Notes under the pieces: generated by a model | Told to the model about the DNA's origin: nothing | Databases searched by the model: none | The model's input: the letters and a program-made list of their open reading frames with translations, nothing else | Part shown: piece by piece, positions 1-64,000 of the stretch | Layout: every line of letters begins with the position of its first letter | Position numbering within the stretch: the stretch's first letter is position 1 | Position numbers and translations under genes: made by a program | Source: an uncultured Gemmatimonadaceae bacterium | Lineage (GTDB): Bacteria; Gemmatimonadota; Gemmatimonadetes; Gemmatimonadales; Gemmatimonadaceae | Assembly (NCBI GenBank): GCA_963740355.1 | Contig: CAVUDW010000002.1 | Coordinates: forward strand, 224,001-288,000 | Direction: 5' to 3' | DNA length: 64,000 bases

Positions 1-281
1 CAGCGGATGGTGTCGAAGCCCTTGCCCGATTCGACAGCTCCATCGCGTTCGTCATCACCGACTGGAACATGCCGAACATGTCGGGCACTGAACTGGTGCA
101 GGCCCTGCGCCAGCGCGATGACGGTCGCACCGTGCCGGTGTTGATGGTGACTGCGCGCAGTGTGCGCGAGGACATCATCACGGCGCTCGAAGCCGGCGTC
201 AACAACTACATCGTGAAGCCCTTCACGCCACAGGTGCTGAAGGAAAAGATCGACAGTCTCATCGTCACACCGGCGGCGTGA
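1..281 (+). CDS. cheY: CheY-type single-domain response regulator, 5'-truncated by the window edge
   Basis: Frame is open from the window start (ADGVEAL...FVITDWNMP); receiver motifs DWNMP, LMVTA and YIVKPF; heads the che operon. Confidence 0.9.
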   Translation, partial: ADGVEALARFDSSIAFVITDWNMPNMSGTELVQALRQRDDGRTVPVLMVTARSVREDIITALEAGVNNYIVKPFTPQVLKEKIDSLIVTPAA

Positions 282-1006
282 ACATGTCGAAAGAACGGGC
301 CTCAGAACTGATGTACGACACGGCCTCCACGCTGCGCCTGCTCGATGCCGAGCTGGGCGAGCTGGCGCCGCGCCGTGCACCCGAATCACAGAGTACGACG
401 ACCGCAGAAGCGGCCGCTGCAATCGGCTCCACTGATCGCGTCCTGCCGCTGCTGCCCGCCCTCTTCGTGCGAGCGATGGGTGAAGTGCATGCGATGCTGG
501 CCTCGATTCGCACCGGACGCGAGCACATTCGCGCTGCCGCCACCGAGCGCCTCGCACACACCAACGAAAAGCTCGACGAGGTGTCGTCGGCCACCGCCAC
601 CGCAGCCATCGACATCATGGACGCGCTCGATCGCGCCGTGGCCAAGGTCGATGAACTCGAGACACCGGAAGTCCTGGCCGACGCCGACAAGGGCGTCGCG
701 ATTCGCGGTGACTTGCGCGATGAGCTCTTCGCCGTGATGGGCCACATGCAATTCCAGGACATCACGTCGCAGCAGATCATGCACGTGCAGTCACTGCTGG
801 CCGAGATGGAGGGGCGACTGACCGACATCGCGAACCTCTTCGATCATCAATCTGGTGACAGTGGCAGCGGCGCACCGGCACCGGTGCTCGCACCGCGTCA
901 GCAGAAGGATGCACACTCCTTCGACCCGAACGCGACCCTCGCCGATGCCGATGCCCGTCAGGCCCTGGCCGATGCGCTGGTTGAACGTGGTGCTGCCGGT
1001 GGCTGA
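278..1006 (+). CDS. cheZ: CheZ-like chemotaxis phosphatase
   Basis: Helical protein with MQFQDITSQQI, matching the CheZ D-x3-Q catalytic motif; lies between cheY and cheA. The start may be the ATG at 284. Confidence 0.75.
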   Translation: MNMSKERASELMYDTASTLRLLDAELGELAPRRAPESQSTTTAEAAAAIGSTDRVLPLLPALFVRAMGEVHAMLASIRTGREHIRAAATERLAHTNEKLDEVSSATATAAIDIMDALDRAVAKVDELETPEVLADADKGVAIRGDLRDELFAVMGHMQFQDITSQQIMHVQSLLAEMEGRLTDIANLFDHQSGDSGSGAPAPVLAPRQQKDAHSFDPNATLADADARQALADALVERGAAGG

Positions 1007-1042
1007 CTGGAACCGCTGCGTCCCCATGTCACTGATCCTGCG

Positions 1043-3388
1043 ATGATTCCGTCGGAACTCAACGACGCCGCGTTCATCGTCATGCAGCTCGAGCCGAGCG
1101 AGCACGATGACATCAAGGCGTTACGCGACACGTTGCGACACTTCGCGGTGTTCGACGCCACGGCCAGCACGCAGGTCCGTGCCCACGCCCAGCAGGCGGC
1201 GACCTATCTCAACCTGATCCTGCTCGGTGGCTCGGCGGATGACGCCGGGCTGCTGGTACAGGCCAGCGAAGCCATTGATTCCGCGATCAAGACCGCGGAA
1301 GCCTCCTCGATCGGCGCGCCGCGCGTGACCGAGGCGGACCTGGTCGCCATCGTGCACGACGCCGGCGATGCAGACGCGCTCAGCGAATCGATGGAGGCGA
1401 CGGCGGCAGCCGCGCCGAAGAAGCGAAAGACGACGCCCGCCGCATCCACCAAGGCGACGCCGGCCGTGCCAGTGCCAGTTTCTGCGCCAGTGCAGGCCGC
1501 CGTTCCGGCGCCCGCGCCGACAGTCGTGCAACACGTGCCACAGCCTGCGGTGTCGATTGCAGCCGCGTCGGTGCCTTCGGCACCCGCCGTCGAGGTGCAC
1601 CCCACCGCGGTGGATGGTGGCACGATTCCCGATGACGCCGACCTCGCGCTGCTGGGGGACTTCATTGCGGAAAGCCGCGAAGGCATGGCAGGCGCCGAAG
1701 CTGCACTCCTCGAGCTCGAAGCCAATCCGGAAGATCTGGAAGCGATCAACACCGTCTTCCGCGCCTTCCATACGGTCAAGGGCACCGCAGCCTTCATGGG
1801 TCTCGATCGCCTGGCCGAATTCGCACACCACGCCGAGTCGCTGCTGAGCCGCGTGCGTGATCGCGAACTGCCGTATACGCAGGCGGTCGCCAACCTGTCG
1901 TTGCGCTCCAACGACGTGCTGGGCGAGTTCCTCGATGCGATCGAGAAGTCCGTGCATGCGCACGAACCGATCGCGTTGCCGCGGGACTACGCAGACCTGA
2001 TGCATGACCTGCTCAACGTCGATGCCGTGCTGGCTGGGATCGCGACGCGGACCGTCGCCGCCGCTGCACCGACGTCCGAGTCCGCCGCGCCAGTCGCCAC
2101 GACTGCTGCTGCTGCCAGTGCGTCGAGCTCGGCGCCGGTGCTCGTACAGCGCGCCGCTGATGCGGTGCGTGGTGGCGTGAAGACGGAAGCGGACCTGTCG
2201 GTTCGCGTGCGAACCGACCGCCTCGATCGCCTCATCGACATGGTCGGTGAGCTGGTCATCGCACAGTCGATGATTGCCGCCGATCCGGCCGTGACGGCGA
2301 TCGGTCAGCACGACCTGGTGAAGAAGGTCTCGCATGCCGGCAAGATCATGCGCGAGCTGCAGGACCTGAGCATGTCGATGCGCATGGTGCCGCTCAAGTC
2401 GACCTTCCAGAAGCTGACACGCCTCGTGCGTGACGTGGCCCTCAAGGCTGGCAAGGTCGTCGAGCTGGTGACCGACGGTGAAGAGACGGAGCTCGATCGC
2501 AACATGGTCGATGCGATCGCCGATCCACTGGTGCACATGGTGCGCAATGCCGTCGACCATGGGGTCGAAGGGCCGGCCGATCGTGAACGCGCGGGCAAGC
2601 CCCGCGCTGGGCGCGTCAAGCTGGCCGCCTTCCAGCAGGGCGGCAGCGTGATCGTCGAACTGCGCGACGACGGCCGCGGCCTCAATCGTGACCGCATCCT
2701 CGCGAAGGCGATCGAGAAGGGACTGGTGTCGGCGAATCACTCGCTCACCGATTCCGAGATCAACGCCCTCATCTTCGCACCTGGCTTCAGTACCGCCGAG
2801 ACGGTGACCGACATCTCTGGCCGCGGAGTCGGCATGGATGTGGTGCGCCGCAACATCGAGTCGATTCGCGGGCGCATCGACATCCAGTCGGTGCTCGGGC
2901 AGGGCACGACCTTCCAGATTCGCCTGCCGCTCACCCTCGCGGTGACCGATGGCATGCTGGTGCGCGTTGCCGATGAACGCTACATCGTGCCGCTGACCAG
3001 CATCTCGCTCAGCTTCCGTCCTGAGCCCGACATGCTCTCGACGATTCCGCCGAACGGCGAAGTCGTGATGCTGCGTGGAGAAGTGCTGCCGGTGGTTCGC
3101 CTGCACCAGATGTTCGGCATCCCGAACGCGGTCACCAACCCGAGCGAGGCGATCCTGATGATCGTCGGCGACGGCGCGCAGCGTGTGGCGCTGCTGGTGG
3201 ACCAGTTGCTCGGACAGCAGCAGGTGGTGGCGAAGGCGCTCGGTGATGGTGTGGGTGAAATCCCCGGCATCTCCGGCGGCGCAATCCTCAGCGATGGTCG
3301 TGTGGGCCTGATCATCGACGTCGCCCGCATGACATCACTCGCTCGCACCGGCGATGCACGGCCGCGCGGCCTGTCGCACGCAGCCTGA
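1043..3388 (+). CDS. cheA: Chemotaxis histidine kinase CheA
   Basis: Hpt (FRAFHTVKG), dimerisation region (VRVRTDRLDRLIDMVGELVI), HATPase (HMVRNAVDHG, DDGRG, GRGVGMDVV) and C-terminal CheW domain. Confidence 0.97.
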   Translation: MIPSELNDAAFIVMQLEPSEHDDIKALRDTLRHFAVFDATASTQVRAHAQQAATYLNLILLGGSADDAGLLVQASEAIDSAIKTAEASSIGAPRVTEADLVAIVHDAGDADALSESMEATAAAAPKKRKTTPAASTKATPAVPVPVSAPVQAAVPAPAPTVVQHVPQPAVSIAAASVPSAPAVEVHPTAVDGGTIPDDADLALLGDFIAESREGMAGAEAALLELEANPEDLEAINTVFRAFHTVKGTAAFMGLDRLAEFAHHAESLLSRVRDRELPYTQAVANLSLRSNDVLGEFLDAIEKSVHAHEPIALPRDYADLMHDLLNVDAVLAGIATRTVAAAAPTSESAAPVATTAAAASASSSAPVLVQRAADAVRGGVKTEADLSVRVRTDRLDRLIDMVGELVIAQSMIAADPAVTAIGQHDLVKKVSHAGKIMRELQDLSMSMRMVPLKSTFQKLTRLVRDVALKAGKVVELVTDGEETELDRNMVDAIADPLVHMVRNAVDHGVEGPADRERAGKPRAGRVKLAAFQQGGSVIVELRDDGRGLNRDRILAKAIEKGLVSANHSLTDSEINALIFAPGFSTAETVTDISGRGVGMDVVRRNIESIRGRIDIQSVLGQGTTFQIRLPLTLAVTDGMLVRVADERYIVPLTSISLSFRPEPDMLSTIPPNGEVVMLRGEVLPVVRLHQMFGIPNAVTNPSEAILMIVGDGAQRVALLVDQLLGQQQVVAKALGDGVGEIPGISGGAILSDGRVGLIIDVARMTSLARTGDARPRGLSHAA

Positions 3389-3495
3389 CCTGATATCTCA
3401 AGCCTGACGCACGCTTTGTCGATACTCACCAGGGATGCGCCGCTGTCGGCGCAGCCCATTGCGATTCCGCCCTCGCACGACTCCTTGGAGATGGC

Positions 3496-3993
3496 ATGAC
3501 CAGCACCGTTGACCGCACCGCCGCATCGCTCGGTGGCAAGTACCTGACGTTCTTCCTCGCGGGCGAGGAGTACGGTGTCGAGATCCTGCGCGTGCAGGAA
3601 ATCATCAGCATGATGCCTGTGACCCGTGTGCCGCGCACCCCGCCGTACATCCGGGGCGTGATCAACCTGCGTGGCAAGGTGATCCCGATCATGGATCTGC
3701 GCGAGAAGTTCGGCATGCCCGCGTCCACCGAGCCGGAACAGGTGATGATCGTGGTGCAGGTGGATGGTGTGCAGATCGGCGTGGTGGCTGACAAGGTCTC
3801 CGAGGTGGCGAGCATCGCCTCCGAGGACATCGACCCGACACCGGATTTCGGCGCCGAGTTCCACACCGAATTCCTGCTCGGCCTCGGCAAGTCGAATGGT
3901 CGCTTGCGCCTGCTGCTCGACATCGAGCGTGTGCTGTCGACCGACGAAGTGACGGCGATCGCCTCGATTCCGGCGCTCAACCAGGCCGACTGA
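3496..3993 (+). CDS. cheW: Chemotaxis coupling protein CheW
   Basis: YLTFFLAGEEYG, VPRTPPYIRGVINLRGKVIPIMDLR; GGAG RBS upstream. Confidence 0.97.
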   Translation: MTSTVDRTAASLGGKYLTFFLAGEEYGVEILRVQEIISMMPVTRVPRTPPYIRGVINLRGKVIPIMDLREKFGMPASTEPEQVMIVVQVDGVQIGVVADKVSEVASIASEDIDPTPDFGAEFHTEFLLGLGKSNGRLRLLLDIERVLSTDEVTAIASIPALNQAD

Positions 3994-4053
3994 TCGACGC
4001 GCTTCGGCGCACGTTCGACGTTCCCACCCGCTCGTCGGCCACTCGAGGCACCG

Positions 4054-4099
4054 GATCACCCAGGCTTCCCGCAGACCATCCGTGGTTGCCTGGGTGATC
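4054..4099 (+). repeat. 12-bp perfect inverted repeat in the cheW-cheR spacer
   Basis: GATCACCCAGGC (4054-4065) / GCCTGGGTGATC (4088-4099); no U-tract follows. Confidence 0.6.
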
Positions 4100-4151
4100 T
4101 GCGTCTCCGGCCTCGCGCCGCCGACTGACCGCTCCCCGCCATCCCCGCCGC

Positions 4152-4982
4152 ATGTCGTCCATCAGTAGCCCAGACACGTTCATGAGTGCGCCCGAGCTCT
4201 CGGCGGAAGACTTCCGCCGCGTGCGTCGGATCGCGTACGAACGTGCCGGCCTCGCGATTCCTGCGGGCAAGGAAGGACTGGTGCGCTCGCGCGTCTCGAA
4301 GCGCCTCCGTGAACGCCGCATCCCATCGTTCAACGCCTACCTCGACACCGTCGAGGCCGAGAAGAATGGCGAGGAGTTGGTGAAGCTGATCGACCTGCTC
4401 ACCACCAACAAGACGGACTTCTTCCGCGAGCCCGCGCACTTCGACTTCCTGCTCAACCACGTCGTTCCCTCGGTGGTTGCCGCCGGCACGCCGCTGCGCA
4501 TCTGGAGCGCCGGTTGCTCATCCGGCGAGGAACCGTACACGCTGTCGATGGTGCTGCGTGAAGCGCTGCCGCCGCGTTACGACTTCCGGATCCTCGCCAC
4601 CGACATCGGGACGCACGTGGTCGCCGCAGCCAAGCGCGGCAACTACACGGCGCAACAGCTCTCCGACGTCTCGGTCGCGCGCCGTCAGCGCTGGTTCACC
4701 TCGGGCGAGGATGGCAGCGGTACCGTCATTCCGGAATTGAAGGCGCCGATCAGCTTCGCGCACCTGAACCTGATGGCGAAGTGGCCGATGAATGGTCCGT
4801 TCGACGTCATCTTCTGTCGCAACGTGATGATCTACTTCGACAAGCCGACCGTCACCCGGCTGGTCGGACGGTTCCATGAGTTGCTGGCGCCTGGTGGACA
4901 CCTGTTCATCGGTCACTCGGAGAGCCTGACGGCGATCGAGCACAAGTACCGTTACGTGCAGCCGGCGGTGTACGCGAAATGA
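4152..4982 (+). CDS. cheR: Chemotaxis methyltransferase CheR
   Basis: TTNKTDFFRE, IWSAGCSSGEEPY, FDVIFCRNVMIYF, GHSESL. Confidence 0.97.
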   Translation: MSSISSPDTFMSAPELSAEDFRRVRRIAYERAGLAIPAGKEGLVRSRVSKRLRERRIPSFNAYLDTVEAEKNGEELVKLIDLLTTNKTDFFREPAHFDFLLNHVVPSVVAAGTPLRIWSAGCSSGEEPYTLSMVLREALPPRYDFRILATDIGTHVVAAAKRGNYTAQQLSDVSVARRQRWFTSGEDGSGTVIPELKAPISFAHLNLMAKWPMNGPFDVIFCRNVMIYFDKPTVTRLVGRFHELLAPGGHLFIGHSESLTAIEHKYRYVQPAVYAK

Positions 4983-5545
4983 GTCCCATCGAATCCGCCG
5001 CACCACCGCGCCCGGTGATCATCGGCATGGCCGACGTGAAGGTGTCCGACAAGCCGGACGAGACACTCATCACCTACGCGCTCGGCAGTTGCCTGGGCAT
5101 CGTGGTGCACGACCCGGTGGCACGCGTGGCCGGCCTGCTGCACGTGATGTTGCCCAGCTCGCAGATCGATGAGGCAAAGGCGAAGGCGCAGCCGGCGATG
5201 TTCGTGGACACCGGCGTGCCGCTGCTGTTCAAGGAGTGTTATCGCCTTGGCGCCCGGAAGGAACGCATGACCGTCAGTGTGGCGGGCGGCTCGTTCTCCG
5301 GACGGTCAGACGCCGATGACACCTTCCAGATCGGCAAGCGCAACATGCTCACGCTGCGCAAGCTACTGTGGAAAAACGGTGTCCTGATTCACGTCGACGA
5401 CACCGGCGGCGTGCAGCAGTCCCGCACCATGTCGGTGAATGTGTCCACCGGACTCGTACAGTTGCGCACCAACGGCACGCTGCGCGTGCTCTCGCCCGAG
5501 ACGCCGTCCTTCCCGTCGGCGCCTGCCGTCGCTTCCCCGAGGTAG
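4979..5545 (+). CDS. cheD: Chemoreceptor glutamine deamidase CheD
   Basis: TYALGSCLG, LLHVMLP, IGKRN, DTGG motifs; ATGA overlap with cheR. Confidence 0.93.
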   Translation: MSPIESAAPPRPVIIGMADVKVSDKPDETLITYALGSCLGIVVHDPVARVAGLLHVMLPSSQIDEAKAKAQPAMFVDTGVPLLFKECYRLGARKERMTVSVAGGSFSGRSDADDTFQIGKRNMLTLRKLLWKNGVLIHVDDTGGVQQSRTMSVNVSTGLVQLRTNGTLRVLSPETPSFPSAPAVASPR

Positions 5546-5925
5546 GGTCATGAATCTGAATGTGCTGATCGTCGACGACAGTGCCGTGATGCGCGCGATG
5601 ATTCGCCGCACGCTGTCGCTCTGTGGAATCCCGCTCGGCGAGGTCTACGAAGCCGCCAACGGCGTCGAGGCGCTCGAGCGGCTTGGTGAGCACTGGGTCG
5701 ATCTGGCCCTGCTCGATGTCAACATGCCGGTGATGGACGGCGAAGAGTTGCTCACGCGCATCCGGGCCAGCGAGGAATGGCGCGCGCTGGCCGTGATCAT
5801 CGTCAGCACCGAAAGCAGTGATACCCGACTGGCACGCCTGCGCGCACACAGCGTCGAAATCGTGCACAAGCCGTTCACTCCCGAACAGCTTCGCAATACC
5901 ATCCTCCAGGTCACCGGACTGACGC

Positions 5926-7478
<1,553 letters not shown>

Positions 7479-7485
7479 TCCGTGG

Positions 7486-7517
7486 CTGACGCCGCGCCCG
7501 TTGGTGCGCGGCGTCAG
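7486..7517 (+). terminator. GC-rich hairpin just after the cheB stop, possible terminator or mRNA 3' end
   Basis: CTGACGCCGCGC / GCGCGGCGTCAG 12-bp inverted repeat; lacks a U-tract. Confidence 0.5.
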
Positions 7518-7550
7518 GAGTGCGGTTCGGGTGGGTGCTAGATTTGGCCC

Positions 7551-8120
7551 ATGTCCGAACTCTCCCTCGAAGGCCACCTGCACCGCCGTTGCGGCGGGCA
7601 CTACGCGCTGGCCGTTGAAGAAGTCACGATCCGCCTCAGCGGCATGACCGCGCGGGTCGATCGCAGCATGTACAAGTGCGACAAGTGCGGCGACAAGCAG
7701 CACACCGTGGAGCAGCGTGAGGAAGCCGAACGCGAGGCGATCCTCACCATGCGCACCGAGCACACCCTGCTGACCGGCAAGGAGATCAAGCATTTCCGCG
7801 AGTCGGTCGGTCTCACCACGGCGCAGCTGGGCGAATTGCTGCACGGGCTGCCGAAAGGCATCGTGGAAGGGTGGGAGAAGGGCCGGTACCTGCAGAGCCC
7901 GGCCGTCGACGCGATGCTGCGTTCGCTGACCGATCGCGAAGAGCGCGAGCGCCGCGCGGTCCGCGCCGGATTCGTGTTGCCGCCGATCCCTGGAGAAGTG
8001 GTGCCTGAGGTGGCGCCGGACGTCGTCGATGGGGCGCCAGCGGCCGATGCAGTTCTGGAAGGACACGAACCGACCGGGGCGACTGAACCCGATCAGGCTG
8101 CGGCCAGCGTTCAGGTCTAG
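7551..8120 (+). CDS. MqsA/YgiT-like zinc-finger plus XRE helix-turn-helix protein
   Basis: HRRCGG...YKCDKCG N-terminal region, then EIKHFRESVGLTTAQLGELL...WEKGR HTH; acidic low-complexity tail. Confidence 0.75.
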   Translation: MSELSLEGHLHRRCGGHYALAVEEVTIRLSGMTARVDRSMYKCDKCGDKQHTVEQREEAEREAILTMRTEHTLLTGKEIKHFRESVGLTTAQLGELLHGLPKGIVEGWEKGRYLQSPAVDAMLRSLTDREERERRAVRAGFVLPPIPGEVVPEVAPDVVDGAPAADAVLEGHEPTGATEPDQAAASVQV

Positions 8121-8177
8121 GTACAGCGCGCGCGGTTTCACCGCGCCGTCGATCATCCTTTTCCGCTGAGTGTCGCC

Positions 8178-9551
8178 GTGCCGCAGTTCGTTCGCCGAAG
8201 CCCGATGCCCGTCTCTGCACGGGCACTGTTCGACTGGCATGAACAGCCCGGCGCGTTCGAACGCCTGAGCCCGGGGTGGCAGCAGGCAAAGGTGCTTTCG
8301 CGCACTGGCGGCATCACCGACGGCAGTCGCGTCGAGGTCGAGGTCCCGATCCTGGGTGGGTTGGTGCACCAGCGGATGCTGATGGAGCACAGCGGGTACG
8401 TGGCTGGCTCGCGCTTCGTGGATACGCAGATGGAAGGCCCGTTCGCCCGCTGGCAGCACACACACACCATGGAGCCGGCGGCCGACGGCTCCAGCGTGCT
8501 GGTCGATCAGATCGACTACGAGCTGCCGATGTCGCCCTTCGGTGACCTCGTGGCCGGCGGGTTCGTGGACCACCAGCTCAACCAGCTGTTCGACTTCCGA
8601 CATGCCCGCACGCGCACGGACCTGCTGCGGCACCTGGAGTTCGCGAGCCAGCCGCGTTTGACCGTCGCGATCACCGGCGGCACCGGGATGATCGGGACCG
8701 CTCTCACCTGGCTGCTGCGCACGGGCGGTCATACGGTGCGCTGGATCACCCGTCGGCCCGACGCTGCGCGTGGCGACATTGGCTGGAACCCTGACGCCGG
8801 AGTGCTCGACTCGGCTTCGCTGCAGGGCGTGGACGCGGTGATCCACCTTGCCGGTGCCAACGTCGGCGAGCGCTGGACCCCCGAGCACAAGCGAGACATC
8901 CGCTCGAGCCGAGAGCTCGGAACGCGGACGCTGGCGGCAGCGATCCTGAGGATGGACACTCCTCCGCAGTGTCTCGTTTCGACGTCAGCGATCGGCTACT
9001 ATGGCGATACTGGCTCGATGATGATTGAAGAAAGCGCGGGAAAAGGCTCCGGATTCCTCGCCGATGTGTGCGAGATCTGGGAGAACGAGACCCAGTCGGT
9101 GGCGGCCGCCGGTATCCGCGTTGCCATCGCCCGGACCGGTATCGTTCTCTCGCCACTGGGCGGGGCACTGGCCAAGATGCTCCCCGCCTTTCAGTTCGGG
9201 GTCGGCGGACCACTCGGTTCAGGCAAGCAATGGATGAGCTGGATCTCGCTCGATGACCAGGTCGGCGCCTTGCACCACCTGTTGATGAATGCGCGCTGCC
9301 GCGGCGTCTTCAACCTCACGGCGCCCAACCCCGTCCCGAACGTCGATTTCGTCCACACGCTCGGTCGCGTGCTGCAGCGTCCGGCCATCCTGCCGGTGCC
9401 GGGATTCGTGCTCAGCACCATTTTCGGCGAGATGGCGCAGGCCACGATCCTCGATGGCCAGCGAGTGCTGCCGTCGCGCCTGCGTGAAACGGAGTTCCAG
9501 TTCCAGCTCCCCTCGCTCGAGGAAGCATTACGCTTCGAGCTGGGGCGCTGA
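8178..9551 (+). CDS. SRPBCC domain fused to TIGR01777 (YfcH-like) NAD-dependent epimerase
   Basis: N-terminal LFDWHEQPGAFERL...GPFARWQHTH (SRPBCC); Rossmann ITGGTGMIG, HLAGANV, GSGKQWMSWI, FNLTAPNPV. Confidence 0.88.
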   Translation: MPQFVRRSPMPVSARALFDWHEQPGAFERLSPGWQQAKVLSRTGGITDGSRVEVEVPILGGLVHQRMLMEHSGYVAGSRFVDTQMEGPFARWQHTHTMEPAADGSSVLVDQIDYELPMSPFGDLVAGGFVDHQLNQLFDFRHARTRTDLLRHLEFASQPRLTVAITGGTGMIGTALTWLLRTGGHTVRWITRRPDAARGDIGWNPDAGVLDSASLQGVDAVIHLAGANVGERWTPEHKRDIRSSRELGTRTLAAAILRMDTPPQCLVSTSAIGYYGDTGSMMIEESAGKGSGFLADVCEIWENETQSVAAAGIRVAIARTGIVLSPLGGALAKMLPAFQFGVGGPLGSGKQWMSWISLDDQVGALHHLLMNARCRGVFNLTAPNPVPNVDFVHTLGRVLQRPAILPVPGFVLSTIFGEMAQATILDGQRVLPSRLRETEFQFQLPSLEEALRFELGR

Positions 9552-9644
9552 CCTGAAACCTTTTGACACACCCCATCGTCTTTCCGCTGTCACTGAGTCG
9601 GCCGCGCGGTCGCGCGTCACCGCATTCGGACGGAGACTGAAACC

Positions 9645-9911
9645 GTGGTCGCAATCATCATCGAAGGCGTGTTGTTCGTCGCGGCAATCGTGGCGTTCAC
9701 CGCCTTTTTGTTTTGGGGAGTCAAGGCGTTCACACCGCTCGGCACCCGCTGGAGGCAGGCAGAAAATCGCCGGCTGATCGACCAGCATGCCGCACTCACC
9801 TGCCCCATTCATGGATGGCAGGCGCCGGACTCCCTCGTGCGGCTCCCCAGCGGAGAGCCGCTCTGTTCAAAGTGCTACCAGGAGACTCTATATGGGCAGC
9901 TCGATCGGTGA
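9645..9911 (+). CDS. Small membrane protein with a putative C-terminal Zn finger
   Basis: N-terminal hydrophobic helix, CPIH...CSKC; GGAG RBS upstream; overlaps the next gene. Confidence 0.6.
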   Translation: MVAIIIEGVLFVAAIVAFTAFLFWGVKAFTPLGTRWRQAENRRLIDQHAALTCPIHGWQAPDSLVRLPSGEPLCSKCYQETLYGQLDR

Positions 9912-10821
9912 TCGCATCTCGCAGATGGGCGCTGCGGCGGCCGGAGGCGGGGGCGGAGCCAAGAAGGCCGTCCTTGCAATCGGTGTCGGCATCGCCGCGA
10001 TATGGCTTGCCAGCAGTTCGGTGTCCTACATCTCGCCCGGCCATGTCGGCATCGTCATTCATCGCGCGGGCGGTGGCGTGGACAAGACGCCGCTTGGGCC
10101 GGGCATCCACGGACGCAACCCGTTGCTGACGCAGATCGTCGAGTACCCGACGTTCATGCAGACGCTGGTGCTGACGCGCGGATCCACCGAAGGCTCGGTC
10201 AACAACGACGAGATCAACGTCAACTCGCAGGAGGGGCAGCCCCTCTCGGTCGATGTCTCGATGTCCTTCGAGCTCGACGCCGCGCGCGTTCCGCAGCTCT
10301 ACCAGACCTTCCGTACCGACATCGCCACGATCCAGCATGGCTATGTCAAGCAGACCATCCGGCAGGCGTTGCAGGAAGTGATCGGCAGTGAGCAGATCGC
10401 CGACATCATCGGCCCCAAGAAGGCCGAGGCGGTGGGGCGGGCGCAAACGCTCATCTCGAAGCGGTTGTCGGTGTACGGCATCGAGGTGAAGCAGTTCACG
10501 CTCAACGAACTGCGGGCGCCGGAAACCGTCATGTCGGCCATCAACACCAAGAACGTGATGCAGCAGCAGGCGCTGACGGCGCAGAACGAATTGCAGAAGA
10601 ACACCTTCCAGGCGCAGGGCGACAGCATCAAGGCTGTTGGGCGAGCGAAGGCGATCCTCGCGGAGGCGCAGGCACAGGCGCAGGCCAACGAGCTGCTCGC
10701 CAAGAGCATCTCGGGAAGCCTCGTGCAATACGAAATGGCGAAGAAGTGGAATGGCGTGATGCCGCAGGTCAGCGGTGCGGCGATGCCGATGATCCAGATG
10801 CCGGGCACCGCGAAGCCATAG
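9892..10821 (+). CDS. SPFH/band 7/prohibitin family membrane protein
   Basis: TM anchor, ISPGHVGIV, SPFH core, AQAQAQAN coiled coil, KKWNGVMPQV tail; start placed at the ATG at 9892. Confidence 0.88.
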   Translation: MGSSIGDRISQMGAAAAGGGGGAKKAVLAIGVGIAAIWLASSSVSYISPGHVGIVIHRAGGGVDKTPLGPGIHGRNPLLTQIVEYPTFMQTLVLTRGSTEGSVNNDEINVNSQEGQPLSVDVSMSFELDAARVPQLYQTFRTDIATIQHGYVKQTIRQALQEVIGSEQIADIIGPKKAEAVGRAQTLISKRLSVYGIEVKQFTLNELRAPETVMSAINTKNVMQQQALTAQNELQKNTFQAQGDSIKAVGRAKAILAEAQAQAQANELLAKSISGSLVQYEMAKKWNGVMPQVSGAAMPMIQMPGTAKP

Positions 10822-10865
10822 GTTGACGCATAAAGGCTCAGTTCGGCGAGGTCAACGGGACGGTC

Positions 10866-10922
10866 AGCAGGGGTCGGTGCGATCTGAATGCGTGACGCAT
10901 TCGATTCGCAGCGGCCCCTGTT
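10866..10922 (+). repeat. Long imperfect stem-loop downstream of the SPFH gene
   Basis: CAGGGG..TGCGA..GAATGCG-TGA-CGCATTC..TCGCA..CCCCTG nested pairing. Confidence 0.6.
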
Positions 10923-11036
10923 ACGTTGGTATTACAAGGATCTAAGCTTTAGACATCGGGGTACCTGCGGCGACTATCGCCGTGTCCGTTACCGACCCCG
11001 TTTCAGTTCTGCCTCTTCACCATCGAGGATCGACTT

Positions 11037-11420
11037 GTGGGCATTTTCAGCGCATTGAAGGACAAACTGTTCGGGACCAAGGTTCCAGACGCCGCGGCCG
11101 CACCGGCACCTGCCGCCGCACCAGTGGCCGTTGATCCCGCCGCGCCGGCGCCGGTCATTCCGCTGCTCGACGTCGAGGCCGTGCTGACGTTCATGGCGTC
11201 GCAGGACAAGCGTGAGTTGAACTGGAAGACGTCGATCGTCGACCTGATGAAGCTGCTCGGCATGGAAAGCAGCCTCGCCGAACGTCGTGAGCTGGCCGAT
11301 GAACTGGGCTTCACGGGTGACAAGCATGACACGGCCACGATGAACATCTGGCTGCACAAGGAAGTGATGAAACAGTTCGCCGCCAACGGTGGACATGTTC
11401 CGGCTTCGATGCTCGACTGA
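11037..11420 (+). CDS. DUF3597 family protein
   Basis: MGIFS...Pro/Ala linker...LNWKTSIVDLMKLLGMESSLAERRELADELG...MNIWLHKEVM...NGGHVP, characteristic of this family. Confidence 0.85.
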   Translation: MGIFSALKDKLFGTKVPDAAAAPAPAAAPVAVDPAAPAPVIPLLDVEAVLTFMASQDKRELNWKTSIVDLMKLLGMESSLAERRELADELGFTGDKHDTATMNIWLHKEVMKQFAANGGHVPASMLD

Positions 11421-11451
11421 TGTAAACCGCGGCACAGTTCGCCGGTGTATC

Positions 11452-11494
11452 ATCCGCTCGGAGCGACCCGTCGCTCCGAGCGGATTGTCTTTTC
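11452..11494 (+). terminator. Intrinsic terminator after the DUF3597 gene
   Basis: Perfect 16-bp inverted repeat ATCCGCTCGGAGCGAC / GTCGCTCCGAGCGGAT (11452-11485) followed by TGTCTTTTC. Confidence 0.75.
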
Positions 11495-11512
11495 TCCCCT
11501 CTGCTGCTCTTG

Positions 11513-13423
11513 ATGCCGCCACATGCCGCACTGATTGCCACGGTTGCCGTCAGCCTCGGCATCGCCTTCGTCTTCGGCCTGATTGCCGCGCGCCTCAAGC
11601 TGCCGCCGATTGTCGGCTATCTGCTGGCAGGCGTCGCCGTTGGCCCGTTCACACCCGGCTACGTCGTCGACAGCGGCATCATTGCGCAGGCATCCGAACT
11701 GGGCGTGATCCTGCTCATGTTCGGCGTGGGTCTTCACTTCTCGTTCCGCGACCTGATGACCGTCCGGCGCGTCGTGGTGCCGGGGGCGTTGCTGCAGATC
11801 CTGGTGACGGGCAGCATCGGAACCACCATCGGTCGCCTGTGGGGCGTGAGCTGGGGCGGCGCACTGGTGATCGGCATCTCGCTGGCGGTCGCGAGTACGG
11901 TGGTGCTTCTGAAAGGGCTCGAGGCACAGGACCGGCTCGACTCCCCCGAAGGCCGACTGGCGGTGGGGTGGCTGGTCGTGGAGGACCTCGCGATGGTGGT
12001 GATGCTGGTTGTTCTGCCCGCCGTGGCACCGATGCTGGGTGGCAACGCCGACCCAGCGGCCGCCGCTGGCAACGGACTGCTGGCCGCACTCGGCATTGCG
12101 CTCGTGAAGGTGGCGGCGTTTGGCGTCCTGATGGGAGTCGTTGGCCGACGCGCCGTGCCGTGGCTGCTGGAACACGTGGCGCGCGTCGGTTCGCGCGAAC
12201 TTTTCACACTCGCGGTGCTGGTGACCGCACTCGGCATCGCCACACTGGCCTCCGAAGTCTTCGGCGTCTCGCTTGCACTGGGTGCCTTCTTCGCCGGTGC
12301 CGTGGTGAGCGAGTCGGAACTCAGCCATCGTGCGGCGACGGATGCCCTGCCGTTGCAGGATGCGTTTGCCGTCCTGTTTTTCCTCTCGGTCGGCATCCTC
12401 TTCAATCCGCTGGTGGTCGTGCAGTCGCCGATGCAGGTACTCGCGTTGGTGGCGGTGATCGTGCTGGGCAAGTTCGCGGTCTCCTTCGCCCTGATGCGCC
12501 TGCTCAGGCAACCGAAGCGGGCCTCGCTGACGATCGGTGCCAGCCTCGCGCAGATCGGCGAGTTCTCGTTCATCGTCGCCGGTCTTGGTGTGACCCTCGG
12601 CCTGATCACGCGCGATCTGCAGGCCGTGATCGTGGCCGCCGCGCTGATCGCGATCACCGTCAATCAGCCACTCCTCGCCGGTGTGAAGCTCTTCCAGAAG
12701 CGGGCGCTCACTGGCGCGGCACGCGAGCGCATGGGTCATGCCCCAGAAGTGCGCGCAGGCGCCTCGGTGCCCAGTGGTGTGGTGCCGCAGACGGCGCAGG
12801 CCACCCGCGCACCGATCGATGAGGTGGAGGATCCGTTCGATTTTTCAAGGTTCCGCGATCATGTGATCGTCATCGGTCACGGTCGCGTGGGCACGACCAT
12901 CACCGAGGCGTTGCAGCGTGACTCGGCGCGATACGTGATCGTGGACGAGCAGGAACGCATCGTCGCCGGACTTCGTGTGCGCGGCGAGCGCGCGGTCTTC
13001 GGTGATGCAACACGGATCGATGTCTTGCGGCGAGCAGGCATCGAACACGCGCGCTTGATCGTGGTCACGGCGCCGGAGCCGATTCGGTCGCGGCGCATCG
13101 TGGAAGTGGCGCGTGAGGTGAATCCGCAGATTGCGATTGCGGTGCGTACGCACAGTGCTGTCGAACAGGCATTCTTCGAGGAGCTGGTGAACGCACCTGG
13201 CACCACCGGTCGCGCCGTGTATGCTGAACGCGAGGCCGCACTGAGCCTCGCGCACTTCACGCTGCAGACGCTTGGCCGCACCGATGATGAAGCCGATGTC
13301 GTGATCGACTCGTTGCGTGGATCGAAGCTGCTTCCCACCGAGACGTTCGCGGCGCTGCACACGCGCGAATTCCGCGCAATGATGGCCCCGGACCCCAACC
13401 ACCCGGCGGAAAAGAGTCCGTAA
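11513..13423 (+). CDS. ybaL: CPA2 cation:proton antiporter with TrkA-N (KTN) domain, YbaL/RosB-like
   Basis: ELGVILLMFGVGLHFS, GWLVVEDL, LAQIGEFSF; C-terminal GHGRVG KTN domain. Confidence 0.88.
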   Translation: MPPHAALIATVAVSLGIAFVFGLIAARLKLPPIVGYLLAGVAVGPFTPGYVVDSGIIAQASELGVILLMFGVGLHFSFRDLMTVRRVVVPGALLQILVTGSIGTTIGRLWGVSWGGALVIGISLAVASTVVLLKGLEAQDRLDSPEGRLAVGWLVVEDLAMVVMLVVLPAVAPMLGGNADPAAAAGNGLLAALGIALVKVAAFGVLMGVVGRRAVPWLLEHVARVGSRELFTLAVLVTALGIATLASEVFGVSLALGAFFAGAVVSESELSHRAATDALPLQDAFAVLFFLSVGILFNPLVVVQSPMQVLALVAVIVLGKFAVSFALMRLLRQPKRASLTIGASLAQIGEFSFIVAGLGVTLGLITRDLQAVIVAAALIAITVNQPLLAGVKLFQKRALTGAARERMGHAPEVRAGASVPSGVVPQTAQATRAPIDEVEDPFDFSRFRDHVIVIGHGRVGTTITEALQRDSARYVIVDEQERIVAGLRVRGERAVFGDATRIDVLRRAGIEHARLIVVTAPEPIRSRRIVEVAREVNPQIAIAVRTHSAVEQAFFEELVNAPGTTGRAVYAEREAALSLAHFTLQTLGRTDDEADVVIDSLRGSKLLPTETFAALHTREFRAMMAPDPNHPAEKSP

Positions 13424-13432
13424 AGGGTGACG

Positions 13433-15592
13433 TCAGTGCGTCTGCCTGCTGGTGGCCGATTCCACCGTCACTGGCACACCGCTGAATCCAGCATTGCCGG
13501 TCAACGTGTCGATGCGCTGGTCGTCGGTGAGGTCGTTGATGCTCACACCGGCGTGCGTGTTCGCGATGGCGAGCTGGGTGCCGCTCCGACCATGCCCCCA
13601 GCCGTGCGGCAGGCTCACCACACCGGGCATGACGCTGTTGGTGACCTCGAGTGGCACCACCACATCGCCGACACGTGACGTCACGCGCACCTCGTCACCG
13701 TCGGATAGGCGGCGCGCCGCTGCATCGGACGGATGCATCTGCAGCGAACAGCGATTCTTGCCACGGACCAGCCGTTCGCTGTTGTGCATCCAGGAGTTGT
13801 TCGAGCGCAGCGCGCGGCGACCGATCAGCGCCAGCGAGCCATCTGGTGTCGGCGCAGCGGCAAGCGCGGCGTCGAGGCGCGCCAGGTCGGACACGAACAG
13901 CTCGGGCGCGAGGTGCAGGCGACGATCCGGCGTCCGGAGCCGCGCAGGCAGCGCCGGCAGCAGCGGGCCAAGGTCGATGCCGTGCGGTTGCGCATCCAGC
14001 GCCGCGAGGCGAAGGCCACTCTTGAATGGCACGAATCCGTCGCCGTACGGGCCTCGACGCAGCCCGATGTCGAGCATGCCACGGGGCGTGAGCACCGAGA
14101 GTGCCAATGCTTTCGCGCGTGCCGACGCCGTTCCCTTCATCCGCCACGTGAGCGCGTTGAGGATTTCCCAGTCGTGGCGGGCATCGGCCGGGCGCTGAAA
14201 AACCGGCGCCGAATATTTCGTCGTGTTGCGCACCGCGAGGGTATGGAAGACGAGGTCGTAGTGATCTCGCTCGAGGGCGAACGTCGGCGGCAGGATGATG
14301 TTCGCGTGGCGCGTGGTTTCGTTGCGGTAGAAGTCGATCGCCACGTAGAACTCCAGCCCTTCGATCGCGCGCTCGAGGCGTCGGCCGTTGGGTGTCGACA
14401 ACACCGGATTTCCGGCGTGCGTGACCAGTGCTCGCACCTGGCCCGGTCCAGGCGTCTCCATCTCCTCCGCCAGCGCCGACACTGGAAGCTCGCCGGCAAA
14501 TTCCGGTAGTCCGCGCACCCGGCTCTTCCAGCGTCCGAAGCGCACGCTGCTGCCGCGTCGCTGGTCTGCGTGCAGGATGTCGATGGCCGGTTTGGTGAAC
14601 ATCGCGCCGCCAGCCACATCGAGCCGCCCGGTGACCACGTTGAGCGCCGAGATCAGCCAACAGGCCAACCCGCCGAACTCTTGCATCGACACACCGACGC
14701 GTCCGTAGGCCACGGCGCTCGGCGCTGTGGCGAAATCGCGCGCGAGAAAACGAATGGTGGTGGCGTCCATGCCCGTTGCTGCGGCCACACGCTCCGGCGC
14801 GAAGCGCAGTGCCACCGTGCGCAGTGTGTCGAGGCCCGAGAGGTAGGGCGCGTAGCGCTCGGTGTGGGCGAGGCCTTCGGTGAAGATCACGTGCAGCATG
14901 CCCAGGACCAGCAGCGCATCACTGCCAGGCCGCACGAAGTAGTGCGCGTCCACCAGCCCGGCGGTTTCGGTGCGACGGGGGTCGATCAGCACCACGCGTC
15001 CGCCACGATCACGAATCGCCCGAAGCCGATCCGTGATGCCCGGGGCGGTCATCAGGCTCCCGTTCGACGCCGCCGGGTTCGCGCCGAACATCAGCAGGTG
15101 CTGGGTGCGATCCACATCCGGAATCGGGATCAGGAGCGCGTGCCCGAACATCAGCAGGGCGGCCACATGGTGCGGCAGCTGATCGACGGAAGTCGCCGAA
15201 TATCGGTTCCTGGAGCCGAGCGCCCGCAGCAGGTCCGGGGCAAACAGCATGGCCCCCGACGAATGCACGGTCGGGTTGCCGTAGTAGGCGGCCACCGCGT
15301 CGCGGCCATGGGCGGCCTGCACCGCCTTCAGCCGAGAGGCGACTTCATCGAGGGCTTCATCCCACGGGATCTCGGTCCATTCGTGCCCCACGCGCCGCAC
15401 CGGCCGACGCAGGCGGTCCGGGTCCTCATGCACGTCCTGCAACGCCACAGCCTTGGGGCAGATGTGTCCCTTGCTGAAGGGGTCGTCGGGATCGCCCCGG
15501 ATGCCGGTGACACGGGGACCGTCAGTCGTGACCACGATCCCGCACATTGCCTCGCAGAGCGTGCAGGTCCGGAAGTGGCGATGTTCGGGCAT
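13433..15592 (-). CDS. Molybdopterin (bis-MGD) oxidoreductase, DMSO-reductase superfamily, substrate unknown
   Basis: CTLCEAMC...C [4Fe-4S] motif, DPDRLRRP, GNPVLSTP, C-terminal SNNSWMHN/MHPSDA dinucleotide-binding domain; start placed at MPEH (15592). Confidence 0.9.
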   Translation of the reverse strand: MPEHRHFRTCTLCEAMCGIVVTTDGPRVTGIRGDPDDPFSKGHICPKAVALQDVHEDPDRLRRPVRRVGHEWTEIPWDEALDEVASRLKAVQAAHGRDAVAAYYGNPTVHSSGAMLFAPDLLRALGSRNRYSATSVDQLPHHVAALLMFGHALLIPIPDVDRTQHLLMFGANPAASNGSLMTAPGITDRLRAIRDRGGRVVLIDPRRTETAGLVDAHYFVRPGSDALLVLGMLHVIFTEGLAHTERYAPYLSGLDTLRTVALRFAPERVAAATGMDATTIRFLARDFATAPSAVAYGRVGVSMQEFGGLACWLISALNVVTGRLDVAGGAMFTKPAIDILHADQRRGSSVRFGRWKSRVRGLPEFAGELPVSALAEEMETPGPGQVRALVTHAGNPVLSTPNGRRLERAIEGLEFYVAIDFYRNETTRHANIILPPTFALERDHYDLVFHTLAVRNTTKYSAPVFQRPADARHDWEILNALTWRMKGTASARAKALALSVLTPRGMLDIGLRRGPYGDGFVPFKSGLRLAALDAQPHGIDLGPLLPALPARLRTPDRRLHLAPELFVSDLARLDAALAAAPTPDGSLALIGRRALRSNNSWMHNSERLVRGKNRCSLQMHPSDAAARRLSDGDEVRVTSRVGDVVVPLEVTNSVMPGVVSLPHGWGHGRSGTQLAIANTHAGVSINDLTDDQRIDTLTGNAGFSGVPVTVESATSRQTH

Positions 15593-15718
15593 ACGGACGG
15601 CGGGTTCGGGACAGGGGCAGGCTTTGGATGCTAGCACCCTCCCGTCTATTTCACCTACCGTCCGGTTCGCCTTCCTCCGACTTGTCGTCAAATGCCTGAC
15701 CGCGTGGCGCCCATGTCC

Positions 15719-15737
15719 GGGTTCATAGTGGGTTCAT
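15719..15737 (+). promoter_or_regulatory. Putative OmpR/PhoB-family binding box
   Basis: GGGTTCAT-AGT-GGGTTCAT direct repeat with 11-bp period, 22 bp upstream of the response regulator start. Confidence 0.55.
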
Positions 15738-15759
15738 CCGGCCAGCCTACTGTGGGAGC

Positions 15760-16455
15760 ATGCGAGTCTTACTTGTCGAGGACGATCCCGAGATGTCCCG
15801 TACCGCCGCGGAGTATCTCCGGCGGACCGGATTCTCCGTCGATGTTGCGATGGATGGCGCCACCGCCATGCGTGCGCTGCGGATGAACACCTACGATGCC
15901 GTCGTGCTCGACGTGCGATTGCCGGATGCCAGCGGCTTCGACATCTGTCGGCAGCTGCGGCAAATGGGATCGGAGGCGCGCGTGCTGATGGCGACGGCGC
16001 GCGATGCGATCGAGGATCGCGTCGAGGGTCTCGACCTCGGTGCCGATGACTACCTGGTGAAGCCGTACGCGATGGCCGAGTTGGCGGCGCGCATCCGCGC
16101 CCTGTTGCGGCGTCCGTCGCGTGCGGTCGGCACCGTGCTCGCCGTGAGTGACCTGGAACTCGATACCGCCACCCGCACGGCGCGACGCGGCGATCGGGTG
16201 ATCGACCTCACCACGAAGGAGTTTTCGGTGCTGGAAGTGCTGCTGCGCCACGCCGGCGAGGTGGTCACGCGTGAAGCGATCAGCGCCAGCGCCTGGGATG
16301 AGAACTACGATCCGTTCAGCAACGTGATCGATGTCTACGTGAGCCGGCTCCGCCGCAAGATTGACCTCGCAGGCGAGGTGCCGTTGGTGGCATCGGTGCG
16401 TGGGGCAGGGTATCGCCTTGGCCCGCCCATCGTCGACGGCCGGTCACGCGCATGA
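15760..16455 (+). CDS. OmpR-family response regulator (CusR/CzcR-like)
   Basis: MRVLLVEDD, GADDYLVKP, winged helix LTTKEF...NVIDVYVSRLRRKID...RGAGY. Confidence 0.95.
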   Translation: MRVLLVEDDPEMSRTAAEYLRRTGFSVDVAMDGATAMRALRMNTYDAVVLDVRLPDASGFDICRQLRQMGSEARVLMATARDAIEDRVEGLDLGADDYLVKPYAMAELAARIRALLRRPSRAVGTVLAVSDLELDTATRTARRGDRVIDLTTKEFSVLEVLLRHAGEVVTREAISASAWDENYDPFSNVIDVYVSRLRRKIDLAGEVPLVASVRGAGYRLGPPIVDGRSRA

Positions 16456-17903
16456 CTGCCCTGTTGGCGCGCAGCGGACTGTCGATCCGGGCGCGACTGG
16501 CCGTGTGGTATGCGTCCTCGGTGCTGATGGTCTTCCTCGTCTTCGCCTTTGCGCTGCGCGTCACGGTGCGCACGGCCTTGCGAAACGAATTCAGCTCCGG
16601 TGTCCGCAGTTCCTCCGCCGCCATCCAGTCGTTCTTTCGACTCGAGTACGCTGAATATCGCGACGTCAACGCGACCATCACGCACATCGCCAATGAAGTG
16701 GTCTTTCCTGACCGGATCGTGGAGTTCGTGCGACCCGACGGCGCGGTGGCCTTTCGCGTCGGCCCATATCGCAAGGCTGCCACTGCGCCGTCGGCCGGTG
16801 TCGGCGACAGCGTCGGGACGCTGGCGGCGCCGGTGCGCCGCGAGGTGGCGCCACTCGATCGTACGATTGCGCCTGGTTGGGAGTTGGTCGTCTTCGCCAG
16901 CGCTGCGGCACTGGAACGGTCACTGTCGCTGATCGATCGCTGGCTGCTGATCGGCATTCCGCTCGGCTTCGTCTTTGCGGGTGCCATGGGGTGGTGGCTC
17001 GCCGGTCGCACGCTGCGTCCCGTAGGGGCGATGGCAGAAGCCGCGACACAGATGGCCACTGATCGGCGCGACGTAACGCGCAATGGTGCCCCGAAGGGTC
17101 CGCAACGGCTTCCCATCGACAACCCGTCAGACGAGTTGGGCCGGCTCGGCACACGCTTCAATGCCTTGCTCGATCAACTGGATGGGGTGCTCGCGCAGCA
17201 GCGGCGCTTTCTCGCCGACGCCGCGCATGAGCTACGCACGCCGGTGGCGCGCATGATGGGCAACGTGGACCTCGCCCTGCTCGACCCGCACGACGCGGCA
17301 GCGCAAAGTGGCGCCCTCGTCCGCGTGCGTGGTGACCTCGATCGCACGTCGCGGCTGGTGGATGAATTGCTGCAGCTGGCACGCGCCGATGCGGCCGGTG
17401 ACATCGCTCCGCGTGCCGGCTACGTGGACGACGTGGTGATGGACGCCGTGCATACGTGGCAACCAGTCGCTGAGCGGAAGGGCGTGAGCCTCGTGGTGCA
17501 GACGCTCGAGGAGGCACCGGCCGCCATCGATCCAATTTATCTGGAACGCATGATCGGCATCCTGCTCGACAATGCGATCCGATACACGCAGGCTGAGGGC
17601 ACGGTCACGATTGCGGTCTCGATGTCCAACGCGATTGCGACGCTTACTGTAAGCGATACGGGGATCGGCATCGCACCTGATGAACGAAACCGGGTCTTCG
17701 AACGCTTCTATCGGGGCACCGGCGCCCGTGCCATGTCGCCTGAGGGGAGTGGCCTTGGCCTGCCGATCGCGCGCTGGATTGCACAGGCGCACGGGGCGTC
17801 GCTGGAACTGATATCGCCACCGGAAGGTGGCACGATCGCGAGGGTCACCTTTCCCTCGACCGCCCATCTGCCGTTGCGGGTCACCGACGCGCGTGTTGGT
17901 TGA
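16452..17903 (+). CDS. Membrane sensor histidine kinase (HAMP-HisKA-HATPase)
   Basis: Two TM segments, DELGRL HAMP, FLADAAHELRTP, LDNAIRY, DTGIG, GSGLGL; ATGA overlap with the regulator. Confidence 0.95.
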   Translation: MTALLARSGLSIRARLAVWYASSVLMVFLVFAFALRVTVRTALRNEFSSGVRSSSAAIQSFFRLEYAEYRDVNATITHIANEVVFPDRIVEFVRPDGAVAFRVGPYRKAATAPSAGVGDSVGTLAAPVRREVAPLDRTIAPGWELVVFASAAALERSLSLIDRWLLIGIPLGFVFAGAMGWWLAGRTLRPVGAMAEAATQMATDRRDVTRNGAPKGPQRLPIDNPSDELGRLGTRFNALLDQLDGVLAQQRRFLADAAHELRTPVARMMGNVDLALLDPHDAAAQSGALVRVRGDLDRTSRLVDELLQLARADAAGDIAPRAGYVDDVVMDAVHTWQPVAERKGVSLVVQTLEEAPAAIDPIYLERMIGILLDNAIRYTQAEGTVTIAVSMSNAIATLTVSDTGIGIAPDERNRVFERFYRGTGARAMSPEGSGLGLPIARWIAQAHGASLELISPPEGGTIARVTFPSTAHLPLRVTDARVG

Positions 17904-17941
17904 CGTCTCACTGATTCACCTTTCTGTCCACGCGTTGCCGC

Positions 17942-19273
17942 ATGCGATTCACTGTTCGAGAACTTCGTACGCTCACCGACCGCATCGCCGTCGCCGGCGC
18001 CGTGCTGTCGGTGTTGCATGGCCCGCTCGCAGCGCAAGGCGCGCCGCCAGCGTCGGCCATCACACGTGGCCCTGCCTTCACACTGGCGGATGCCGCGGCA
18101 CTGGCGCGTTCGAACCATCCGCTGCTGTCTGCAGCAGGGGGGCGGCGTCGGTCAGTGACAGGCACCGCGCGCCAGGAGGCCGCACTCCAGAATCCCACGC
18201 TCGAGTGGCGCAAGGAGAATCTTGGTAGTCCATTGGCGCGCGACGAATTCCTGACCGCCGGACTTCCCGTCGATCTCTACGGCCGCCGACTGGCATTGCG
18301 CTCAGCGAGCGGCTTCACCGCGAAGCGCGCGCTGGCTGATTCCTCCACCACCGCGCGTCAGGTGGAGTATGACGTCGCCCGTGCCTATTGGCGCACAGCG
18401 CTCGCGATGGCGCTCCACGACGGTGCCGTGGTGCAGCGCCTGGCGGTGGACACGATCGCACGCATCGAATCGGATCGCGCCAGGCAGGGAGCGGTGCCCG
18501 CGGGTGCGGCCCTGCGGGCACGGCTCGAGGCCGACCGCGCACGACTCCTCGAAGCCAGCGCGAGGGCGGAGCTGGAACGCGCGCGCGGTGACCTCGCGCG
18601 CGCGCTCGCACTGCCCATCGACAGCGTCCCGCAACCCACCGAGTTGCTGCGCGTTGATGCCGGTACCGGGATTCCTTCACGTGACGCACTGCTGGTGGTC
18701 GCCCGTGCGCGTCGCTCCGATCTGCTCGCGGCTCGTGCACGTGTCGACGAAGCCTCGAAGCGCCAGCTGGCCGAGCGCCTTGGGACGCTGCCTGCCCTCG
18801 GGGTGCAAGTCGGCAGCAAGCGCACCTCCGGCTACCAGACCGGCACCGTGCAGATTGGCGTCGCGATTCCGTTTCTCGATCGCAATGGTGGCAATCGTGA
18901 GCGGGCGCGCGGCGATGTGCTGATCGCAGCAGGTGACCTGCGCGCCGTCGAGTCGGCGGTAGATGCTGAAGTCACCTCCGCGCTGCGCGCCTATTCCACG
19001 CTCCTCGAGGAATACGAGCGCAACACCGGCGCCGATGGGGATGGCGTTCGCGATCTCGAGACACGCGGCGCCACCGTGGCGGCCATTGCGGCCACGGCCT
19101 ATCGCGAAGGGGCGATCCAGCTCTTCGAATTGCTCGATGCCGAACGTGTGCGCGCCGAGGTTCGTGCTGCCGCGTTGCGTGCCGCCGCCGATGTACACCT
19201 GGCACGACTTGACCTGCTTCGCGCGCTCGGCTTGCCGATAGACAGCGCACGATTTCTTCCGACCGCGCAATGA
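17942..19273 (+). CDS. TolC-family outer-membrane efflux protein (CzcC-like)
   Basis: Signal-like N-terminus, QNPTLE, IPFLDRNGGN, YREGAIQLFELLDAER; first gene of the RND triplet. Confidence 0.88.
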   Translation: MRFTVRELRTLTDRIAVAGAVLSVLHGPLAAQGAPPASAITRGPAFTLADAAALARSNHPLLSAAGGRRRSVTGTARQEAALQNPTLEWRKENLGSPLARDEFLTAGLPVDLYGRRLALRSASGFTAKRALADSSTTARQVEYDVARAYWRTALAMALHDGAVVQRLAVDTIARIESDRARQGAVPAGAALRARLEADRARLLEASARAELERARGDLARALALPIDSVPQPTELLRVDAGTGIPSRDALLVVARARRSDLLAARARVDEASKRQLAERLGTLPALGVQVGSKRTSGYQTGTVQIGVAIPFLDRNGGNRERARGDVLIAAGDLRAVESAVDAEVTSALRAYSTLLEEYERNTGADGDGVRDLETRGATVAAIAATAYREGAIQLFELLDAERVRAEVRAAALRAAADVHLARLDLLRALGLPIDSARFLPTAQ

Positions 19274-20529
19274 TCATGGCTTCCACAATTTCCCTTCGCG
19301 CCGCATGCGCCACGCTGACCGTGTTTGGTGGGGCATGCCTCATCGCTGCCTGCGGCGGCAGTGACAAGGCGGCCGCGGCGACCGCCGCCACCGCCGCGCC
19401 GGCGACACCACCCCGCGACACGGCCTTCCTCACCACCGAGGCGTTGTCGGTTGCCGGTGTCACTATCGCGCCGGCCTCGCGTGTGGCGTGGCGTGACGTG
19501 TGGCAGCTGCCGGCACGCCTGGTGCTGGATCCGACATCGACGCAGTCGCTTGGTTCGATCGTCGAGGGGCGTGTGACACAAGTGCGGGCGCAACCAGGCG
19601 ATCGGGTGCGACGCGGCCAGGTGCTGGTCACGATTCACAGTCACGAGCTGACGTCCGCCAGCAATGAATTGGCGCAGGCGTCGGCAGGCCGCGCCGAGGC
19701 AGACAACGCAGCTCAACTGGCGGCCACTGCGGCGGCCCGCGCGGAACGGCTGTATGCAGCGCAGGCGGGTTCCCTGGCCGATCTCGAACGCGCGCGCGCC
19801 GCACGCACCGCGGCCGAGGCGGGGCAGCGTCGTGCCGCCGCCGAGTATTTGCGTGCGCATGAAATGGTTTCGCACCTGAGGCCACCGGGTGCCCTGCAGG
19901 CCGGCATCGATCCGGAAGATGTGCTCGTGCGTGCGCCGTTCGATGGCGTGGTGGTCGCGCGTGACGTGGCGCCCGGCGCCGTCGTGACGCCCGGTGCACC
20001 ACTGGTCACCGTCAGTCGTACCGGCTCGATCCTGCTTGCGCTTCGTGTGCCGGAAGCGGCGCTCGGTGCCGCAAAGCTCGGCTCCGATGTGCAGTTCGCC
20101 GTGCCTGCCTTCCCAGGCCGTACGTTCACCGCCCGCGTGACCCGTGTGTCGCCGACGCTCGATTCACTCTCGCGTACCGCCGAGGTGTTCGCCGCCGTCG
20201 ACAATCGCAGTGGGGAGTTGCGTGGCGAGATGACGGCGGCAGCGGAAGTGTTCGGGCCGGCGCGTGACAGCGTGACCGCGGTGCCGATCGGCGCCATTCA
20301 GGATTTCGAAGGCGACACGGTGGTCGTCACCGGCGTGAAACGCGATGGCGGCATGCTGCTCGAAGCCGTTCGCGTGCGTGTGGGTCGCCGTGCGGCGGGG
20401 ATGGCAGAACTGAAGGCCGGACTACCGACCGGTGCGACAGTCGTGGGCACTGGCGCCGCAGTCGCGAAGGCCGAAGTCCTGCGGCAGCGCGACACACGTG
20501 CCGCCAACGCCGAAGGCACGCCGCAGTGA
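19270..20529 (+). CDS. RND periplasmic adaptor (CzcB-like), probable lipoprotein
   Basis: Lipobox LIAAC; lipoyl motifs GRVTQVRAQPGDRVRRGQ and VRAPFDGVV flanking an alpha-hairpin. Confidence 0.9.
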   Translation: MIMASTISLRAACATLTVFGGACLIAACGGSDKAAAATAATAAPATPPRDTAFLTTEALSVAGVTIAPASRVAWRDVWQLPARLVLDPTSTQSLGSIVEGRVTQVRAQPGDRVRRGQVLVTIHSHELTSASNELAQASAGRAEADNAAQLAATAAARAERLYAAQAGSLADLERARAARTAAEAGQRRAAAEYLRAHEMVSHLRPPGALQAGIDPEDVLVRAPFDGVVVARDVAPGAVVTPGAPLVTVSRTGSILLALRVPEAALGAAKLGSDVQFAVPAFPGRTFTARVTRVSPTLDSLSRTAEVFAAVDNRSGELRGEMTAAAEVFGPARDSVTAVPIGAIQDFEGDTVVVTGVKRDGGMLLEAVRVRVGRRAAGMAELKAGLPTGATVVGTGAAVAKAEVLRQRDTRAANAEGTPQ

Positions 20530-23500
20530 AGCGCCTCATCGAGTTTGCACTCAAACAGCGCGGAGCCGTCACGCTCGGCGTTGGTGCACTGCTGCTGTTC
20601 GGACTCTTCTCACTGTCACGCATTCCGTTCGACGCATTTCCCGACCTGACCGGCGTGCGTGTCGATGTTGCGACTTCGGCACCGGGACTGGCTCCAGAAG
20701 AAGTCGAACAGCTGGTGACGTACCCGCTCGAATCAGCGCTGATGGGTTTGCCCGGAGTCACCGGAGTTCGATCGGTGTCGAAGTCGGGCCTCGCGTTGAT
20801 CACGGTGCCCTTCCCCGACGGCACGGACATCTACTTCGCGCGCACGCTGGTGCAGCAGACGCCTGGCTGAAGCGAAGGGTGCGCTGCCACCCGGCGTCGA
20901 GCCGCAGATGGGACCCGTCTCCACGCCGATGGGTGAGCTGTACCAGTACACGGTGACCAGCGACTCCATGTCGCTGAGCGAGCTGAAGGCCCTTCACGAC
21001 TACACCATTCGCCCGCGCCTGCGCACTGTCGCCGGCGTCAGTGATGTGAATTCATGGGGCGGCCGCATCGAGCAGGTGCAGGTCGTGGTCGACCCGGCGC
21101 GCCTCGCCGCGCGTAACCTCACCCTGGCCGATGTGCATGCCGCGCTGGCCTCGAACAACCTGTCATTCGGCGGCGCGTACCTCGAGAACGAGGGTACCCG
21201 CTACACCGTGCGCGGCGTGGGCCGGCTGACGCAGCCCTCACGAGATCCTGCAGGTCGCGATCGCATCGCCCGGCGGTGTGCCAGTGCGCGTCGGTGACGT
21301 GGCCGAGGTGGTGGACGGTGGCATGCCGCGCTTCGGCGCCGTGACGGAAAACGGCACGCATGAAGTGGTCGCCGGCATGGTGCTGAAGCTGAAGGGTGAA
21401 GACTCGAAGAAGGTGATCGACGCCGTGCTGGTGCGACTGAACGAGATTCGCGCCGCGCTTCCGAAGCATGTGAAGATCACGCCGTTCTACGACCAGACGG
21501 AACTGGTTGGCCGCACCACACACACGATCACCAAGAACCTGATCGAGGGCGGCTTGCTGGTGATCGTGGTGCTGTTCGCGTTCCTCCGCAACGTGCGCGC
21601 ATCGTTGATCGTCGCGTCGGTGATCCCGTTGTCGATGCTGGTGGCCTTCGGTGGCATGTACCTCTTCGGGTATTCGGCCAACCTGATGTCGCTCGGCGCA
21701 CTGGACTTCGGCCTGATCGTCGACGGAGCGATCGTGATGGTCGAGAACTTCGTCCATCGACTCGAAAAGGCTGAGCACGACAGCGGCCACGACGTGACTG
21801 GCCACGCGAGTCGCTTTGCGCTGTTCCGTGATGCAGCGATCGAGGTCGGCCGACCGATCCTCTTCGGCATCGCCATCATCGTTGCCGTCTACATCCCGAT
21901 CTTCGCGCTGGAAGGCATGGAAGGTCGGATGTTCAAGCCGATGGCGTTCACGGTGGTGTGCGCGGTGCTCGGCTCACTGCTGCTGGCGTTGGTCTACGTG
22001 CCGGCGGTCTCGTTGACGCTGCTGAAGCACGTCCACGCAAAGCCGCTGGCGGCCGAGGAGAAGCTGCGCGACCGATACGCGCGCCTGCTCGGCTGGACAT
22101 TCCAGCACGGAAAGCCAATCGTGATCACGGCAATCGTGATGGTGATCGTCTCGGTGGCGTCGCTGTCACACATCGGCAGCGAGTTCATGCCGAAGCTCGA
22201 TGAAGGTGCCATCCTGATCAACACCCGTCGGACACCGAGTGTCTCGCTGGCTGATGCCACCACGCTCTCCCTGCAGGCGGAAAAGGTGGTGAAGAAGTTT
22301 CCCGAGGTGTTGACCGTCGTGACCAAGGAAGGGCGTCCCGATCTCGCCACCGAGGCGATGGGACTGTACGAAGGTGACCTCTACGTCATCCTCAAGCCGC
22401 GTGACGAATGGACCACCGCGAAGAATCCTGAAGGCCTCGTCGCAGCCTTCGATTCGGCGCTGAAGGCGGTGCCAGGGCTGTGGGTGTCGTTCACGCAGCC
22501 GCTCGCCATGCGCCTCGACGAAGCGGAGAGCGGTATCCGCACCGATCTGGGTATCAAGGTCGTGGGCCCAGACCTCGAGAAGAATGGCCAGATCGCGGCG
22601 CGCATTCGGCGCGTGCTGGCCTCGACGGCGGGCAGTGCGGACGTGGCCGTTGAAGTGAGCGAAGGGACCGGCCAGGTGAAGGTCACGCCGCGGCGTGATG
22701 CGCTGGCGCAGTACGGCTTGTCGGTGGCGGATGTGCGTGACGCGGTGAACCTCTCGCTCGGCGCCGAGACCGCGACCGAAATCGTGAAAGGCCCGCGACG
22801 CATTGGTGTGGCCGTGCGTTATCCCGACGCGCAGCGCAACGACCTCACCGCACTCTCGCGGCTCACCGTACGATCGTCGCAGGGCGCGCTGGTGCCGTTG
22901 TCATCGGTGGCCGACGTGGAGCCGGGCACGGGACCAGAGCTGATCGGTCATGAGGATGCGCAGCGTCGCACACTCGTGCTCTCCAACGTGCGTGGTCGCG
23001 ACCTGGGTGGATTCGTGGCCGAAGTTCAGGCTCGCGTCGCCCGCGACATCGAACTGCCCGCCGGGACGTTCCTCGAGTGGGGTGGGCAGTTCGAGAACCA
23101 GCAACGCGCCATGAAGCGCCTGAAGTTGGTGGTGCCCGTGGCGTTGCTGCTGATCGTGGGCCTGCTCTATGCGTCGTTCCGCAATGGATGGTTGACGGCG
23201 CTGATCCTGACCAACGTGCCGTTCGCGCTCGTCGGAGGCGTCGCCGCACTCTGGATCCGTGGGCTCAACCTCAGTCTCTCGGCCAGCGTCGGTTTCATCG
23301 CGCTGTTCGGCATTGCCGTGCTGAATGGCGTGGTGCTGATCTCAGCCATCAATGCACTGCGGGCGTCGGGCAAGAGTGTCGATGAAGCGGTGCGCCTCGG
23401 CGCCGCTGACCGCTTGCGGCCGGTGATCATGACCGCGCTGGTGGCGAGCCTTGGGTTCGTGCCGATGGCGCTGTCGACCTCACCGGGCAGCGAAGTGCAG

Positions 23501-23662
23501 CGACCGCTGGCCAGCGTCGTCATCGGCGGGCTGGTGACGTCCACGGCACTCACCCTGTTCGTGCTGCCACTGCTCTACCGTGCGCTTGGCCTGTGGCGCG
23601 AGAAGAAGGTGCCACAAGCCCGCCGTGCGCCGGCCGTCGCGGCCTCGCCGCTGACGACCTGA
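20526..23662 (+). CDS. czcA: CzcA/CusA-family heavy-metal RND transporter, split by two +1 frameshifts (~20859 and ~21240)
   Basis: DAFPDLT, APEEVEQLVTYPLE, SLGALDFGLIVDGAIVMVEN, EFMPKLDEG and RLRPVIMTA lie in three consecutive ORFs. Removing one base at each junction restores QQRLAEAK and QPSEILQV. Confidence 0.88.
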
Positions 23663-23750
23663 GGATCGGCCGCTGGTGGATCGGCCGCGTGCGTGCCTCC
23701 GGTGCCTTGTCCGGCAGGCGCGCTCGACGGCCGATGTGATGCGAGGAGCG

Positions 23751-24299
23751 TTATGGCGTCGGCCGGTCCTTGACCACCGCCCAGGTGGGGCATTGCGGCG
23801 TCGGACCGCGCTGTGGGGCGGATTCGGCGTGGGTCAGCGTGTCACTGACCGCCATCACTTCGAGATCAAAGACGAGCTCGGCACGCTCCGGAATCACCGG
23901 CGGCCGGCCAGACTCGCCGTAGGCGAGGGGATACGGGATGAACAGGCGCCGCTGGCCACCCACCTTCATCCCGTCGAAGCCAAGGTCCCAGCCCGCGATC
24001 ACACGCCTGACGCCCAGCGGAAAGCCGATCGGTGTGCGCGGGGTCCCATTCGGCATCGTGTCGCGCGACGAATCGAATTTCGTGCCGTTGCGGAGCCACC
24101 CCGTGTAGTGCACGAAGACGCACTGGCGTGGCCCGACGGCCGCGCCGGTGCCGGGCACCACGTCGATGAACTTGAGCGCGAGAATGATCTGCTCCTTGCC
24201 AGCCACCGCAGGAATGGGGCTGGGTGGGCTGACAGGGATCTGTTTTGTGTGGCACGCGCCGAGCGCGACCGTACTGGCTAGAACGAGGGGAATCCGCAT
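23751..24299 (-). CDS. FKBP-type peptidyl-prolyl isomerase, probable lipoprotein
   Basis: Lipobox LGAC; VHYTGWL..GTKFDSS, VIAGWDLG, IPYPLAYG. Confidence 0.93.
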   Translation of the reverse strand: MRIPLVLASTVALGACHTKQIPVSPPSPIPAVAGKEQIILALKFIDVVPGTGAAVGPRQCVFVHYTGWLRNGTKFDSSRDTMPNGTPRTPIGFPLGVRRVIAGWDLGFDGMKVGGQRRLFIPYPLAYGESGRPPVIPERAELVFDLEVMAVSDTLTHAESAPQRGPTPQCPTWAVVKDRPTP

Positions 24300-24526
24300 C
24301 GGGGCCAACGTAGACGGTCACTGACACAGCGTCCATGCCAGAGGACAATCACGACGCACGGTCGCGAGCACCGATCCCATCCGTTTCACATGGCGATTGT
24401 CTCGTGAGCGCCGCCTCTGCGAAAATGGGACGTCTCCATGGCTCCGGTCGTCATACCATCGAGAAGCGGGCCCAGCGCTCCGCGATTTCGATTGCCAAGT
24501 AAGTTGCCGCTTCCCTTTCCGACACG

Positions 24527-25405
24527 ATGACGACGCCGACCCTGGTGGACGCGCCGGCCACTGGCGTGCTGCACGACTTGAAGGAAGTCGTGCATGACAT
24601 CCGACATTCCCGCGGCCTGATCTACCAGCTCACGCTGCGCGATATCCGCGTCCGCTACAAGCAGGCGCTGATGGGCTTCGCGTGGGCGATCCTGTCGCCA
24701 CTGCTGATCGTGGCGGCTGGCGTGGTGGTGCGCGTCGCGCTGCTGCACATGGCAGGACAGCGCTTCGAGATTGCCACGGCCACCGCGATCATAGTGAAAG
24801 GTCTGGCCTGGGGCTTCTTCGCCGCCGCGATCGGCTTCGCGACCTCGGCGCTGACCGGCAATGCGCCGCTGATCTCCAAGGTCTACTTCCCGCGCGAAAC
24901 ACTCCCGCTCTCGGTCATCCTCGCGTCGACCTTCGATTCGATGATCGGCATCGTCGCGATGTCGGTGGCGTTGCCATTCTTCGGCTGGCGCCCGCACTGG
25001 GCCGTGCTCTGGGCGCCGCTGCTGGCGCTGGTGCTCTTCACGTTCACACTGGCGTCCGGCCTGCTCATCAGCTGTGCCAACCTGTTCTACCGCGACGTGA
25101 AGTACATCACACAGCTGCTGGTCACCTTCGGCATCTTCTTTACGCCGGTGTTTTACGAACCGAGCGTGCTCGGCGGAAAGTGGATCGCCTGGCAGATGCT
25201 CAATCCGCTGTCGCCGATTCTCGAGGGGCTTCGCCTGTCGGTGGTGGATGGCCACAACCTGCTCACCACATTGACGCAGGCGGACGGCAGCGTGATCTGG
25301 AGCCCGATGTATCTCGCGTACAGCATGGTGTGGGCGTTTGGTGGGCTGGTCGTGAGCGCCCTCATCTTCCATCGCGCACAGTTCCGCTTCGCGGAGTACG
25401 TCTGA
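24527..25405 (+). CDS. wzm: ABC-2 glycan export permease (Wzm)
   Basis: LTLRDIRVRYKQALMGFAWAIL, LISKVYFPRE, YRDVKY, LNPL, C-terminal FAEYV; several TM helices. Confidence 0.9.
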   Translation: MTTPTLVDAPATGVLHDLKEVVHDIRHSRGLIYQLTLRDIRVRYKQALMGFAWAILSPLLIVAAGVVVRVALLHMAGQRFEIATATAIIVKGLAWGFFAAAIGFATSALTGNAPLISKVYFPRETLPLSVILASTFDSMIGIVAMSVALPFFGWRPHWAVLWAPLLALVLFTFTLASGLLISCANLFYRDVKYITQLLVTFGIFFTPVFYEPSVLGGKWIAWQMLNPLSPILEGLRLSVVDGHNLLTTLTQADGSVIWSPMYLAYSMVWAFGGLVVSALIFHRAQFRFAEYV

Positions 25406-26619
25406 TGGCAGGTGTGACACCAGGAATTCAGTTCGATGGTGTGTGGAAGAAGTTCCGGCGCGGGGAAGTGCACGACTCGTTGCGCGACCTCATTCCAGCG
25501 CTCGCGCGCCGCATGGTCGGTGGCGGCCGCACCGCACCGGAGCTCGCCCGCGATGAATTCTGGGCGCTGCATGATGTGTCGTTTCGCGTTGAACCGGGGC
25601 AGACGCTCGGCGTGATCGGCCACAACGGCGCCGGCAAGTCCACGATCCTGAAGATTCTCACGCGCATCCTCCGGCCGTCGAAAGGCGCCTATGTGGTGCG
25701 CGGTCGCATCGGCGCACTGATCGAGGTGGCAGCGGGATTCCATCCCGATCTCACCGGTCGCGAGAACATCTTCCTGCAGGGCGCGATCATGGGCATGGGG
25801 CGCACGCAGACCCAGCGCAAGCTGGACGAGATCATCGCGTTCTCCGAGATCGAGCAGTTCATCGACACGCCGGTGAAGCGCTACTCGTCGGGCATGAATG
25901 CGCGGCTTGGGTTCTCGGTCGCGGCGCATCTCGATCCGGACGTGCTGATCATCGACGAAGTGCTCGCCGTCGGTGACTACGCGTTCCAGCGCAAGGCGTT
26001 CGGGCGCATCCGAGAGCTCGCTGGCAGCGGCATGCCGGTGGTCGTCGTATCACACCAACTGGATCGGATCGCCGAGCTGTGCACCGATGCCATCCTGTTG
26101 TCACACGGCACGATGGTGGCACAGGGCACGCCGGCCGACGTGATCGGAGCGTACATGCGCGGCGATGGCATGACGGGGAAGCAACTGGCCGACGATTCGC
26201 CCGTGTCTCTCACCTCGGCCGAACTGCTGGATGGCAACGAGGTCCGTTCTGGTGGCGCCATTCGGATCCGGGTAAGTGGGCAGACGCTCGGTCCCATCGG
26301 GCAGCATGTGGAGCCTGTCGGTGTGATCGTGCGCAGCGCGCAGACCGGTGAGATCATCTACGCCACCGGCAGTTCGATTCATAACCTCGACTTTGGCCGC
26401 GGCTCGTTCACGCTCGATGTCGAGTTGCAGATGAACGTGCAGCCCGGCATCTACCTCGCCGATATCGGTGTCTGGGATCGCGCCGACGAAAAGCAGCTGG
26501 CTGCTGGCCCGAGCCTGAACATTCGTGTGACAGAAGGCAGCCTGTTCCTCGGCCCGATCAACCTCAACGGCAGCATGGAAATGTTGCAGGCAGAGGCCCG
26601 CGTGAGGCTCGAGGGGTGA
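25405..26619 (+). CDS. wzt: Glycan export ABC ATPase with C-terminal Wzt_C-like domain (Wzt)
   Basis: FWALHDVSF, GHNGAGKST, GFHPDLTGREN, YSSGM, IIDEVLAVGD, plus an ~150-aa beta-rich C-terminal domain; the true start is the TGATG overlap at 25405. Confidence 0.92.
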   Translation: MAGVTPGIQFDGVWKKFRRGEVHDSLRDLIPALARRMVGGGRTAPELARDEFWALHDVSFRVEPGQTLGVIGHNGAGKSTILKILTRILRPSKGAYVVRGRIGALIEVAAGFHPDLTGRENIFLQGAIMGMGRTQTQRKLDEIIAFSEIEQFIDTPVKRYSSGMNARLGFSVAAHLDPDVLIIDEVLAVGDYAFQRKAFGRIRELAGSGMPVVVVSHQLDRIAELCTDAILLSHGTMVAQGTPADVIGAYMRGDGMTGKQLADDSPVSLTSAELLDGNEVRSGGAIRIRVSGQTLGPIGQHVEPVGVIVRSAQTGEIIYATGSSIHNLDFGRGSFTLDVELQMNVQPGIYLADIGVWDRADEKQLAAGPSLNIRVTEGSLFLGPINLNGSMEMLQAEARVRLEG

Positions 26620-27365
26620 TCGCCGTGCCGTCGGTTGCTCCGGCGGACGGTGTCACTGTCACCCTGCTCCGTCTGCCCGAGGTGCCCGCGACCGCTGACT
26701 TCGCCCTGCTCTCGACGGTCGAGCGCGAGCGGGCAGCGCGCTTTCAGTTCGAGCGCGATCAGGCGTCGTTCGTCACCACGCGCGCCGCATTGCGCCGCCT
26801 GCTGGGCGCCGCCATTGGATGCGAGCCCGCACAGGTCCGGATTGGCGTCGGCGAATACGACCGACCGATGCTCGCGCCGGACCACGCGGCTTCGCTGGAC
26901 TTCAATGTCTCGCATTCCGGCCGTTTGGCTGCCATCGCGCTCTCGTCGGCGGTCCGCGTTGGCGTCGATGTCGAATGGCATGCGCGCAAGCGGTCACTGC
27001 GCGAACTGGTGCCGCAGGTGATGGGGCGCGCCGAGCGTGAACTACTCGATGGCCTGGAAGACCCTGCACTCTTCGAGCGCGCGTTTTACGCCTGCTGGAC
27101 GCGAAAGGAAGCCATCGTGAAAGGCATCGGTGTCGGTATTTCCCACCCGCTGACATCGATCGACGTTCCTGTCGTGCCCGCTGACAATGTCGTGATCGTC
27201 GACGGTACGCCGCCATCGCCGTGGTACTTGGTGACTGACGAGCCGATCGCGGGCTACACCGTATCGGTCGCGCTCGCTGGAACGAGTGGTCTGGTCAGAA
27301 TTTCCCTGTTCGAAAACACCGCGTGTGCCGAGCTCGGCGAAGAATCGGGTCGTGATGCTGTCTGA
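26616..27365 (+). CDS. Sfp-type 4'-phosphopantetheinyl transferase
   Basis: FNVSHSG, VGVDVE, WTRKEAIVKG; GTGA overlap with wzt. Confidence 0.93.
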   Translation: MIAVPSVAPADGVTVTLLRLPEVPATADFALLSTVERERAARFQFERDQASFVTTRAALRRLLGAAIGCEPAQVRIGVGEYDRPMLAPDHAASLDFNVSHSGRLAAIALSSAVRVGVDVEWHARKRSLRELVPQVMGRAERELLDGLEDPALFERAFYACWTRKEAIVKGIGVGISHPLTSIDVPVVPADNVVIVDGTPPSPWYLVTDEPIAGYTVSVALAGTSGLVRISLFENTACAELGEESGRDAV

Positions 27366-27550
27366 TGCATCGCCTCGCCTCGACGGCGTGCGTAGATTGC
27401 GAATCCATTCTCCACTGGCGTCGGCGTTGTGAAACACCGACGCGACGTGGTGGGCAGAATCGATCATGTTGCAGCGGCGGTCTCCAGTGAGCCCGCTGCC
27501 TTTGTGTTGGGCGTCGTCCGACGTCGGATCATGAACGAATCCGGGTTCCA

Positions 27551-30500
27551 GTGAACGTTGCCGAACTGCTGTCGAGTGTAGCCAACACCGGCGTTGAACT
27601 GTGGTTCGAGGGCTCACGCCTTCGTTTCAGGGGTCCGCGGGGCGCGCTCACAGGTGAGCAGCGTGCGGCGCTGTCGTCGAATCGCGCGGCCGTTGTCGAG
27701 CACCTGCGCGCGGTCGCCTCGGAGCAGCTCCACTCGTTCCCGCTGTCGTACAATCAGCGTGCGCTCTGGTTCATCCACCAGGAAGCGCCGACGAATGTGG
27801 CGTACCATGTCGCCCAAGGCATTCGCATCACGTCGGTGGTCCAGCGTGACGCGGTGCGTGAGGCATTGCAGGGAGTGTCGGACCGGCATCCCATGCTGCG
27901 GACGACCTACGCCCTCTCGGACGAGGGCCAGCTGCTGCAGCAGACGCGGGGCGCGGTGGATGTGGCCTTCGATTGCGTCGATGCCACCGGCAGCACCGAG
28001 GACGAGCTGCGCGCACTGGTGGATGCCGACTACGCGCGTCCCTTCGATCTCGAAGACGGTCCGGTGTTCCGTTGCACGCTGTTCTCGCGCGCTGAGGCCG
28101 ACCATGTCCTGGTCATCTACATGCACCACATCGCGGGCGACGCCTGGTCGCTGATGATGGTGCTGGACGATTTCCAGAAGTTGTACGCGGAAGCCTGCGG
28201 ACAGCCGACTTCGCTGCCGGCACGCGTGGAGACGGCGTACGAGTCGTTCGTGACGTGGCAGGAGTCGTGGCTGGCCAGCGACGATGGACAGCGGACCGGC
28301 GCCGCCTGGCAGGCCGTGCTGGCAGCCCCTCGTGCCCAGGTCGAGCTGCCGCCAGACCGGGCGCGCCCGGAACGCAAGACATTTCGCGGGGCGACGATCT
28401 CGTTTTCGCTGGAGGTCGAGACCGTGACCCGGCTGCGACAGGTGGCGCGCGAGCAGCATACCACCCTGTTCGTCGTGTTGCTCGCCGGCTACGTGGCGAT
28501 GCTGCATCGACTCACCGGTGAGACCGACGTGATCGTCGGCACGCCAACATTTGGTCGTACCGATAGTGCGTACTCCCGTGTGGTCGGGCACTTCGTGAAT
28601 CCTGTGCCGCTGCGGACACGCGTCGAATCGACCATCAGCTTCGCGGAACTGGTGGCGCGCGTCGGTCGCACGGTGCGAGCCGCTCTCGATGGACAGGAAT
28701 ATCCGTTCCAGCTGATCGTGCAGCATGCGCATGTGGTGCGCGATCCCAGCAGGTCGCCGCTGTTCGAGGCCTTCTTCGGATTGCTGGCGTTCGATCAGGT
28801 GCGGCATGGTGCCGATCCCGTTCCGCCGGCCGATGGGCCGCGCGATTTCGGTGGCCTGCGCGCCGAGCCGTATTCGCTTCGACAGCAGGAAGGCCAGTTC
28901 GATCTCTCGTTGCAGCTGAGCGAGCATGACGGCGGGCTCGATGGCTGGCTGATTTTCAATCCGGACATTCATGATGCCGACACCATCCAGCAGGTGGCCG
29001 CTCACTACACCGCACTCCTGGGCGGCGCGCTGGTGAGCATGGAGTCAACCGTTGCCGAGTTGCCGCCGCACGCCGATCGTCTGGGTGCCGATCACACGTC
29101 GGCGCACGCGGGGCCGCCGGCGCACGTGCAGCAATTGCTCGATGAACTGGCCGCGCGCGACGTGCGCCTGACGCTCGACGGGGAGAAGCTCAAGGTCAAC
29201 GCGCCGGTGGGCGCGCTGGACGACAGCCTGAAGGCACGCCTGTCACAGGCGAAGGCTGAGATCATCACGGCGCTGCGGGCCGCACCCGAGCCCCGTTCGG
29301 TGTTGCGGCGTGTGCCACGCACGGCGCCGCTGCCGATCTCGTATGCCCAGCAGCGCCTCTGGTTTCTCGACCGCATGGATCCGGGGAACTCGCATTACAA
29401 CATCTCGCTGCCGCTGCGGATCACCGGGCCGCTTGACGTTGCGGTGATGACGCAGGTGCTGGATGCGATTCCGCATCGCCACGAGGCGCTCCGGATCCGC
29501 ATCCGTGACATCGACGGCAACCCGCGCGCTGAATTGATGGAGTCGGTGGGCAGTGTGGTGCGGCTGGTGGACATCAGCGGCCTTGCGCCCGAGGCGCGTG
29601 CGGCCGAGTCGCATCGCCTGCTGCTGCAACAGATGGTCGTGCCTTTCGATCTCGCGACCGGTCCCCTGATCTCGTGCCTGCTCGTGCGTCACTCGGACGA
29701 CGAGTTCGTGCTGATGATCAGCATGCACCACATCGCGTCCGACGGCTGGTCGTTGAGCGTGGTCGTCGGCGAAATCTGCGCGGCGTATGAGGCGGCGATG
29801 GCCGGCCTGCCGTCACCGCTCGCGCCGCTGGAGGTGCAGTACGTGGACTTCGCCGCCTGGCAGCGCGAGCAGATGAATTCCGGCATGCTGGTGCAGCAGC
29901 TGGGTTATTGGCAGCGGGAGCTGGCTGGGGCACCGGTGCTGCTGGAACTGCCGACGGACCGTCCACGCCCCGCGGTGCAGACCTACCGCGGCACCCGCCG
30001 GAAGTACCGGATGGAGCCGGAACTGCTGGCTGGCCTCAAGGCCGTCAGCCGCGCCAGCGACGCCACACTCTACATGACGTTGCTGGCCGGGTGGCAGGTG
30101 CTGCTGCATCGCTATTCGGGGCAGGACGACATCGTGGTCGGCTCGCCGATGGCGAACCGTGATGACCCGGCGCTCGAGCCGCTGGTCGGCTGCTTCGTGA
30201 ACAACGTGGTGATGCGTGGCCGTCTGGAGGGTAACCCCACCTTCCGCGAGTTTCTCGGTCGCACGGCGACGACGGTCCTCGGCGCATTCGATCATCGTGA
30301 GTTGCCGTTCGATCGGCTCGTCGAAGGGCTGCGGCCGGAGCGGAGTACGAGCCACGCGCCGGTGTTTCAGGTGCTCTTCACGCTGCAGTCGTTCCCGGTG
30401 GACAACCGACACCCGGCGGGCCTGCATCTGGAATTGCTGAACATCGAAGACGACGAGCGCGGAACCGCCCGTTTCGACCTCACACTCGAAATGGACGAGC

Positions 30501-32518
30501 ACGAGGGCGGCCTGCGGATGTTCTACGAATACGCCACCGACCTCTTCGACGAGTCGACGGTGGCGCGGATGCACGGGCAGTATCTGGCCTTGCTGGCCGG
30601 GATCGTGGAGTCACTCGATGTGCGGGTGACCGACATCCCGATCCTCACCGCAGCGGACGAACGGACCCTGCTCGACGAGGTGAACGCCACCGCGTTCGAG
30701 CACGATCGATCGGTCTGCGTGCACGAGATGGTGCGGGCGATGGCCATCGCCACGCCGGATGCGGTGGCGGTGCAGGCACCCGACGAGACGCTGACCTACG
30801 GCCAGCTCGAGCGGCGCTCGAACCAGATGGCGCAGCTGCTTCGCGAACGTGGCGTGGGCGATGGTGCGCTGGTGGGCGTCTGCCTGGACCGGATCGCGGA
30901 TCTTCCGGTGGCGCTGTTGGCGGTCCACAAGGCTGGCGCAGCCTACGTGCCGGTGGATCCGGCGCATCCGGCGGAACGGCTGGTCTACACACTGACGGAC
31001 GCGAAGGTCTCGTGCGTGATCACGGAGGAGCGCTTCGCTGGTCTGGTGGAAGCAGCGCAGGCTCCACTGTTGCTTGTTGATGCGGATGCTGGCGCGATTG
31101 TGGCGCAGTCAACGCAGCCCCCGCAGACGAATGTGCGACCGGACGATCTCGCCTACGTGATCTACACCTCCGGCTCCACCGGACGGCCCAAGGGGGTCGA
31201 GGTCGAGCATCGGAACGTGGTGAATTTCCTCCGCTGCATGCAGCGCGAGCCGGGCTTCTCGCGCGACGACGTCGTGCTGGCCGTGACCACCCCGTCCTTC
31301 GACATCGCGGGCCTCGAGATCTTTCTGCCACTCGTGAGCGGGGCTCGCACGGTGATCGCGTCCCGCGGCGACGTGCTGGATGGTGAGCGGCTGATCGCCC
31401 TCGCCAACGAGTGCCACGCCACCGTGATGCAGGCCACCCCGGCGACCTGGCGGCTGATGATCGATGCGGGGTGGACCGGCAAGCAGGACCTGCGCGTGCT
31501 ATGTGGTGGCGAAGCGATGCCGCGCGACCTCGCGCGAGAACTGCTCACGCGCACCAACGTCATCTGGAACATGTACGGGCCGACCGAAACCACGATCTGG
31601 TCGACGACGCATCGCGTCACCGACGCCAGTCAGGAAATCCCCATCGGTCACCCCATCGGGAATACGACGGTCTACGTGCTCGATGCCGCCGGCCGGCCGG
31701 CACCCGTCGGCGTTGCTGGCGAGCTCTGCATTGGCGGTGAAGGTGTGGCCCGTGGCTACCGCGACCGCCCCGAACTCACCGCCGAGAAATTCGTCTCAGT
31801 TTCCCTGGCCGGACGCCCCGCCGAACGGGTCTATCGCACCGGCGACGTGGTTCGCCTCCGCAGCGATTTGACACTCGAGTTCGTCGGTCGACGCGACCAT
31901 CAGGTGAAGGTCCGCGGCTACCGTATCGAACTGGGTGAGATCGAATCGGTGCTGGTCGAGGACACAACCGTCAAGCGCGCGGTCGTGATCGTGCGCGAAG
32001 ACTCGCCGGGCGATCAGCGGTTGGTGGCGTACGTCGTCCCGGCCGAGGGCGCGGCCGTGGCCTCGGAAGGGCTGCGTGCCCTGTTGCGCTCGCGGCTGCC
32101 TGAATACATGGTGCCTGCGACGATCGTCCCGTTGGCCGAGCTGCCGCTCACGCCGAACGGCAAGATCGATCGGAAGGCGCTCCCGGCGCCGGCCGCCGTG
32201 CGACCCGCTGCCGCGACCGCGTCTGACACCGTCATGACCGATCCGCAGCGTCGTGTTGCCGCCATCTGGCGCGACGTGCTCCGCATCGAGCACCTCGGCG
32301 TCGACGACAACTTCTTCGACCTGGGCGGACACTCCCTCCTCGTCGTGAAGGTGCATGCGGCCCTCCGACGTGAGTTCCAGAAGGAGCTCACCCTCGTTGA
32401 CCTCTTTCAGCATACGACCATTGCTGCGCAAGCCACTCTCGTTTCGTCCGAGGCCACCGATCGTGGCGCGTCCGTCCAGAGGGCGCGCGCACGCGCGGCT
32501 CGGCAAGTCCATGTCTGA
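27551..32518 (+). CDS. NRPS1: TubC_N-C-TubC_N-C-A(Gly)-PCP
   Basis: C motifs HHIAGD and HHIASDG; A motifs YTSGSTGRPKG, YGPTE, YRTGD, NGKIDR; PCP GGHSL; two docking domains. Confidence 0.93.
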   Translation: MNVAELLSSVANTGVELWFEGSRLRFRGPRGALTGEQRAALSSNRAAVVEHLRAVASEQLHSFPLSYNQRALWFIHQEAPTNVAYHVAQGIRITSVVQRDAVREALQGVSDRHPMLRTTYALSDEGQLLQQTRGAVDVAFDCVDATGSTEDELRALVDADYARPFDLEDGPVFRCTLFSRAEADHVLVIYMHHIAGDAWSLMMVLDDFQKLYAEACGQPTSLPARVETAYESFVTWQESWLASDDGQRTGAAWQAVLAAPRAQVELPPDRARPERKTFRGATISFSLEVETVTRLRQVAREQHTTLFVVLLAGYVAMLHRLTGETDVIVGTPTFGRTDSAYSRVVGHFVNPVPLRTRVESTISFAELVARVGRTVRAALDGQEYPFQLIVQHAHVVRDPSRSPLFEAFFGLLAFDQVRHGADPVPPADGPRDFGGLRAEPYSLRQQEGQFDLSLQLSEHDGGLDGWLIFNPDIHDADTIQQVAAHYTALLGGALVSMESTVAELPPHADRLGADHTSAHAGPPAHVQQLLDELAARDVRLTLDGEKLKVNAPVGALDDSLKARLSQAKAEIITALRAAPEPRSVLRRVPRTAPLPISYAQQRLWFLDRMDPGNSHYNISLPLRITGPLDVAVMTQVLDAIPHRHEALRIRIRDIDGNPRAELMESVGSVVRLVDISGLAPEARAAESHRLLLQQMVVPFDLATGPLISCLLVRHSDDEFVLMISMHHIASDGWSLSVVVGEICAAYEAAMAGLPSPLAPLEVQYVDFAAWQREQMNSGMLVQQLGYWQRELAGAPVLLELPTDRPRPAVQTYRGTRRKYRMEPELLAGLKAVSRASDATLYMTLLAGWQVLLHRYSGQDDIVVGSPMANRDDPALEPLVGCFVNNVVMRGRLEGNPTFREFLGRTATTVLGAFDHRELPFDRLVEGLRPERSTSHAPVFQVLFTLQSFPVDNRHPAGLHLELLNIEDDERGTARFDLTLEMDEHEGGLRMFYEYATDLFDESTVARMHGQYLALLAGIVESLDVRVTDIPILTAADERTLLDEVNATAFEHDRSVCVHEMVRAMAIATPDAVAVQAPDETLTYGQLERRSNQMAQLLRERGVGDGALVGVCLDRIADLPVALLAVHKAGAAYVPVDPAHPAERLVYTLTDAKVSCVITEERFAGLVEAAQAPLLLVDADAGAIVAQSTQPPQTNVRPDDLAYVIYTSGSTGRPKGVEVEHRNVVNFLRCMQREPGFSRDDVVLAVTTPSFDIAGLEIFLPLVSGARTVIASRGDVLDGERLIALANECHATVMQATPATWRLMIDAGWTGKQDLRVLCGGEAMPRDLARELLTRTNVIWNMYGPTETTIWSTTHRVTDASQEIPIGHPIGNTTVYVLDAAGRPAPVGVAGELCIGGEGVARGYRDRPELTAEKFVSVSLAGRPAERVYRTGDVVRLRSDLTLEFVGRRDHQVKVRGYRIELGEIESVLVEDTTVKRAVVIVREDSPGDQRLVAYVVPAEGAAVASEGLRALLRSRLPEYMVPATIVPLAELPLTPNGKIDRKALPAPAAVRPAAATASDTVMTDPQRRVAAIWRDVLRIEHLGVDDNFFDLGGHSLLVVKVHAALRREFQKELTLVDLFQHTTIAAQATLVSSEATDRGASVQRARARAARQVHV

Positions 32519-32551
32519 GCAGTCGCTGCGGCGTGCACAGGGAGTCGAGGC

Positions 32552-35500
32552 GTGAGCACCGACCACGTCGCGTCTCGCCGCGCAATTGCCATCGTCGGCA
32601 TGAGCGGTCGCTTTCCGGGCGCCCACTCGTTGCAGCAGTTCTGGCAGAATCTGCGCGACGGCGTGGAGTCGCTGGAAACGTTCACCGACGATGAGCTGGA
32701 GCAGGCCGGTGTCACCGCCGCGATGCGTGCGCTCCCGGGATGGGTGTCGCGTGGCACCGTGCTGCAGGACGCCGACCACTTCGATGCGGGCTTCTTCGGC
32801 TACTCGCCGCGCGAGGCCCAGATCATCGACCCACAGCAGCGGCTCTTCCTCGAGTGCGCGTGGGAAGCGATGGAGCACGCCGGCTACGCCGGTGAGCCGG
32901 ACGGACTGACGGTCGCGATCTACGCTGGATCGAGCATGAACACCTACGTCTACAGTCAGTTGCTTCCGAACAAGGAGCTGTTGGCGTCGGTGGGTGGCTA
33001 CCAGGTGATGTTGGGTAACGACAAGGACTTTCTCACCACGCGTGCGTCGTACAAGCTCGACCTGCATGGCCCCAGCATGGCGATCCAGACGGCCTGCTCG
33101 ACGTCACTGGTGGCGGTACAGGTCGCGTGCCAGTCGTTGCTGCGCCGCGAGTGCGACATGGCGCTGGCCGGCGGGGTCTCGATCACCTTCCCGCAGCGCA
33201 CCGGCTATCAGTTCCAGGAGGGGATGATCTTCTCTCCGGATGGGAGCTGCCGACCCTTCGATGCGGATGCGAAGGGAACACGCTCAGGCGCCGGCGCCGG
33301 GATCGTGGTACTGAAGCGGCTCGAGGATGCGCTCGCCGACAACGACACGATTCACGCCGTGATCCTTGGCGCAGCGATCAACAACGATGGCGCTGGCAAG
33401 GCGGGCTACACGGCGCCGAGCATCGATGGTCAGGTGGAAGCGATCGCCACGGCGCAGGCGCTTGCCGGCGTGGCACCGGAGACCATCTCGTACATCGAGG
33501 CACACGGCACGGCCACGCCGCTTGGCGATCCGATCGAGATCGCCGCGCTGACCCGCGTGTTCCGCGAGTCGACGGATGCGACGGGGTTCTGTACGATCGG
33601 ATCGCTGAAGGCGAACCTCGGTCATCTCGATGCGGCGGCCGGTGTGGCTGGGCTGATCAAGACCGTGCTGGCATTGCGCAACCGTGAGCTCCCACCGCAG
33701 CTCAACTTCCGCGCGCCCAATCCGCAGTTGCAGCTCGAGGCCTCGCCGTTTCGTGTGGCCACGACGCCGGAAGCCTGGGTCGCCGGCGCCACGCCGCGGC
33801 GCGCCGGGGTGAGCTCGTTCGGCATCGGCGGCACGAACGCCCATGTCGTGCTCGAAGAAGCTCCGGCCATGCTGCCGAGCGCCACGTCGCGTGACCGCCA
33901 CCTGCTGGTCGTCTCGGCAAAGTCGGCGGAGGCACTGGAACGGGCGACGACCAATCTGGTCGATGCCCTGCGTCGAAATGATGCGCCCGCGCTCGCTGAC
34001 GTCGCGAACACCCTCCAGATCGGCCGCCGCGTCTTTGCACACCGCCGGAGTGTCGTCGCGCGCGACGCGGCCGAGGCGATCGCGTTGCTCGAGGCACCCG
34101 ATAGGGCACCGGTGGCAACCGGCGTACACGACGGTGCGTCACGGCCGGTTGCATTCCTGTTCAGCGGCCAGGGCAGCCAGCATGCGGGGATGTGCGCCGA
34201 GCTGTATCGCACCGAGCGCGTCTACCGCGCGGCCGTCGATCGGTGCGCCGAACTGCTGCAGCCGCATTTCGGGCGCGACGTCCGGGAGTTGCTGCGCGAT
34301 GGCAGCGATGGTGAGCTGAGCGAGACGTACGTCGCGCAGCCGGTGCTGTTCACCACCGAGTATGCACTGGCCGTGCTCTGGATGTCGTGGGGCGTGCAGC
34401 CGGCGGCGATGCTTGGCCACAGCATCGGGGAGTATGTCGCGGCGCACCTGGCCGGTGTGCTGTCGCTCGAGGATGCGCTGTTGCTGGTGTCGGCTCGTGG
34501 GCGGTTGATGCAGGGCATGGCGGCGGGCGACATGCTCGCCGTGCGACTGGCGCCAGCTGACCTGCGCGCCCGCTTGCGTGATGGCGTCGAGATCGCGGCG
34601 GTGAATGCCCCCGCGCTCTGCACCGTGTCAGGCACGCCGCACGCCATCGACGCATTGGCGGCAGAACTCGAGCTGGCCGGCATCGAGCATCGGGCGCTGC
34701 ACACCTCGCACGCCTTCCATTCGGCGATGATGGAGCCGGCGCTGGCGCCATTCCGTGAAATCGTGTCGCGTGTGACGCTGTCACCACCGCGGCGCCCCTA
34801 TGTCTCGAACGTCACCGGCACCTGGATTCGTCCCGAACAGGCGACCTCTCCCGACTATTGGGCGGCACACCTGCGGAACGCAGTGTTGTTCGCCGATGGT
34901 GTGAAGACGCTGAGCACCGATCCGACCATGCAGTTGCTGGAAGTGGGACCGGGCAATGCACTCACGTCGCTGGCGCGGCTCACCCTTGGGCGCGACGATG
35001 CCACGCGCGTGATGGCCTCGCTGCCCCATCCGCGCGAGAAGCGCAGTGAGCTCGAGACCATGCTCAGTGCCGCCGGTCGCTTGTGGGCGAATGGCGTGGC
35101 GATTGACTGGTCTGGGTTGCACGCCGACGAATCGCTGCATCGTGTGCCACTGCCGACTTATCCCTTCGAGCGGAAGCGGCATTGGGTCGATGCCCCGAAG
35201 GGCGACGCGACGGCCGCAGCGGGCAGTGTGTCGATGCGACGCGAGCAGCTCGACGATTGGTTCTACACGCCGACCTGGACGCGCGCGCCGTTGGCGCGCA
35301 CGCGGCTCTCGGCATTGGACGGCACCTGGCTCATCTTCGGCCGCGGCGATGCGTTGGAGCAGGCGGTGGCGGACGGAATGCGCGAGCGTCAGGTCTCCGT
35401 CATTCATGTGCACGAGGGCCCGGAGTTCGCGGTCGCAGGTGCCGACCGGTTCACGGTGCGCGCCACCGATGCCAGGGATCACGGCGCGCTCCTCAAGGAG

Positions 35501-37126
35501 TTGAGTCAGCGCGGTGTGATCGTGCGGGGGGTGCTGCATCTCTGGAACGCCGGCGCGCACGTTACCGTCTCCCACGATCGCGATTGCGCGCTGCATGCGC
35601 TGGCCGCGCTCGGTCGCGCGCTGCTGGTCGAGTCGCCATCGGCGCAGGTCCGCCTCGTGGTCGCCACGACCGACGCGCAGAGTGCGCTCGGTGAACCGGT
35701 GGCGAACCCGGATCGGGCGTTGGTGAGCGGACCGGTGCTGGTGCTCCCGCTGGAGCACGAGGGGGTGCGCGCCAGCACCATCGATCTCGACCCCGTGCTG
35801 GCAGACGGCTGGGCGTCGAGTGCGGCGGCGGCGTTGCTTGATGAGGCGGCGAGCGACGATGCCGACCAGATGGTGGCGCATCGGGTGGGCCAGCGGTGGG
35901 CGCGGCGCTTCGTGAGCGGGTCGTTGCCGGCGGTTGCATCGAAGGCGCTGCCGCTCACCGAGCGTGGTGTCTACCTCGTGACGGGTGGCTTGGGCGGCAT
36001 CGGCGTCACGCTGGCGGAGTGGCTCGCGGCCCAGGTGTCCGCACGCCTGGTGTTGACGTCACGCACGGCGATGCCCCGTCGCGAGGAGTGGGACGGCTGG
36101 GTGTCGGAACATGGCGCGGACGACGCGACGACCCGGCGCATCCTCGACATTCGCAGGATCGAGGCGGCCGGTGGCGAGGTGGCGGTGCTGGTGGCCGATG
36201 TCGCCGACGAGGCCGAGATGCGGACATCCCTGGCAACGGTGGAAAATTCGTGGGGTCCGGTGCGCGGTGTGGTGCACGCAGCAGGTGTCTCTGGTGATGG
36301 GTTGCTGGCGCTATCAACTGCTGATGATGCCCGCGTCGCGATGGACGCGAAGGTCGCAGGGCTCGATTGCCTGCTGGCGCTGCTCGGCGATCGGACGCTG
36401 GACTTCGTCCTCCTCTGCAGCTCGATCAATGCCGTGGGCGGTGTGGCCGGCACCTACGCCTACACCGCCGCCAACGCCTACCTCGATGCCTTCGCCATCT
36501 CGAGCCGGCGGCCCGCAGGGTGGTCGACGCTCTCGATCGCCTGGGATGCCTGGCGCGAGGTCGGGATGGCCACGAAGGTCGTCGTCCCCGCCGCGATGCG
36601 AGCGGCCCGTGCCGCGTACGTCGCCGCCGGCATCCCTCCGCGTGATGGTGCCGAGGCGTTCGGGCGCGCGCTCGCCAGCGGCCTGCCGCTGCATGTCGTG
36701 TCGCCATACGACGTGGAGCGCCTGCTCGAGGGTCGCCGCCGCGCCCATGTGCGCCCCGATCGCGAGGCCGGGACAGAGGCCGCAGCGCCGGCCGCCGAGT
36801 CCGTACCCAGCGAGCGGGTTCGGTCGTCTTCGCATGCTGCCCCAGAGGGCGACATCGAGGAGCGACTGGTATCGGTCTGGGAGGACCTGTTGGGTGTGAC
36901 CACCGTAGGCGTTCACGACAATTTCTTCGAGCTCGGCGGCCACTCGCTCCTGGCCACACGCGTGCTGGCTCGGATCGATGGCTTCTTCGGTGTGCGGCTT
37001 CCGTTGCGCGCCGTGTTTGAGGCGCCCACGATCCGACAGCTGGGCCAGTTGATCGCCGCCGAGGCGCTCGCGACTGCCACCGAAGCCGCTGCGCCTGCCG
37101 GCGATCGTGAGGAGTTCGAGCTGTGA
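32552..37126 (+). CDS. PKS1: KS(hybrid type)-AT(malonyl)-KR-ACP
   Basis: NDKD and IQTACSTS (KS type that follows an NRPS), HGTAT, GHSIG/HAFH, GGLGGIG...YTAAN, GGHSL; C-terminal REEFEL. Confidence 0.93.
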   Translation: MSTDHVASRRAIAIVGMSGRFPGAHSLQQFWQNLRDGVESLETFTDDELEQAGVTAAMRALPGWVSRGTVLQDADHFDAGFFGYSPREAQIIDPQQRLFLECAWEAMEHAGYAGEPDGLTVAIYAGSSMNTYVYSQLLPNKELLASVGGYQVMLGNDKDFLTTRASYKLDLHGPSMAIQTACSTSLVAVQVACQSLLRRECDMALAGGVSITFPQRTGYQFQEGMIFSPDGSCRPFDADAKGTRSGAGAGIVVLKRLEDALADNDTIHAVILGAAINNDGAGKAGYTAPSIDGQVEAIATAQALAGVAPETISYIEAHGTATPLGDPIEIAALTRVFRESTDATGFCTIGSLKANLGHLDAAAGVAGLIKTVLALRNRELPPQLNFRAPNPQLQLEASPFRVATTPEAWVAGATPRRAGVSSFGIGGTNAHVVLEEAPAMLPSATSRDRHLLVVSAKSAEALERATTNLVDALRRNDAPALADVANTLQIGRRVFAHRRSVVARDAAEAIALLEAPDRAPVATGVHDGASRPVAFLFSGQGSQHAGMCAELYRTERVYRAAVDRCAELLQPHFGRDVRELLRDGSDGELSETYVAQPVLFTTEYALAVLWMSWGVQPAAMLGHSIGEYVAAHLAGVLSLEDALLLVSARGRLMQGMAAGDMLAVRLAPADLRARLRDGVEIAAVNAPALCTVSGTPHAIDALAAELELAGIEHRALHTSHAFHSAMMEPALAPFREIVSRVTLSPPRRPYVSNVTGTWIRPEQATSPDYWAAHLRNAVLFADGVKTLSTDPTMQLLEVGPGNALTSLARLTLGRDDATRVMASLPHPREKRSELETMLSAAGRLWANGVAIDWSGLHADESLHRVPLPTYPFERKRHWVDAPKGDATAAAGSVSMRREQLDDWFYTPTWTRAPLARTRLSALDGTWLIFGRGDALEQAVADGMRERQVSVIHVHEGPEFAVAGADRFTVRATDARDHGALLKELSQRGVIVRGVLHLWNAGAHVTVSHDRDCALHALAALGRALLVESPSAQVRLVVATTDAQSALGEPVANPDRALVSGPVLVLPLEHEGVRASTIDLDPVLADGWASSAAAALLDEAASDDADQMVAHRVGQRWARRFVSGSLPAVASKALPLTERGVYLVTGGLGGIGVTLAEWLAAQVSARLVLTSRTAMPRREEWDGWVSEHGADDATTRRILDIRRIEAAGGEVAVLVADVADEAEMRTSLATVENSWGPVRGVVHAAGVSGDGLLALSTADDARVAMDAKVAGLDCLLALLGDRTLDFVLLCSSINAVGGVAGTYAYTAANAYLDAFAISSRRPAGWSTLSIAWDAWREVGMATKVVVPAAMRAARAAYVAAGIPPRDGAEAFGRALASGLPLHVVSPYDVERLLEGRRRAHVRPDREAGTEAAAPAAESVPSERVRSSSHAAPEGDIEERLVSVWEDLLGVTTVGVHDNFFELGGHSLLATRVLARIDGFFGVRLPLRAVFEAPTIRQLGQLIAAEALATATEAAAPAGDREEFEL

Positions 37127-40100
37127 GCAACGCGACCTTCGCACTGCTCGATCAGCTTCGTGCACTCGACGTGCATGTCCGCGCCGAGGACGGTCGGCTT
37201 CGCATCAGCGCGCCGAAGGGCAGCCTGACTCCCGCGCTCGAAGCCGCATTGGTGGCAAGCAAGGCGGAGCTGCTGAAGGTGTTGACGGCCGCCCCTACGG
37301 CGGCGGCCACCTCGACGCCGGTGCTCTCGCCGGTGCCACGGATCGGGACGCTCCGGCTTTCGTACCTGCAGGAACGGCTCTGGGTGCTGGACCAGCTGCA
37401 GCCCGGGCACACGGCGTACAACCTCGCCACGGCGTCGAGCGTGATCGATCCGCTCGACATTCCGCGACTGGTGGCTGCGTCGCGGCGCCTCATCGCGCGG
37501 CATGAGATCCTGCATTCGCACTTCGTGCTCGATGGGTCGTCGCCCGTGGTGCGGGTCGCGCCCGCCGACTCTACCAGGATCGACGTGCGTGACCTGCGTG
37601 GGCTGGCGGTTGAGGAGCAGCAACGCGTGGTGTCGGCCGCCGCGAGTGTCGCAGCGCATGCACCGTTCGATCTCGCGCACGAATCGCCCGTTCGGATCGA
37701 GATCCTCCAGACCGGTGACACCGCCGGAGCATTCGTCTTCTCCGCGCACCACATCGCCGTCGACTCATGGTCGATGGGGCTATTGATGCAGGAGCTGACG
37801 CGAGAGTACGAATCGCTGGCTGCTGGGCAGTCGCCGCCACGTGAGCCCGAGCCGCTGCAGTACATCGATTTTGCGCAGTGGCAACGTGCGGTGATGGAAG
37901 GCCCGGGGGCGCAGGCGCGACTCAAGTTCTGGACCGATCGTCTCGCGGGGCTGCCGCAGATGAGCACCTTCCCGACGGATCATCCACGACCGATCGATGT
38001 CTCGGGCGTTGGCATGGCGTACGATTTCGCCTGGTCGCCGGAGCTCTATGATGGCGTGAAGGCCATGGCGCGCGACCTCGATGCGACGCTGTACATGATC
38101 CTGCTGGCGGCCATGGCGTCCGTCTTGTCGCGCAATACGGGACAGACCGACATTGCGCTCGGTAGCCCGCTCGGAACCCGCGAGCGGTCGGAACTGGAGG
38201 CCATGATCGGACCGATCGTCAATCCGCTGGTGATGCGATTCGATCTTTCCGATGATCCGCCGTTCGCGACGCTGGTGAAGCGTGCGCGCGAGGCCGTGCT
38301 GGACGGACACGCGAATCAGGACGTTCCGTTCGAGACGCTGGTGCAGCAGCTCAATCCGGATCGCTCGCTGGGACACGCACCGCTCTTTCAGGTGGCGGTG
38401 GTGCAGCACAGCGCGCCCAACGCCGGTGGCACCGCCATCACGGGCGGCGGTGCGATCTACGACGTGACGATGTTTGCGACCGAGCATCATGGCATGCTGA
38501 CTGGCGCGCTCGAGTATCGCTCGGACCTGTACGATCCGGCGACCATCGCGCGCGTCGATTCGCAGATCCAGTCGTTGCTGATGGCAGCGGCACGCGACCA
38601 CCAGCGTCGCGTGTCGGAGCTCCCCTTGCTGACGCCTGCTGAGTCAGCGCGGCTGCTGCACGAGTTCAATCCCGCGCCGGCCGACGTGGATCGGACGACG
38701 GTCGTCGCGCAGTTCGCCCGGACGGCCACCGCGCACGGCGCGCGCGGTGCGGTGCTGGCCTCGGACGGAACGCTGACGTACGCGGAGCTGGATCGCCGCT
38801 CCAACCTCGTCGCTCATGCCTTGCGCGCCGCAGGCGCAGGCCGTGGCATGTACGTCGCACTCGCCACCGATCGATCGAGCGCCATGGTCGTCGGTGCGCT
38901 CGGGATCCTGAAGGCTGGCGCGGCCTATGTGCCTGTGGATGTGGCGTACCCCGCCGATCGTGTGGCCTTCATGCTGCGCGACAGTGGTGTGCAGCACATC
39001 GTGACGACCGAGGAGGCGCTGCAGTCGATTCGCGACCTCCAGCTCCCGTCGGCGGTGATCAAGGTCGATGAGTTGGTCAGCTCCGACGCGGTGGCACCGA
39101 CCATTGCAGTGGCCGATGGCCCCACGCCCGAAGACGTGGCCTACCTCATCTACACGTCGGGCTCCACCGGGACACCGAAGGGTGTGATGGTGCCGCATCG
39201 CGCCATGAGCAACTTCCTCGGCGCGATGCGTGAACGGCCCGGCATCTCGCCGGATGACGGCGTGATGTGCGTGACGTCGATGTCGTTCGACATCTCGGTG
39301 CTGGAAGTGTTCCTGCCCCTGGTCAGTGGTGCCCGCACCATCATCGCGGCGCGCGAAGATGCCAGCGATGGCGCGCGCCTGGCGGAATTGATCCGACGGA
39401 GCGAAGCGACCATGGTCCAGTCCACGCCGTCGGGGTGGCGACTGTTGATGAACGCGCGGTGGTCGGGCGATGAACGTGTGACCGCGATCGCGGGCGGCGA
39501 GCCAATGCCTGAGGACCTCACCCGCTGGCTCACGGAGCGCGTCCGGCGGGTGTGGAACGGCTACGGTCCGACCGAGACCACGGTCTATTCGACGATGGCG
39601 CTCCTGACCGGCAGCGACATGATCACGATCGGAACGCCGGTCGCCAACACCCGCGTCTACGTACTCGACGCCGGCGGGATGCTGGCACCGATTGGTGCGC
39701 CGGGCGAGATCGTCATTGGCGGCGACGGGGTCACGCTGGGTTACCGCAACCGTGCCGACCTGACAGCTGAAAAGTTCGTGCCCGACCCCTTCCAGCCTGG
39801 TCAGACGGTGTACCGCACCGGCGACATCGGGCGGTGGAGGTCCGACGGCCGCCTGGAGCACCTCGGCCGGATCGACGGGCAGGTCAAGGTGCGCGGATAT
39901 CGCATCGAAACCGGTGAGATCGAGGCCGCGCTGTCGACGCACGAGATGGTTCGCACCGCGGTCGTCGGTGTCCGTCACGCGTCGGCCGACGATCCGCGCC
40001 TGGTGGCGTGGGTCCAGCTGCATGAAGAGGACTCGTGCACCGCCAGCGAGCTGCGGCGGCACCTCCGCCAGATGCTGCCGGAATTCATGATTCCGTCGAT

Positions 40101-40452
40101 GGTGGTGCTGGTCGAGTCATTCGTCCTCACGCCCAACGCCAAGATCGACAGCAAGGCGCTGCCGGAACCGTTTGCACACGCGAAGTTCGCGCCGCATGAG
40201 TTCGTTGCGCCGGCGACCGACTCGGAGAAGATGATTGCCGAGGTCTGGACCCGTTTGCTTGGGGTACCACATGTGGGTGCTTCCGACAGCTTTTTCGAGC
40301 TTGGCGGCCATTCGCTGCTCGCGATGCGTGCAGCGAGCGAAATTTCGGAACGGAGCGGTCGAGTGATCGAACCGCGCCTGCTCTTCTTCCGCACCCTTGG
40401 CCAGCTGGCCGAAGCGTGTGATGCCACGATCCCAGTTGCCGGACGCACGTGA
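37123..40452 (+). CDS. NRPS2: TubC_N-C-A-PCP, no thioesterase
   Basis: N-terminal docking domain, HHIAVD, YTSGSTGTPKG, YGPTE, YRTGD, GGHSL. Confidence 0.93.
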   Translation: MSNATFALLDQLRALDVHVRAEDGRLRISAPKGSLTPALEAALVASKAELLKVLTAAPTAAATSTPVLSPVPRIGTLRLSYLQERLWVLDQLQPGHTAYNLATASSVIDPLDIPRLVAASRRLIARHEILHSHFVLDGSSPVVRVAPADSTRIDVRDLRGLAVEEQQRVVSAAASVAAHAPFDLAHESPVRIEILQTGDTAGAFVFSAHHIAVDSWSMGLLMQELTREYESLAAGQSPPREPEPLQYIDFAQWQRAVMEGPGAQARLKFWTDRLAGLPQMSTFPTDHPRPIDVSGVGMAYDFAWSPELYDGVKAMARDLDATLYMILLAAMASVLSRNTGQTDIALGSPLGTRERSELEAMIGPIVNPLVMRFDLSDDPPFATLVKRAREAVLDGHANQDVPFETLVQQLNPDRSLGHAPLFQVAVVQHSAPNAGGTAITGGGAIYDVTMFATEHHGMLTGALEYRSDLYDPATIARVDSQIQSLLMAAARDHQRRVSELPLLTPAESARLLHEFNPAPADVDRTTVVAQFARTATAHGARGAVLASDGTLTYAELDRRSNLVAHALRAAGAGRGMYVALATDRSSAMVVGALGILKAGAAYVPVDVAYPADRVAFMLRDSGVQHIVTTEEALQSIRDLQLPSAVIKVDELVSSDAVAPTIAVADGPTPEDVAYLIYTSGSTGTPKGVMVPHRAMSNFLGAMRERPGISPDDGVMCVTSMSFDISVLEVFLPLVSGARTIIAAREDASDGARLAELIRRSEATMVQSTPSGWRLLMNARWSGDERVTAIAGGEPMPEDLTRWLTERVRRVWNGYGPTETTVYSTMALLTGSDMITIGTPVANTRVYVLDAGGMLAPIGAPGEIVIGGDGVTLGYRNRADLTAEKFVPDPFQPGQTVYRTGDIGRWRSDGRLEHLGRIDGQVKVRGYRIETGEIEAALSTHEMVRTAVVGVRHASADDPRLVAWVQLHEEDSCTASELRRHLRQMLPEFMIPSMVVLVESFVLTPNAKIDSKALPEPFAHAKFAPHEFVAPATDSEKMIAEVWTRLLGVPHVGASDSFFELGGHSLLAMRAASEISERSGRVIEPRLLFFRTLGQLAEACDATIPVAGRT

Positions 40453-41234
40453 ACCTGCTGTTTTTTGGATCCTCGAGCCGACAGTTGTTCGGCGCGTATC
40501 ACACGCCTCCGGTGTCGGTTCCGGGGCGTGGCGCTGCGCTGCTCTGCCCACCGTGGGGGCCGGAGTATCTGGTGTCGCATCGGATCTTTCGCCGACTCGC
40601 GGTGCGACTGAGCGAGAGCGGGTATCACGTGTTGCGGTTCGACTACTTCGGAACGGGTGACTCGGCCGGGGACCGCGAAGACGGGGACCTGAGCACGTGG
40701 CAGTCGGACGCTGAGACTGCGCTCGAGGAGCTGCGCGACATGTCCGGGTTTCCGACGGTGGCGGTGTTTGGCATTCGCCTCGGAGCAGTGGTCGCCTGGC
40801 GCCTGGCGACGACGCGGCGTGATGTGCACACCGTGGTGCTCTGGGACCCGGTCGTCCATGGTGATCAGTACCTGCGCGAGATGGTGATGGCGCAGCGCGA
40901 GACGGATCGGTGGTCGCTGACCCCAGTGCACCGCCGCGATTCGGTGGAGAGTGTGCAGGATCTGCTTGGCTTTCCCATGACCGCAGCGATGCGTCGCACC
41001 ATCGACGCCATCGACACCGACGAGTTCACCGCCACCACCGCAGCGCACGTGAAGCTGTTCTATTCCGACGAGTTGCCTGGGCAGCACGACCTGCATGATG
41101 CGTTGCGGTCCAGCGGCACGCCGTTCCACGAAGAAACGGTGCGCGGCCAGACGCCGTGGCGTGAAGACGAGGGCATTGGCGCCGGCGGCCTGCCGGTGCT
41201 GGTGCTCGAGCGCATGGTGGAGATCCTTCGATGA
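40449..41234 (+). CDS. Alpha/beta hydrolase-fold protein with GxRxG elbow (resembles exosortase-associated hydrolase 2)
   Basis: LLCPPWGPE, LRFDYFGTGDS, FGIRLGA, LWDPV. Confidence 0.78.
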   Translation: MNLLFFGSSSRQLFGAYHTPPVSVPGRGAALLCPPWGPEYLVSHRIFRRLAVRLSESGYHVLRFDYFGTGDSAGDREDGDLSTWQSDAETALEELRDMSGFPTVAVFGIRLGAVVAWRLATTRRDVHTVVLWDPVVHGDQYLREMVMAQRETDRWSLTPVHRRDSVESVQDLLGFPMTAAMRRTIDAIDTDEFTATTAAHVKLFYSDELPGQHDLHDALRSSGTPFHEETVRGQTPWREDEGIGAGGLPVLVLERMVEILR

Positions 41235-42181
41235 CCGGGACGGCCAACACGATTCGCGAGCGGGTGGTGCGCTTCGGGCCGGACAAGCGTCTGGCCGGGA
41301 TTCTCACGCTCAGTCGCGAAGTGCGCGGCGACCTGCCGCACATCGTGATCGTGAATGCCGGAATCATCCATCGGGTGGGCCCGAATCGTCTCTACGTCGA
41401 CCTCGCACGGGCCGCCGCTGCACTCGGCTATCCAGTGCTGCGCTTCGATCTCGCTGGCCTCGGCGATTCCGATGCGATCACCGGCGTGGCATCACTCAAT
41501 GACGCGGCGATGACCGATGTGCAGTCGGCGTACGACTTCCTGACGCAGACACGACAGGCCACGTCGTTCATCATTTTCGGGCTCTGTTCCGGCGCCAACT
41601 TCGCGGTGATGAGCACCTTCATCGAGCCGCGTGTGATTGGGGCCTTGTTGATCGACCCGACGGTGGAACGCACCACGCGCAGCACGCTGATCCACGTGGC
41701 GCGTCGCCTCAAGCATTTCGCCACACTCCAGGCGTTGCTCACGCTCCGGCATCCAATCTTCCAGCGCTCGATTTCGCTGGGCCGCGTGCGCAGCGTGGCG
41801 GTGGCGCGCGCCGCCGAAGGCCAGAGTGGCCAGCGCTACGAGCCGGAACTGCAGGAGACCTCCAGCCGCGGCGCCGTGCGCGCATCGCTGGAAGAAATCG
41901 TCAATCGCGGCGTGCACCTGATGCTGGTCTTCACCGGCGGCGTGAATCACGTCTATAACTACCGCAATCAGTTGTTCGACCTGCTGCCAGGACTGGACTT
42001 CCGCGGACAGCTGCGTCTGGAATACATGCCAAACACGGATCACACGGTCAGCGATGGGCCCGGTCGTGCGCAGTTGCTGGTGTACGTGCGCGAATGGCTG
42101 ACGGCCGCCTTCCCTGCCGCAGCGGTCACCGAAGAGCTCCCGGTGCCAAGTGCCGACGAGCGAACGGAGGCGGTGATATGA
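41231..42181 (+). CDS. Alpha/beta hydrolase-fold protein with GLCSG elbow (resembles exosortase-associated hydrolase 1)
   Basis: HRVGPNR, LRFDLAGLGDS, FGLCSGA, C-terminal DHT. Confidence 0.78.
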   Translation: MTGTANTIRERVVRFGPDKRLAGILTLSREVRGDLPHIVIVNAGIIHRVGPNRLYVDLARAAAALGYPVLRFDLAGLGDSDAITGVASLNDAAMTDVQSAYDFLTQTRQATSFIIFGLCSGANFAVMSTFIEPRVIGALLIDPTVERTTRSTLIHVARRLKHFATLQALLTLRHPIFQRSISLGRVRSVAVARAAEGQSGQRYEPELQETSSRGAVRASLEEIVNRGVHLMLVFTGGVNHVYNYRNQLFDLLPGLDFRGQLRLEYMPNTDHTVSDGPGRAQLLVYVREWLTAAFPAAAVTEELPVPSADERTEAVI

Positions 42182-42954
42182 GCGCCGTGGCTTCGCCACC
42201 GGCACTGGTGCGCCTCGGCCATCGCCCTGAACCGCGCCGCCGCCTCTTCTGCTTGCCGTTTGCAGGCGGTGGTGCCGCGGCGTATGGCTTGTGGTGGCGT
42301 TCGCTGCCGGCAGACATCGAGGTGCAGGCCGCGTTGTTGCCGGGTCGCGAATCGCGCATCCGCGAGCAGCCGCTGGACACCATCGCGGCGATGGTGGACG
42401 CTGTCTTGCCATCGATCCAAGCGAAGCTGGACCTGCCCTATGCCATCTTCGGGCACAGCATGGGTGGGCTGCTGGCATTCGAGATTGCGGCGGCGCTGGA
42501 GCGCGCCGGTGGTCCCGCGCCAGAGCACCTTTTCGTGTCAGCGCGGCGTTCACCGGATGAGCCGGACCCTGCGACGCCGATGCATCGGCTGCCGGAGCTC
42601 GAGTTTCTCGACACCATGAACGATCGCTACGGCGCCGTGCCTGAAGCGGTGCGCGCCGAGCGTGAGTTGCTCGAACTGTTGCTGCCAGTGCTGCGGGCAG
42701 ACACCCACGCCATCGAGACCTACGAGCCGTCGCGCGAGCGCCGCGTGCGCTGCAAGGTCCATGTCTTCGGCGGACTCGAAGATCGATATCCAACGCCAGC
42801 GCAGTTGCCGAACTGGCAGCGTGTGGCCGAGCAGCCGATTCGAGTTCGCGTTTTTGCTGGTGATCATTTCTATCTCACGGCCCAGCGCGACGCGCTGACG
42901 GCGGACATTGCTGCCACATGGCAGACCGCTCCAGTAGAGGCGGCACGGGCATGA
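42178..42954 (+). CDS. Type II (editing) thioesterase
   Basis: LFCLPFAGGG, LPGRE, FGHSMG, GDHFY; start at the ATGA overlap (42178). Confidence 0.92.
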   Translation: MSAVASPPALVRLGHRPEPRRRLFCLPFAGGGAAAYGLWWRSLPADIEVQAALLPGRESRIREQPLDTIAAMVDAVLPSIQAKLDLPYAIFGHSMGGLLAFEIAAALERAGGPAPEHLFVSARRSPDEPDPATPMHRLPELEFLDTMNDRYGAVPEAVRAERELLELLLPVLRADTHAIETYEPSRERRVRCKVHVFGGLEDRYPTPAQLPNWQRVAEQPIRVRVFAGDHFYLTAQRDALTADIAATWQTAPVEAARA

Positions 42955-45900
42955 ACGGGCACGGGGCAGGGTCGGTAGCAGCGATGCCGATTGCCATCAT
43001 TGGCATCGGGTGTCGTTTTCCGGGTGGCATCGTCGACACCGACAGTTTCTGGCGGGTGCTGGCCGATGGTGTGGACGCGATCGGTGAAATTCCGGCGGAT
43101 CGCTTCGACATCGCCAAGTACTACGATCCGAAGCCGGGTGTGCGCGGCCGCATCATGACCAAATGGGGTGGCTTCGTCGAGCAGCGCCTCGAGGACTACG
43201 ACGCGGCGTTTTTTGGCATTTCGCGCTCGTATGCCGACCGTCTCGATCCGCAGCAGCGCCTGTTGCTCGAAACATCGTGGGAAGCACTCGAGGATGCGGG
43301 CCTCGATGCGGTGGGGCTGCAGGGATCGGCGACCGGCATTTTCGTCGGCCAGTGGACGAGTGACTTCGAGCATCGCCTCTTCTCGGATGCCAGCGGCATC
43401 GACTTCCAGATGGCGATGGGCAGCGGCCGGTATGCGGCGGCAGGGCGCTTGTCGTACGCGCTCGGTTTCCGCGGACCAAGCCTGTCCATCGATGCCGCCT
43501 GCTCATCGGGACTGGCATCGGTGCACCTCGCGGTGCGGAGCCTGCGCAGTGGCGACAGCGCCGTCGCGCTGGCCGGCGGCGTGAACATGATCATGGAGCC
43601 ACACATCCATCTTGCGTACTCGTACAGCAAGATGATGGCGCCCGATGGTCGTTGTCGCTTCGGTGACGCGGCCGGCAAGGGGTATGTGCGTGCCGAAGGT
43701 GCCGGCATGGTCGTGCTGAAGCCCCTCGACGCGGCGCTCGCTGACGGCGACCACGTCTACGCCGTGATCCGTGGCAGCGCGGTGAACAACGACGGCAACA
43801 GCAGCGGCGCCATGGGGCGACCAAGCCGCATCGGGCAGGAAGAGTTGCTGCGGAGCGCGCTGAACGAAGGTGGTGTTCATGCGTCGCAGCTCGATTATGT
43901 CGAGGCGCACGGTACCGGCACCAAGGCGGGTGACCCGGTAGAGCTGGGAGCGTTGGCGACGGTGCTGGCCGAGGGCCGCCCCGCTGATGCCGCGCCCACC
44001 TGGGTGGGATCGGTAAAGACGAACTTCGGTCACACTGAAGCCGCAGCCGGTGTGGCAGGACTGATCAAGGCGGCGCTGATGCTGGAGCGCGGCATGATTC
44101 CGCCCAGCCTTCACTTCGACACGCCGAACACTGAAGTGCCGTGGGCCAGCATTCCAATTGCCATTCCAACGTCGCTGATGCCGTGGCCGGCACGCAGTGG
44201 CCCACGGTTCGCGGGCGTCAGTTCGTATGGCATCGGTGGCACCAATGCGCATGCCGTCCTCGAGTCGGCACCGGTGGTGGTGCCGGCTGAGCGTGTTGCC
44301 CCACCGAGCGGCACGCCGCTCGTGCTGCCGCTCTCCGGTCGTGGCGACGCGGGCTCGCGCGCAGTGGCGGCGGTGTACGCATCACACCTGGAGCAGCTGG
44401 ATCCAGCTGCCGTCCCCGATTTCTGCTGGACGGCGGCAACACGTCGCTCGGCACTAACACATCGCGCCGCGTTCGTCGCAACCGATCGCGAGGCGCTGAT
44501 CGCCGCGCTGCGTGAGTATGCGACAGGCGGCCCAGCCACGGCCAGCGGCGTGGTGCACGACCGTGCGCGCCGGCGCGTCGCATTCGTGGTGCCGGGTCAG
44601 GGCGCACAGTGGGTCGGCATGGCGCGCCAACTTGCGTCCACCGTGCCGATCTTCCGCGCCGCGCTGGAGCGATGTGATGCGGCCGCACGTCGTATCGTCC
44701 CGTGGTCGATCATCGACCAGCTCTACATCGACGAGGGAACGGCAGCGTTTCAGGGTGACCGCATCGACGTGATCCAGCCGACGTTGATCGCGATCGCGAT
44801 TGCGTATGCAGCGTGGCTTCGTTCCATCGGCATTGAGCCGGATGCGGTGGTCGGGCACAGTCTCGGCGAAGTGGGCGCGGCGGCGATCGCCGGCGTGCTC
44901 GACATCGATTCCGCCATGCGTGTCATCTGCCAGCGCAGCCTGCTGATGCAGCGCACCAGCGGGCAGGGTGCAATGGCGGTCGTCGAGCTCTCGCGTGCGG
45001 AGGCCGAGGCGCGGTTGGTGGGCTACGAGACGCGCGTGTCGATCGCGGTCAGCAACAGCCCGAAGTCGACCGTGATCTCCGGTGATCCGTCGGCAGTGTC
45101 GGAGATTCTGGCCGCGCTCGAACGAGACGGTGTCTTCTGCCGGCTGGTGAAGGTCGACGTTGCGTCGCACAGCCCGCAGATGGATCCGCTGGTGCCGGAA
45201 CTGGTGCAGGCGCTGGACGGGCTGCCGACGATGTCGGGAACGGTGCCGGTATATTCCACGGTCAGTGCGTCGATCGCCGACGGCGACGCATTCGGCGCCA
45301 GCTACTGGGGACAGAACCTTCGACAGCCCGTGCAGTTCGGTGCCACTGTCGAGCGCCTGATCGCCGATGGTTTCACGGCGTTCATCGAACTCGGACCGCA
45401 CCCGGTACTGACGCAGGCGATCGAGCAGACGGCCAAGGGCGTTGGCAAGGACGTGGTGGCGGTGGCATGCGGGCGTCGCGATACGGCGGACCTGCTCGCC
45501 GTGCACAGCGCGGTTGCCTCGCTGTGGACGCGTGGTGTCGCTGTCGACTGGATGCGCACACTGCCTCGCGGTGGGCGCCTCGTGAAGCTGCCGTTTTATC
45601 CATGGCAGCGCGAACGGCATTGGGTGGATGCGGCCGACCTGATCGATGATGCAGGTACCGCGGCACGGAAGTCGTCGCTGGATGAACATGCCAAGCGGGC
45701 GCTGCACACGCTGGTCTGGCAGGAGTCAGCGATGCCGTCGTCGACGACACAGGGATTGTCGACGTGGATCGTGGTTGGCGCGCCGGGAGATGCTGCCGAG
45801 TCGGTCGCCGCGGCCCTGCGCGATGGTGGCGCATCGGCAACTGTCGTGGCCTCGATGGCCGATGCTGGTGTTGCCCTGCGGGCAGAAGAGGATCGACGCG

Positions 45901-47552
45901 ACGCCGGCATCATCGTGCTGCCTGCCAGCGATGCCGACATCGCGTACTCGCCCGTCGCCGGAATGCAGGCGCTGCAACAGTCGATGGGTGATACGCCAGG
46001 CGGCGCGGTACCGCGCGTGTGGTGGGTCACGGTCGGTGCCCATGCGGTTGCGGGCACGGCTCCGGCAGCAGCGTGTGCCGCACGCGCAGCGGCGTGGGGT
46101 GCAGCACGTGTCCTCGGTGAAGAGTATCCGCAGTGGTGGGGCGGGTTGATGGATCTCGATCCCTCGCAGTCGCTCGCGGCGCAGTCACCGGCAATTGTGG
46201 CACACCTCGCGACCGGTACTGCCGAGGATCAGGTGGCGTTCCGCGATGGTACGCGATACGCGCTGCGTCTCGTGCGTGCGGCGGCGCAGCACGCACCACC
46301 AGTCGCGTGGCGTGCTGATGCGGCATACCTGATCACCGGTGGCTTCGGCGGTGTGGCGCTGCAGATGGCCCACGCGATGGTCAGTGACGGCGCTCGACGG
46401 CTGGTCTTGCTTGGCCGTACCACACTGCCCCCTCGCGCCGCCTGGGCCTCGCTCGATCCGGCATCGGCCATTGGCCAACGTGTGGCGGCGGTCCGTGCGC
46501 TGGAGCACGCCGGCGCATCGGTGCACCTGCTGTCGGCGGACATCTCGGATGAAGCCTCGGTCCGTGCCGCCTTGGCCACCTACGAGGCCGAAGGGTGGCC
46601 GCCGATCGATGGCGTGATCCACAATGCGGCCGTGCTCGGGAATCGCCTGGCGCGAGACCTCACGCCGAGTGATTTCGACGCAGTGCTGGCGCCGAAGCTG
46701 GGCGGTGCGACGGTGCTCGATCGCATCTTCCCGACCGTCTCGGTGTTTGTGCTGTCGTCATCGATCAGCGCGTACTGGGCACCGCCGGGCATGGCGAACT
46801 ACGCCGCTGCCAACGCCGGTGTCGATGCGCTGGCAGCAGCGCGGCGCGCGCGCGGTGTGCACGCCGTGAGCATCCAATGGTGCCCATGGCACGACGTCGG
46901 GATGCACCACTCCGCCAACATGTCGCGCAACTTCGACGAGATGGCGAAGATGGGCGTGCGTTCGATCACGGGTGAAGAGGGTGTGGCGTTCTTCCGCGCA
47001 CTGATCACGCGGCCCGAGTCGGTGCTCAGTGTGCTCCCCATCGACTGGGGTACGTATCGCAAGGCGCGTCGCGGTCGCGATGCGTCGGTGTTCCGCGCCA
47101 TTCCCGACGCATTGCCGCAGGCCAGCGATGCGGAGGCGACGGATGGCGTGCTGCAGCAGCTGAAAGCGGCAAGTGTCATCGATCGTCGCACCTTGCTCGA
47201 CACGCTGGTGCGCAACGTCGTGGCCGGCGTGATTCGTCGGCCGGCGGCACAACTCGATGCACAGCAGCCATTCGGCGCCGTGGGCGTGGACTCGCTGATG
47301 GCACTCGAGATTCGTAATCGACTGGAGACGGCGCTCGAACGACGGTTGACGGCGACGCTGACATGGAACTATCCCACCGTCGAAGCGCTGGCAGCGCATC
47401 TCGATACACTGATCGCGCCAGTGTCACCCGCAGGAGTGGCAGCCGTGCCTGAGGCAGCGGCGGAGCAGGTCGAGGAGACGGTGCCTGCGTTCGCTGAGAT
47501 CGTCGCGCTGTCGGACGCCGATGCGTTGCGTGCGCTGCGGCGTGGGAAGTAG
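42951..47552 (+). CDS. PKS2: KS-AT(methylmalonyl-like)-KR(A-type)-ACP
   Basis: DAACSS, HGTGT, GHTE; AT RIDVIQP/GHSLG/VASH; KR lacks LDD and has W in SAYWAPPGMANYAAAN; ACP GVDSL; start at the ATGA overlap (42951). Confidence 0.92.
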   Translation: MNGHGAGSVAAMPIAIIGIGCRFPGGIVDTDSFWRVLADGVDAIGEIPADRFDIAKYYDPKPGVRGRIMTKWGGFVEQRLEDYDAAFFGISRSYADRLDPQQRLLLETSWEALEDAGLDAVGLQGSATGIFVGQWTSDFEHRLFSDASGIDFQMAMGSGRYAAAGRLSYALGFRGPSLSIDAACSSGLASVHLAVRSLRSGDSAVALAGGVNMIMEPHIHLAYSYSKMMAPDGRCRFGDAAGKGYVRAEGAGMVVLKPLDAALADGDHVYAVIRGSAVNNDGNSSGAMGRPSRIGQEELLRSALNEGGVHASQLDYVEAHGTGTKAGDPVELGALATVLAEGRPADAAPTWVGSVKTNFGHTEAAAGVAGLIKAALMLERGMIPPSLHFDTPNTEVPWASIPIAIPTSLMPWPARSGPRFAGVSSYGIGGTNAHAVLESAPVVVPAERVAPPSGTPLVLPLSGRGDAGSRAVAAVYASHLEQLDPAAVPDFCWTAATRRSALTHRAAFVATDREALIAALREYATGGPATASGVVHDRARRRVAFVVPGQGAQWVGMARQLASTVPIFRAALERCDAAARRIVPWSIIDQLYIDEGTAAFQGDRIDVIQPTLIAIAIAYAAWLRSIGIEPDAVVGHSLGEVGAAAIAGVLDIDSAMRVICQRSLLMQRTSGQGAMAVVELSRAEAEARLVGYETRVSIAVSNSPKSTVISGDPSAVSEILAALERDGVFCRLVKVDVASHSPQMDPLVPELVQALDGLPTMSGTVPVYSTVSASIADGDAFGASYWGQNLRQPVQFGATVERLIADGFTAFIELGPHPVLTQAIEQTAKGVGKDVVAVACGRRDTADLLAVHSAVASLWTRGVAVDWMRTLPRGGRLVKLPFYPWQRERHWVDAADLIDDAGTAARKSSLDEHAKRALHTLVWQESAMPSSTTQGLSTWIVVGAPGDAAESVAAALRDGGASATVVASMADAGVALRAEEDRRDAGIIVLPASDADIAYSPVAGMQALQQSMGDTPGGAVPRVWWVTVGAHAVAGTAPAAACAARAAAWGAARVLGEEYPQWWGGLMDLDPSQSLAAQSPAIVAHLATGTAEDQVAFRDGTRYALRLVRAAAQHAPPVAWRADAAYLITGGFGGVALQMAHAMVSDGARRLVLLGRTTLPPRAAWASLDPASAIGQRVAAVRALEHAGASVHLLSADISDEASVRAALATYEAEGWPPIDGVIHNAAVLGNRLARDLTPSDFDAVLAPKLGGATVLDRIFPTVSVFVLSSSISAYWAPPGMANYAAANAGVDALAAARRARGVHAVSIQWCPWHDVGMHHSANMSRNFDEMAKMGVRSITGEEGVAFFRALITRPESVLSVLPIDWGTYRKARRGRDASVFRAIPDALPQASDAEATDGVLQQLKAASVIDRRTLLDTLVRNVVAGVIRRPAAQLDAQQPFGAVGVDSLMALEIRNRLETALERRLTATLTWNYPTVEALAAHLDTLIAPVSPAGVAAVPEAAAEQVEETVPAFAEIVALSDADALRALRRGK

Positions 47553-47558
47553 GTCGTC

Positions 47559-50500
47559 ATGACTGGGCCTGCGGCGTCACTGACCGGCATGTCGGCCGTC
47601 AAGCTTGCCTTGATGGCCAAGCAGGCGCGCGCGCAGCTGGGCGCCATTGCCCGCGCCGAGCCGATTGCGGTGATCGGCATGGGCTGTCGGTTTCCGGGTG
47701 GTGCCGACTCGCCGGAACAGTTCTGGGCGGTGCTGCGCGATGGTGTCGATGCGGTGGGCGAAATTCCCCGCACACGGTGGGACGTGGATGCATTCCACGA
47801 TGCTGATCCCGCCGCTCCGGGAAAGATCGCGGTTGGCTTCGGTGGGTTCGTGGACGGTGTGGACCAGTTCGACGCCTCGTTCTTCGGCATCATGCGGCGC
47901 GAAGCCGAGCGAATGGACCCGCAACATCGAGTCTTTCTCGAAGTCGCGGTGGATGCACTCGATCACGCTGGCCTCACGCGTGAGAAGCTGGCGGGGTCGC
48001 AGACCGGCGTCTTCATCGCGAGTTATCACAGCGACTACAACCTGCTGCAGTTCGCCGACCGTGATGCGATTGACGCCCGCACGCTGACAGGCACGCAGCA
48101 CAGCGTCCTCGCGAACCGCTTGTCGTATCTGCTGGACCTGCGCGGACCCAGCATATCGATCGATACGGCCTGTTCGTCGTCACTGGTGGCGATTCACCTC
48201 GCCTGCCAGAGCCTGCGCACCGGCGAGAGCAGCGTGGTGCTGGCGGGCGGTGTGTCGCTGATGCTGGCGCCGGAGATGATGATCACGCTGTCGAAGGTCG
48301 GCTTCATGTCACCCAGTGGCCGCTGCCGCACCTTCGATGCGCTGGCTGACGGCTTCATTCGTGGTGAAGGCTGCGGTGTGGTGGTGCTGAAGCGGCTCAG
48401 TGATGCGATCGCCGACGGTGATCGCGTGCTGTCGGTGATTCGTGGTACGGCGGTGAACCAGGATGGTCATTCGACGGTGCTCGCCGCCCCCAACGGGCTC
48501 GCGCAGCAGGCGCTGGTGCGCGAAGCCTTGAGCAACGCGCAGCTGACCCCGGATCGCGTCGGTTTCGTCGAGACACACGGGACAGCCACGCCACTTGGTG
48601 ATCCGATCGAAGTCGAGGCGCTGGCCGCGACGATCGGCGCACCACGGCCGGACGGCGGTGTGTGCTACCTGGGCTCGGCGAAGGCGAATCTCGGGCACAT
48701 GGAAGCAGCGTCTGGTGTCGCGGGCTTGATCAAGGCCACTCTGGTGCTGCAGCATGGCGAGATCCCGCGTCAGGTGCACTTCACGAAGCTGAATCCGCAT
48801 CTCTCGTTGGCTGGCACCTGCCTCGCCGTCGCCGATGCGCATCGGGAGTGGCCAGCTGGAGCAGTGCCGCGGGTGGCCGGCGTGAGCGGGTTCGGCGTCG
48901 GCGGTACGAACGCGCATGTGCTGGTCGAGGAAGCGCCAGTCTTTCCCGCTGACGATACCGCCGCCCCTGCCGGTGCGCAGCTGTTGCCGTTGTCCGCACA
49001 GTCACCAGCCGCCTTGCGGGCACTGGCCGAGAAATGGATTCCGTTTCTCGAGGCCAGCGAGACACCGCTGGCCGCCATTTGTGCAACAGCTGGGACACGT
49101 CGCTCGCACTACGACCATCGCCTTGCAGTGACCGCAGAAAGTGCGGCGCAGATGGCGGCACAGTTGCATGCGTGGACACAGGGCGACGTCAGCTCGGTGG
49201 CCTCGGGTGCGCGACCGTCCGCCGGTGGTTCGCGCATCGCGTTCGTGTTCAGTGGTCAAGGGCCACAGTGGGCGCAGATGGGGCGCGAACTCGCCGCCAG
49301 TGAACCGGTGTTCCGCGATGCGCTGGCTGATCTGGATGCGCGCTTCAAGGTGCTGGGCGGCTGGTCGCTGATCGATGCGCTGGCGGAGCCGGCGGAAACG
49401 TCGCGTGTGATGGAAACGGAGGTGGCGCAGCCAGCCATCTTCGCGATCCAGGTGGCGCAGGCCGCGTTGTGGGCATCGTGGGGTGTGACGCCCGATGTCG
49501 TGCTCGGCCACAGTATCGGCGAGCTGGCGGCGATGTACGTCGCTGGTGTGCTGTCACTGGACGATGCAGTGCGCATCGTCTTCCATCGCGGTCGCATCAT
49601 GCAGGCGGCGACGGGAAACGGTCGCATGCTGGCCGTCGGGCTCACCGAAGCCGACGCGACTGCGCTGCAGCACGAGATTGGCGCAGCACTGTCGCTGGCC
49701 GCAGTCAATGGGCCGCGCAGTACTGTGCTGGCCGGTACTGCGGCCGCAGTGGATACCGCGATCGCCGCGCTCGATGCGCGCGCTGTGCAGCATCGCACAC
49801 TCCCGGTGGAGTATGCGTTTCACTCGGCACAGATGGCGCCGTTTGCCACCGACCTCGTGTCGGCGATCGGTGTCGTCCAGTCGTACCCAGCGCGGATTGC
49901 CTTGCTATTCGAGCGTGACCGGTGCACGGATCGAGCACACGGCCATCGACGCCGGATATTTCGGTCGCAATGTCCGAGAAACGGTGCGGTTCGCGCAGGC
50001 CGTCGAGACAATCCTCGCGTCGCGTGTGGATGCCTTTGTCGAGCTGGCGCCGCATCCCGTGCTGTCGGCGTCGCTGGCCGAGTGCATCAGCGATCGCGCC
50101 CTGGATGTGCCAGTGCTGTCATCGATGCGGCGCGGGCGTGGTGAACGTGACGCAATGCTGCAGGCATGCGCTGGTGTGTACGTGACCGGCCTGACGCCTG
50201 ATTGGTCCGCAATCCTGCCGCCGCTCGACCAACCGGTCGACCTGCCGTCGTATCCGTGGCAGCGCGAGCGCTACTGGTTGCGCGAGTTCGATCGGTTTGG
50301 TGGCATCACCGCGCCGGCAGCCGCCGTGGCGGAACCGTCGCTGCTGGGTGCACGCAGCAGCGATCAAGGCGACGGTTCGATCAGCTTCGAGGGTCGGTGG
50401 CCGACGCCTGGCATCTCGTGGCTCTCGGACCATCGCATCGGTGGCAGGATCGTGATGCCTGGCGCTGCGATGCTCGAGTTGCTGCGAGCAGCAGCGAGCG

Positions 50501-53500
50501 AGGCTGCGGACGGTGCGGTGGTGACGGTGTCGAACTTCGTCGTCAACGAGCCGCTGCTGTTGCCGGATGGCAGCGCGGAGCGATTCGCCTGGCAGACGGT
50601 CGTGATCCCGGATGGCGCAGGGGTGCGGGTTGAGCTTCGCGCTCCGCGTGCCGGTGAACGTGGCGCGGGCGACACGCTGCGCTGTGTGGCATCGGCGGAC
50701 GCCATGGTGTGCCGCGATGAGCAGGTGGCGACGCCCGAAGTCGCGATTGCGGCGCACTGGCAGCACGATGCCGAGTCGCTGTATGCGCGGTTCACAGCAC
50801 TGGGCATGCAGTTCGGGGAGAGCTTCCACGCCATCGATCTCTGGCGGCTGGACGCCACCTCGGGCGAAGCGTGGTTGGTGCGCCGTGCTCCGAGCGGAAG
50901 TGGTGCTTCGGTGGCGGGCGTGCACCCGGCCGTGCTGGATGGAGCGTTGCAACTCTGCGTCACCGCGATGACCAGCGCAGACGAGTCGCTGCCCGGGGCG
51001 CTGCTGCTGCCGATGGGTGTGGACTCGTACACTGTGCTGAAGCCGGCGCCGCAGCGTGTGCGTGCCGTGATGCAGGTGACGCGCGAGACCGGTTCGGCCG
51101 CGATGATGGCGAACGTGGTGCTGTACGATGAAGCCGGCGCGCGGGTTGCCGTGATCAACGGTGCGCGATTCGCGCAGGTGGAAGCCGATGCACTGGCGAG
51201 CCTCACCAGTATCGACGACGACCTGTACGACATCGAGTGGCGTCGTATCGGGTCGAGTGTGGCGGTGGGCGCGGCTGCAGCGGCGGGGCGATGGATCGTG
51301 TTGACCAACGACAGCGACGTTGGTCAGGCGATGATTCACGGCCTCGAGGCTGCGGGGGGCGTGTGTGAAGTCGTTCGCGCGCAGTCGGTTGCTGGCGCGG
51401 CTGGCTGGGCCGTCGATCCCGAGACACCGACGTCAGTGCGAGACTGTTTCCGTGCGATCGTCGGCGCGTCGCCGCTTCCCGTGCGCGGCATCGTGCATGC
51501 CTGGAGCGCCGATGCCGGTGCGGTAGCCAGTGCGGCAACGACGGCGAACCTGCTCGACCCTGACTGGCTGGTGACCGGTTCGGCGCTTTCGACACTTCAG
51601 GCGCTGGCGCAGGAGCCGATGGCTGGCGCGCCGCTCTTTCTGCTCACGCAGGGCGCCCAGCCGGTGAAGGGTGCGGTCGCGGCACCGCAGCACGCGGGCC
51701 TCTGGGGATTGGCGCGCGTGGCGACACTCGAAATGGCGGATGTCGATTGTCGCGTGATCGACATGGAGCCCGGTCCGGCGTCGGCGTCCGCGCCTGCCGT
51801 CATCGGCGAGTTGGTGCGGACCGATGCGGTGCAGCCACGCGTGGCACTGCGAGGGGGCGATCGATTCACGCCGTTCATCGCCCGTTATCGCGCACGCGCA
51901 GCGAGTGCCGTGCCACGCGATGCGCGGCTCGTACTGTCCGACGCGGGGACGCTGGAATCGTTGCGCTGGGAGTCGGCCAGCTTCCGCGCACCCGAGGCAG
52001 ATGAAGTGCGCGTGCAGGTGCTGGCGACCGGCGTGAATTTCCGCGATGTGCTGCTGGCGCTTGGCATGTATCCCGGCAGCGATGGTGTGCTGGGTGCAGA
52101 ATGTGTCGGGGTCGTCGACGCCGTCGGCCGCGACGTCACGACGCTGCAACGCGGTGACCGCGTGTTCGGCTTCGCACCAGGCAGCATGGCGACCAGCGTG
52201 ATCGTGCCAGCCGCCTTCCTCGCTGCAGTACCGGACGACGTCAGTGACACACAGGCGGCTGCACTGCCGGTGGCGTTCCTCACGGCCATGCTGGGCCTGT
52301 ACGCGACGGCGCAAATCACCCGTGGCACGAAGGTGCTGGTTCATGCGGCCGCGGGCGGCGTCGGGCTGGCTGCCGTGCAACTGGTGCAACGGGTTGGCGG
52401 CGAGGTGTTCGCCACGGCGGGATCGCCGGCCAAGCGCGCGTACCTGAAGTCGATCGGCGTTCAGCACGTCTTCGATTCGCGCTCGGTGTCGTTTGCGGAT
52501 GACGTGCTGGCGGCGACCGATGGCCGCGGCGTCGATGTCGTGTTGAACTCGCTCGCAGGTGAATTCATCACGGCCAGCGTGCGCACGATCGCGACTGGTG
52601 GATGGATGCTCGAGCTGGGTAAGCGCGATATCTGGACACCGGCGCAAGTGGCCAGCGCCCGTCCCGACGTGCGGTACCGCGCCTACGACCTTGGCGGTGA
52701 AGCGCTGGCCGATCGCGGACTGCTGCCCCCAATGCTGGCGGAATTGCGCGCGTGGCTTGCCGATGGGTCCCTGCGGCCATTGCCGACGCGCGCCTTCGAA
52801 TTCGGCGCCGTGTCGGAAGCGATGCGCTTCATGGCGCAGGCGCGCCACATCGGCAAGCTGGTGTTGCGTGCGCCGGTGCGCACACAAATGGCTGATGCGT
52901 CGCTGGTTCGTGGCAACGCGACCTATCTGATCACTGGCGGCACCGGCGCGGTGGGTGTGCGCACGGCGCGGTGGCTGGTGTCGGCCGGCGCACGATCGAT
53001 CGTGCTCACCGGGCGCCGCGCGCCGGGTGCGGAATCGCAGGCCATCATCGACGGCTGTCGCGCAGCCGGCGCGGACGTGTTCGTGCGTGCGGTGGATGTC
53101 AGCGACGAACGTGCGATGGCGGCGGTGCTTGGTGAGATCGACGCCGAGATGCCGCCGTTGCGTGGCGTGGTGCACGCCGCAGGTGTCGTGGATGACGGCG
53201 TGCTGGTGAATCTCACGTGGGCGCGCTGGCGCGCTGTGCTGCAGGGCAAGGCGTGCGGCGCGCGCATTCTCAATGCGCTGACACAGCATCGGTCGCTGGA
53301 TTTCTTCGTCATGTATGCCGCGGCAGGGCTGCACCTTGGCCCGCTTGGGCAGGGGCCGTATGCGGCAGCCAATGCAGAGCTGGAAGCGCTCGCGTCGTCG
53401 CGTCGTGAGCACGGGTTGCCGGCGCTCAGTATCGCGTGGGGCATGTGGCCCGATGCCGGCATGGCCGCTGATGTCGCCGCGCGGGGCGGCGACGGCTGGA

Positions 53501-54132
53501 GTGGGCGCGGATTGCACTGGATCGATCCCGAGCGCGCCTTCGCGCAGATGGCGCGGCTGCTCGCAGAGCACGCCACGCAGGTGATTGCGATGCCCATCAA
53601 CTGGGCACAGTTCCTCGAAAGACTGCCCGCAGGCGAGGATCGCAGCTTCTTCCGCGCGGTCGAGCCGATGGTGCGTCGAGTGCCGACGGCACCGCTGGCA
53701 GCCACCGGCCGCGCGGTGTCGGTGGTGGAGAGCTGGCGCGCAGCACCGGCGTCAGCCTGGCGCGACCTCGCCATTGCGCACGTCCTCGAGCGAACGCGCC
53801 AGGTGCTGGGGGTAGACGACCTGTTCGTGATCCCGGAAGGGGTGGCGCTGAAGGATGTGGGACTCGATTCGCTGATGGCGGTCGAGTTGCGCAACGTGCT
53901 GACGCGGTCGCTGGGCAAGTCGCTGCCGGCGACCCTCCTCTTCGACTACCCGTCGCTCGATGCACTGAGTGGCTACCTGCTGCGCACCTTCGAGCTGTTA
54001 CCACCGGTGGTGCCCGCCGTCGTGAGCGTGCCAACCAACGCCACCTCCGAGATCGAAACACTCACCGACGAGGAAGCAGAAGCGTTGCTGCTGGCCGAAC
54101 TGAACTCCCTGGACTCCCAAGGCCGCCGATGA
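47559..54132 (+). CDS. PKS3: KS-AT-DH-ER-KR-ACP, one +1 frameshift at ~49899
   Basis: DTACSS, GHSIG/YAFH in the first [32 protein letters not shown] and ACP GLDSL in the second. Deleting one base restores [11 protein letters not shown]. Confidence 0.9.
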
Positions 54133-57100
54133 GCAGCGACACCACGACACCCGCCGACCTGTCACCCGTCAAACGCGCGCTGCTCGAAATTCGCGACCTC
54201 CGTTCGCGCCTCGCCGCGCTGGAAGCGGAGCGACACGAGCCGATAGCGATCGTTGGCATGAGCATTCGCGCCCCCGGTGGTGTCACGGATGTGGCGAGCT
54301 ACAGCCGATTGCTCTGGTCGGGCACCGACGCGATCACCGATATCCCGGCATCGCGGTGGTCGATGGAGGAGTGGTATGCCGAACCGCAGGACGCGGCCGG
54401 CAAGATGTACACCCGGTTCGGTGGTTTCATCAGTGATGTCGACCAGTTTGATGCCGAGTTCTTTGGTATCGCGCCGGTCGAGGCCGCGAGCATGGACCCG
54501 CAGCAGCGGCTGGTGCTGGAGTTGGCGTGGCACGCCCTGGAGGACTCTGGGCACGCGCCCGCTTCGCTGGCTGGCACGGCCGCTGGCGTCTATCTCGGCA
54601 TCTCCAACAGCGACTACGGTCGTGCGTTGTTTGCGCACCCCGAGTTGATCGATCCGTACTTCAGCCCCGGTACGGCGTCGAGCGTGGCTGCGGGCCGTGT
54701 GTCATATGTGCTCGGCCTGCACGGGCCGGCCATCAGCGTGGACACCGCCTGTTCGTCATCGCTGGTGTCGCTGCACCTTGCCGTGCAGGGATTGCGGCAG
54801 GGCGAATGCGACCTGGCGTTGGCCGGCGGTGTGAACCTGATCCTGACGCCCGAATTGAACGTCAACTTCTCGAAGGCCGGGATGATGTCGCGCGATGGTC
54901 GTTGCCGGACGTTCGATGCGGATGGCGCGGGATATGTGCGAGGTGAAGGCGGCGGCATGGTGGTGTTGCGTCGGCTGCGTGATGCCGTCGCCGACGGTGA
55001 CCGTATCCTGGCGGTGGTGCGTGGCAGCGCCGTCAACCAGGATGGTCGCAGCAATGGACTCACCGCGCCGAACGGGCCCTCGCAGGAAGCGGTCGTGCGC
55101 GCCGCGCTGGCGAACGCCGGAATCGCACCGAAGCTCGTGAGTTACGTCGAGGCGCATGGGACGGGCACGTCGCTCGGTGATCCGATCGAGGTCAACGCGC
55201 TGAGCGCAGTGTTGTGCGAGGGCCGCGATGCCGATTCGCCGCTGATGCTCGGTTCGGTGAAGACCAACATCGGTCATCTCGAGGCGGCGGCCGGTATTGC
55301 CGGCGTGATCAAGGCGGTCATCGCGCTGCAGCAGCAGGAGATTCCGCCGCACCTGCATTTCGCGACGCCCAATCCGTACATCGATTGGACGGCCATGCCG
55401 ATGCAGGTGCCGACGACCGTGACGCCCTGGGCACCCATCGAGGGTCGACGGGTGGCTGGTGTGAGTTCATTCGGCTTCAGCGGCACGAATGCGCACGTCA
55501 TTCTCGAGCAAGCGCCTGAGCCGGCATCGAGTGATGCAACGCCGGTTGGTGCGGCCGAATACGTGCTGGCGTTGTCCGCGCGAGACACAACTGCGCTACG
55601 CACGCTGGTGGAGCAGTTCAGTGACCGACTGCGCGCCGTCGATGCAGCGGACACCGCGACGCTGGCGAACATCTGCTTCACCGCCAGTGTGGGCCGATCC
55701 CATCTCGCCCATCGACTCGCCGTTTCTGGCGCGACCGCTGAGGCGTTGGTGGTGGGACTGGACGCCTGGTTGCACGGGACATCGCATCCACGCGTCGTCA
55801 CCGGTGTGGCTGGCGCGGAGGCGCCGCGCGTTGCGTTCCTGTTTCCTGGGCAGGGGCCGCAGTACGTGGGCATGGGGCGTCAGCTGTATGACACCATTCC
55901 CGAGTACCGCCGAGCGTTCGATGCCTGCGCCGACGCACTCGATCCGCTGCTGCCGCTGCCGATTCGCCCAATCGTCTTCCCTGACGACGGCGATGCTACG
56001 CTCCTCAACCAGACGGCGTACGCCCAGCCCGCGATGTTCGCGATCGAATACGCGCTGGCGTCGTTGTGGAAGTCATGGGGCGTGCAGCCGACGGCCGTGA
56101 TGGGTCACAGCTTCGGTGAATACGCGGCGGCCTGCGTGGCCGGTGTGGTGTCGCTGCCGGATGCGGCGAAGATGGTGGTGACGCGCGGCCGGCTGGTGGC
56201 GGCATTGCCCGGCGACGGCTTGATGACGGTTGTCGAAGCCTCCGAATCGGAACTGCTGGATGCGATTCGTGCCCAGGGTGGGGTGGTGGCGATCGCGGCC
56301 ATCAACGGTGCGTCGAACTGCGTGATCAGCGGTGACCGGAAGGATGTGACCGCGATTGCCGAAGGATTCGGTGCGATGGGTCGCCGCACCAAGGCGCTGC
56401 GCGTCTCGCACGCATTCCACTCGCCAATGATGGATCCGGTGCTGGATGAGTTCGAGCGGGAGCTTTCGTCGGTGACCTATACCGCGCCTACCACCAGCCT
56501 GATCTCGAACCTGACCGGAAACGTGGCCGATCTGTCGACGATCGGACATACGCACTACTGGCGCGAACACCTGCGGAATTCGGTGCGATTCTCGCAATCG
56601 GTGCAAGTCCTGGCTGCGCAGCGGATTACGCACTACATCGAAATGAGTCCGCATCCAGTGCTGCTTGGCATGGCGGCAGAGTGCGTGACGGGCGGCGTCT
56701 GGCTGCCGTCGTTGCGTGAGGATCAGGGCGCGTGGTCGGAGATGCTGCTCGCGCTGCAGCGCCTCTACGTCGATGGTGCGGCGATCGAGTGGGCTGCCGT
56801 CGTGGGAACTGGTGCGCATTATCGCGTCCAGCTGCCGACGTATCCGTTCCAGCGAAAGCGGCACTGGATCGACGCCGTTGGTACCCCCGCAGTGAGCAGT
56901 GCGGCGAATGCCCCGATCGCCGACTTCTGGTCAGTGGCCGTACCTTCGCTCAACGCACAGGCGCTGCGCGGACCGCTCGACCTGGATGCGGAATCGTATC
57001 CCGCGAAGTGGGAGTGCCTCGCTCGGCTGACGAATGCGCTGGTCATGCAGGCGCTGCGCGACCTCGGTGTGTTCACGCGCAAGGGCGAGTCCCACACGCT

Positions 57101-58547
57101 CGATACGATCCTCGACGTCGCCGGCATCCTGCCGACGCATCGCCATCTCGTGTCGCGCTGGCTGCAACACCTGGTGGCGGACGGCTCTCTACGGCAGGAT
57201 GGCGACGTCTTTCTCGTGCGCGAATTGCGTCCACGCGCACCGCTGGCGGAACTGTGGGCGGAAGCGGAACAGCGCTTCCAGAACAACCGTGAAATGCTGG
57301 CGTACGTGAAGAACTGCGCTGCGCGACTGACGGCGATCGTGACCGGCAAGGAGAGTTCGCTCGAGTCGCTGTTCCCGAACGGCTCGTTCGACCTCGCGAC
57401 CGCGCTCTACGAGCAGTCGGCCACCATGCGGTACATCAACGGACTGGCCGCCGCAGGGATCGAAGCGGTGGGTCGAACGATGCCGGTAGGGCGCACACTC
57501 CGCGTGCTGGAGATTGGCGCCGGTACTGGTGGCACATCCTCGTCGCTGATCCCGGTGCTGGCAGCTGATCGGACCGATTACCTCTTCACCGATGTCAGTG
57601 ACGCGTTCCTCGAGCGCGCGCGGGGGCGATTCGCCAACTATCCGCAGGTGCGCTTCGGCCTCTTCGATCTCGAGATCGATCCGGCGCAGCAAGGTTACAC
57701 TGCTGGACAGTTCGACGTGATCGTGTCGGCCAACTGCGTGCATGCGTCGCGCGACCTGCGTGCCGTGCTGGCGCGACTGCGCGCGCTGCTGGCACCAGGT
57801 GGGCTGCTGATGCTGGTCGAATCGACCGTGCACTTCGACTTCTTCGACATCACCACCGGATTGATCGAAGGCTGGCAGGCATTCGCCGACGATCTCCGGA
57901 CCGACAATCCGCTGCTCCCGCCCGAAACCTGGACGGAGGCGATGCGCGTCGCTGGCTTCGAGTTCGCCGAAGCGTGGCCGGAGCGGAGTTCAGTGGCGGA
58001 TGCACTTGGCCAACACGTCATCGTCGCACGGGCGCCGGGGGCCGTCTCGGCAGTGGCGACCGCTGCTACAGCACCGCGGACCGAACGTGCGGTGGCGGAC
58101 GTTCCGGCGGCACCAGTCGTGAACGATTTCCGGCTCCGCCTCGTGGAGGCCCTGCCCGCCGAGCGCCACGCAATGATGTGCGACGGGGTGCGCGGTGAAG
58201 TGATGCGTATCCTGCGCCTGGACGCATCATCGCCACCCTCTCGGCAGGATCGCCTGATGGAATTGGGCATGGATTCACTGATGGCGGTGCAACTGCGCAA
58301 CGCCCTCTCGACCATGCTCGAACTCGATCGAGCGTTGCCCTCGACCCTCATCTTCGACTACCCGACCATCGATGCAATCGCGGGCTTCCTGATGGAACGG
58401 AGTGGCCTGCTTGCCGCCGCGACACCGTCGCCGGTCGTTGCGACGCCGCGAGTCGATGAGACGGCAACCATCGCGGCCAGTACGATCGCCGGCATGAGTG
58501 ACGATGAAATCGCGGCCGCCCTGCTGGCGCGCGAGGATGGCGCGTGA
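54129..58547 (+). CDS. PKS4: KS-AT(malonyl)-C-methyltransferase-ACP, no KR
   Basis: DTACSS, GHSFG/HAFH, MT LEIGAGTGG and NCVHA, ACP GMDSL. Confidence 0.92.
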   Translation: MSSDTTTPADLSPVKRALLEIRDLRSRLAALEAERHEPIAIVGMSIRAPGGVTDVASYSRLLWSGTDAITDIPASRWSMEEWYAEPQDAAGKMYTRFGGFISDVDQFDAEFFGIAPVEAASMDPQQRLVLELAWHALEDSGHAPASLAGTAAGVYLGISNSDYGRALFAHPELIDPYFSPGTASSVAAGRVSYVLGLHGPAISVDTACSSSLVSLHLAVQGLRQGECDLALAGGVNLILTPELNVNFSKAGMMSRDGRCRTFDADGAGYVRGEGGGMVVLRRLRDAVADGDRILAVVRGSAVNQDGRSNGLTAPNGPSQEAVVRAALANAGIAPKLVSYVEAHGTGTSLGDPIEVNALSAVLCEGRDADSPLMLGSVKTNIGHLEAAAGIAGVIKAVIALQQQEIPPHLHFATPNPYIDWTAMPMQVPTTVTPWAPIEGRRVAGVSSFGFSGTNAHVILEQAPEPASSDATPVGAAEYVLALSARDTTALRTLVEQFSDRLRAVDAADTATLANICFTASVGRSHLAHRLAVSGATAEALVVGLDAWLHGTSHPRVVTGVAGAEAPRVAFLFPGQGPQYVGMGRQLYDTIPEYRRAFDACADALDPLLPLPIRPIVFPDDGDATLLNQTAYAQPAMFAIEYALASLWKSWGVQPTAVMGHSFGEYAAACVAGVVSLPDAAKMVVTRGRLVAALPGDGLMTVVEASESELLDAIRAQGGVVAIAAINGASNCVISGDRKDVTAIAEGFGAMGRRTKALRVSHAFHSPMMDPVLDEFERELSSVTYTAPTTSLISNLTGNVADLSTIGHTHYWREHLRNSVRFSQSVQVLAAQRITHYIEMSPHPVLLGMAAECVTGGVWLPSLREDQGAWSEMLLALQRLYVDGAAIEWAAVVGTGAHYRVQLPTYPFQRKRHWIDAVGTPAVSSAANAPIADFWSVAVPSLNAQALRGPLDLDAESYPAKWECLARLTNALVMQALRDLGVFTRKGESHTLDTILDVAGILPTHRHLVSRWLQHLVADGSLRQDGDVFLVRELRPRAPLAELWAEAEQRFQNNREMLAYVKNCAARLTAIVTGKESSLESLFPNGSFDLATALYEQSATMRYINGLAAAGIEAVGRTMPVGRTLRVLEIGAGTGGTSSSLIPVLAADRTDYLFTDVSDAFLERARGRFANYPQVRFGLFDLEIDPAQQGYTAGQFDVIVSANCVHASRDLRAVLARLRALLAPGGLLMLVESTVHFDFFDITTGLIEGWQAFADDLRTDNPLLPPETWTEAMRVAGFEFAEAWPERSSVADALGQHVIVARAPGAVSAVATAATAPRTERAVADVPAAPVVNDFRLRLVEALPAERHAMMCDGVRGEVMRILRLDASSPPSRQDRLMELGMDSLMAVQLRNALSTMLELDRALPSTLIFDYPTIDAIAGFLMERSGLLAAATPSPVVATPRVDETATIAASTIAGMSDDEIAAALLAREDGA

Positions 58548-61500
58548 GCGAACAGGCGTCCGGCACACCGGCACTCTCCCCACTCCAGCGCGCCTTCATC
58601 GCGCTGGAGGAAACGCGCGCACGCCTGAAAGTGGCGGAAGCGGCTGCGCGCGAACCGATTGCAGTCATCGGGCTCGGTTGCCGTGTGCCAGGCCAGGCGA
58701 ACGACGCCTCGAGTTTCTGGAAGTTGCTCAGCGAGGGTGTCGACGCGATCGGCCCGGTGCCGGCGGATCGATGGGACGTTGATGCGTATTACAACCCCGA
58801 TGCAGAGAACCCCGGCACCATCGCGACCCGCCACGGTGGCTTCCTTGGCGCCGTGGACGGGTTCGACCCGACGTTCTTCGGGATCGCACGTCGTGAAGCG
58901 CAGGGGATGGACCCGCAGCAGCGCCTGTTGCTCGAGGTGGCGTGGGAAGCGCTGGAGCATGCCGGCCAGGCGCCAGATGGCCTGACGCGCTCATCCACCG
59001 GCGTGTATGTCGGGTGCGCTGGCAACGATTACGCGTTCATGCAGCTCGAGACCCGCGACCGTGAGCTGCTGGATTCGCACTTCGCGTCGGGTATGGGACA
59101 CAGCGTGCTTTCGGGCCGCATCTCCTACCTGCTTGGATTGCAGGGCCCGAGCCTGACGGTGGACACCGCCTGTTCATCGTCGCTGGTGGCGGTGCATCAG
59201 GCCTCGCAGGCACTGCGCGCCGGGGAGTGCCGGATGGCGCTGGCTGGCGGTGTGAACCTGATCCTGTCGCCCGACATCTACATCGCGCTGTCACGCTCGC
59301 GGATGCTCTCGCCCGATGGTCGCTGTCGCACCTTCGACGCCGCAGCGGACGGGTTCGCGCGGGGCGAAGGCTGCGGCGTGGTGGTGCTGAAGCGATTGAG
59401 CGACGCCGTGGCTGATGGTGATCGTGTACTGGCCGTCATTCGCGGCAGCGCCGTGAATCAGGATGGTGCGAGCAGTGGCCTCACGGCGCCGAACGGCCCG
59501 CAGCAGGAAGCGGTGATCCGCGAAGCATTGACGCGCGCCGGCATTGCGCCGCGACTGGTGAGCTACATCGAGGCGCACGGCACCGGTACGCAGCTCGGCG
59601 ATCCGCTCGAGATGCAGGCTCTGGGCGAGGTGTTCGGTGCGGATCGCGATGGCGTGCCCGCATTGTACGTCGGCTCGGTGAAGACGAACGTCGGTCACCT
59701 CGAAGCTGCCGCCGGTGTCACGGGGCTGATCAAGCTCGTGTTGTCGCTGCAGCACAAGGAGATTCCCGCCCACCTGCACTTCACCACGCCCAGCCCCCAC
59801 ATCCCGTGGGACGAGATTCCTGTGCAGGTCCCGACCAAACGTATCGCCTGGCCGGCGATCGACGGTCGGCGGATTGCCGGTGTCAGCTCGTTTGGTTTCA
59901 GTGGAACGAACGCGCACATCGTGGTCGAGGAAGCGCCGGCGACGGCGCCTGAACCGCTTGGCAGTGCGCTGCGACGGCTCGTGTTTGCGATGTCAGCCGA
60001 GAGCGAAGCGGCCTTGAAGGCGCTGGCAGCAGTGTATGCGTCGAGCTTCGTGGAAACGGCGGAAGGTGACTTTGCGAATGTGTGCTACACGGCGGCGGTG
60101 TCGCGGGCGAAGCATCCGTATCGCGCCGTTGTGCTGGCGTCCTGTGTGCAGGAGTTGCGTGAGTCACTGCTGAACCTTGTGGACGGTGTCGAGGATGATC
60201 GGGTGCGAACGGCGCGTGTCACGGGTCGCGATCCGGCACGCCTGGCCTTCCTGTTCACCGGACAGGGCGCACAGTACGCGGGCATGACGCAGCAGCTGAT
60301 CGAACACGAGCCGGTGTTTCGTGATGCGATCGATCGATGCGCCGCGATCCTCGCTCCGGTGCTCGACAAGCCGCTGCGGTCGCTGCTCGATGCCGCATCG
60401 CCTGACGCACGCTTCTCGACGAGACCCAGTACACGCAGCCGGCACTGTTCGCGGTGGAATACGCGATGGCGTGCCTGTGGCAGTCGTGGGGTATCTCACC
60501 GGACGCGGTCATCGGGCATTCCGTCGGCGAATACGTCGCGGCCTGTGTGGCAGGCGTGCTGTCGCTCGACGATGCGCTGCGACTGATCACCGAACGTGGC
60601 CGCCTGATGCAGGCGTTGCCTGCGGGCGGTGCAATGGCGGCGATCTTTGCACCGGAAGCCGAGGTGTCACCGCTGGTCGAATCGCGTCGCGACGCACTCG
60701 CGATCGCTGCGATCAATGGCGCGGCGCAGACGGTCGTATCTGGCACCACCGAGCCGCTGTTGACGAACTCGCGGCCCACTTCACAGCGCGCGGCATTCGC
60801 GTGCAGAAGCTGACGGTTTCGCATGCGTTCCACTCGCCGCTGATGGACCCGATGCTGGAAACGTTCCAGCGTGCGGCGTCGCAGGTCACCTACGCACGCG
60901 CCTCGACTGCGGCTGATCTCGAACGTGACTGGTGCGGTAGCCGATGCCGCTGTGGTCACCACGCCGACGTATTGGCGCGACCATGTGCGCGCCGCCGTGC
61001 GATTCGCCGACGGGATGCGCTCACTGGCCGCACTCAAGCCGGATGTCTGTCTCGAAGTCGGCCCACACCCGACGTTGCTGCCGTTCGCGAGGAAGCCTTC
61101 GTCGACGGTGCGTCACGCTTCGCGGCCAGCGTGCGCAAGACGCTGCCACCGTACGACCAGCTGGCAGAAGCGCTGGGGACGCTCTTCCTCGCTGGCGCGC
61201 CGATCGACTGGCGTGCCGTCTGGTCGTCGCATGCGGTGACGCTGGTCGACCTGCCGACGTACCCGTTCCAGCGCGAGCGCTGCTGGTTCGCTGCCAAGCG
61301 TGTCTCGGCGGCGAATGGGCAAGGACACGGGCCACCCGCTGCTCGGCACGCGATTGCGGTCCTCGCTGAAGGACGTCGTGCAGTTCGAGCGGGTACTCCA
61401 GTCGACTGATCTGCCCTACCTCCGCGATCATCGGGTGAGTGGACGGACGATTCTCCCGGGCGCCGCGTACGTCGAGATGGCATTGAGTGCCGCGCGTCTC

Positions 61501-64000
61501 GTGCTCGACGGCACGCGTGCGATTCATGATCTCGTGATTGCCGAACCCCTTGTGGTCGGTGATGATGAGGCGCGGCGCGTGCAGACGGTCATTCGCTTCC
61601 GTGATGACGGTGTGTCGACGTTCGAGATCGTATCGATCGACGCGGCAGCCGACGACGATGAGTGGCATGTGCACGCGAAGGGCACCTTGCCGGCACTGTC
61701 GCAGGTCGCACCAGCAGTGCCAGCTCAGTCGTCGACATTTGATGCGCGTATCGACGGGGCGACGCACATCGATCAGTTGGCGGCCCGTGGCCTGGTGTTC
61801 GGGTCGAGCCTGCATGGCGTGCGGCAGATCGATCGTGTGGACGGCGCCGCGGTCGGCGTCATCACGCAGCCGATCGACGTCGAACACGACGAGTCGCATT
61901 ACCTGCTCCCACCCGCACTGCTCGACGCCTGTCTGCAGGTGATCGCGTCAGCGATTCCCGACGGCGCAAGCCGGAATGTGCCGTACCTGCCGCTGATCAT
62001 CGAACGGATCCACGTGTACCGCACGCCCGACGCCTCGGTGCGGAGCTTTGCGTTCGTCAACGAGCCAGCCGTACGACCCGCGGAGACGCTGACGGGTCGC
62101 ATCGTGATCGTCGACGCACTCGGCGTGGCAGCAGAGTTGGAGGGTGTCACGCTGCGCGCCGCGGCGGACGACAGTAGTGCGGTCGCGAAGGACCTGTACA
62201 CGGTGACATGGGAACGTCTCGACGAGCAGGCGCCGTGGACACCGACGACGACGCAGTTGGCACATACCGTCGGGCCGAAAGCTCGACGCGCTCGCCGTCG
62301 AACACGACTTCGCGTCGTACTTCCGTGCCTATGCGGCACTCGAGACGCTATCGACGAACTGGATCGTGCTGGCGCTGCGTGAACTGGGCTGGGCTCCACG
62401 ACCGGTGATACCGTGCGCGCCGCCGATCTTGGCGTCACCCTTGGCGTGTTGCCACGATACCATCGCCTGCTGCATCGCCTGCTCGAGATCCTTCACGAGG
62501 ATGCCATCGTGCGTCGCGAGGGCGATTCGTTCGTGGTGATCGAACTGCCAGCGGCGGACCTGTCATCGACGATCCCTCCGGCCGCGGCTGTCTTCGGGCC
62601 GTCCTCTGCACGCCTCGAAATCACGCAGCGGTGCGGCGATGTGTTCGCTGACATCCTGCGCGGTGACGTCGATCCGTTGCAGCAGCTGTTCCCGAATGGT
62701 TCGTCCACCCTCGCGGAGTCTCTGTATCGCGACACGCCGGAGGCGAAGGGATTCAATCAGCTCGTGCGCGAGACGGTGCGCGAAGTGGCGTCGTGTCTGC
62801 CTGCTGATCGCACGCTGCGCATCCTCGAGGTGGGCGGTGGCACCGGTGGCACGACCGCCTGGGTGTCACCGATCCTCGACGCTGCACGCACCGAGTACCT
62901 GTTCACCGACCTCGGGCCGCTGCTGGTCGAGCGCGCGCGTGAACGGTTTGGGCCGGCGAACCCGTACATGCAATTCGCGACAGTTCGATCTCGAGCGTGA
63001 TCCATCGTCGCAGGCACCGGGTGGCAAGCAGTTCGATGTGATCCTGGCGTCGAACGTGATTCATGCCACCGCCGACCTTCGGCAGACGCTGCGTCACCTT
63101 CGCGGCCTGCTGGCCCCCGGCGGCGTGCTGCTGATGCTGGAAGTCGCGGATCGCGAGCGCTGGATCGACCTCACCTTCGGCTTGACCGATGGCTGGTGGC
63201 GATTCGTCGATACCGATCTGCGTGCCGAGTACCCTCTGCTGTCGCGCGACGAGTGGATCGCCCTGCTGGCATCGGAAGGGTTCGAAGCGGAACCGGTGAA
63301 CGCGCCGCATCCGCATTCGCGCGAGGTATTGCTGGCGGCACGGAAGCCTGCGCAGGAGAAGTGTGCCGGCGGGTCAATCGTGGTTGGTGCTGGCGGACGC
63401 CGGTGGTGTGGGTGATGCCCTTGCCACGCGCCTTCGTGAAGACGGACAGCAGGTGCAGGTCGTTCATGCGCGCTGCCGCCGCAGAGGTGCAGCAGTCGAT
63501 CGCCGAACATGCGGCAGCAGCGGTTGGCATCGTGCACCTCTGGAGCCTCGATGTACCGCCGGCCGACGAGCGTGACGCGACCTCGCTGCTTTCGGCGCAG
63601 GAGACCAGCCTCGGTTCCATCCTGACCGTCGTGCAGGCGCTTGGACGCATGTCGTTCGCCAGTGACGCGGCGCCGCGACTGTTCATCACCACGCGCGGCG
63701 CAACGGCGGCTGGTGCGACTGCACCGGTGGAGTTGTCGCAAGCCGCAGTCTGGGGCTTGGGGATGGGTGTGGCGCAGGAGCATCCGGAGTTGCGTCCGAC
63801 GAGAATCGATCTCGACGCGACAGCCACCGTCGAGTCGCAGGTGGCATCGCTGCTCGGTTGCCTGACGTTGCCGCCTGAGGACGACCAGTACGCAGTGCGC
63901 GGCGCGTCACGATATGTGCCGCGGATCACACCGTACGTCGCGCCGGCCGTGGCATCACCGGCGGGCACGTTGCAGCGTCTCGAGCGCTCGGCGAGTGGCG
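58544..64000 (+). CDS. PKS5 (3'-truncated): KS-AT(malonyl)-DH-cMT-KR structural subdomain, probably ER next; about 10 frameshifts
   Basis: [44 protein letters not shown] and GIVHLWSLD appear in order across alternating frames. Confidence 0.85.

What the first reader, a model, noticed from the sequence alone, without database searches (positions are those of the whole stretch)
24527..64000. Hybrid NRPS-PKS assembly line headed by a Wzm/Wzt glycan exporter: candidate polyketide-peptide-glycan surface conjugate system
Seen: wzm and wzt overlap (TGATG), wzt overlaps the PPTase (GTGA), and more than 36 kb of co-oriented NRPS/PKS genes follow, mostly with 4-bp overlaps. Known: Wzm/Wzt export lipid-linked O-antigen or cell-wall glycans rather than small-molecule antibiotics. 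PKS genes tied to capsule loci (RkpA, WcbR) are single PKS proteins, not multimodular hybrids. Inference: this line makes a methyl-branched polyketide-Gly acyl chain that anchors or decorates an exported glycan. The hydrolase pair typical of exopolysaccharide loci and the lack of a terminal TE point the same way. No glycosyltransferase is in the window, so the link is unproven.
Basis: partly seen in the sequence, partly recalled or inferred. Interest (0 to 1): 0.9.

Follow-up and report, generated by a model that had tools for sequence, protein, structure and literature searches.

The report
Polyketide-peptide line with glycan-type exporter
A soil or sediment Gemmatimonadaceae bacterium carries a 55-kb operon whose product is probably a methyl-branched fatty-acyl-glycine-type lipopeptide, and it seems to release and export that product with parts borrowed from cell-surface polysaccharide systems rather than the usual antibiotic machinery.

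Summary
A co-oriented NRPS/PKS operon follows and runs 15.4 kb past the window to 79369. It has 7 PKS modules, 2 NRPS modules and no cis TE.

The exporter is truly Wzm/Wzt-type. It is a 52%-identical duplicate of a pair in this genome's own rml/glycosyltransferase locus, and its fold matches full-length A. aeolicus Wzt including the C-terminal domain.

The hydrolase pair is a divergent member of the exosortase-A hydrolase-2/hydrolase-1 pair. It shares the gene order, Arg at the nucleophile position of hydrolase 2, and Cys in hydrolase 1.

Synteny recurs in 7 of 19 same-genus genomes. No GT1 or GT2 glycosyltransferase lies on the cluster contigs of four relatives, or within 75 kb here.

Best reading (0.5): an envelope-directed acyl-Gly lipopeptide, released by the Cys hydrolase and exported by a re-purposed Wzm/Wzt. 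Two new loci support it indirectly: an NRPS-hydrolase cassette inside an EPS locus of this genome, and a PKS/NRPS inside a Verrucomicrobial O-antigen locus.

Several PKS genes show frame breaks in this assembly.

The parts
24527..25405 (+). wzm: ABC-2 permease, first gene of the operon
   Evidence: PF01061 ABC2_membrane, E 1.6e-10. The only NCBIfam hit is the galactan export permease Wzm/RfbD, far below its cut-off. 52% identical to the permease of the rml/GT locus at G000:C2:649.8 kb. Upstream lies a 218-nt gap to a divergent FKBP lipoprotein gene at 23751-24308 on the minus strand.
25405..26619 (+). wzt: ABC ATPase with a C-terminal beta-sandwich domain (residues about 262-396)
   Evidence: Best NCBIfam hits are TagH (175.6 bits) and Wzt/RfbE (173.4 bits), against DrrA at 121.3 bits. 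All are below their cut-offs. Pfam Wzt_C reaches only E 0.18 on this protein, but 3 of the 120 listed homologs (68-72% identical) carry PF14524. The AF2 model has pLDDT 81.9. The top 7 Foldseek hits are full-length A. aeolicus Wzt over 390-414 columns. Against the paralog, the NBD is 64% identical and the C-terminal domain 31%.
26616..27365 (+). Sfp/HetI-type phosphopantetheinyl transferase
   Evidence: PF01648 and PF22624. The best NCBIfam hit is HetI, below its cut-off. Relatives also carry it, but in other positions within the cluster.
27551..32518 (+). NRPS1: dock-C1-dock-C2-A(Gly)-PCP
   Evidence: Pfam finds two Condensation and two TubC_N stretches, plus A and PCP. The C motifs are HHIAGDA and HHIASDG. 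The specificity code is DILQLGMIWK, placed by recalled anchors. Relatives match it in one piece over residues 1-1654 at 67-70% identity.
32552..37126 (+). PKS2: KS-AT-KR-ACP that follows an NRPS module
   Evidence: Pfam. The KS has no N-terminal docking helix and reads IQTACSTS. The AT motif is HAFH. The C-terminal tail reads ...DREEFEL.
37123..40452 (+). NRPS3: dock-C-A(Gly-like)-PCP, the last module, with no TE or R domain
   Evidence: Pfam. C motif HHIAVDS. Specificity code DILQIGGVYK, placed by recalled anchors.
40449..41234 (+). hyd2: alpha/beta-fold protein with Arg at the nucleophile position (probably inactive partner)
   Evidence: Best NCBIfam hit is TIGR03101 hydr2_PEP at 96.7 bits, against a cut-off of 202.75. 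G108-x-R110-x-G112 is invariant in 11 of 11 aligned orthologs. The same GxRxG is present in 5 of 5 canonical hydr2_PEP proteins read.
41231..42181 (+). hyd1: alpha/beta hydrolase with a Cys nucleophile
   Evidence: Best NCBIfam hit is TIGR03100 hydr1_PEP at 73 bits, against a cut-off of 168.45. G117, C119, G121, D142 and H271 are invariant in 33 of 33 sequences. Neighbours of canonical hydr2_PEP show a GLCD motif at the same place. AF2 pLDDT is 85.3. The fold is a generic alpha/beta hydrolase.
42178..42954 (+). Discrete thioesterase (type II-like)
   Evidence: PF00975, E 1e-47. GHSMG motif is present. Its start overlaps the hyd1 stop as ATGA. One metagenome protein, P0208 (517 aa), fuses a hyd1 homolog to PF00975.
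42951..47552 (+). PKS7: KS-AT-KR-ACP, probable first PKS module
   Evidence: Pfam. It is the only one of the six downstream PKS genes without an N-terminal docking helix. KS Cys is present (DAACSSG). The AT motif is VASH.
47559..54132 (+). PKS8: KS-AT-DH-ER-KR-ACP, with the frame broken near 49901-49909
   Evidence: Pfam splits the AT between two frames, profile positions 2-216 and 216-315. tblastn maps the change of frame.
54129..58547 (+). PKS9: KS-AT-cMT-ACP, with no KR
   Evidence: Pfam.
58544..64000 (+). PKS10: KS-AT-DH-(cMT?)-ER-KR-ACP, running on to 66180 beyond the window, with several frame breaks and in-frame stops between about 60400 and 63400
   Evidence: Pfam and frame maps. A 102-aa stretch at 62978-63283 matches the methyltransferase part (Pfam range) of a G011 PKS at 57% identity. 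Beyond the window lie PKS11 (66184-72899, KS-AT-DH-cMT-KR-ACP, in three frames) and PKS12 (72845-79369, KS-AT-DH-ER-KR-ACP, intact, tail ...SWEEGSL).

Best explanation
This is one operon of about 55 kb. It runs from 24527 to 79369 in window coordinates, so the last 15.4 kb lie beyond the window. It belongs to an uncultured Gemmatimonadaceae bacterium and makes an envelope-directed lipopeptide.

**Assembly (order inferred).**
- Six PKS modules (PKS7 to PKS12) build a mostly reduced chain. C-methyltransferase domains add the methyl branches.
- The acidic C-terminal tail of PKS12 docks on the TubC-type domain of NRPS1. Tandem C domains there join the chain to glycine.
- PKS2 adds one beta-hydroxy C2 unit.
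- NRPS3 adds a second, glycine-like residue.

**Release (inferred).** No cis thioesterase exists. I propose that the chain leaves the last PCP through hyd1, a Cys-nucleophile alpha/beta hydrolase, working with hyd2, a partner that has Arg in place of the nucleophile. [quoted passage not shown] A Cys enzyme suits transfer of the acyl chain through a thioester intermediate, either to water or to another acceptor.

**Export (inferred).** The amphiphilic product is taken out of the inner membrane by a Wzm/Wzt pair. This pair arose by duplication of the family's O-antigen-type exporter, and its C-terminal binding domain has since diverged.

**Shown:** genes, domains, motifs, homologies, synteny and the duplication.

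**Inferred:** module order, release chemistry, cargo of the exporter, and absence of a covalent sugar.
For: **Architecture and overlaps.**

**Module order.**
- PKS7 alone lacks an N-terminal docking helix, and PKS2 has the QTACSTS-type KS.
- PKS12 and PKS2 end in acidic tails, while NRPS1 and NRPS3 begin with TubC_N domains.
- In G267 the colinear order PKS-PKS-(C-C-A-PCP)-(C-A-PCP)-hyd2-hyd1 is found.

**Exporter.**
- It scores nearer to TagH/Wzt than to DrrA.
- Its 52%-identical paralog sits next to rmlA/D/B, WbsX and GT2 genes.
- Its fold matches full-length A. aeolicus WzmWzt.
- The eight NRPS-adjacent Wzt proteins form one clade (SH-aLRT 99), inside a Gemmatimonadaceae Wzt group that also holds this genome's other copy.
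- Within the NRPS-linked class the C-terminal domain is 47-68% identical. Against other homologs it is 30-42% identical, while the NBD stays at 64-88% throughout.

**Link between exporter and line.**
- Wzt at 64-79% identity is found in 7 of 19 same-genus genomes.
- It is followed by the same NRPS1-PKS2-NRPS3-hyd2-hyd1-TE-PKS order in G004, G011 and G017, and by the start of that order in G007 and G012, whose contigs end early.
- G005 keeps it next to a different, NRPS-only line.

**Hydrolase pair as off-loader.**
- It directly follows the last NRPS module in 7 of 7 other Gemmatimonadota genomes fetched.
- Canonical pairs show the same motifs and the same hyd2-then-hyd1 order.
- One canonical locus reads acyl-CoA ligase (TIGR03098), PLP decarboxylase, hydr2, hydr1, exosortase-associated acyltransferase (TIGR03694) and an HAE3/MMPL transporter.
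- A genetic link between N-acyl amino acid synthases and PEP-CTERM/exosortase systems is stated in the passages I read of PMC4897644.

**No sugar genes near the cluster.**
Against: - No cargo is known for any member of this Wzt clade.
- A retained and conserved Wzt C-terminal domain fits a glycan ligand at least as well as a lipopeptide.
- The nearest relatives of both accessory units (Wzm/Wzt and hyd2/hyd1) come from polysaccharide loci.
- The paralogous NRPS-PPTase-hyd2-hyd1 cassette of this same genome lies inside an EPS locus.
- No loading module or starter-activating enzyme was found.
- The role of the first C domain is unexplained.
- The discrete PF00975 thioesterase could be the true release enzyme.
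- The specificity codes and docking logic rest on recalled rules.
- Frame breaks in PKS8, PKS10 and PKS11 may mean that the line is not functional in this genome.
Confidence: 0.5

Rival explanations
1. The acyl-peptide is transferred from the last PCP, by the Cys hydrolase or by the spare C domain, onto a lipid-linked glycan made elsewhere in the genome. There it acts as a cap or anchor. The diverged Wzt C-terminal domain recognises that cap, and the dedicated Wzm/Wzt exports the conjugate.
For: - Wzt keeps a conserved C-terminal domain with the fold of the A. aeolicus Wzt binding domain.
- The hydrolase pair is homologous to that of exosortase/EPS loci.
- In the same genome, at G000:C1 about 16.7-37.5 kb, a two-module NRPS, a PPTase, hyd2 and hyd1 lie co-oriented behind Bac_transf, Poly_export, Wzy_C, GT2 and WecG genes.
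- In a Chthoniobacterales MAG, a PKS, two NRPS modules (the last with a TE) and a PPTase are followed directly by wzm-GT2-wzt-GT2-x-GT4-AsnB-GT2. A WecA-like gene and an O-antigen ligase-like gene lie divergently upstream.
- Of six other NRPS-hyd loci checked, GT2 or Bac_transf genes lie within 15 kb in five: G000:C1, G176, G199, G298 and G276. G267 has none. G199 and G298 belong to one genus.
Against: - No glycosyltransferase, sugar-nucleotide or polyprenyl-phosphate transferase gene was found in the cluster, or in the ORFs scanned over 36 kb downstream and 24 kb upstream.
- No GT2 or GT1 match lies on the cluster contigs of G004 (117 kb), G005 (145 kb), G011 (84 kb) or G017 (49 kb), nor within 75 kb in G000.
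- None of the other NRPS-hyd loci has a wzm or wzt within the 20 kb fetched on either side.
- The Chthoniobacterales Wzt is phylogenetically unrelated to this clade, so the analogy is indirect.
Confidence: 0.25
2. An ordinary diffusible secondary metabolite (antibiotic, biosurfactant or metallophore). The ABC-2 pair serves only as a generic export or self-resistance pump, and the hydrolases are editing enzymes.
For: - ABC-2 exporters are common in biosynthetic clusters (recalled).
- A discrete thioesterase is present.
- A PepSY_TM gene follows the line here and in G011, and a TonB-dependent receptor lies 9.5 kb downstream.
Against: - The pump is specifically a duplicate of the family's polysaccharide exporter and keeps its extra domain.
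- The DrrA model scores lower than TagH/Wzt.
- No gene for a chelating group was seen, and both A domains look glycine-like.
- The hydrolase pair has an inactive member and a Cys member that are conserved across phyla next to carrier-protein enzymes. That is not the pattern of editing thioesterases.
Confidence: 0.15
3. In this particular genome the cluster is decaying. The frame breaks are real mutations and no full-length product is made. This reading is independent of the others.
For: - PKS8 has one frame change.
- PKS10 has a frame change plus several in-frame stops between 60.4 and 63.4 kb.
- PKS11 is read in three frames.
- Elsewhere the assembly is mostly clean: 12 of 14 RND pump genes are in one frame.
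Against: - The neighbouring CusA-type gene is also in three pieces, and another RND gene on C3 is in four. Breaks are therefore not confined to this cluster.
- The six downstream PKS genes of G011 and G004 (short-read MAGs), which stand in the same place in the cluster though mostly under 55% identical to these, are each one open frame of 1502-2620 aa.
- Where short-read contigs of run X1 match the window perfectly, they cover unbroken parts. In the broken zone only a contig about 91% identical is found. Contigs there carry 1-base differences at 60411, 61089, 62281 and 62980. This suggests a poor consensus in a strain-variable stretch.
Confidence: 0.15

Closest known systems
WzmWzt O-antigen ABC exporter (A. 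aeolicus structures 7K2T, 8DL0, 8DNE, 8DKU; E. coli O9a type)
   Same: - Separate ABC-2 permease and ATPase genes that overlap.
- The ATPase carries a C-terminal beta-sandwich domain.
- The fold matches over 390-414 columns at 28-30% identity.
- A 52%-identical paralog sits in a true rml/glycosyltransferase locus of the same genome.
   Different: - It heads an NRPS/PKS operon that has no sugar genes.
- Its C-terminal domain is only 31% identical to the paralog's.
- Its cargo is unknown.
- That the O9a domain binds a terminal cap of the glycan is recalled, not tested here.
Exosortase A (XrtA/PEP-CTERM) locus cassette: acyl-CoA ligase TIGR03098, decarboxylase TIGR03099, hydrolase 2 TIGR03101, hydrolase 1 TIGR03100, acyltransferase TIGR03694
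   Same: - An adjacent, overlapping hydrolase-2-then-hydrolase-1 pair.
- GxRxG in hydrolase 2 and a Cys at the nucleophile elbow of hydrolase 1.
- Placement next to an adenylating, carrier-protein type enzyme and a lipid-type exporter.
   Different: - Scores are well below the curated cut-offs: 96.7 against 202.75 and 73 against 168.45.
- The partner is a 9-module assembly line instead of one ligase.
- The exporter is Wzm/Wzt instead of an HAE3/MMPL protein.
- The only exosortase gene of this genome lies 366 kb away.
- No function has been shown for the canonical pair. The searches found no study of it.
Mycobacterial envelope-lipid loci (PDIM/PGL with DrrABC; glycopeptidolipids). Recalled, not tested.
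   Same: Large PKS or NRPS lines whose lipid products go to the cell envelope through a dedicated ABC-2 exporter. Release or transfer is by a stand-alone enzyme rather than a cis TE.
   Different: - A different phylum and a different exporter subfamily (DrrA scores lower than Wzt/TagH here).
- No MmpL gene.
- The transferase there is a C-domain-like PapA protein, not an alpha/beta hydrolase pair.
Recalled, not tested.
   Same: A polyketide enzyme genetically tied to an ABC-transporter-dependent surface glycan system.
   Different: Those are single PKS proteins inside loci full of sugar genes. Here a multimodular hybrid line stands with the exporter alone.

Membership tests
Wzm/Wzt (O-antigen/teichoic-acid type ABC-2 exporters) | Separate ABC-2 permease and ATPase genes, adjacent | tested here: met
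   PF01061 and PF00005 are on overlapping genes, joined as TGATG.
Wzm/Wzt (O-antigen/teichoic-acid type ABC-2 exporters) | ATPase sequence nearest to the Wzt/TagH/RfbE models | tested here: inconclusive
   The best hits are TagH (175.6 bits) and Wzt/RfbE (173.4 bits), ahead of DrrA (121.3 bits). All are below their curated cut-offs of 538, 400 and 312.
Wzm/Wzt (O-antigen/teichoic-acid type ABC-2 exporters) | C-terminal Wzt_C-type binding domain | tested here: met
   Pfam on this protein gives only E 0.18. Homologs at 68-72% identity carry PF14524. The model aligns with full-length A. aeolicus Wzt over both domains.
Wzm/Wzt (O-antigen/teichoic-acid type ABC-2 exporters) | Locus holds glycosyltransferase or sugar-nucleotide genes | tested here: not met
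   None found in the cluster or among the flanking ORFs scanned. No GT2 or GT1 lies within 75 kb, or on the cluster contigs of four relatives. The paralogous pair does have such neighbours.
Wzm/Wzt (O-antigen/teichoic-acid type ABC-2 exporters) | Cargo is a polyprenyl-diphosphate-linked glycan | not testable with these tools
   This needs biochemistry or genetics.
Exosortase A-associated hydrolase 2 / hydrolase 1 pair (TIGR03101 / TIGR03100) | Score over the curated cut-off | tested here: not met
   96.7 against 202.75 bits, and 73 against 168.45 bits. Each family is nevertheless the best hit for its protein.
Exosortase A-associated hydrolase 2 / hydrolase 1 pair (TIGR03101 / TIGR03100) | Two adjacent genes in the order hydrolase 2 then hydrolase 1 | tested here: met
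   Here the genes overlap as ATGA. The same order is seen in the 6 canonical loci read.
   R110 is invariant in 11 of 11 sequences and C119 in 33 of 33. Canonical members show GxRxG in 5 of 5 and GLCD in 5 of 5.
Exosortase A-associated hydrolase 2 / hydrolase 1 pair (TIGR03101 / TIGR03100) | Lies in an XrtA/PEP-CTERM locus | tested here: not met
   The single Exosortase_EpsH match of the genome is at C2:615331-616092, 366 kb away.
Modular hybrid NRPS / type I PKS assembly line | Complete C-A-PCP and KS-AT-ACP module sets with catalytic motifs | tested here: met
   Pfam. The active-site Cys is present in all 7 KS domains and HHxxxD in all 3 C domains.
Modular hybrid NRPS / type I PKS assembly line | Loading module and cis release domain (TE or R) | tested here: not met
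   No loading didomain, FAAL or CoA ligase was found, and no TE or R at either possible end, NRPS3 or PKS12. G011 likewise has none.
DrrAB-type antibiotic ABC-2 exporters | ATPase matches the drrA subfamily model | tested here: not met
   TIGR01188 scores 121.3 bits against a cut-off of 312.45, lower than the Wzt/TagH models.

The most novel reading that the evidence does not exclude
The assembly line makes a methyl-branched acyl-Gly-ketide-Gly chain. The Cys hydrolase transfers it directly from the carrier protein onto the end of a lipid-linked surface glycan. The duplicated Wzt reads this lipopeptide cap with its diverged C-terminal domain and exports the conjugate.

More broadly, the hydrolase-2/hydrolase-1 pair of exosortase and EPS loci would be a general 'carrier-protein-to-envelope-polymer' acyl transferase. 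NRPS/PKS lines would then be a hitherto unrecognised source of covalent decorations or anchors of bacterial surface polysaccharides.
Probability: 0.25. Interest if true: 0.9.

Novelty: new variant of a known kind. Interest (0 to 1): 0.62.

Why it matters
Three things here are unusual, and each can be tested.

1. **A re-used glycan exporter.** An O-antigen-type Wzm/Wzt, binding domain included, has been duplicated and fixed at the head of an NRPS/PKS operon across a genus. Either this exporter class can carry a non-glycan amphiphile, or assembly-line products are joined to glycans.

2. **A proposed role for an uncharacterised protein pair.** The exosortase-associated hydrolase pair has no known function. 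Here it repeatedly sits where a thioesterase should be, with one inactive member and one Cys member. That suggests what the pair does in exosortase/EPS loci, namely take acyl groups off carrier proteins.

3. **A little-known phylum.** My literature searches turned up no described NRPS/PKS product from Gemmatimonadota. A cell-envelope lipopeptide would bear on how these abundant soil bacteria build their surface.

Tried and rejected
- **ORF 23676-24281 (+).** It looked conserved upstream of wzm, but its translation is Arg-rich nonsense. The real gene is an FKBP lipoprotein on the minus strand.
- **Upstream two-component system and RND pump as part of the export route.** Rejected. The pump is a CusA/CzcA heavy-metal pump over its cut-off, with heavy-metal-type regulators.
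- **Siderophore reading.** PepSY_TM and a TonB receptor lie downstream, but no chelator chemistry was seen. Kept only inside the minor rival.
- **Complex prediction for hyd2 with hyd1.** Whether the two proteins bind is untested.
- **Foldseek of the hyd1 model.** It gave only generic esterases and lipases, with the thioesterase DcsB at rank 16-18. This is not informative about function.
- **Rfam over the whole window.** No match.
- **Promoter and terminator scan of 23600-27700.** No more sites than in shuffled sequence.
- **tblastn with the six rml/GT-locus proteins against the 80 Wzt loci.** 0 of the 8 NRPS-adjacent loci matched, and 19 of the other 72 did. This method is weak for diverse glycosyltransferases.
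- **Read laying.**
  - Runs X1 and X2 hold only short contigs.
  - None of the perfectly matching pieces bridges a frame break.
  - X2 pieces are mostly 90-95% identical relatives with many chimeric joints.
  - Putting the four 1-base differences into the frame count did not give one open frame.
- **Literature searches.**
  - Searches found no described cluster of this kind and no functional study of the hydrolase pair.
  - PMC10875860 (passages read) was not relevant.
  - Craig et al. 2011 (PMC3187218) is not held. I saw it only as a reference entry and in one sentence of PMC4897644.
  - No supplements were read.
- **The search of earlier findings.** It returned nothing for this genome.

Full report
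**Where the window lies.** The window is G000:C2:224001-288000. The assembly has 5.45 Mb in 5 contigs, 65% G+C and no N. Public records that carry the nearest relatives of its genes are titled MAGs of Gemmatimonadaceae.

**Checking the observation.**
- All listed genes from 24527 to the window end are on the + strand.
- Pfam gives, in order:
  - ABC2_membrane (24527-25405)
  - ABC_tran (true start 25405, to 26619)
  - a PPTase (26616-27365)
  - NRPS1, with TubC_N twice, Condensation twice, A and PCP (27551-32518)
  - PKS2, KS-AT-KR-ACP (32552-37126)
  - NRPS3, TubC_N-C-A-PCP (37123-40452)
  - two alpha/beta hydrolases (40449-41234 and 41231-42181)
  - a PF00975 thioesterase
  - PKS modules up to the window end.
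- Reading the junctions confirms TGATG at wzm/wzt and GTGA at wzt/PPTase.
- It also shows 4-bp overlaps at seven of the ten later junctions in the window, once the thioesterase and PKS7 are started at 42178 and 42951.

**Extending the contig.** The line goes on to 79369.
- PKS10 ends at 66180 (DH-ER-KR-ACP part).
- PKS11 runs 66184-72899 (KS-AT-DH-cMT-KR-ACP, read in three frames).
- PKS12 runs 72845-79369 (KS-AT-DH-ER-KR-ACP, intact). No TE or R domain follows.
- Behind it lie an EamA-like gene, a PepSY_TM gene, a hydrolase on the other strand, an S9 peptidase with TPR repeats, a TonB-dependent receptor and a BNR/sortilin protein.
- I scanned the ORFs of 250 aa or more in this stretch and found no sugar gene among them.
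- Upstream lie chemotaxis genes, a heavy-metal two-component system and a CusA/CzcA pump scoring 851.9 bits against a cut-off of 701.45.
- A divergent FKBP lipoprotein gene also lies upstream. The operon therefore starts at wzm.

**Frame breaks.**
- The AT domain of PKS8 is split between two frames near 49901-49909.
- PKS10 changes frame near 60400 and then has in-frame stops at about 60811, 61237, 62380 and 62998.
- PKS11 is in three frames.
- The CusA gene in the window is in three pieces. Genome-wide, 12 of 14 RND pump genes are in one frame and 2 are in pieces.
- In the two short-read MAGs G011 and G004, all six downstream PKS genes are single open frames of 1502-2620 aa.
- Short-read contigs of run X1 that match the window perfectly cover only unbroken parts. 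In the broken zone only a contig about 91% identical was found. Contigs there carry 1-base differences at 60411, 61089, 62281 and 62980.
- Counting those differences in did not restore one frame.
- I read this as a poor consensus in a strain-variable stretch. Real decay in this genome is not excluded.

**Is the transporter Wzm/Wzt?**
- *Sequence models.* The ATPase (404 aa) scores best against the TagH and Wzt/RfbE models (175.6 and 173.4 bits) and lower against DrrA (121.3). All are below the curated cut-offs.
- *Extra domain.* It has about 150 extra C-terminal residues.
  - Pfam Wzt_C reaches only E 0.18 on this protein.
  - Three listed homologs at 68-72% identity carry PF14524.
  - An AlphaFold model from 42 sequences (pLDDT 81.9) shows an all-beta domain at 267-394.
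  - Its seven best Foldseek hits are chains of full-length A. aeolicus WzmWzt, aligned over 390-414 columns.
- *Paralog.* The genome holds a second pair, 52% identical in both proteins, at C2:649.8-652.0 kb. That pair is followed by rmlA, rmlD, rmlB, a methyltransferase, two WbsX glycosyltransferases and a GT2.
- *Divergence.* Between the two Wzt copies the ATPase domain is 64% identical and the C-terminal domain 31%.
- *Tree.* In a tree of 54 Wzt proteins taken from loci of known context, the eight NRPS-adjacent ones form one clade (SH-aLRT 99). That clade lies inside a Gemmatimonadaceae group (97) that also holds the rml-locus copy. This was the quick search, not the finished careful one.
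- *Conservation within the class.* Within the NRPS-linked class the C-terminal domain stays 47-68% identical. Against other homologs it drops to 30-42%.
- So the exporter is a duplicated O-antigen-type Wzm/Wzt whose extra domain is kept but has changed.

**Does the synteny recur?**
- Of 19 same-genus genomes, 7 hold a Wzt at 64-79% identity: G002, G004, G005, G007, G011, G012 and G017.
- In G004, G011 and G017 it is followed by NRPS1, PKS2, NRPS3, hyd2, hyd1, the thioesterase and PKS7 at 54-79% identity. In G007 and G012 the contig ends earlier, after part of NRPS3 and part of PKS2 respectively.
- In G005 it is followed by two NRPS modules, hyd2, hyd1 and the PPTase, without PKS genes in the 9 kb behind.
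- The PPTase changes place between genomes.
- Of the 80 best Wzt loci from 185,579 species genomes, 8 have NRPS/PKS genes within 10 kb. Seven are these Gemmatimonadaceae loci and one is a Chthoniobacterales MAG.
- The PKS part is not fixed. G011 has the same six module types, but the fully reducing module comes first instead of last. Most of its modules are under 55% identical to those here.

**The assembly line.**
- All seven KS domains have the active-site Cys.
- PKS7 has no N-terminal docking helix, while PKS8-12 do.
- PKS2 also has none, and carries the QTACSTS motif that I recall as typical of a KS fed by an NRPS.
- PKS12 and PKS2 end in acidic tails (...SWEEGSL and ...DREEFEL). NRPS1 and NRPS3 begin with TubC_N domains.
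- I therefore order the line PKS7-8-9-10-11-12, NRPS1, PKS2, NRPS3. This order is inferred. It is supported by the colinear arrangement PKS, PKS, C-C-A-PCP, C-A-PCP, hyd2, hyd1 in G267.
- AT motifs are HAFH in four modules, YAFH in PKS8 and VASH in PKS7. Their meaning is recalled.
- C-methyltransferase domains sit in PKS9 and PKS11, and probably in PKS10.
- The three C domains read HHIAGDA, HHIASDG and HHIAVDS.
- The ten specificity residues, placed by recalled anchor motifs, read DILQLGMIWK (the glycine code as I recall it) and DILQIGGVYK (glycine-like).
- No loading module was found.
- Tandem C domains at a PKS-to-NRPS junction have a fungal precedent in PfaA, where both are needed (abstract of PMC11731387).

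**The hydrolase pair.**
- *Family.* NCBIfam names hydr2_PEP and hydr1_PEP as the best families, far below their cut-offs.
- *Motifs.*
  - In hyd2 the nucleophile position is an invariant Arg, in 11 of 11 sequences.
  - In hyd1 it is an invariant Cys, with invariant Asp142 and His271, in 33 of 33.
- *Canonical members.*
  - I fetched them from another class, where 13 of 201 genomes score over the cut-off.
  - They show the same GxRxG in hydrolase 2 (5 of 5) and the same Cys in the neighbouring hydrolase 1 (5 of 5).
  - They also show the same hyd2-then-hyd1 order.
- *One canonical locus.* It reads PrsK, the XrtA-system glycosylphosphotransferase, the PLP decarboxylase and the acyl-CoA ligase. 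It goes on with an 86-aa ORF, hydr2, hydr1, the exosortase-associated acyltransferase TIGR03694 and, further on, an HAE3/MMPL transporter.
- *Within the phylum.* 26 of 301 Gemmatimonadota genomes have a hyd2 homolog at E<=1e-20.
- *Position in assembly lines.*
  - In all 7 genomes I fetched, hyd2-hyd1 directly follows the last NRPS module of an NRPS or NRPS/PKS line.
  - None of these has a wzm or wzt within the 20 kb fetched on either side.
- *Fusion.* One metagenome protein fuses hyd1 to a PF00975 thioesterase.
- I conclude that the pair is a carrier-protein off-loading unit. A Cys nucleophile suggests acyl transfer, as in PHA synthases (recalled).

**Evidence that bears on a glycan link.**
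- *Against.* No GT2 or GT1 match lies on the cluster contigs of G004, G005, G011 or G017 (117, 145, 84 and 49 kb). The nearest in G000 is 75 kb away.
- *For, in this genome.* A second NRPS-PPTase-hyd2-hyd1 cassette lies at C1:16.7-26.6 kb. It is co-oriented directly behind a nucleotidyltransferase, Bac_transf, Poly_export, Wzy_C, GT2 and WecG genes.
- *For, in other NRPS-hyd loci.*
  - G176 has GT2 genes 2 and 5 kb from its cassette and a Bac_transf gene 7 kb away.
  - G199, G298 and G276 have a GT2 at 8, 15 and 13 kb.
  - G267 has none within 50 kb.
  - G187 and G320 were not checked.
- *For, in another phylum.*
  - The Chthoniobacterales locus reads methoxymalonate-type genes, a free A domain, a PKS, two NRPS modules (the last with a TE) and a PPTase.
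  - Then come wzm, GT2, wzt, GT2, an unknown gene, GT4, AsnB and GT2.
  - A WecA-like gene and an O-antigen-ligase-like gene lie divergently upstream.
  - Its Wzt is unrelated to the Gemmatimonadaceae clade, so this is an independent association.

**Verdict.**
- Both accessory units come from surface-polysaccharide systems, and their link to the assembly line is conserved.
- What the exporter carries is unknown. I favour a sugar-free envelope lipopeptide (0.5) over a covalent glycan conjugate (0.25).
- The tally of 18 of 201 genomes includes one genome flagged unpublished (G472).

Noticed in passing
G000:C1:16700-37500 (loci L121, L122): A second NRPS cassette of the same genome lies inside an EPS-type locus. 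All genes are on one strand: nucleotidyltransferase, Bac_transf, unknown, Poly_export, two unknowns, Wzy_C, GT2, WecG, a two-module NRPS, a PPTase, hyd2-like and hyd1-like. Two DUF1996 genes follow.
   Followed up: partly
L070 and L120 (G327:C19:28640-69199, record titled MAG Chthoniobacterales bacterium): A PKS/NRPS line with a terminal TE and a PPTase is followed directly by wzm-GT2-wzt-GT2-x-GT4-AsnB-GT2. Divergent GT4, WecA-like and O-antigen-ligase-like genes lie upstream. This is an assembly line embedded in an ABC-type O-antigen locus of another phylum.
   Followed up: partly
window 20538-23584: The CusA/CzcA-type RND gene is read in three frames. Another RND gene, at G000:C3:454494-457469, is in four pieces. 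The other 12 RND genes are intact.
   Followed up: partly
window 23676-24281 (+) against 23751-24308 (-): A 201-aa ORF on the + strand looks conserved by tblastn, but it is the shadow of an FKBP-type lipoprotein gene on the minus strand.
   Followed up: yes
L015 / L025 (G005:C183): A variant cluster reads wzm-wzt, two NRPS modules, hyd2, hyd1 and a PPTase. It lacks the first C domain of NRPS1, PKS2, the thioesterase and any PKS in the next 9 kb. An FAD-dependent oxidoreductase lies further on.
   Followed up: partly
P0208 (metagenome protein, 517 aa): A hyd1 homolog (55% identical) is fused to a PF00975 thioesterase domain.
   Followed up: no
window-extended 80445-81704 and 88919-91102 (L001, L002): A PepSY_TM gene follows the last PKS gene, here after an EamA-like gene and in G011 directly. 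A TonB-dependent receptor lies 9.5 kb downstream on the other strand.
   Followed up: partly
G000:C2:615331-660000: The only exosortase (EpsH) gene of the genome lies 35 kb from the rml/GT locus that holds the second Wzm/Wzt pair. Several GT1 and GT2 genes lie between them.
   Followed up: no
L129 (G480:C1:2562001-2582000): In a canonical XrtA locus, the hydrolase pair is flanked by the exosortase-associated acyltransferase (TIGR03694). A ThiF-like gene and an HAE3/MMPL-type transporter lie further on. An 86-aa ORF just before hydrolase 2 was not identified.
   Followed up: partly
window 1043-7478: A chemotaxis gene set: CheA-CheW fusion, CheR, CheD, a CheX-like gene and CheB.
   Followed up: no

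What the first reader, a model, noticed from the sequence alone, without database searches (positions are those of the whole stretch)
27551..30650. NRPS with two tandem docking-domain/condensation units
Seen: a TubC_N-like beta-hairpin docking domain at the N-terminus (GVELWFEGSRLRFRGPRGAL) and a second, internal one at ~29125-29280 (DVRLTLDGEKLKVNAPVGAL). Each precedes a C domain with an intact HHxxxD motif, but there is only one A-PCP. Known: these docking domains are normally N-terminal and capture an upstream carrier protein. Inference: a stand-alone C protein has fused to a module, and two different acyl donors may dock, giving branching, double acylation or transfer to a free acceptor.
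Basis: partly seen in the sequence, partly recalled or inferred. Interest (0 to 1): 0.75.

Follow-up and report, generated by a model that had tools for sequence, protein, structure and literature searches.

The report
NRPS subunit with two dock-condensation units
One intact peptide-synthetase gene carries two docking-plus-condensation units ahead of a single glycine-loading unit, an arrangement kept in many soil bacteria that probably arose when a free-standing condensation protein fused to the module it used to dock onto.

Summary
ORF 27551-32518 (1655 aa) reads dock–C1–dock–C2–A–T. Both docks pass Pfam TubC_N (49.6 and 57.4 bits, cut-off 26). [quoted passage not shown]

It is not an assembly artefact. 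62 of the 121 proteins examined share the architecture, at 36-93% identity over residues 1-700.

Close relatives (77-85% identical) are free-standing dock–C proteins ending in REE-type tails such as DDREELFF, like the tail of the neighbouring PKS (GDREEFEL). The internal dock therefore looks like the module's former N-terminal dock, whose original ligand was the C1 subunit's own tail.

The "double acylation or branching" idea is not supported. The A-domain code is glycine-like in 62 of 62, so there is only one amine.

- C1's HHxxxD motif is invariant (62/62).
- C2 lacks the catalytic His in 4/62, and only C2 is relaxed there, so C1 can evidently use the single carrier.
- C2 is otherwise strongly conserved, which implies a second condensation.
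- Its donor is unidentified. My leading guess is re-entry from the downstream PKS carrier.

Genomic context of homologues could not be obtained. Verdict: a new variant of a known kind, of moderate interest.

The parts
27557..27709 (+). d1: N-terminal beta-hairpin docking domain (residues 3-53), class 1 (ELWFEG-RLRFR type)
   Evidence: Pfam TubC_N 49.6 bits alone. Conserved in 62/62 family members. Same class as the dock in L001, which follows an ACP tail ...EVWEEGSL.
27728..29065 (+). C1: distal condensation domain (residues ~60-505), with HHIAGD at nt 28124-28141
   Evidence: Pfam Condensation. HHxxxD is invariant, H192, H193 and D197 each 62/62. It sits in a C-domain clade (SH-like support 100) shared with ordinary dock-C-A-T modules and with PKS ACP-C fusions.
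29066..29125 (+). C1-d2 linker (residues 506-525). Poorly conserved and of variable length.
   Evidence: Mean column conservation is 0.30. Across the family the segment aligned to P0001 residues ~495-530 (linker plus a few flanking residues) is 17-37 residues long. Split relatives carry a REE-type tail and a stop at this position.
29126..29278 (+). d2: internal beta-hairpin docking domain (residues 526-576), class 2 (D[VI]RL-LDG-KL[KR]VNAP type). Starts at an in-frame GTG.
   Evidence: Pfam TubC_N 57.4 bits alone. AF2 model is H-E-E-H-H. Foldseek matches EpoB, TubC and Bamb_5915 docks. Conserved as strongly as d1 (0.64 each). K546 is K/R in 61/62 and K548 is K/R in 60/62.
29330..30673 (+). C2: proximal condensation domain (residues 594-1041), with HHIASD at nt 29726-29743
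   Evidence: Pfam Condensation, best stretch 594-1041. HH is intact in 56/62. The second His is missing in 4/62 (PR, HP), and in those members C2 conservation drops to 0.75-0.84.
30749..32164 (+). A domain (residues 1067-1538), glycine-like specificity code DILQLGMIW
   Evidence: Pfam AMP-binding and AMP-binding_C. Code read. The positions and the Gly assignment are recalled from the Stachelhaus code.
32252..32440 (+). T: the only carrier domain of the protein (residues 1568-1630; GGHSL)
   Evidence: Pfam PP-binding. Ser1595 is 62/62.
32468..32515 (+). Conserved basic C-terminal tail (QRARARAARQVHV), probably the interface to the next PKS
   Evidence: An RARARAARQ-like tail is visible in most of the 62 C-termini printed, though P0036, P0061 and P0064 lack it. 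It is also present in bimodular relatives P0066, P0071, P0072, P0084 and P0053. Its function is inferred.
32552..37126 (+). PKS1: KS-AT-KR-carrier. The KS has the NRPS-accepting type motif IQTACSTSLV and the carrier is PCP-like (GGHSL). It ends in the tail GDREEFEL (nt 37103-37123).
   Evidence: Pfam, KS motif, tail. It is the only such tail in the six-frame scan, and its carrier is hit by the NRPS T-domain HMM.
37123..40452 (+). NRPS2: dock-C-A-T. The dock (nt 37144-37284) is class 2, like d2.
   Evidence: Pfam TubC_N 48.2 bits. Its dock scores 57.8 bits on the d2 HMM and 35.6 on the d1 HMM.
26616..27365 (+). 4'-phosphopantetheinyl transferase, directly upstream
   Evidence: Pfam ACPS and AASDHPPT_N.
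40449..42954 (+). Two alpha/beta hydrolases (40449-41234, 41231-42181) and a free-standing thioesterase (42094-42954). Likely release or editing enzymes.
   Evidence: Pfam Hydrolase_4 and Thioesterase. Their role is inferred.
42918..64000 (+). Four further cis-AT PKS modules linked by helical PKS docking tails. They are the likely source of the polyketide delivered to d1-C1. The last one runs off the window.
   Evidence: Pfam, termini. Their order relative to the NRPS is inferred from relatives in which a PKS KR-ACP is fused to C1.

Best explanation
The gene encodes a real NRPS subunit, dock(d1)-C1-dock(d2)-C2-A(Gly)-T. It belongs to a widespread, conserved family.

Origin (about 0.85). It is an end-to-end fusion of two parts:
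- a free-standing dock-C subunit that carried a short acidic C-terminal tail;
- the dock-C-A-T glycine module onto which that tail docked.
The internal dock is the module's former N-terminal dock.

Operation.
- d1-C1 takes the polyketide from an upstream PKS carrier. This is inferred from relatives in which a PKS KR-ACP is fused directly to C1.
- C1 is the indispensable catalyst and couples the chain to Gly-S-T, the only carrier in cis (about 0.6). The carrier must therefore reach the distal C, as in the tandem-C module of icosalide synthetase.
- The chain then passes to PKS1 (an NRPS-accepting KS), and from PKS1's carrier through its GDREEFEL tail to the dock of NRPS2.
- C2 is kept under strong constraint in most lineages, so it performs a second condensation on a freshly loaded Gly-S-T.

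The only carrier that can hold the chain while T is reloaded, and the only one in the window with a tail of the class that d2-type docks pair with, is PKS1's. My committed guess (about 0.3) is one programmed re-entry: PKS1 carrier to d2/C2, to Gly-T, to PKS1, to NRPS2. That would give two Gly-ketide units. Lineages with a dead C2 would make the single-pass product.
For: Real and conserved.
- 62 of 121 proteins examined (the query plus the 120 listed hits) are 1600-1700 aa with docks at both positions.
- The nearest relative, P0002, is 93% identical over residues 1-700 (95% over the whole protein in the alignment). It is in frame through the junction despite substitutions.

Fusion origin.
- P0135 (510 aa) and P0138 (522 aa) are 77% and 85% identical to residues 1-505 of fused P0083. 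They end in ...DDREELFF and ...NREEIVM exactly where the fused forms continue into d2.
- More distant dock-C proteins P0141, P0142 and P0143 end in ...GDREEVQF or ...GEREELRF.
- d2 starts at an in-frame GTG.

Donor of C1.
- P0094 and P0100 have a PKS carrier (KR-ACP in P0100) fused to C1 in place of d1, with d2-C2 retained.

Roles of C1 and C2.
- HHxxxD in C1 is 62/62. In C2 the second His is lost in 4/62, in two lineages.
- In those four members only C2 is relaxed (0.75-0.84 of highly conserved columns kept, against a family median of 0.95). C1 (0.91-0.98) and A (0.91-0.96) stay constrained in all four. T stays high in three (0.94-1.00) but is 0.56 in P0064, whose carrier is of the NRPS2 type.
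- So C1 plus A-T is sufficient there.
- In the remaining members C2 is as conserved as C1 or more so (0.65 against 0.61 mean column conservation).

Dock classes.
- The NRPS2 dock scores 57.8 on the d2 HMM and 35.6 on the d1 HMM.
- PKS1's tail (REEFEL) is of the same type as the C1-subunit tails (REELFF, REEIVM).
- A d1-class dock in L001 follows a different ACP tail, EVWEEGSL.

Published precedents.
- One tail can serve several docks, with iterative use, in the rhabdopeptide NRPS (PMC9113145, passages).
- Both C domains of icosalide module 3 act on one downstream carrier (PMC10510592, passage).
Against: - No genomic context of any family member could be retrieved. It is therefore not shown that the gene after P0135 or P0138 begins with a d2-type dock, nor how many tail-bearing carriers each cluster has.
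- The end of the last PKS, the presumed partner of d1, lies outside the window.
- Re-entry is pure inference. Nothing shows that PKS1's tail binds d2 rather than only the NRPS2 dock.
- In split forms the C1 tail would compete for d2.
- d2 stays well conserved (0.89-0.95) in the four members whose C2 lacks the catalytic His. That fits a tether better than a donor-recruiting role for C2.
- P0060 keeps an intact C2 motif without any d2.
- Relatives with A-T inserted between C1 and d2 show that C1 can also use a carrier of its own: P0066, P0070, P0071, P0072 and P0084 with a Thr-like code, and P0053 with a Gly-like code.
- The tree is FastTree only and unrooted, so the direction of change (fusion, deletion or insertion) is argued, not demonstrated.
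- The Gly and Thr codes and the catalytic role of the second His are recalled knowledge.
Confidence: 0.4

Rival explanations
1. Relic scaffold. After loss of an A-T pair (or after the fusion), C1 alone joins the polyketide to Gly-S-T. C2 is kept only as the structural platform for the A domain, and d2 only as the hinge that holds C1. There is no second condensation.
For: C1's motif is invariant, while C2's catalytic His is lost in 4/62 with no relaxation of C1 or A, and of T in three of the four. d2 is retained where C2 is dead. Internal docks also persist after a covalently attached carrier in bimodular relatives without any acidic tail before them, so docks can outlive their original use.
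Against: 56/62 members keep HH in C2. C2 has more highly conserved columns than C1 (154 of 448 against 129 of 439) across a family that has diverged to 38% identity in C2. A purely structural domain would be expected to lose the catalytic His far more often. The 'DH' variant of C2 is also present in bimodular relatives where C2 must work.
Confidence: 0.2
2. Module supplied in trans. A separate A-T protein with an acidic tail docks on d2. Its carrier is the acceptor for C1 and the donor for C2, so every domain is used once in the canonical way.
For: Relatives have exactly this A-T pair in cis between C1 and d2, with a Thr-like code in P0066, P0070, P0071, P0072 and P0084 and a Gly-like code in P0053. 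Free-standing A-T followed by dock-C exists elsewhere (L027). The cluster runs off the window, so such a gene could lie beyond 64000.
Against: There is no free-standing A-T or extra carrier in the 37 kb of cluster that is visible. In split relatives d2's likely ligand is the C1 subunit's own tail. Members with a dead C2 keep C1, A and T constrained (except T in P0064), which this scheme cannot explain. Moving A-T out of the middle of a gene is a less simple history than a fusion or a deletion.
Confidence: 0.12
3. Two different upstream carriers dock at d1 and d2 and deliver two acyl groups. The result is branching, double acylation, or two parallel product series.
For: There are two docks of different sequence class, each conserved, with basic residues kept on the second strand. 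C2 is conserved. In icosalide synthetase, tandem C domains do attach two acyl chains (PMC10510592 passage).
Against: A glycine-like code in 62/62 leaves one nucleophile, so double acylation of the amino acid is excluded. The window holds one acidic tail, not two. C2's best solved matches are elongation C domains (Txo2 338.9 bits, Txo1 311.2 bits), not an evident lipo-initiation type. Split relatives point to the C1 tail as d2's ligand.
Confidence: 0.1
4. Assembly artefact. Two genes were joined by a lost stop codon or a frame error near 29100.
For: The window has several frame breaks in other genes: an AT domain split near 49,900 (PKS at 47559/49495) and at least three frames across 62386-63506 in the last PKS.
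Against: 61 other clusters from independent sources have the same uninterrupted architecture. They include P0002, which differs by substitutions in the junction yet stays in frame.
Confidence: 0.02

Closest known systems
Icosalide synthetase, module 3 (tandem C-C-A-T in Burkholderia gladioli)
   Same: Two condensation domains stand in a row before one A-T. Both act on the same downstream carrier, and the distal C captures the upstream chain (PMC10510592 passage; PMC6553374 seen as search listing only).
   Different: There the proximal C is a lipo-initiating starter domain, the amino acid is serine, and the second acylation is on the hydroxyl of the new acyl group. No docking domain lies between the two C domains. 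Here the amino acid is glycine-like, C2 looks like an elongation C, and each C has its own dock.
Enacyloxin Bamb_5917/Bamb_5915 (carrier with short tail plus free-standing dock-C)
   Same: A beta-hairpin dock fused to a C domain that lacks its own A-T, recruited by a short tail. The window's dock-C units match 6CGO including the dock (73-78 bits). The fold of d2 matches 6CGO.
   Different: Bamb_5915 releases the chain onto a free small molecule and has no tail of its own (recalled, plus PMC9113145 passages). Here the free-standing relatives carry a C-terminal tail, and in the window the unit is fused to a complete module.
Rhabdopeptide NRPS Kj12A/B/C
   Same: It has more docks than tails. One tail serves several docks, giving iterative use of modules (PMC9113145 passages). 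The window shows three docks and one visible tail.
   Different: Kj12 docks are all N-terminal on separate single-module proteins. No internal dock and no tandem C.
PcdC/PcdK and relatives (FR-901375, romidepsin assembly lines)
   Same: A PKS carrier with a tail meets dock-C-A-T. The dock is required but the tail is dispensable, because the dock also binds the carrier directly (PMC13324335, section 7 read in full; passage). This shows that a dock without a cognate tail, like d2 here, can still be functional.
   Different: A single N-terminal dock and a single C.
TubC / EpoB N-terminal docking domains (Pfam PF18563)
   Same: Both docks of the window pass the Pfam model. The predicted fold of d2 superposes on EpoB 5T7Z at 1.3 A over 51 columns.
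   Different: Those are N-terminal. d2 lies at residues 526-576 between two C domains.

Membership tests
Beta-hairpin docking domain (TubC_N, PF18563) | Matches the family profile above the curated cut-off | tested here: met
   d1 49.6 bits and d2 57.4 bits, cut-off 26.
Beta-hairpin docking domain (TubC_N, PF18563) | [quoted passage not shown] | tested here: met
   Internal segment only. The AF2 model gives H11-22, E26-30, E33-37, H45-53, H55-64 at pLDDT ~80. Foldseek top hits are EpoB, TubC, AerJ and Bamb_5915 docks. This is a predicted, not a solved, structure.
Beta-hairpin docking domain (TubC_N, PF18563) | Located at the N-terminus of a subunit | tested here: not met
   Met for d1 (residues 3-53). 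Not met for d2 (residues 526-576). It is N-terminal only in the inferred split relatives.
Beta-hairpin docking domain (TubC_N, PF18563) | Charged residues on the second strand that pair with the partner's tail | tested here: met
   d2 K546 is K/R in 61/62 and K548 in 60/62. d1 R23 is R/K in 58/62, R25 is R in 61/62, and R27 is R/K in 60/62. The assignment of these positions to the second strand comes from the model and from analogy with the review.
Beta-hairpin docking domain (TubC_N, PF18563) | Binds a short C-terminal tail of a partner | not testable with these tools
Candidate ligands are inferred only from tails of split relatives and of PKS1.
NRPS condensation domain (PF00668) | Profile match and HHxxxD active-site motif | tested here: met
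   Two stretches, 620.8 bits in total. C1 has HHIAGD and C2 has HHIASD. Family conservation is 62/62 for C1 and 56/62 for C2.
NRPS condensation domain (PF00668) | Paired with its own downstream A-T (canonical module) | tested here: not met
   Not met for C1, which is followed by d2 and C2. Met for C2.
Icosalide-type tandem C module | Proximal C is a lipo-initiating starter C, and the amino acid or new acyl group offers a second nucleophile | tested here: inconclusive
   C2's best solved matches are elongation C domains (Txo2, Txo1, DhbF, TycC) and the A code is glycine-like. No reference set of C subtypes was available for a proper classification.
Free-standing chain-release dock-C (Bamb_5915 type) | Separate protein, no carrier of its own, free small-molecule acceptor | tested here: not met
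   In the window C1 is fused to a module. Split relatives are separate proteins but carry a docking tail. The acceptor cannot be tested.
Iterative multi-dock NRPS (rhabdopeptide type) | One tail productively serves several docks, so that a module is used more than once | not testable with these tools
   The window has three docks and one visible tail, and d2 and the NRPS2 dock are of one class. Iteration itself cannot be tested here.

The most novel reading that the evidence does not exclude
The tandem dock-C arrangement is a built-in counter for one programmed re-entry. C1 admits the polyketide onto Gly-S-T. After extension by PKS1, that PKS's carrier returns through its REE-type tail to the internal dock. 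C2 then adds a second glycine before the chain leaves to NRPS2. On this reading an internal docking domain is the device that turns a two-protein NRPS-PKS pair into a twice-used unit, and loss of C2's histidine switches lineages to the shorter product.
Probability: 0.25. Interest if true: 0.8.

Novelty: new variant of a known kind. Interest (0 to 1): 0.55.

Why it matters
Docking domains of this type are described and engineered as N-terminal devices that catch a carrier protein's tail. This case adds three things.

- A conserved family (62 clusters seen) keeps one such dock in the middle of a protein, between two condensation domains.
- Condensation-only subunits exist that both carry a dock and end in a docking tail. 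They are adaptor subunits that plug in between a PKS and an NRPS module.
- One carrier evidently serves a distal C domain.

If the second C domain proves to run a re-entry or a second entry, the arrangement would be a natural template for programming how many times a module is used, or for splicing a polyketide line onto a peptide module. Even on the conservative reading, the split, fused, ACP-fused and A-T-inserted forms give a compact natural series for studying how assembly lines gain and lose modules.

Tried and rejected
1. Genome scan for related loci. The tool chose generic patterns (HHIA.D.W and the dock motif). It returned 78 ordinary NRPS loci, none with two docks in one ORF, so no genomic context for the family was obtained. 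L001 and L027 were still useful as examples of dock-tail pairs.

Accessions and organisms of the unnamed homologues stayed unknown.

3. Representative search with the dock-C1 half. The best 150 were giant multi-C NRPSs of 4000-7900 aa ranked by summed score. This was useless as a census of split against fused forms.

4. Third homologue search, with the d2-C2-A-T half. The 120 listed were again fused members and long NRPSs. No ~1130-aa protein starting with a d2-type dock was listed, so the second half of the split forms was not seen.

5. Complex prediction of d2-C2 (residues 520-1045, 54-row alignment) with the PKS1 carrier plus tail. No verdict (score 0.27, mark 0.32). It is not used for or against binding.

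6. P0055, P0085 and P0089 first looked like dock-C-dock-C proteins lacking A-T. The alignment shows unrelated sequence after a point within or just after C2, so they are probably frame-shifted copies. P0123 (519 aa) likewise diverges right after 'LPP' into an unrelated tail and was not counted as a split form. P0146 and P0147 (KR-ACP-C1, then end) have uninformative tails and were not counted either.

7. Internal duplication was rejected. d1-C1 against d2-C2 is only 32% identical, and d2-C2 is closer to the NRPS2 dock-C (35%).

8. An attempt to show that a PKS of the window is the orthologue of the PKS part fused to C1 in P0100 failed. The PKS part matches the methyltransferase regions of two window modules about equally.

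9. Literature searches for tandem C domains with docks or for internal docks found no description of this architecture. A search for PDB code 8Z0Q ('special condensation domain', a good match to C1) found nothing. One paper reading failed on a too-short term and was not repeated.
Full report
**1. The observation**

The ORF at 27551-32518 on the + strand (GTG start, 1655 aa) is uninterrupted. Pfam finds two TubC_N docks, two Condensation stretches, one AMP-binding with AMP-binding_C, and one PP-binding.
- Scanned on their own, the N-terminal 70 residues score 49.6 bits and the internal 90 residues 57.4 bits. The cut-off is 26, and both cover profile positions 1-51 of 52.
- The internal dock spans residues 526-576 (nt 29126-29278) and begins exactly at an in-frame GTG.
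- Both C domains carry HHxxxD: HHIAGD at 192-197 and HHIASD at 726-731.
- An AlphaFold2 model of the internal segment, built with a 54-row alignment, is helix-strand-strand-helix-helix at about 80 pLDDT.
- Its best PDB matches by Foldseek are the EpoB dock (5T7Z, rmsd 1.3 A over 51 columns), TubC (2JUG), AerJ (8AQQ), Bamb_5915 (6CGO) and the Kj12 docks.

**2. Not an artefact**

The window has frame breaks in other genes. An AT domain is split between frames near 49,900, and there are three frames across 62386-63506. A lost stop was therefore a fair worry.
- A search with residues 1-700 (120 hits listed of 1320 significant among 8000 scored candidates) returned dozens of proteins of about 1650 aa covering the whole query.
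- With an HMM of the two docks, 62 of the 121 proteins examined (query included) are 1600-1700 aa with one dock at the N-terminus and one at about 510-540.
- Identities over residues 1-700 run from 93% down to 36%.
- The few that carry names are Gemmatimonadaceae and Pseudomonadota MAGs.
- The nearest relative, P0002, differs by substitutions in the junction and stays in frame.

**3. Surroundings**

- A phosphopantetheinyl transferase lies directly upstream (26616-27365).
- Downstream comes PKS1 (32552-37126; KS-AT-KR-carrier), then NRPS2 (37123-40452; dock-C-A-T), two alpha/beta hydrolases and a thioesterase.
- Four more cis-AT PKS modules follow, running off the window.
- PKS1's KS has the motif IQTACSTSLV. 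I recall this as typical of a KS that accepts from an NRPS carrier.
- PKS1's carrier is PCP-like (GGHSL) and ends in ...GDREEFEL.
- That is the only acidic tail of this kind at any ORF end in the window. No free-standing A-T or further NRPS-type carrier exists in the six frames.
- The later PKS modules are linked by ordinary helical PKS docking ends.

**4. What varies in the family**

(a) Split forms.
- P0135 (510 aa) and P0138 (522 aa) are 77% and 85% identical to residues 1-505 of the fused member P0083.
- They fall inside the fused clade in the C-domain tree.
- They end in ...DDREELFF and ...NREEIVM exactly where fused relatives run on into d2.
- More distant dock-C proteins (P0141, P0142, P0143) end in ...GDREEVQF or ...GEREELRF.

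(b) ACP-fused forms.
- In P0094 and P0100 a PKS carrier (with KR and methyltransferase in P0100) is joined directly to C1 in place of d1.
- d2 and C2 follow as usual.

(c) Bimodular forms.
- P0066, P0070, P0071, P0072 and P0084 (first A code DFWNIGMVH, Thr-like by recall) and P0053 (Gly-like) have an A-T pair inserted between C1 and d2.
- Their first C groups with C1 and their last C with C2. Those with a complete C-terminus (all but the truncated P0070) keep the basic C-terminal tail.

(d) P0060 lacks d2 but keeps both C motifs.

In a FastTree of 304 C domains, all C1 fall in one clade (support 100) and all C2 in another (99). The C1 clade also contains first C domains of ordinary dock-C-A-T proteins.

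A second tree was built on the shared domains of 69 proteins: 62 fused, 5 bimodular, P0094 and P0060. P0070, P0099 and P0100 were left out as truncated. In that tree the bimodular forms sit inside the fused diversity at two places. The tree is unrooted, so gain and loss cannot be told apart.

**5. Two classes of dock**

- HMMs of the 62 d1 and the 62 d2 separate docks cleanly.
- The NRPS2 dock is d2-class (57.8 against 35.6 bits), as are all internal docks tested.
- The docks of split forms and of locus L001 are d1-class.
- In L001 a d1-class dock directly follows a PKS whose ACP ends in ...EVWEEGSL.
- In the window a d2-class dock (NRPS2) directly follows ...GDREEFEL. The split C1 subunits, whose presumed partner is d2, end in the same REE-hydrophobic type.

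The window therefore holds two d2-class docks and one tail of the matching type.

**6. Which C domain matters**

- C1's H192, H193 and D197 are each invariant in 62/62.
- C2's HH is altered in 6/62: PR in P0040 and P0043, HP in P0044 and P0064, DH in P0056 and P0078.
- The DH form keeps the second His and also occurs in bimodular relatives where C2 must work. The second His is therefore really missing in 4/62, in two lineages.
- In those four, C2 keeps only 0.75-0.84 of the family's highly conserved columns, against a median of 0.95.
- In the same four, C1 keeps 0.91-0.98, A 0.91-0.96, d2 0.89-0.95 and T 0.94-1.00, except for 0.56 in P0064, whose carrier is of the NRPS2 type.

Only C2 has been released from constraint there. 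I infer that C1 with the single A-T is sufficient, so C1 can use Gly-S-T as acceptor. In the other members C2 is at least as conserved as C1 (0.65 against 0.61 mean column conservation), which argues that it is still a working catalyst.

The A-domain code is DILQLGMIW in the window and DILQ[LI]G[MVA][IV]W in 62/62. From recall of the Stachelhaus code this is glycine.

**7. Proposed mechanism**

Shown:
- the architecture and its conservation;
- the existence of split, ACP-fused and A-T-inserted relatives;
- the tail types and the dock classes;
- the pattern of constraint on C1 and C2.

Inferred:
- (i) The protein is a fusion of a dock-C-tail adaptor subunit with a dock-C-A(Gly)-T module, and d2 is the module's old N-terminal dock (about 0.85).
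- (ii) d1-C1 receives the polyketide from the last upstream PKS, whose end lies beyond the window.
- (iii) C1 couples the chain to Gly-S-T (about 0.6).
- (iv) The chain goes on to PKS1 and, through GDREEFEL, to NRPS2, and is then released by the hydrolases or thioesterase.
- (v) C2 catalyses a second condensation on reloaded Gly-S-T.

Glycine can be acylated only once, and the chain must leave T before T is reloaded. The only visible carrier that could present the chain to C2 is PKS1's, whose tail matches d2's class. I therefore commit, at about 0.3, to a single re-entry that yields two glycine-ketide units, with the dead-C2 lineages making the single-pass product.

**8. Rivals**

- Relic scaffold (0.2). 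C2 and d2 are kept only for structure. This fits the dead-C2 lineages and d2's persistence, but fits poorly with the conservation of C2's catalytic motif in 56/62.
- Trans A-T docking at d2 (0.12). This fits the bimodular relatives. It does not fit the window, the split forms or the dead-C2 lineages.
Double acylation is excluded by glycine. Two parallel donors remain possible.
- Artefact (0.02).

**9. Comparison with what is known**

- Tandem C domains acting on one carrier are described for icosalide synthetase module 3 (review PMC10510592, passage). There the proximal C is a starter domain and no dock intervenes.
- Dock-C proteins without A-T are known from enacyloxin, and rhabdopeptide NRPSs use more docks than tails for iteration (review PMC9113145, passages).
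- In the FR-901375 line the dock is essential but the tail is dispensable, because the dock also contacts the carrier directly (PMC13324335, section 7 read in full). An internal dock without a cognate tail can therefore still work.
- The review places these docks at the N-terminus of C, E, Cy, TE, MT, reductase and halogenase domains. It places tails after carriers, oxidases and Cy domains. It does not use the word 'internal'.
- Six full-text searches found no description of a dock between two C domains, or of a C subunit bearing both a dock and a tail. The library holds only CC-licensed PMC papers and bioRxiv, so subscription papers such as Kosol 2019 (recalled, not read) and their supplements could hold such cases.

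**10. Verdict**

The branching or double-acylation half is not. The architecture is a new variant of known parts, and its novelty lies in three features:
- a conserved internal dock;
- adaptor C subunits with both a dock and a tail;
- a distal C that evidently serves the only carrier.

The function of C2 is the open question and cannot be settled without cluster-wide context or a product structure.

Noticed in passing
window 47559-54132 and 58544-64000: Frame breaks inside PKS genes. One AT domain is split between two frames near nt 49,900 (ORFs 47559-50144 and 49495-54132). The last PKS is spread over at least four ORFs, with its methyltransferase region in three frames (62386-62979, 62984-63286, 63378-63506). 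This is either an error-prone assembly or a decaying cluster. The NRPS under study is intact.
   Followed up: partly
window 20432-23662 and 24527-26619: The AcrB-like ORF 21278-23662 starts at profile position 252 of 1021, so its first quarter is missing or in another frame. An ABC2 membrane ORF (24527-25405) and an ABC ATPase ORF (24682-26619) overlap in different frames.
   Followed up: no
window 32468-32515: A conserved, strongly basic C-terminal tail (QRARARAARQVHV) on most members of this NRPS family and on its bimodular relatives. It precedes a PKS whose KS has almost no N-terminal extension. Possibly an undescribed NRPS-to-PKS interface element.
   Followed up: partly
window 37123-40452: NRPS2's A-domain code reads DILQIGGVY. 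It is close to the glycine-like code but differs at three positions, and I could not assign a substrate. Its carrier ends ...RLLFFRTLGQL without a docking tail, like the ends of P0064, P0077 and P0081 (P0079 and P0087 are similar), and is followed by two hydrolases and a thioesterase.
   Followed up: no
window 278-7478 and 15760-23662: Housekeeping neighbours. A chemotaxis set (CheA-like 1043-3388, CheR 4152-4982, CheB 6423-7478, and a weak CheZ-like 278-1006 below the Pfam cut-off). Also a two-component system with an outer-membrane factor, a membrane-fusion protein and an RND pump directly upstream of the cluster, possibly for export or self-resistance.
   Followed up: no
L027 7929-11563 (Rhodoblastus MAG): A free-standing A-T protein (691 aa, ending ...ADERLLEGQI) is followed at once by a free-standing dock-C protein (520 aa) with no A-T and no tail. 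This is an enacyloxin-like pair in an alphaproteobacterial genome next to a methylmalonyl-CoA mutase.
   Followed up: partly
L001 5190-14878 (deltaproteobacterial MAG): A PKS KS-AT-DH-KR-ACP ending ...EVWEEGSL overlaps the GTG start of a d1-class dock-C-A-T-TE protein. There is about 260 aa of unassigned sequence between C and A.
   Followed up: partly
protein P0053 (2727 aa, metagenome): A bimodular relative with two Gly-like A domains, an extra C- or E-like domain between the first carrier and the internal dock, and a last C whose motif reads HEAVCD (second His replaced by Glu).
   Followed up: partly
proteins P0134, P0137, P0144: Free-standing dock-C proteins of ~545 aa share a different conserved C-terminal extension (...SRQDFERLIMELGR...). 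It is perhaps a helical docking element rather than an acidic tail.
   Followed up: no

Follow-up and report, generated by a model that had tools for sequence, protein, structure and literature searches.

Two adjacent genes in a PKS/NRPS cluster of an uncultured Gemmatimonadaceae bacterium, hyd2 and hyd1, encode alpha/beta-fold proteins that probably act together as a two-subunit chain-release unit in place of a cis thioesterase, a reading to which we assign a probability of roughly 60%. In the mechanism we propose, hyd2 would be catalytically inactive and would serve as a scaffold, keeping hyd1 close to the line's terminal carrier domain. Cys119 of hyd1 would receive, by transthioesterification, the chain that the NRPS2 PCP carries on its phosphopantetheine arm, and water, an internal nucleophile or an external acceptor would then resolve the resulting acyl-S-enzyme.

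Release chemistry sets the final form of a non-ribosomal peptide or polyketide, and genome-mining tools predict release from thioesterase (TE), reductase or terminal C domains; a line that stops at a bare carrier domain, with this pair behind it, is now read as ‘incomplete’ or ‘release unknown’. If the proposal is true, a two-subunit Cys release enzyme with an obligate dead paralog would represent a new off-loading mechanism, and would supply a function for the exosortase A-associated hydrolases 1 and 2. Should the chains go onto glycans, secondary metabolism would be linked with exopolysaccharide decoration.

The gene cluster and its probable assembly order

The window, that is, the whole stretch of DNA analysed, comprises 64,000 nucleotides, and all genes described here lie on its plus strand. 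The cluster is headed by an Sfp-type 4'-phosphopantetheinyl transferase (26616..27365), followed by NRPS1 (27551..32518; docking domain, C, second docking domain, C, A, PCP), PKS1 (32552..37126; KS-AT-KR-ACP, with a C-terminal tail ...REEFEL) and NRPS2 (37123..40452; TubC_N-type docking domain, C, A, PCP). Next come hyd2 (40449..41234; 261 amino acids, GTG start), hyd1 (41231..42181; 316 amino acids, ATG start) and a type II thioesterase (42178..42954; PF00975 at 1e-47, with GHSMG and GDH motifs), and then PKS2 to PKS5 (42918..64000; KS-AT-KR-ACP, KS-AT-DH-ER-KR-ACP, KS-AT-cMT-ACP and KS-AT-DH-cMT..., respectively). Beyond the window the PKS series continues as far as PKS7, whose C-terminal ACP bears the tail ...WEEGSL. 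Downstream of the pair there are thus a free-standing type II TE and another six PKS modules. The PKS genes contain frameshifts.

The original prediction described both genes as translationally coupled to a TE-less NRPS, and each part of this description holds. The hyd2 start overlaps the NRPS2 stop by 4 nt (GTGA, 40449-40452), the hyd1 start overlaps the hyd2 stop likewise (ATGA, 41231-41234), and a third such overlap joins the type II TE start to the hyd1 stop (ATGA, 42178-42181). In a domain scan NRPS2 ends at its PP-binding domain (residues 1038-1098 of 1109), terminating 48 residues past the PCP serine, and carries no TE, reductase or docking tail at its C-terminus. Across the megasynthases of the cluster, the stand-alone type II TE aside, no Pfam TE or reductase release domain is found.

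The pair's terminal place hangs on a non-colinear assembly order, which we infer from docking tails and synteny, since in gene order the pair sits mid-operon, ahead of the six PKS modules. NRPS1 and NRPS2 both start with TubC_N docking domains, the acidic tails of PKS1 (REEFEL) and PKS7 (WEEGSL) are similar, and an N-terminal coiled coil is present in PKS3 to PKS7 and absent from PKS2. These features suggest that the PKS1 tail docks onto NRPS2, and that the series from PKS2 to PKS5 and onward to PKS7 builds an acyl chain given to NRPS1. Assembly would accordingly run from PKS2 to PKS7 and then through NRPS1, PKS1 and NRPS2, making NRPS2, on docking tails and synteny rather than gene order, the likely last module and chain donor. 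As read from module architecture, the released product would be an N-acylated, statine-like lipodipeptide. We read the neighbouring type II TE as an editing enzyme, and also as a rival candidate for release, since here it might free the chain on its own.

Fold, family membership and active-site residues

Both proteins are Hydrolase_4-type alpha/beta-fold paralogs. They match the Pfam families PF12146, PF12697 and PF00561, with PF12146 scores for hyd2 and hyd1 (41.9 and 29.8 bits, respectively) above the gathering threshold of 27; neither matches PF00975 at E-values up to 1. Foldseek assigns both models a probability of 1.00 to many alpha/beta hydrolases, and an hhalign comparison superposes Cys119 of the hyd1 family on Arg110 of the hyd2 family.

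Kinship with TIGR03101 and TIGR03100, named in the original prediction as a similar pair, was examined by an HMM scan and is only partly upheld. The top NCBIfam matches fall in the predicted order, TIGR03101 (hydr2_PEP) for hyd2 (96.7 bits, E 1.6e-27) and TIGR03100 (hydr1_PEP) for hyd1 (73 bits, E 2.4e-20), but lie far under the curated cut-offs of 202.75 and 168.45, and the hyd1 alignment spans only positions 13-155 of the 274 in the TIGR03100 profile. None of 16 distant hits and none of 145 representatives attain the TIGR03100/TIGR03101 cut-offs either. Judged by these profile scores, hyd2 and hyd1 are relatives of the two families, not members. The GxRxG and GLC elbows given for the two families in the original prediction are borne out for sub-threshold relatives only: these do carry Arg (hydr2-like) and Cys (hydr1-like) at the elbow, and the Arg is also seen in relatives below the cut-off that one source labels ‘exosortase A-associated hydrolase 2’. 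Relatives found on plasmids by tblastn are annotated merely as alpha/beta hydrolase or hypothetical protein.

The pair does not sit in an exosortase A locus. The genome lacks an XrtA (TIGR03109) scoring above cut-off, and its sole exosortase-family match (C2:615316-616089; 128.2 bits vs. 208) lies ~350 kb from the pair (C2:264458-266133), and the ORFs scanned around the pair encode PKS/NRPS, transport and signalling functions.

The elbow sequences singled out in the original prediction, GIRLG in hyd2 (residues 108-112, nt 40770-40784) and GLCSG in hyd1 (residues 117-121, nt 41579-41593), occupy the true nucleophile elbow in AlphaFold2 (AF2) models as well as in alignments. In hyd2 (P0001; pLDDT 83.0), strand 104-109 leads into helix 111-122 through Arg110; in hyd1 (P0002; pLDDT 88.4), Cys119 likewise links strand 113-118 to helix 120-131. 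Arg110 and Cys119 are each kept in 121 of 121 sequences (the query plus its 120 best relatives), which argues that the elbow motifs are not due to chance.

The hyd2 protein has neither an elbow nucleophile nor a His after strand 8, the two features by which a catalytic hydrolase was recognised. Trp237 lies in the loop where the catalytic His would sit, a position that is Trp in 79 of 94 hyd2 hits from fetched loci, and the HG oxyanion motif is absent, with CPPWG in its place. Among the same hits the elbow residue is Arg in 86/94 and Gly in 8/94 (a GMGLG subclade), and never Ser or Cys. The absence of nucleophile and catalytic His extends across the relatives, agreeing with the non-catalytic partner that had been proposed, and hyd2 looks, from these substitutions, like a dead partner of hyd1. 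A role for Arg110 in binding the phosphopantetheine phosphate or a carboxylate was considered and dropped, as the GMGLG subclade indicates that the Arg is dispensable in some pairs; the Gly replacements weaken any mechanism that requires this Arg.

By the same comparison hyd1 is the predicted catalytic subunit. His271 (nt 42041-42043), which follows strand 8, is kept in 119/121 of the query and best relatives, and among hyd1 hits from fetched loci Cys119 is found in 113/113 and His271 in 109/113, the four misses being gaps. In a profile alignment with solved esterases, Cys119 falls on the Ser of GLSMGG and His271 on the His of GDHTF. A full Cys-His-acid triad had been anticipated; its Cys and His are invariant and correctly placed, but conservation does not pin the acid, as no candidate is invariant across 113 relatives (Asp142 in 105, with Asn in 7 and Glu in 1; Asp270 in 94; Asp250 in 63). 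Conservation thus establishes a Cys-His dyad alone for hyd1.

Recurrence of the pair and readings of its function

The pair is widespread. The hyd1-type family comprises 3,531 clusters at 50% identity (E up to 1e-30) and also occurs in Variovorax, Azospirillum, Mycetohabitans and Burkholderia replicons, while profile searches find it in 41 of 401 genomes of the phylum (a single-protein scan of genome contigs gave 2 loci, profile searches being far more productive). Where at least 700 nt of upstream sequence is available, hyd2 lies directly 5' of hyd1 in 84 of 85 hyd1 hits, and in Gemmatimonadota loci the same holds for 31 of 32. The two are joined in a single reading frame in six loci (L032, L042, L043, L058, L062 and L063), annotated together as a single CDS in Azospirillum, Mycetohabitans and B. 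gladioli, and found in a single protein among the representatives (e.g. P0252). Adjacency and natural fusions suggest that hyd2 and hyd1 may form a heterodimer.

The off-loading role envisaged in the original prediction fits the near-constant placement of the pair, across loci from other genomes and metagenomes, immediately after the final carrier domain of a line that lacks a TE. Upstream sequence of at least 400 nt is available before hyd2 in 72 pairs. In 54 of these a carrier domain ends on the same strand within 350 nt; in the other 18 it lies farther off (6), a PPTase (3) or a C domain (2) intervenes, no carrier domain is seen (5) or the arrangement is of another kind (2). Gaps of ~30 nt between carrier domain and hyd2 leave no room for a TE. 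Lines preceding the pair terminate in both NRPS-type (C-A-CP) and PKS-type (KS-AT-KR-CP) modules, a short example being the operon C-A-CP, C-A-CP, hyd2, hyd1, PPTase of L045; convergent lines carry one pair each (L073, L080, L082, L087 and L104), and in L119 and L134 hyd2 is fused onto the end of the megasynthase. A unit of A-CP, KS-AT-KR-CP, C-A-CP, hyd2 and hyd1 also occurs with no downstream PKS genes (L084, L086, L098 and L104), and in L111 and L112 a gene on the opposite strand stands between hyd1 and the TE/PKS genes; both arrangements favour the assembly order that we propose. By a seed model, most sister loci have no TE-like gene; these domain calls rely on seed HMMs built from the window, which could miss divergent TE or carrier domains, and the loci are not fully independent, as L011/L070, L111/L112 and L122/L123 look like duplicates.

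Gene order in the window allows a different reading, in which the hyd1 Cys passes the NRPS2 intermediate to another carrier or to the PKS2 KS along a colinear line (NRPS1-PKS1-NRPS2-PKS2...PKS7), much as the Cys-dependent aminoacyl shuttles SyrC and CmaE do. The pair does lie between NRPS2 and PKS2, which have no C-terminal docking tail and no N-terminal docking helix, respectively, with which to join directly; an order with downstream TE and PKS genes recurs in L010, L044, L064-L067, L111 and L112, and a Cys nucleophile suits thioester-to-thioester transfer on general chemical grounds. However, most pairs end a line that has no downstream chain receiver (e.g. L045, L048, L053, L055, L057 and L102), PKS7 would terminate the colinear line, again with no release domain and with its WEEGSL tail left partnerless, and NRPS1 begins with a docking domain and a C domain, as befits an elongating rather than a starter module. 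We consider such a shuttle unlikely. Much the same holds, at slightly lower odds, for the view that the pair is an editing thioesterase clearing mis-primed or stalled carriers, with release falling to the PF00975 TE or to the extra N-terminal C domain of NRPS1. The proteins are small, trans-acting and of alpha/beta fold, their genes neighbour those of carrier proteins and in many cases that of a PPTase, and one relative (P0089) is fused to a PF00975 domain; yet an intact type II TE already adjoins the pair in this cluster, an editing function gives no reason for the tie to the last carrier, for fusion to the megasynthase C-terminus or for one copy per convergent line, and most sister loci would be left with no release enzyme at all.

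That the pair acts after release, as an esterase that modifies the free product for tailoring or resistance, or as a hydrolase of an unrelated substrate riding in the operon, strikes us as highly improbable. Ordinary esterases and lipases (PET46, MHETase MHT043-5, feruloyl esterases and TTL lipase) are indeed the nearest solved structures, but at just 12-22% identity and all with Ser, and a product esterase would not be expected to have an obligate dead paralog or to be strictly linked to carrier domains in NRPS, PKS and amino-acid:ACP-ligase settings alike. A broader proposal, which we hold only tentatively and think doubtful as it stands, is that the pair is a general carrier-to-glycan transferase rather than a hydrolase, in which the hyd1 Cys takes acyl, aminoacyl, peptidyl or lipopeptidyl chains and, with hyd2 as adaptor, attaches them to a sugar or lipid-linked oligosaccharide. 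Exopolysaccharides or glycolipids would in that case be covalently decorated with non-ribosomal peptides and polyketides, and the lipopeptide of this window would go to an acceptor whose genes lie in another part of the genome. Such an activity would explain the presence of one unit in exosortase A/EPS loci, in amino-acid:ACP-ligase + GH2 cassettes and in NRPS/PKS lines. The sugar or lipid acceptor named in the original prediction finds no backing within this cluster, where no glycosyltransferase is found among the scanned ORFs. Glycan genes do flank many sister loci, which a sugar acceptor would fit, and EPS-linked pairs are carried by Variovorax paradoxus VAI-C and an Azospirillum strain.

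Comparison with known systems

TIGR03101 and TIGR03100 (hydrolases 2 and 1, exosortase A system-associated) are two adjacent paralogous alpha/beta hydrolases encoded beside an adenylating enzyme and a carrier protein. The pair described here resembles them in consisting of adjacent paralogs, with the Arg protein corresponding to hydr2 and the Cys protein to hydr1. It differs in scoring less than half the curated cut-offs, in having no exosortase A locus, and in what it appears to serve, a PKS/NRPS lipopeptide line instead of a ligase with a free ACP. A search of the open literature found no paper on TIGR03100/TIGR03101 function or on the pair; one report assigns Bcam1334 to an EPS cluster and lists it as a predicted hydrolase (PMC3584217).

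A Foldseek search of the PDB returned generic esterases only, with no close solved relative of the pair. The nearest structures are Hydrolase_4 enzymes of the feruloyl esterase/TTL lipase type, among them PET46 (8b4u), MHETase MHT043-5 (9pjb) and 7qjm, which have the same core fold and the same VLRFDxxGxGDS motif following strand 4 (profile E-values to 6e-24, Foldseek E-values to 1e-14). In contrast to the pair, these are single proteins with a Ser-His-Asp triad that act on free substrates and have no link to carrier proteins.

The PF00975 thioesterases (cis type I and trans type II) likewise have an alpha/beta-hydrolase fold and act on carrier-bound thioesters, as we propose for the pair, which fills the usual place of a cis TE directly after the last carrier domain. 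Unlike them, the pair comprises two polypeptides, one of which has neither nucleophile nor His, uses Cys instead of Ser as its predicted nucleophile, and is mostly encoded in trans.

SyrC (syringomycin) and CmaE (coronamic acid) are trans-acting aminoacyl transferases of the alpha/beta-hydrolase family that use a Cys nucleophile to take an acyl group from a carrier thioester. They are single proteins with no known dead partner, and shift one aminoacyl group between carriers rather than ending a line. They provide the closest mechanistic precedent for the acyl-S-Cys intermediate that we propose for hyd1.

The two genes and their active sites

Directly downstream of a 1109-aa NRPS gene (NRPS2, 37123-40452), and on the same + strand, lie a hyd2-like gene at 40449-41234 (GTG start, 261 aa ORF; product P0001) and a hyd1-like gene at 41231-42181 (ATG start, 316 aa ORF; product P0002). 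The proposed translational coupling of both genes to NRPS2 is borne out by 4-nt overlaps at the NRPS2/P0001 (GTGA, 40449-40452) and P0001/P0002 (ATGA, 41231-41234) junctions, and a third ATGA (42178-42181) is the start of the gene after P0002, which encodes a type II thioesterase (TE). Reading of the ORFs confirms the motifs GIRLG, at residues 108-112 of P0001, and GLCSG, at residues 117-121 of P0002.

Both proteins match PF12146 (41.9 bits for P0001, 29.8 bits for P0002) as well as the general alpha/beta-hydrolase Pfam models PF12697 and PF00561, and neither matched PF00975, the NRPS/PKS thioesterase family, in the Pfam scan. AlphaFold2 models, with alignments of relatives as input, were confident (P0001: pLDDT 88.4, pTM 0.89; P0002: pLDDT 83.0, pTM 0.80) and agree with the original prediction that the two motifs are nucleophile elbows, placing Arg110 of P0001 between strand 104-109 and helix 111-122, and Cys119 of P0002 between strand 113-118 and helix 120-131, in canonical elbow geometry. 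The Foldseek hits were all Ser esterases or lipases of a generic kind, with 12-22% identity. In the P0002-family profile, Cys119 and His271 align with the Ser of GLSMGG and the His of GDHTF, respectively, of MHT043-5 and PET46, two esterases of known structure; profile-profile comparison identifies the P0001 and P0002 families as paralogs (probability 98%), with Cys119 falling on Arg110.

Among P0002 and its 120 best relatives, Cys119 is present in 121/121 sequences, His271 in 119/121 and Asp142 in 118/121; in the more distant P0002-type copies from the fetched loci, the Cys is kept in 113/113 and the His in 109/113, the remaining four being gaps. The Cys-His-acid triad originally proposed is reduced to its first two members, as the Asp142 position holds Asp in 105 of these 113 copies (Asn in 7, Glu in 1) and the Asp250 position in only 63. 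Arg110 is invariant in P0001 and its 120 best relatives (121/121), and the elbow of 94 fetched-locus copies carries Arg (86) or Gly (8), never Ser or Cys; a conserved Trp (79/94) occupies the expected His position in the loop after strand 8, and CPPWG stands in place of the oxyanion HG motif. A Cys-His pair is thus established for P0002, and P0001 is without catalytic apparatus.

Pairing, position and fusion across loci

HMMs built from the P0001- and P0002-family alignments and from the C, A, carrier, KS, AT, KR, TE and PPTase domains of the window were run on six-frame translations of 103 loci, comprising 20 twenty-kb Gemmatimonadota regions, 80 metagenome loci, two genome-contig loci and a second locus of the source genome. 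This yielded 111 hyd1 matches of at least 100 bits, a count that includes relatives that are not independent and the duplicates L011/L070, L111/L112 and L122/L123. Hyd2 lay directly upstream on the same strand in 84 of the 85 matches with at least 700 nt of upstream sequence (the exception being L124), and in 31/32 short loci in an earlier pass; in the one exception of that pass (G271), hyd2 lies 1.3 kb upstream of hyd1, with another ORF between them.

At least 400 nt of sequence upstream of hyd2 was present for 72 pairs. With seed HMMs that, being built from the window, may miss divergent domains, a carrier domain ended within 350 nt of hyd2, typically at ~30 nt, in 54 of them; in six it was farther off, in three a PPTase lay in between, five showed no domain upstream and two showed something else. 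In the remaining two (L119, 3-6650; L134, 1-3033) hyd2 is fused in frame to the terminal C domain of the megasynthase, in the Pfam-checked order A-CP-KS-AT-CP-C-hyd2, and the gene that follows is hyd1; the C domain thus found between last carrier and pair is unexplained by a simple thioesterase model. Megasynthase termini preceding the pair are of both NRPS and PKS types, and with the seed model a TE-like gene was detected only in loci syntenic with the window.

Each of two converging TE-less lines has its own pair in L073, L080, L082, L087, L088, L091 and L104, where the hyd2 of the second pair carries GMGLG in place of Arg. These loci and L143 hold a Gly-elbow subclade of hyd2, found mostly in second pairs.

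Hyd2 and hyd1 share a single, fused reading frame in L032, L042, L043, L058, L062 and L063, constitute a single annotated gene in replicons of Azospirillum lipoferum, Mycetohabitans rhizoxinica and Burkholderia gladioli, and are also fused among family representatives (e.g. P0252). The case for the proposed heterodimer consists of adjacency and these natural fusions, which are consistent with a hyd2-hyd1 complex.

The surrounding cluster and a proposed role in chain release

An RND efflux system and a two-component system lie upstream of the cluster; of the 1021-position Pfam model, only positions 252-1019 are covered by the AcrB-type RND pump ORF (21278-23662), and the first quarter of the pump probably lies in another frame upstream, possibly through a further frameshift. 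By Pfam, the cluster comprises an ABC transporter (24682-26619), an Sfp-type PPTase (26616-27365), NRPS1 (27551-32518; docking domain, C, docking domain, C, A, PCP), PKS1 (32552-37126; KS-AT-KR-ACP) and NRPS2 (docking domain, C, A, ending at the PCP), followed after the pair by the type II TE (42178-42954; GHSMG and GDH present), PKS2 (KS-AT-KR-ACP), PKS3 (KS-AT-DH-ER-KR-ACP), PKS4 (KS-AT-cMT-ACP), PKS5 (KS-AT-DH-cMT-ER-KR-ACP), which crosses the window end, and, beyond the window, PKS6 (KS-AT-DH-cMT-KR-ACP), PKS7 (KS-AT-DH-ER-KR-ACP) and an EamA transporter. Pfam found no cis TE or reductase release domain in any megasynthase of the cluster. HHxxxD is kept in all three C domains, and the active-site Cys in all aligned KS domains (PKS1 to PKS5), with PKS6 and PKS7 matching the same motif.

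Within NRPS1, the segment 27551-29150 holds a TubC_N docking domain and a complete C domain (HHIAGDA) ahead of the second docking domain and second C domain; NRPS1 has an extra docking-C unit in this way, with no carrier domain between the two. Several PKS genes are interrupted and lie in overlapping frames at 47559-54132 and 58544-64000 of the window and at 2184-8902 of L012 (G000:C2:290184-296902 of the source genome). The PKS3 AT domain changes frame near 49,900, with no homopolymer run evident at 49860-49960, and the stretch of PKS5 between 60,300 and 64,000 is spread over at least five frames; such breaks may stem from misassembly, or the PKS portion of the cluster may genuinely be decaying.

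We read the pair, with a probability of about 0.6, as a two-subunit chain-release unit, a reading drawn from the residues and fold of the two proteins, from gene order and fusions, and from the lack of any cis release domain. Hyd2, the dead paralog, would recruit or position hyd1 at the terminal carrier domain; the chain would be taken by Cys119 of hyd1 via transthioesterification, with His271 as base, and the acyl-enzyme would be resolved by water, an internal nucleophile or an external acceptor. The off-loading role originally proposed fits this context, both in the carrier domain close before hyd2 (54/72 pairs) and in the missing cis release domain.

Gene order alone places six PKS modules after NRPS2, and it is conceivable, if unlikely, that the pair is an inter-carrier shuttle passing the chain to PKS2. 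Several features suggest instead that NRPS2 comes last: PKS1 and PKS7 have similar acidic C-terminal tails (…REEFEL and …WEEGSL), TubC_N-type docking domains stand at the N-termini of NRPS1 and NRPS2, NRPS2 ends 48 residues past its PCP serine without a tail, and the N-terminal coiled coil seen in PKS3 to PKS7 is absent from PKS2. Sister loci point the same way, as four from metagenomes (L084, L086, L098, L104) have A-CP, KS-AT-KR-CP, C-A-CP, hyd2 and hyd1 without downstream PKS genes, and L111/L112 has an opposite-strand PPTase gene between hyd1 and the TE/PKS genes. From these we infer the assembly order PKS2 to PKS7, NRPS1, PKS1, NRPS2, in which case the NRPS2 PCP would carry a lipodipeptide that is N-acylated and contains a beta-hydroxy-gamma-amino unit. 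Slightly less probable than the shuttle is an editing thioesterase that clears carriers, a role argued against by the adjacent intact type II TE; that same TE is the main alternative release enzyme in the window cluster. An esterase acting after release is the most improbable of these roles.

Neighbourhood types and relation to exosortase-associated hydrolases

In a library clustered at 50% identity, the hyd1-type family has 15,372 representatives at E <= 0.001 and 3,531 at E <= 1e-30; it occurs in 41/401 genomes and 23/147 genera sampled from the phylum, and its named relatives are mostly Gemmatimonadaceae, with some Polyangiaceae and Pseudomonadota. Pairs are found with large or small NRPS/PKS lines, as in the window, and with short NRPS lines inside glycan loci. 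The source genome's second pair (L009, 10715-13563; G000:C1:16714-19562, minus strand), 32-33% identical to the window pair, comes after an NRPS and a PPTase and has Wzy_C, GT9, another glycosyltransferase, Acyl_transf_3, GH44 and two DUF1996 genes as neighbours; in Variovorax paradoxus, two NRPS genes, a PPTase, hyd2, hyd1, Wza, Wzc, a sugar transferase and glycosyltransferases run in one direction. The pair has glycan genes next to it in five of 11 flank-scanned loci (L009, L047, L049, L051, L060) and none next to it in the other six (L045, L046, L053, L054, L055, L057). A third setting is a conserved cassette in which a fused hyd2-hyd1 accompanies ACP, an acyl-CoA-dehydrogenase-like protein, an amino acid:[ACP] ligase, DUF1839 and a GH2/beta-mannosidase-like protein, found in the A. 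lipoferum 4B plasmid (L145), M. rhizoxinica pBRH01 (L146), L062 and L063, the last with two fused copies in tandem. Two representatives join a hyd1-type domain to another protein, a Polysacc_synt_3 membrane protein in P0329 (1046 aa) and a PF00975 TE in P0089 (517 aa); both are metagenomic predictions that may be gene-calling artefacts. The element common to the three settings is a carrier-protein thioester. A sugar or lipid acceptor, as first suggested, is plausible for the wider family but finds no support within the window cluster, where no glycosyltransferase was found among the ORFs scanned around the pair.

The family lead, and the HMM scan proposed with it, gave the expected order of best NCBIfam matches, though far below the curated cut-offs: TIGR03101 (hydr2_PEP) for P0001, at 96.7 bits against 202.75, and TIGR03100 (hydr1_PEP) for P0002, at 73 bits, in the N-terminal half only, against 168.45. 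These cut-offs were reached by 0/16 distant relatives and 0/145 cluster representatives. The source genome has no exosortase A above cut-off; its sole exosortase-family match, at G000:C2:615316-616089, scores 128 bits to XrtA against a cut-off of 208 and is ~350 kb away from the pair. A search of literature outside subscription journals found no published work addressing what the pair or TIGR03100/TIGR03101 do. Given these scores, the lack of an exosortase A above cut-off and the distance of the exosortase-family match, P0001 and P0002 are relatives, not members, of the exosortase A-associated hydrolases 2 and 1. We class the pair as a probable alpha/beta-fold enzyme for off-loading carrier thioesters, whose two parts are a Cys subunit and a dead partner.
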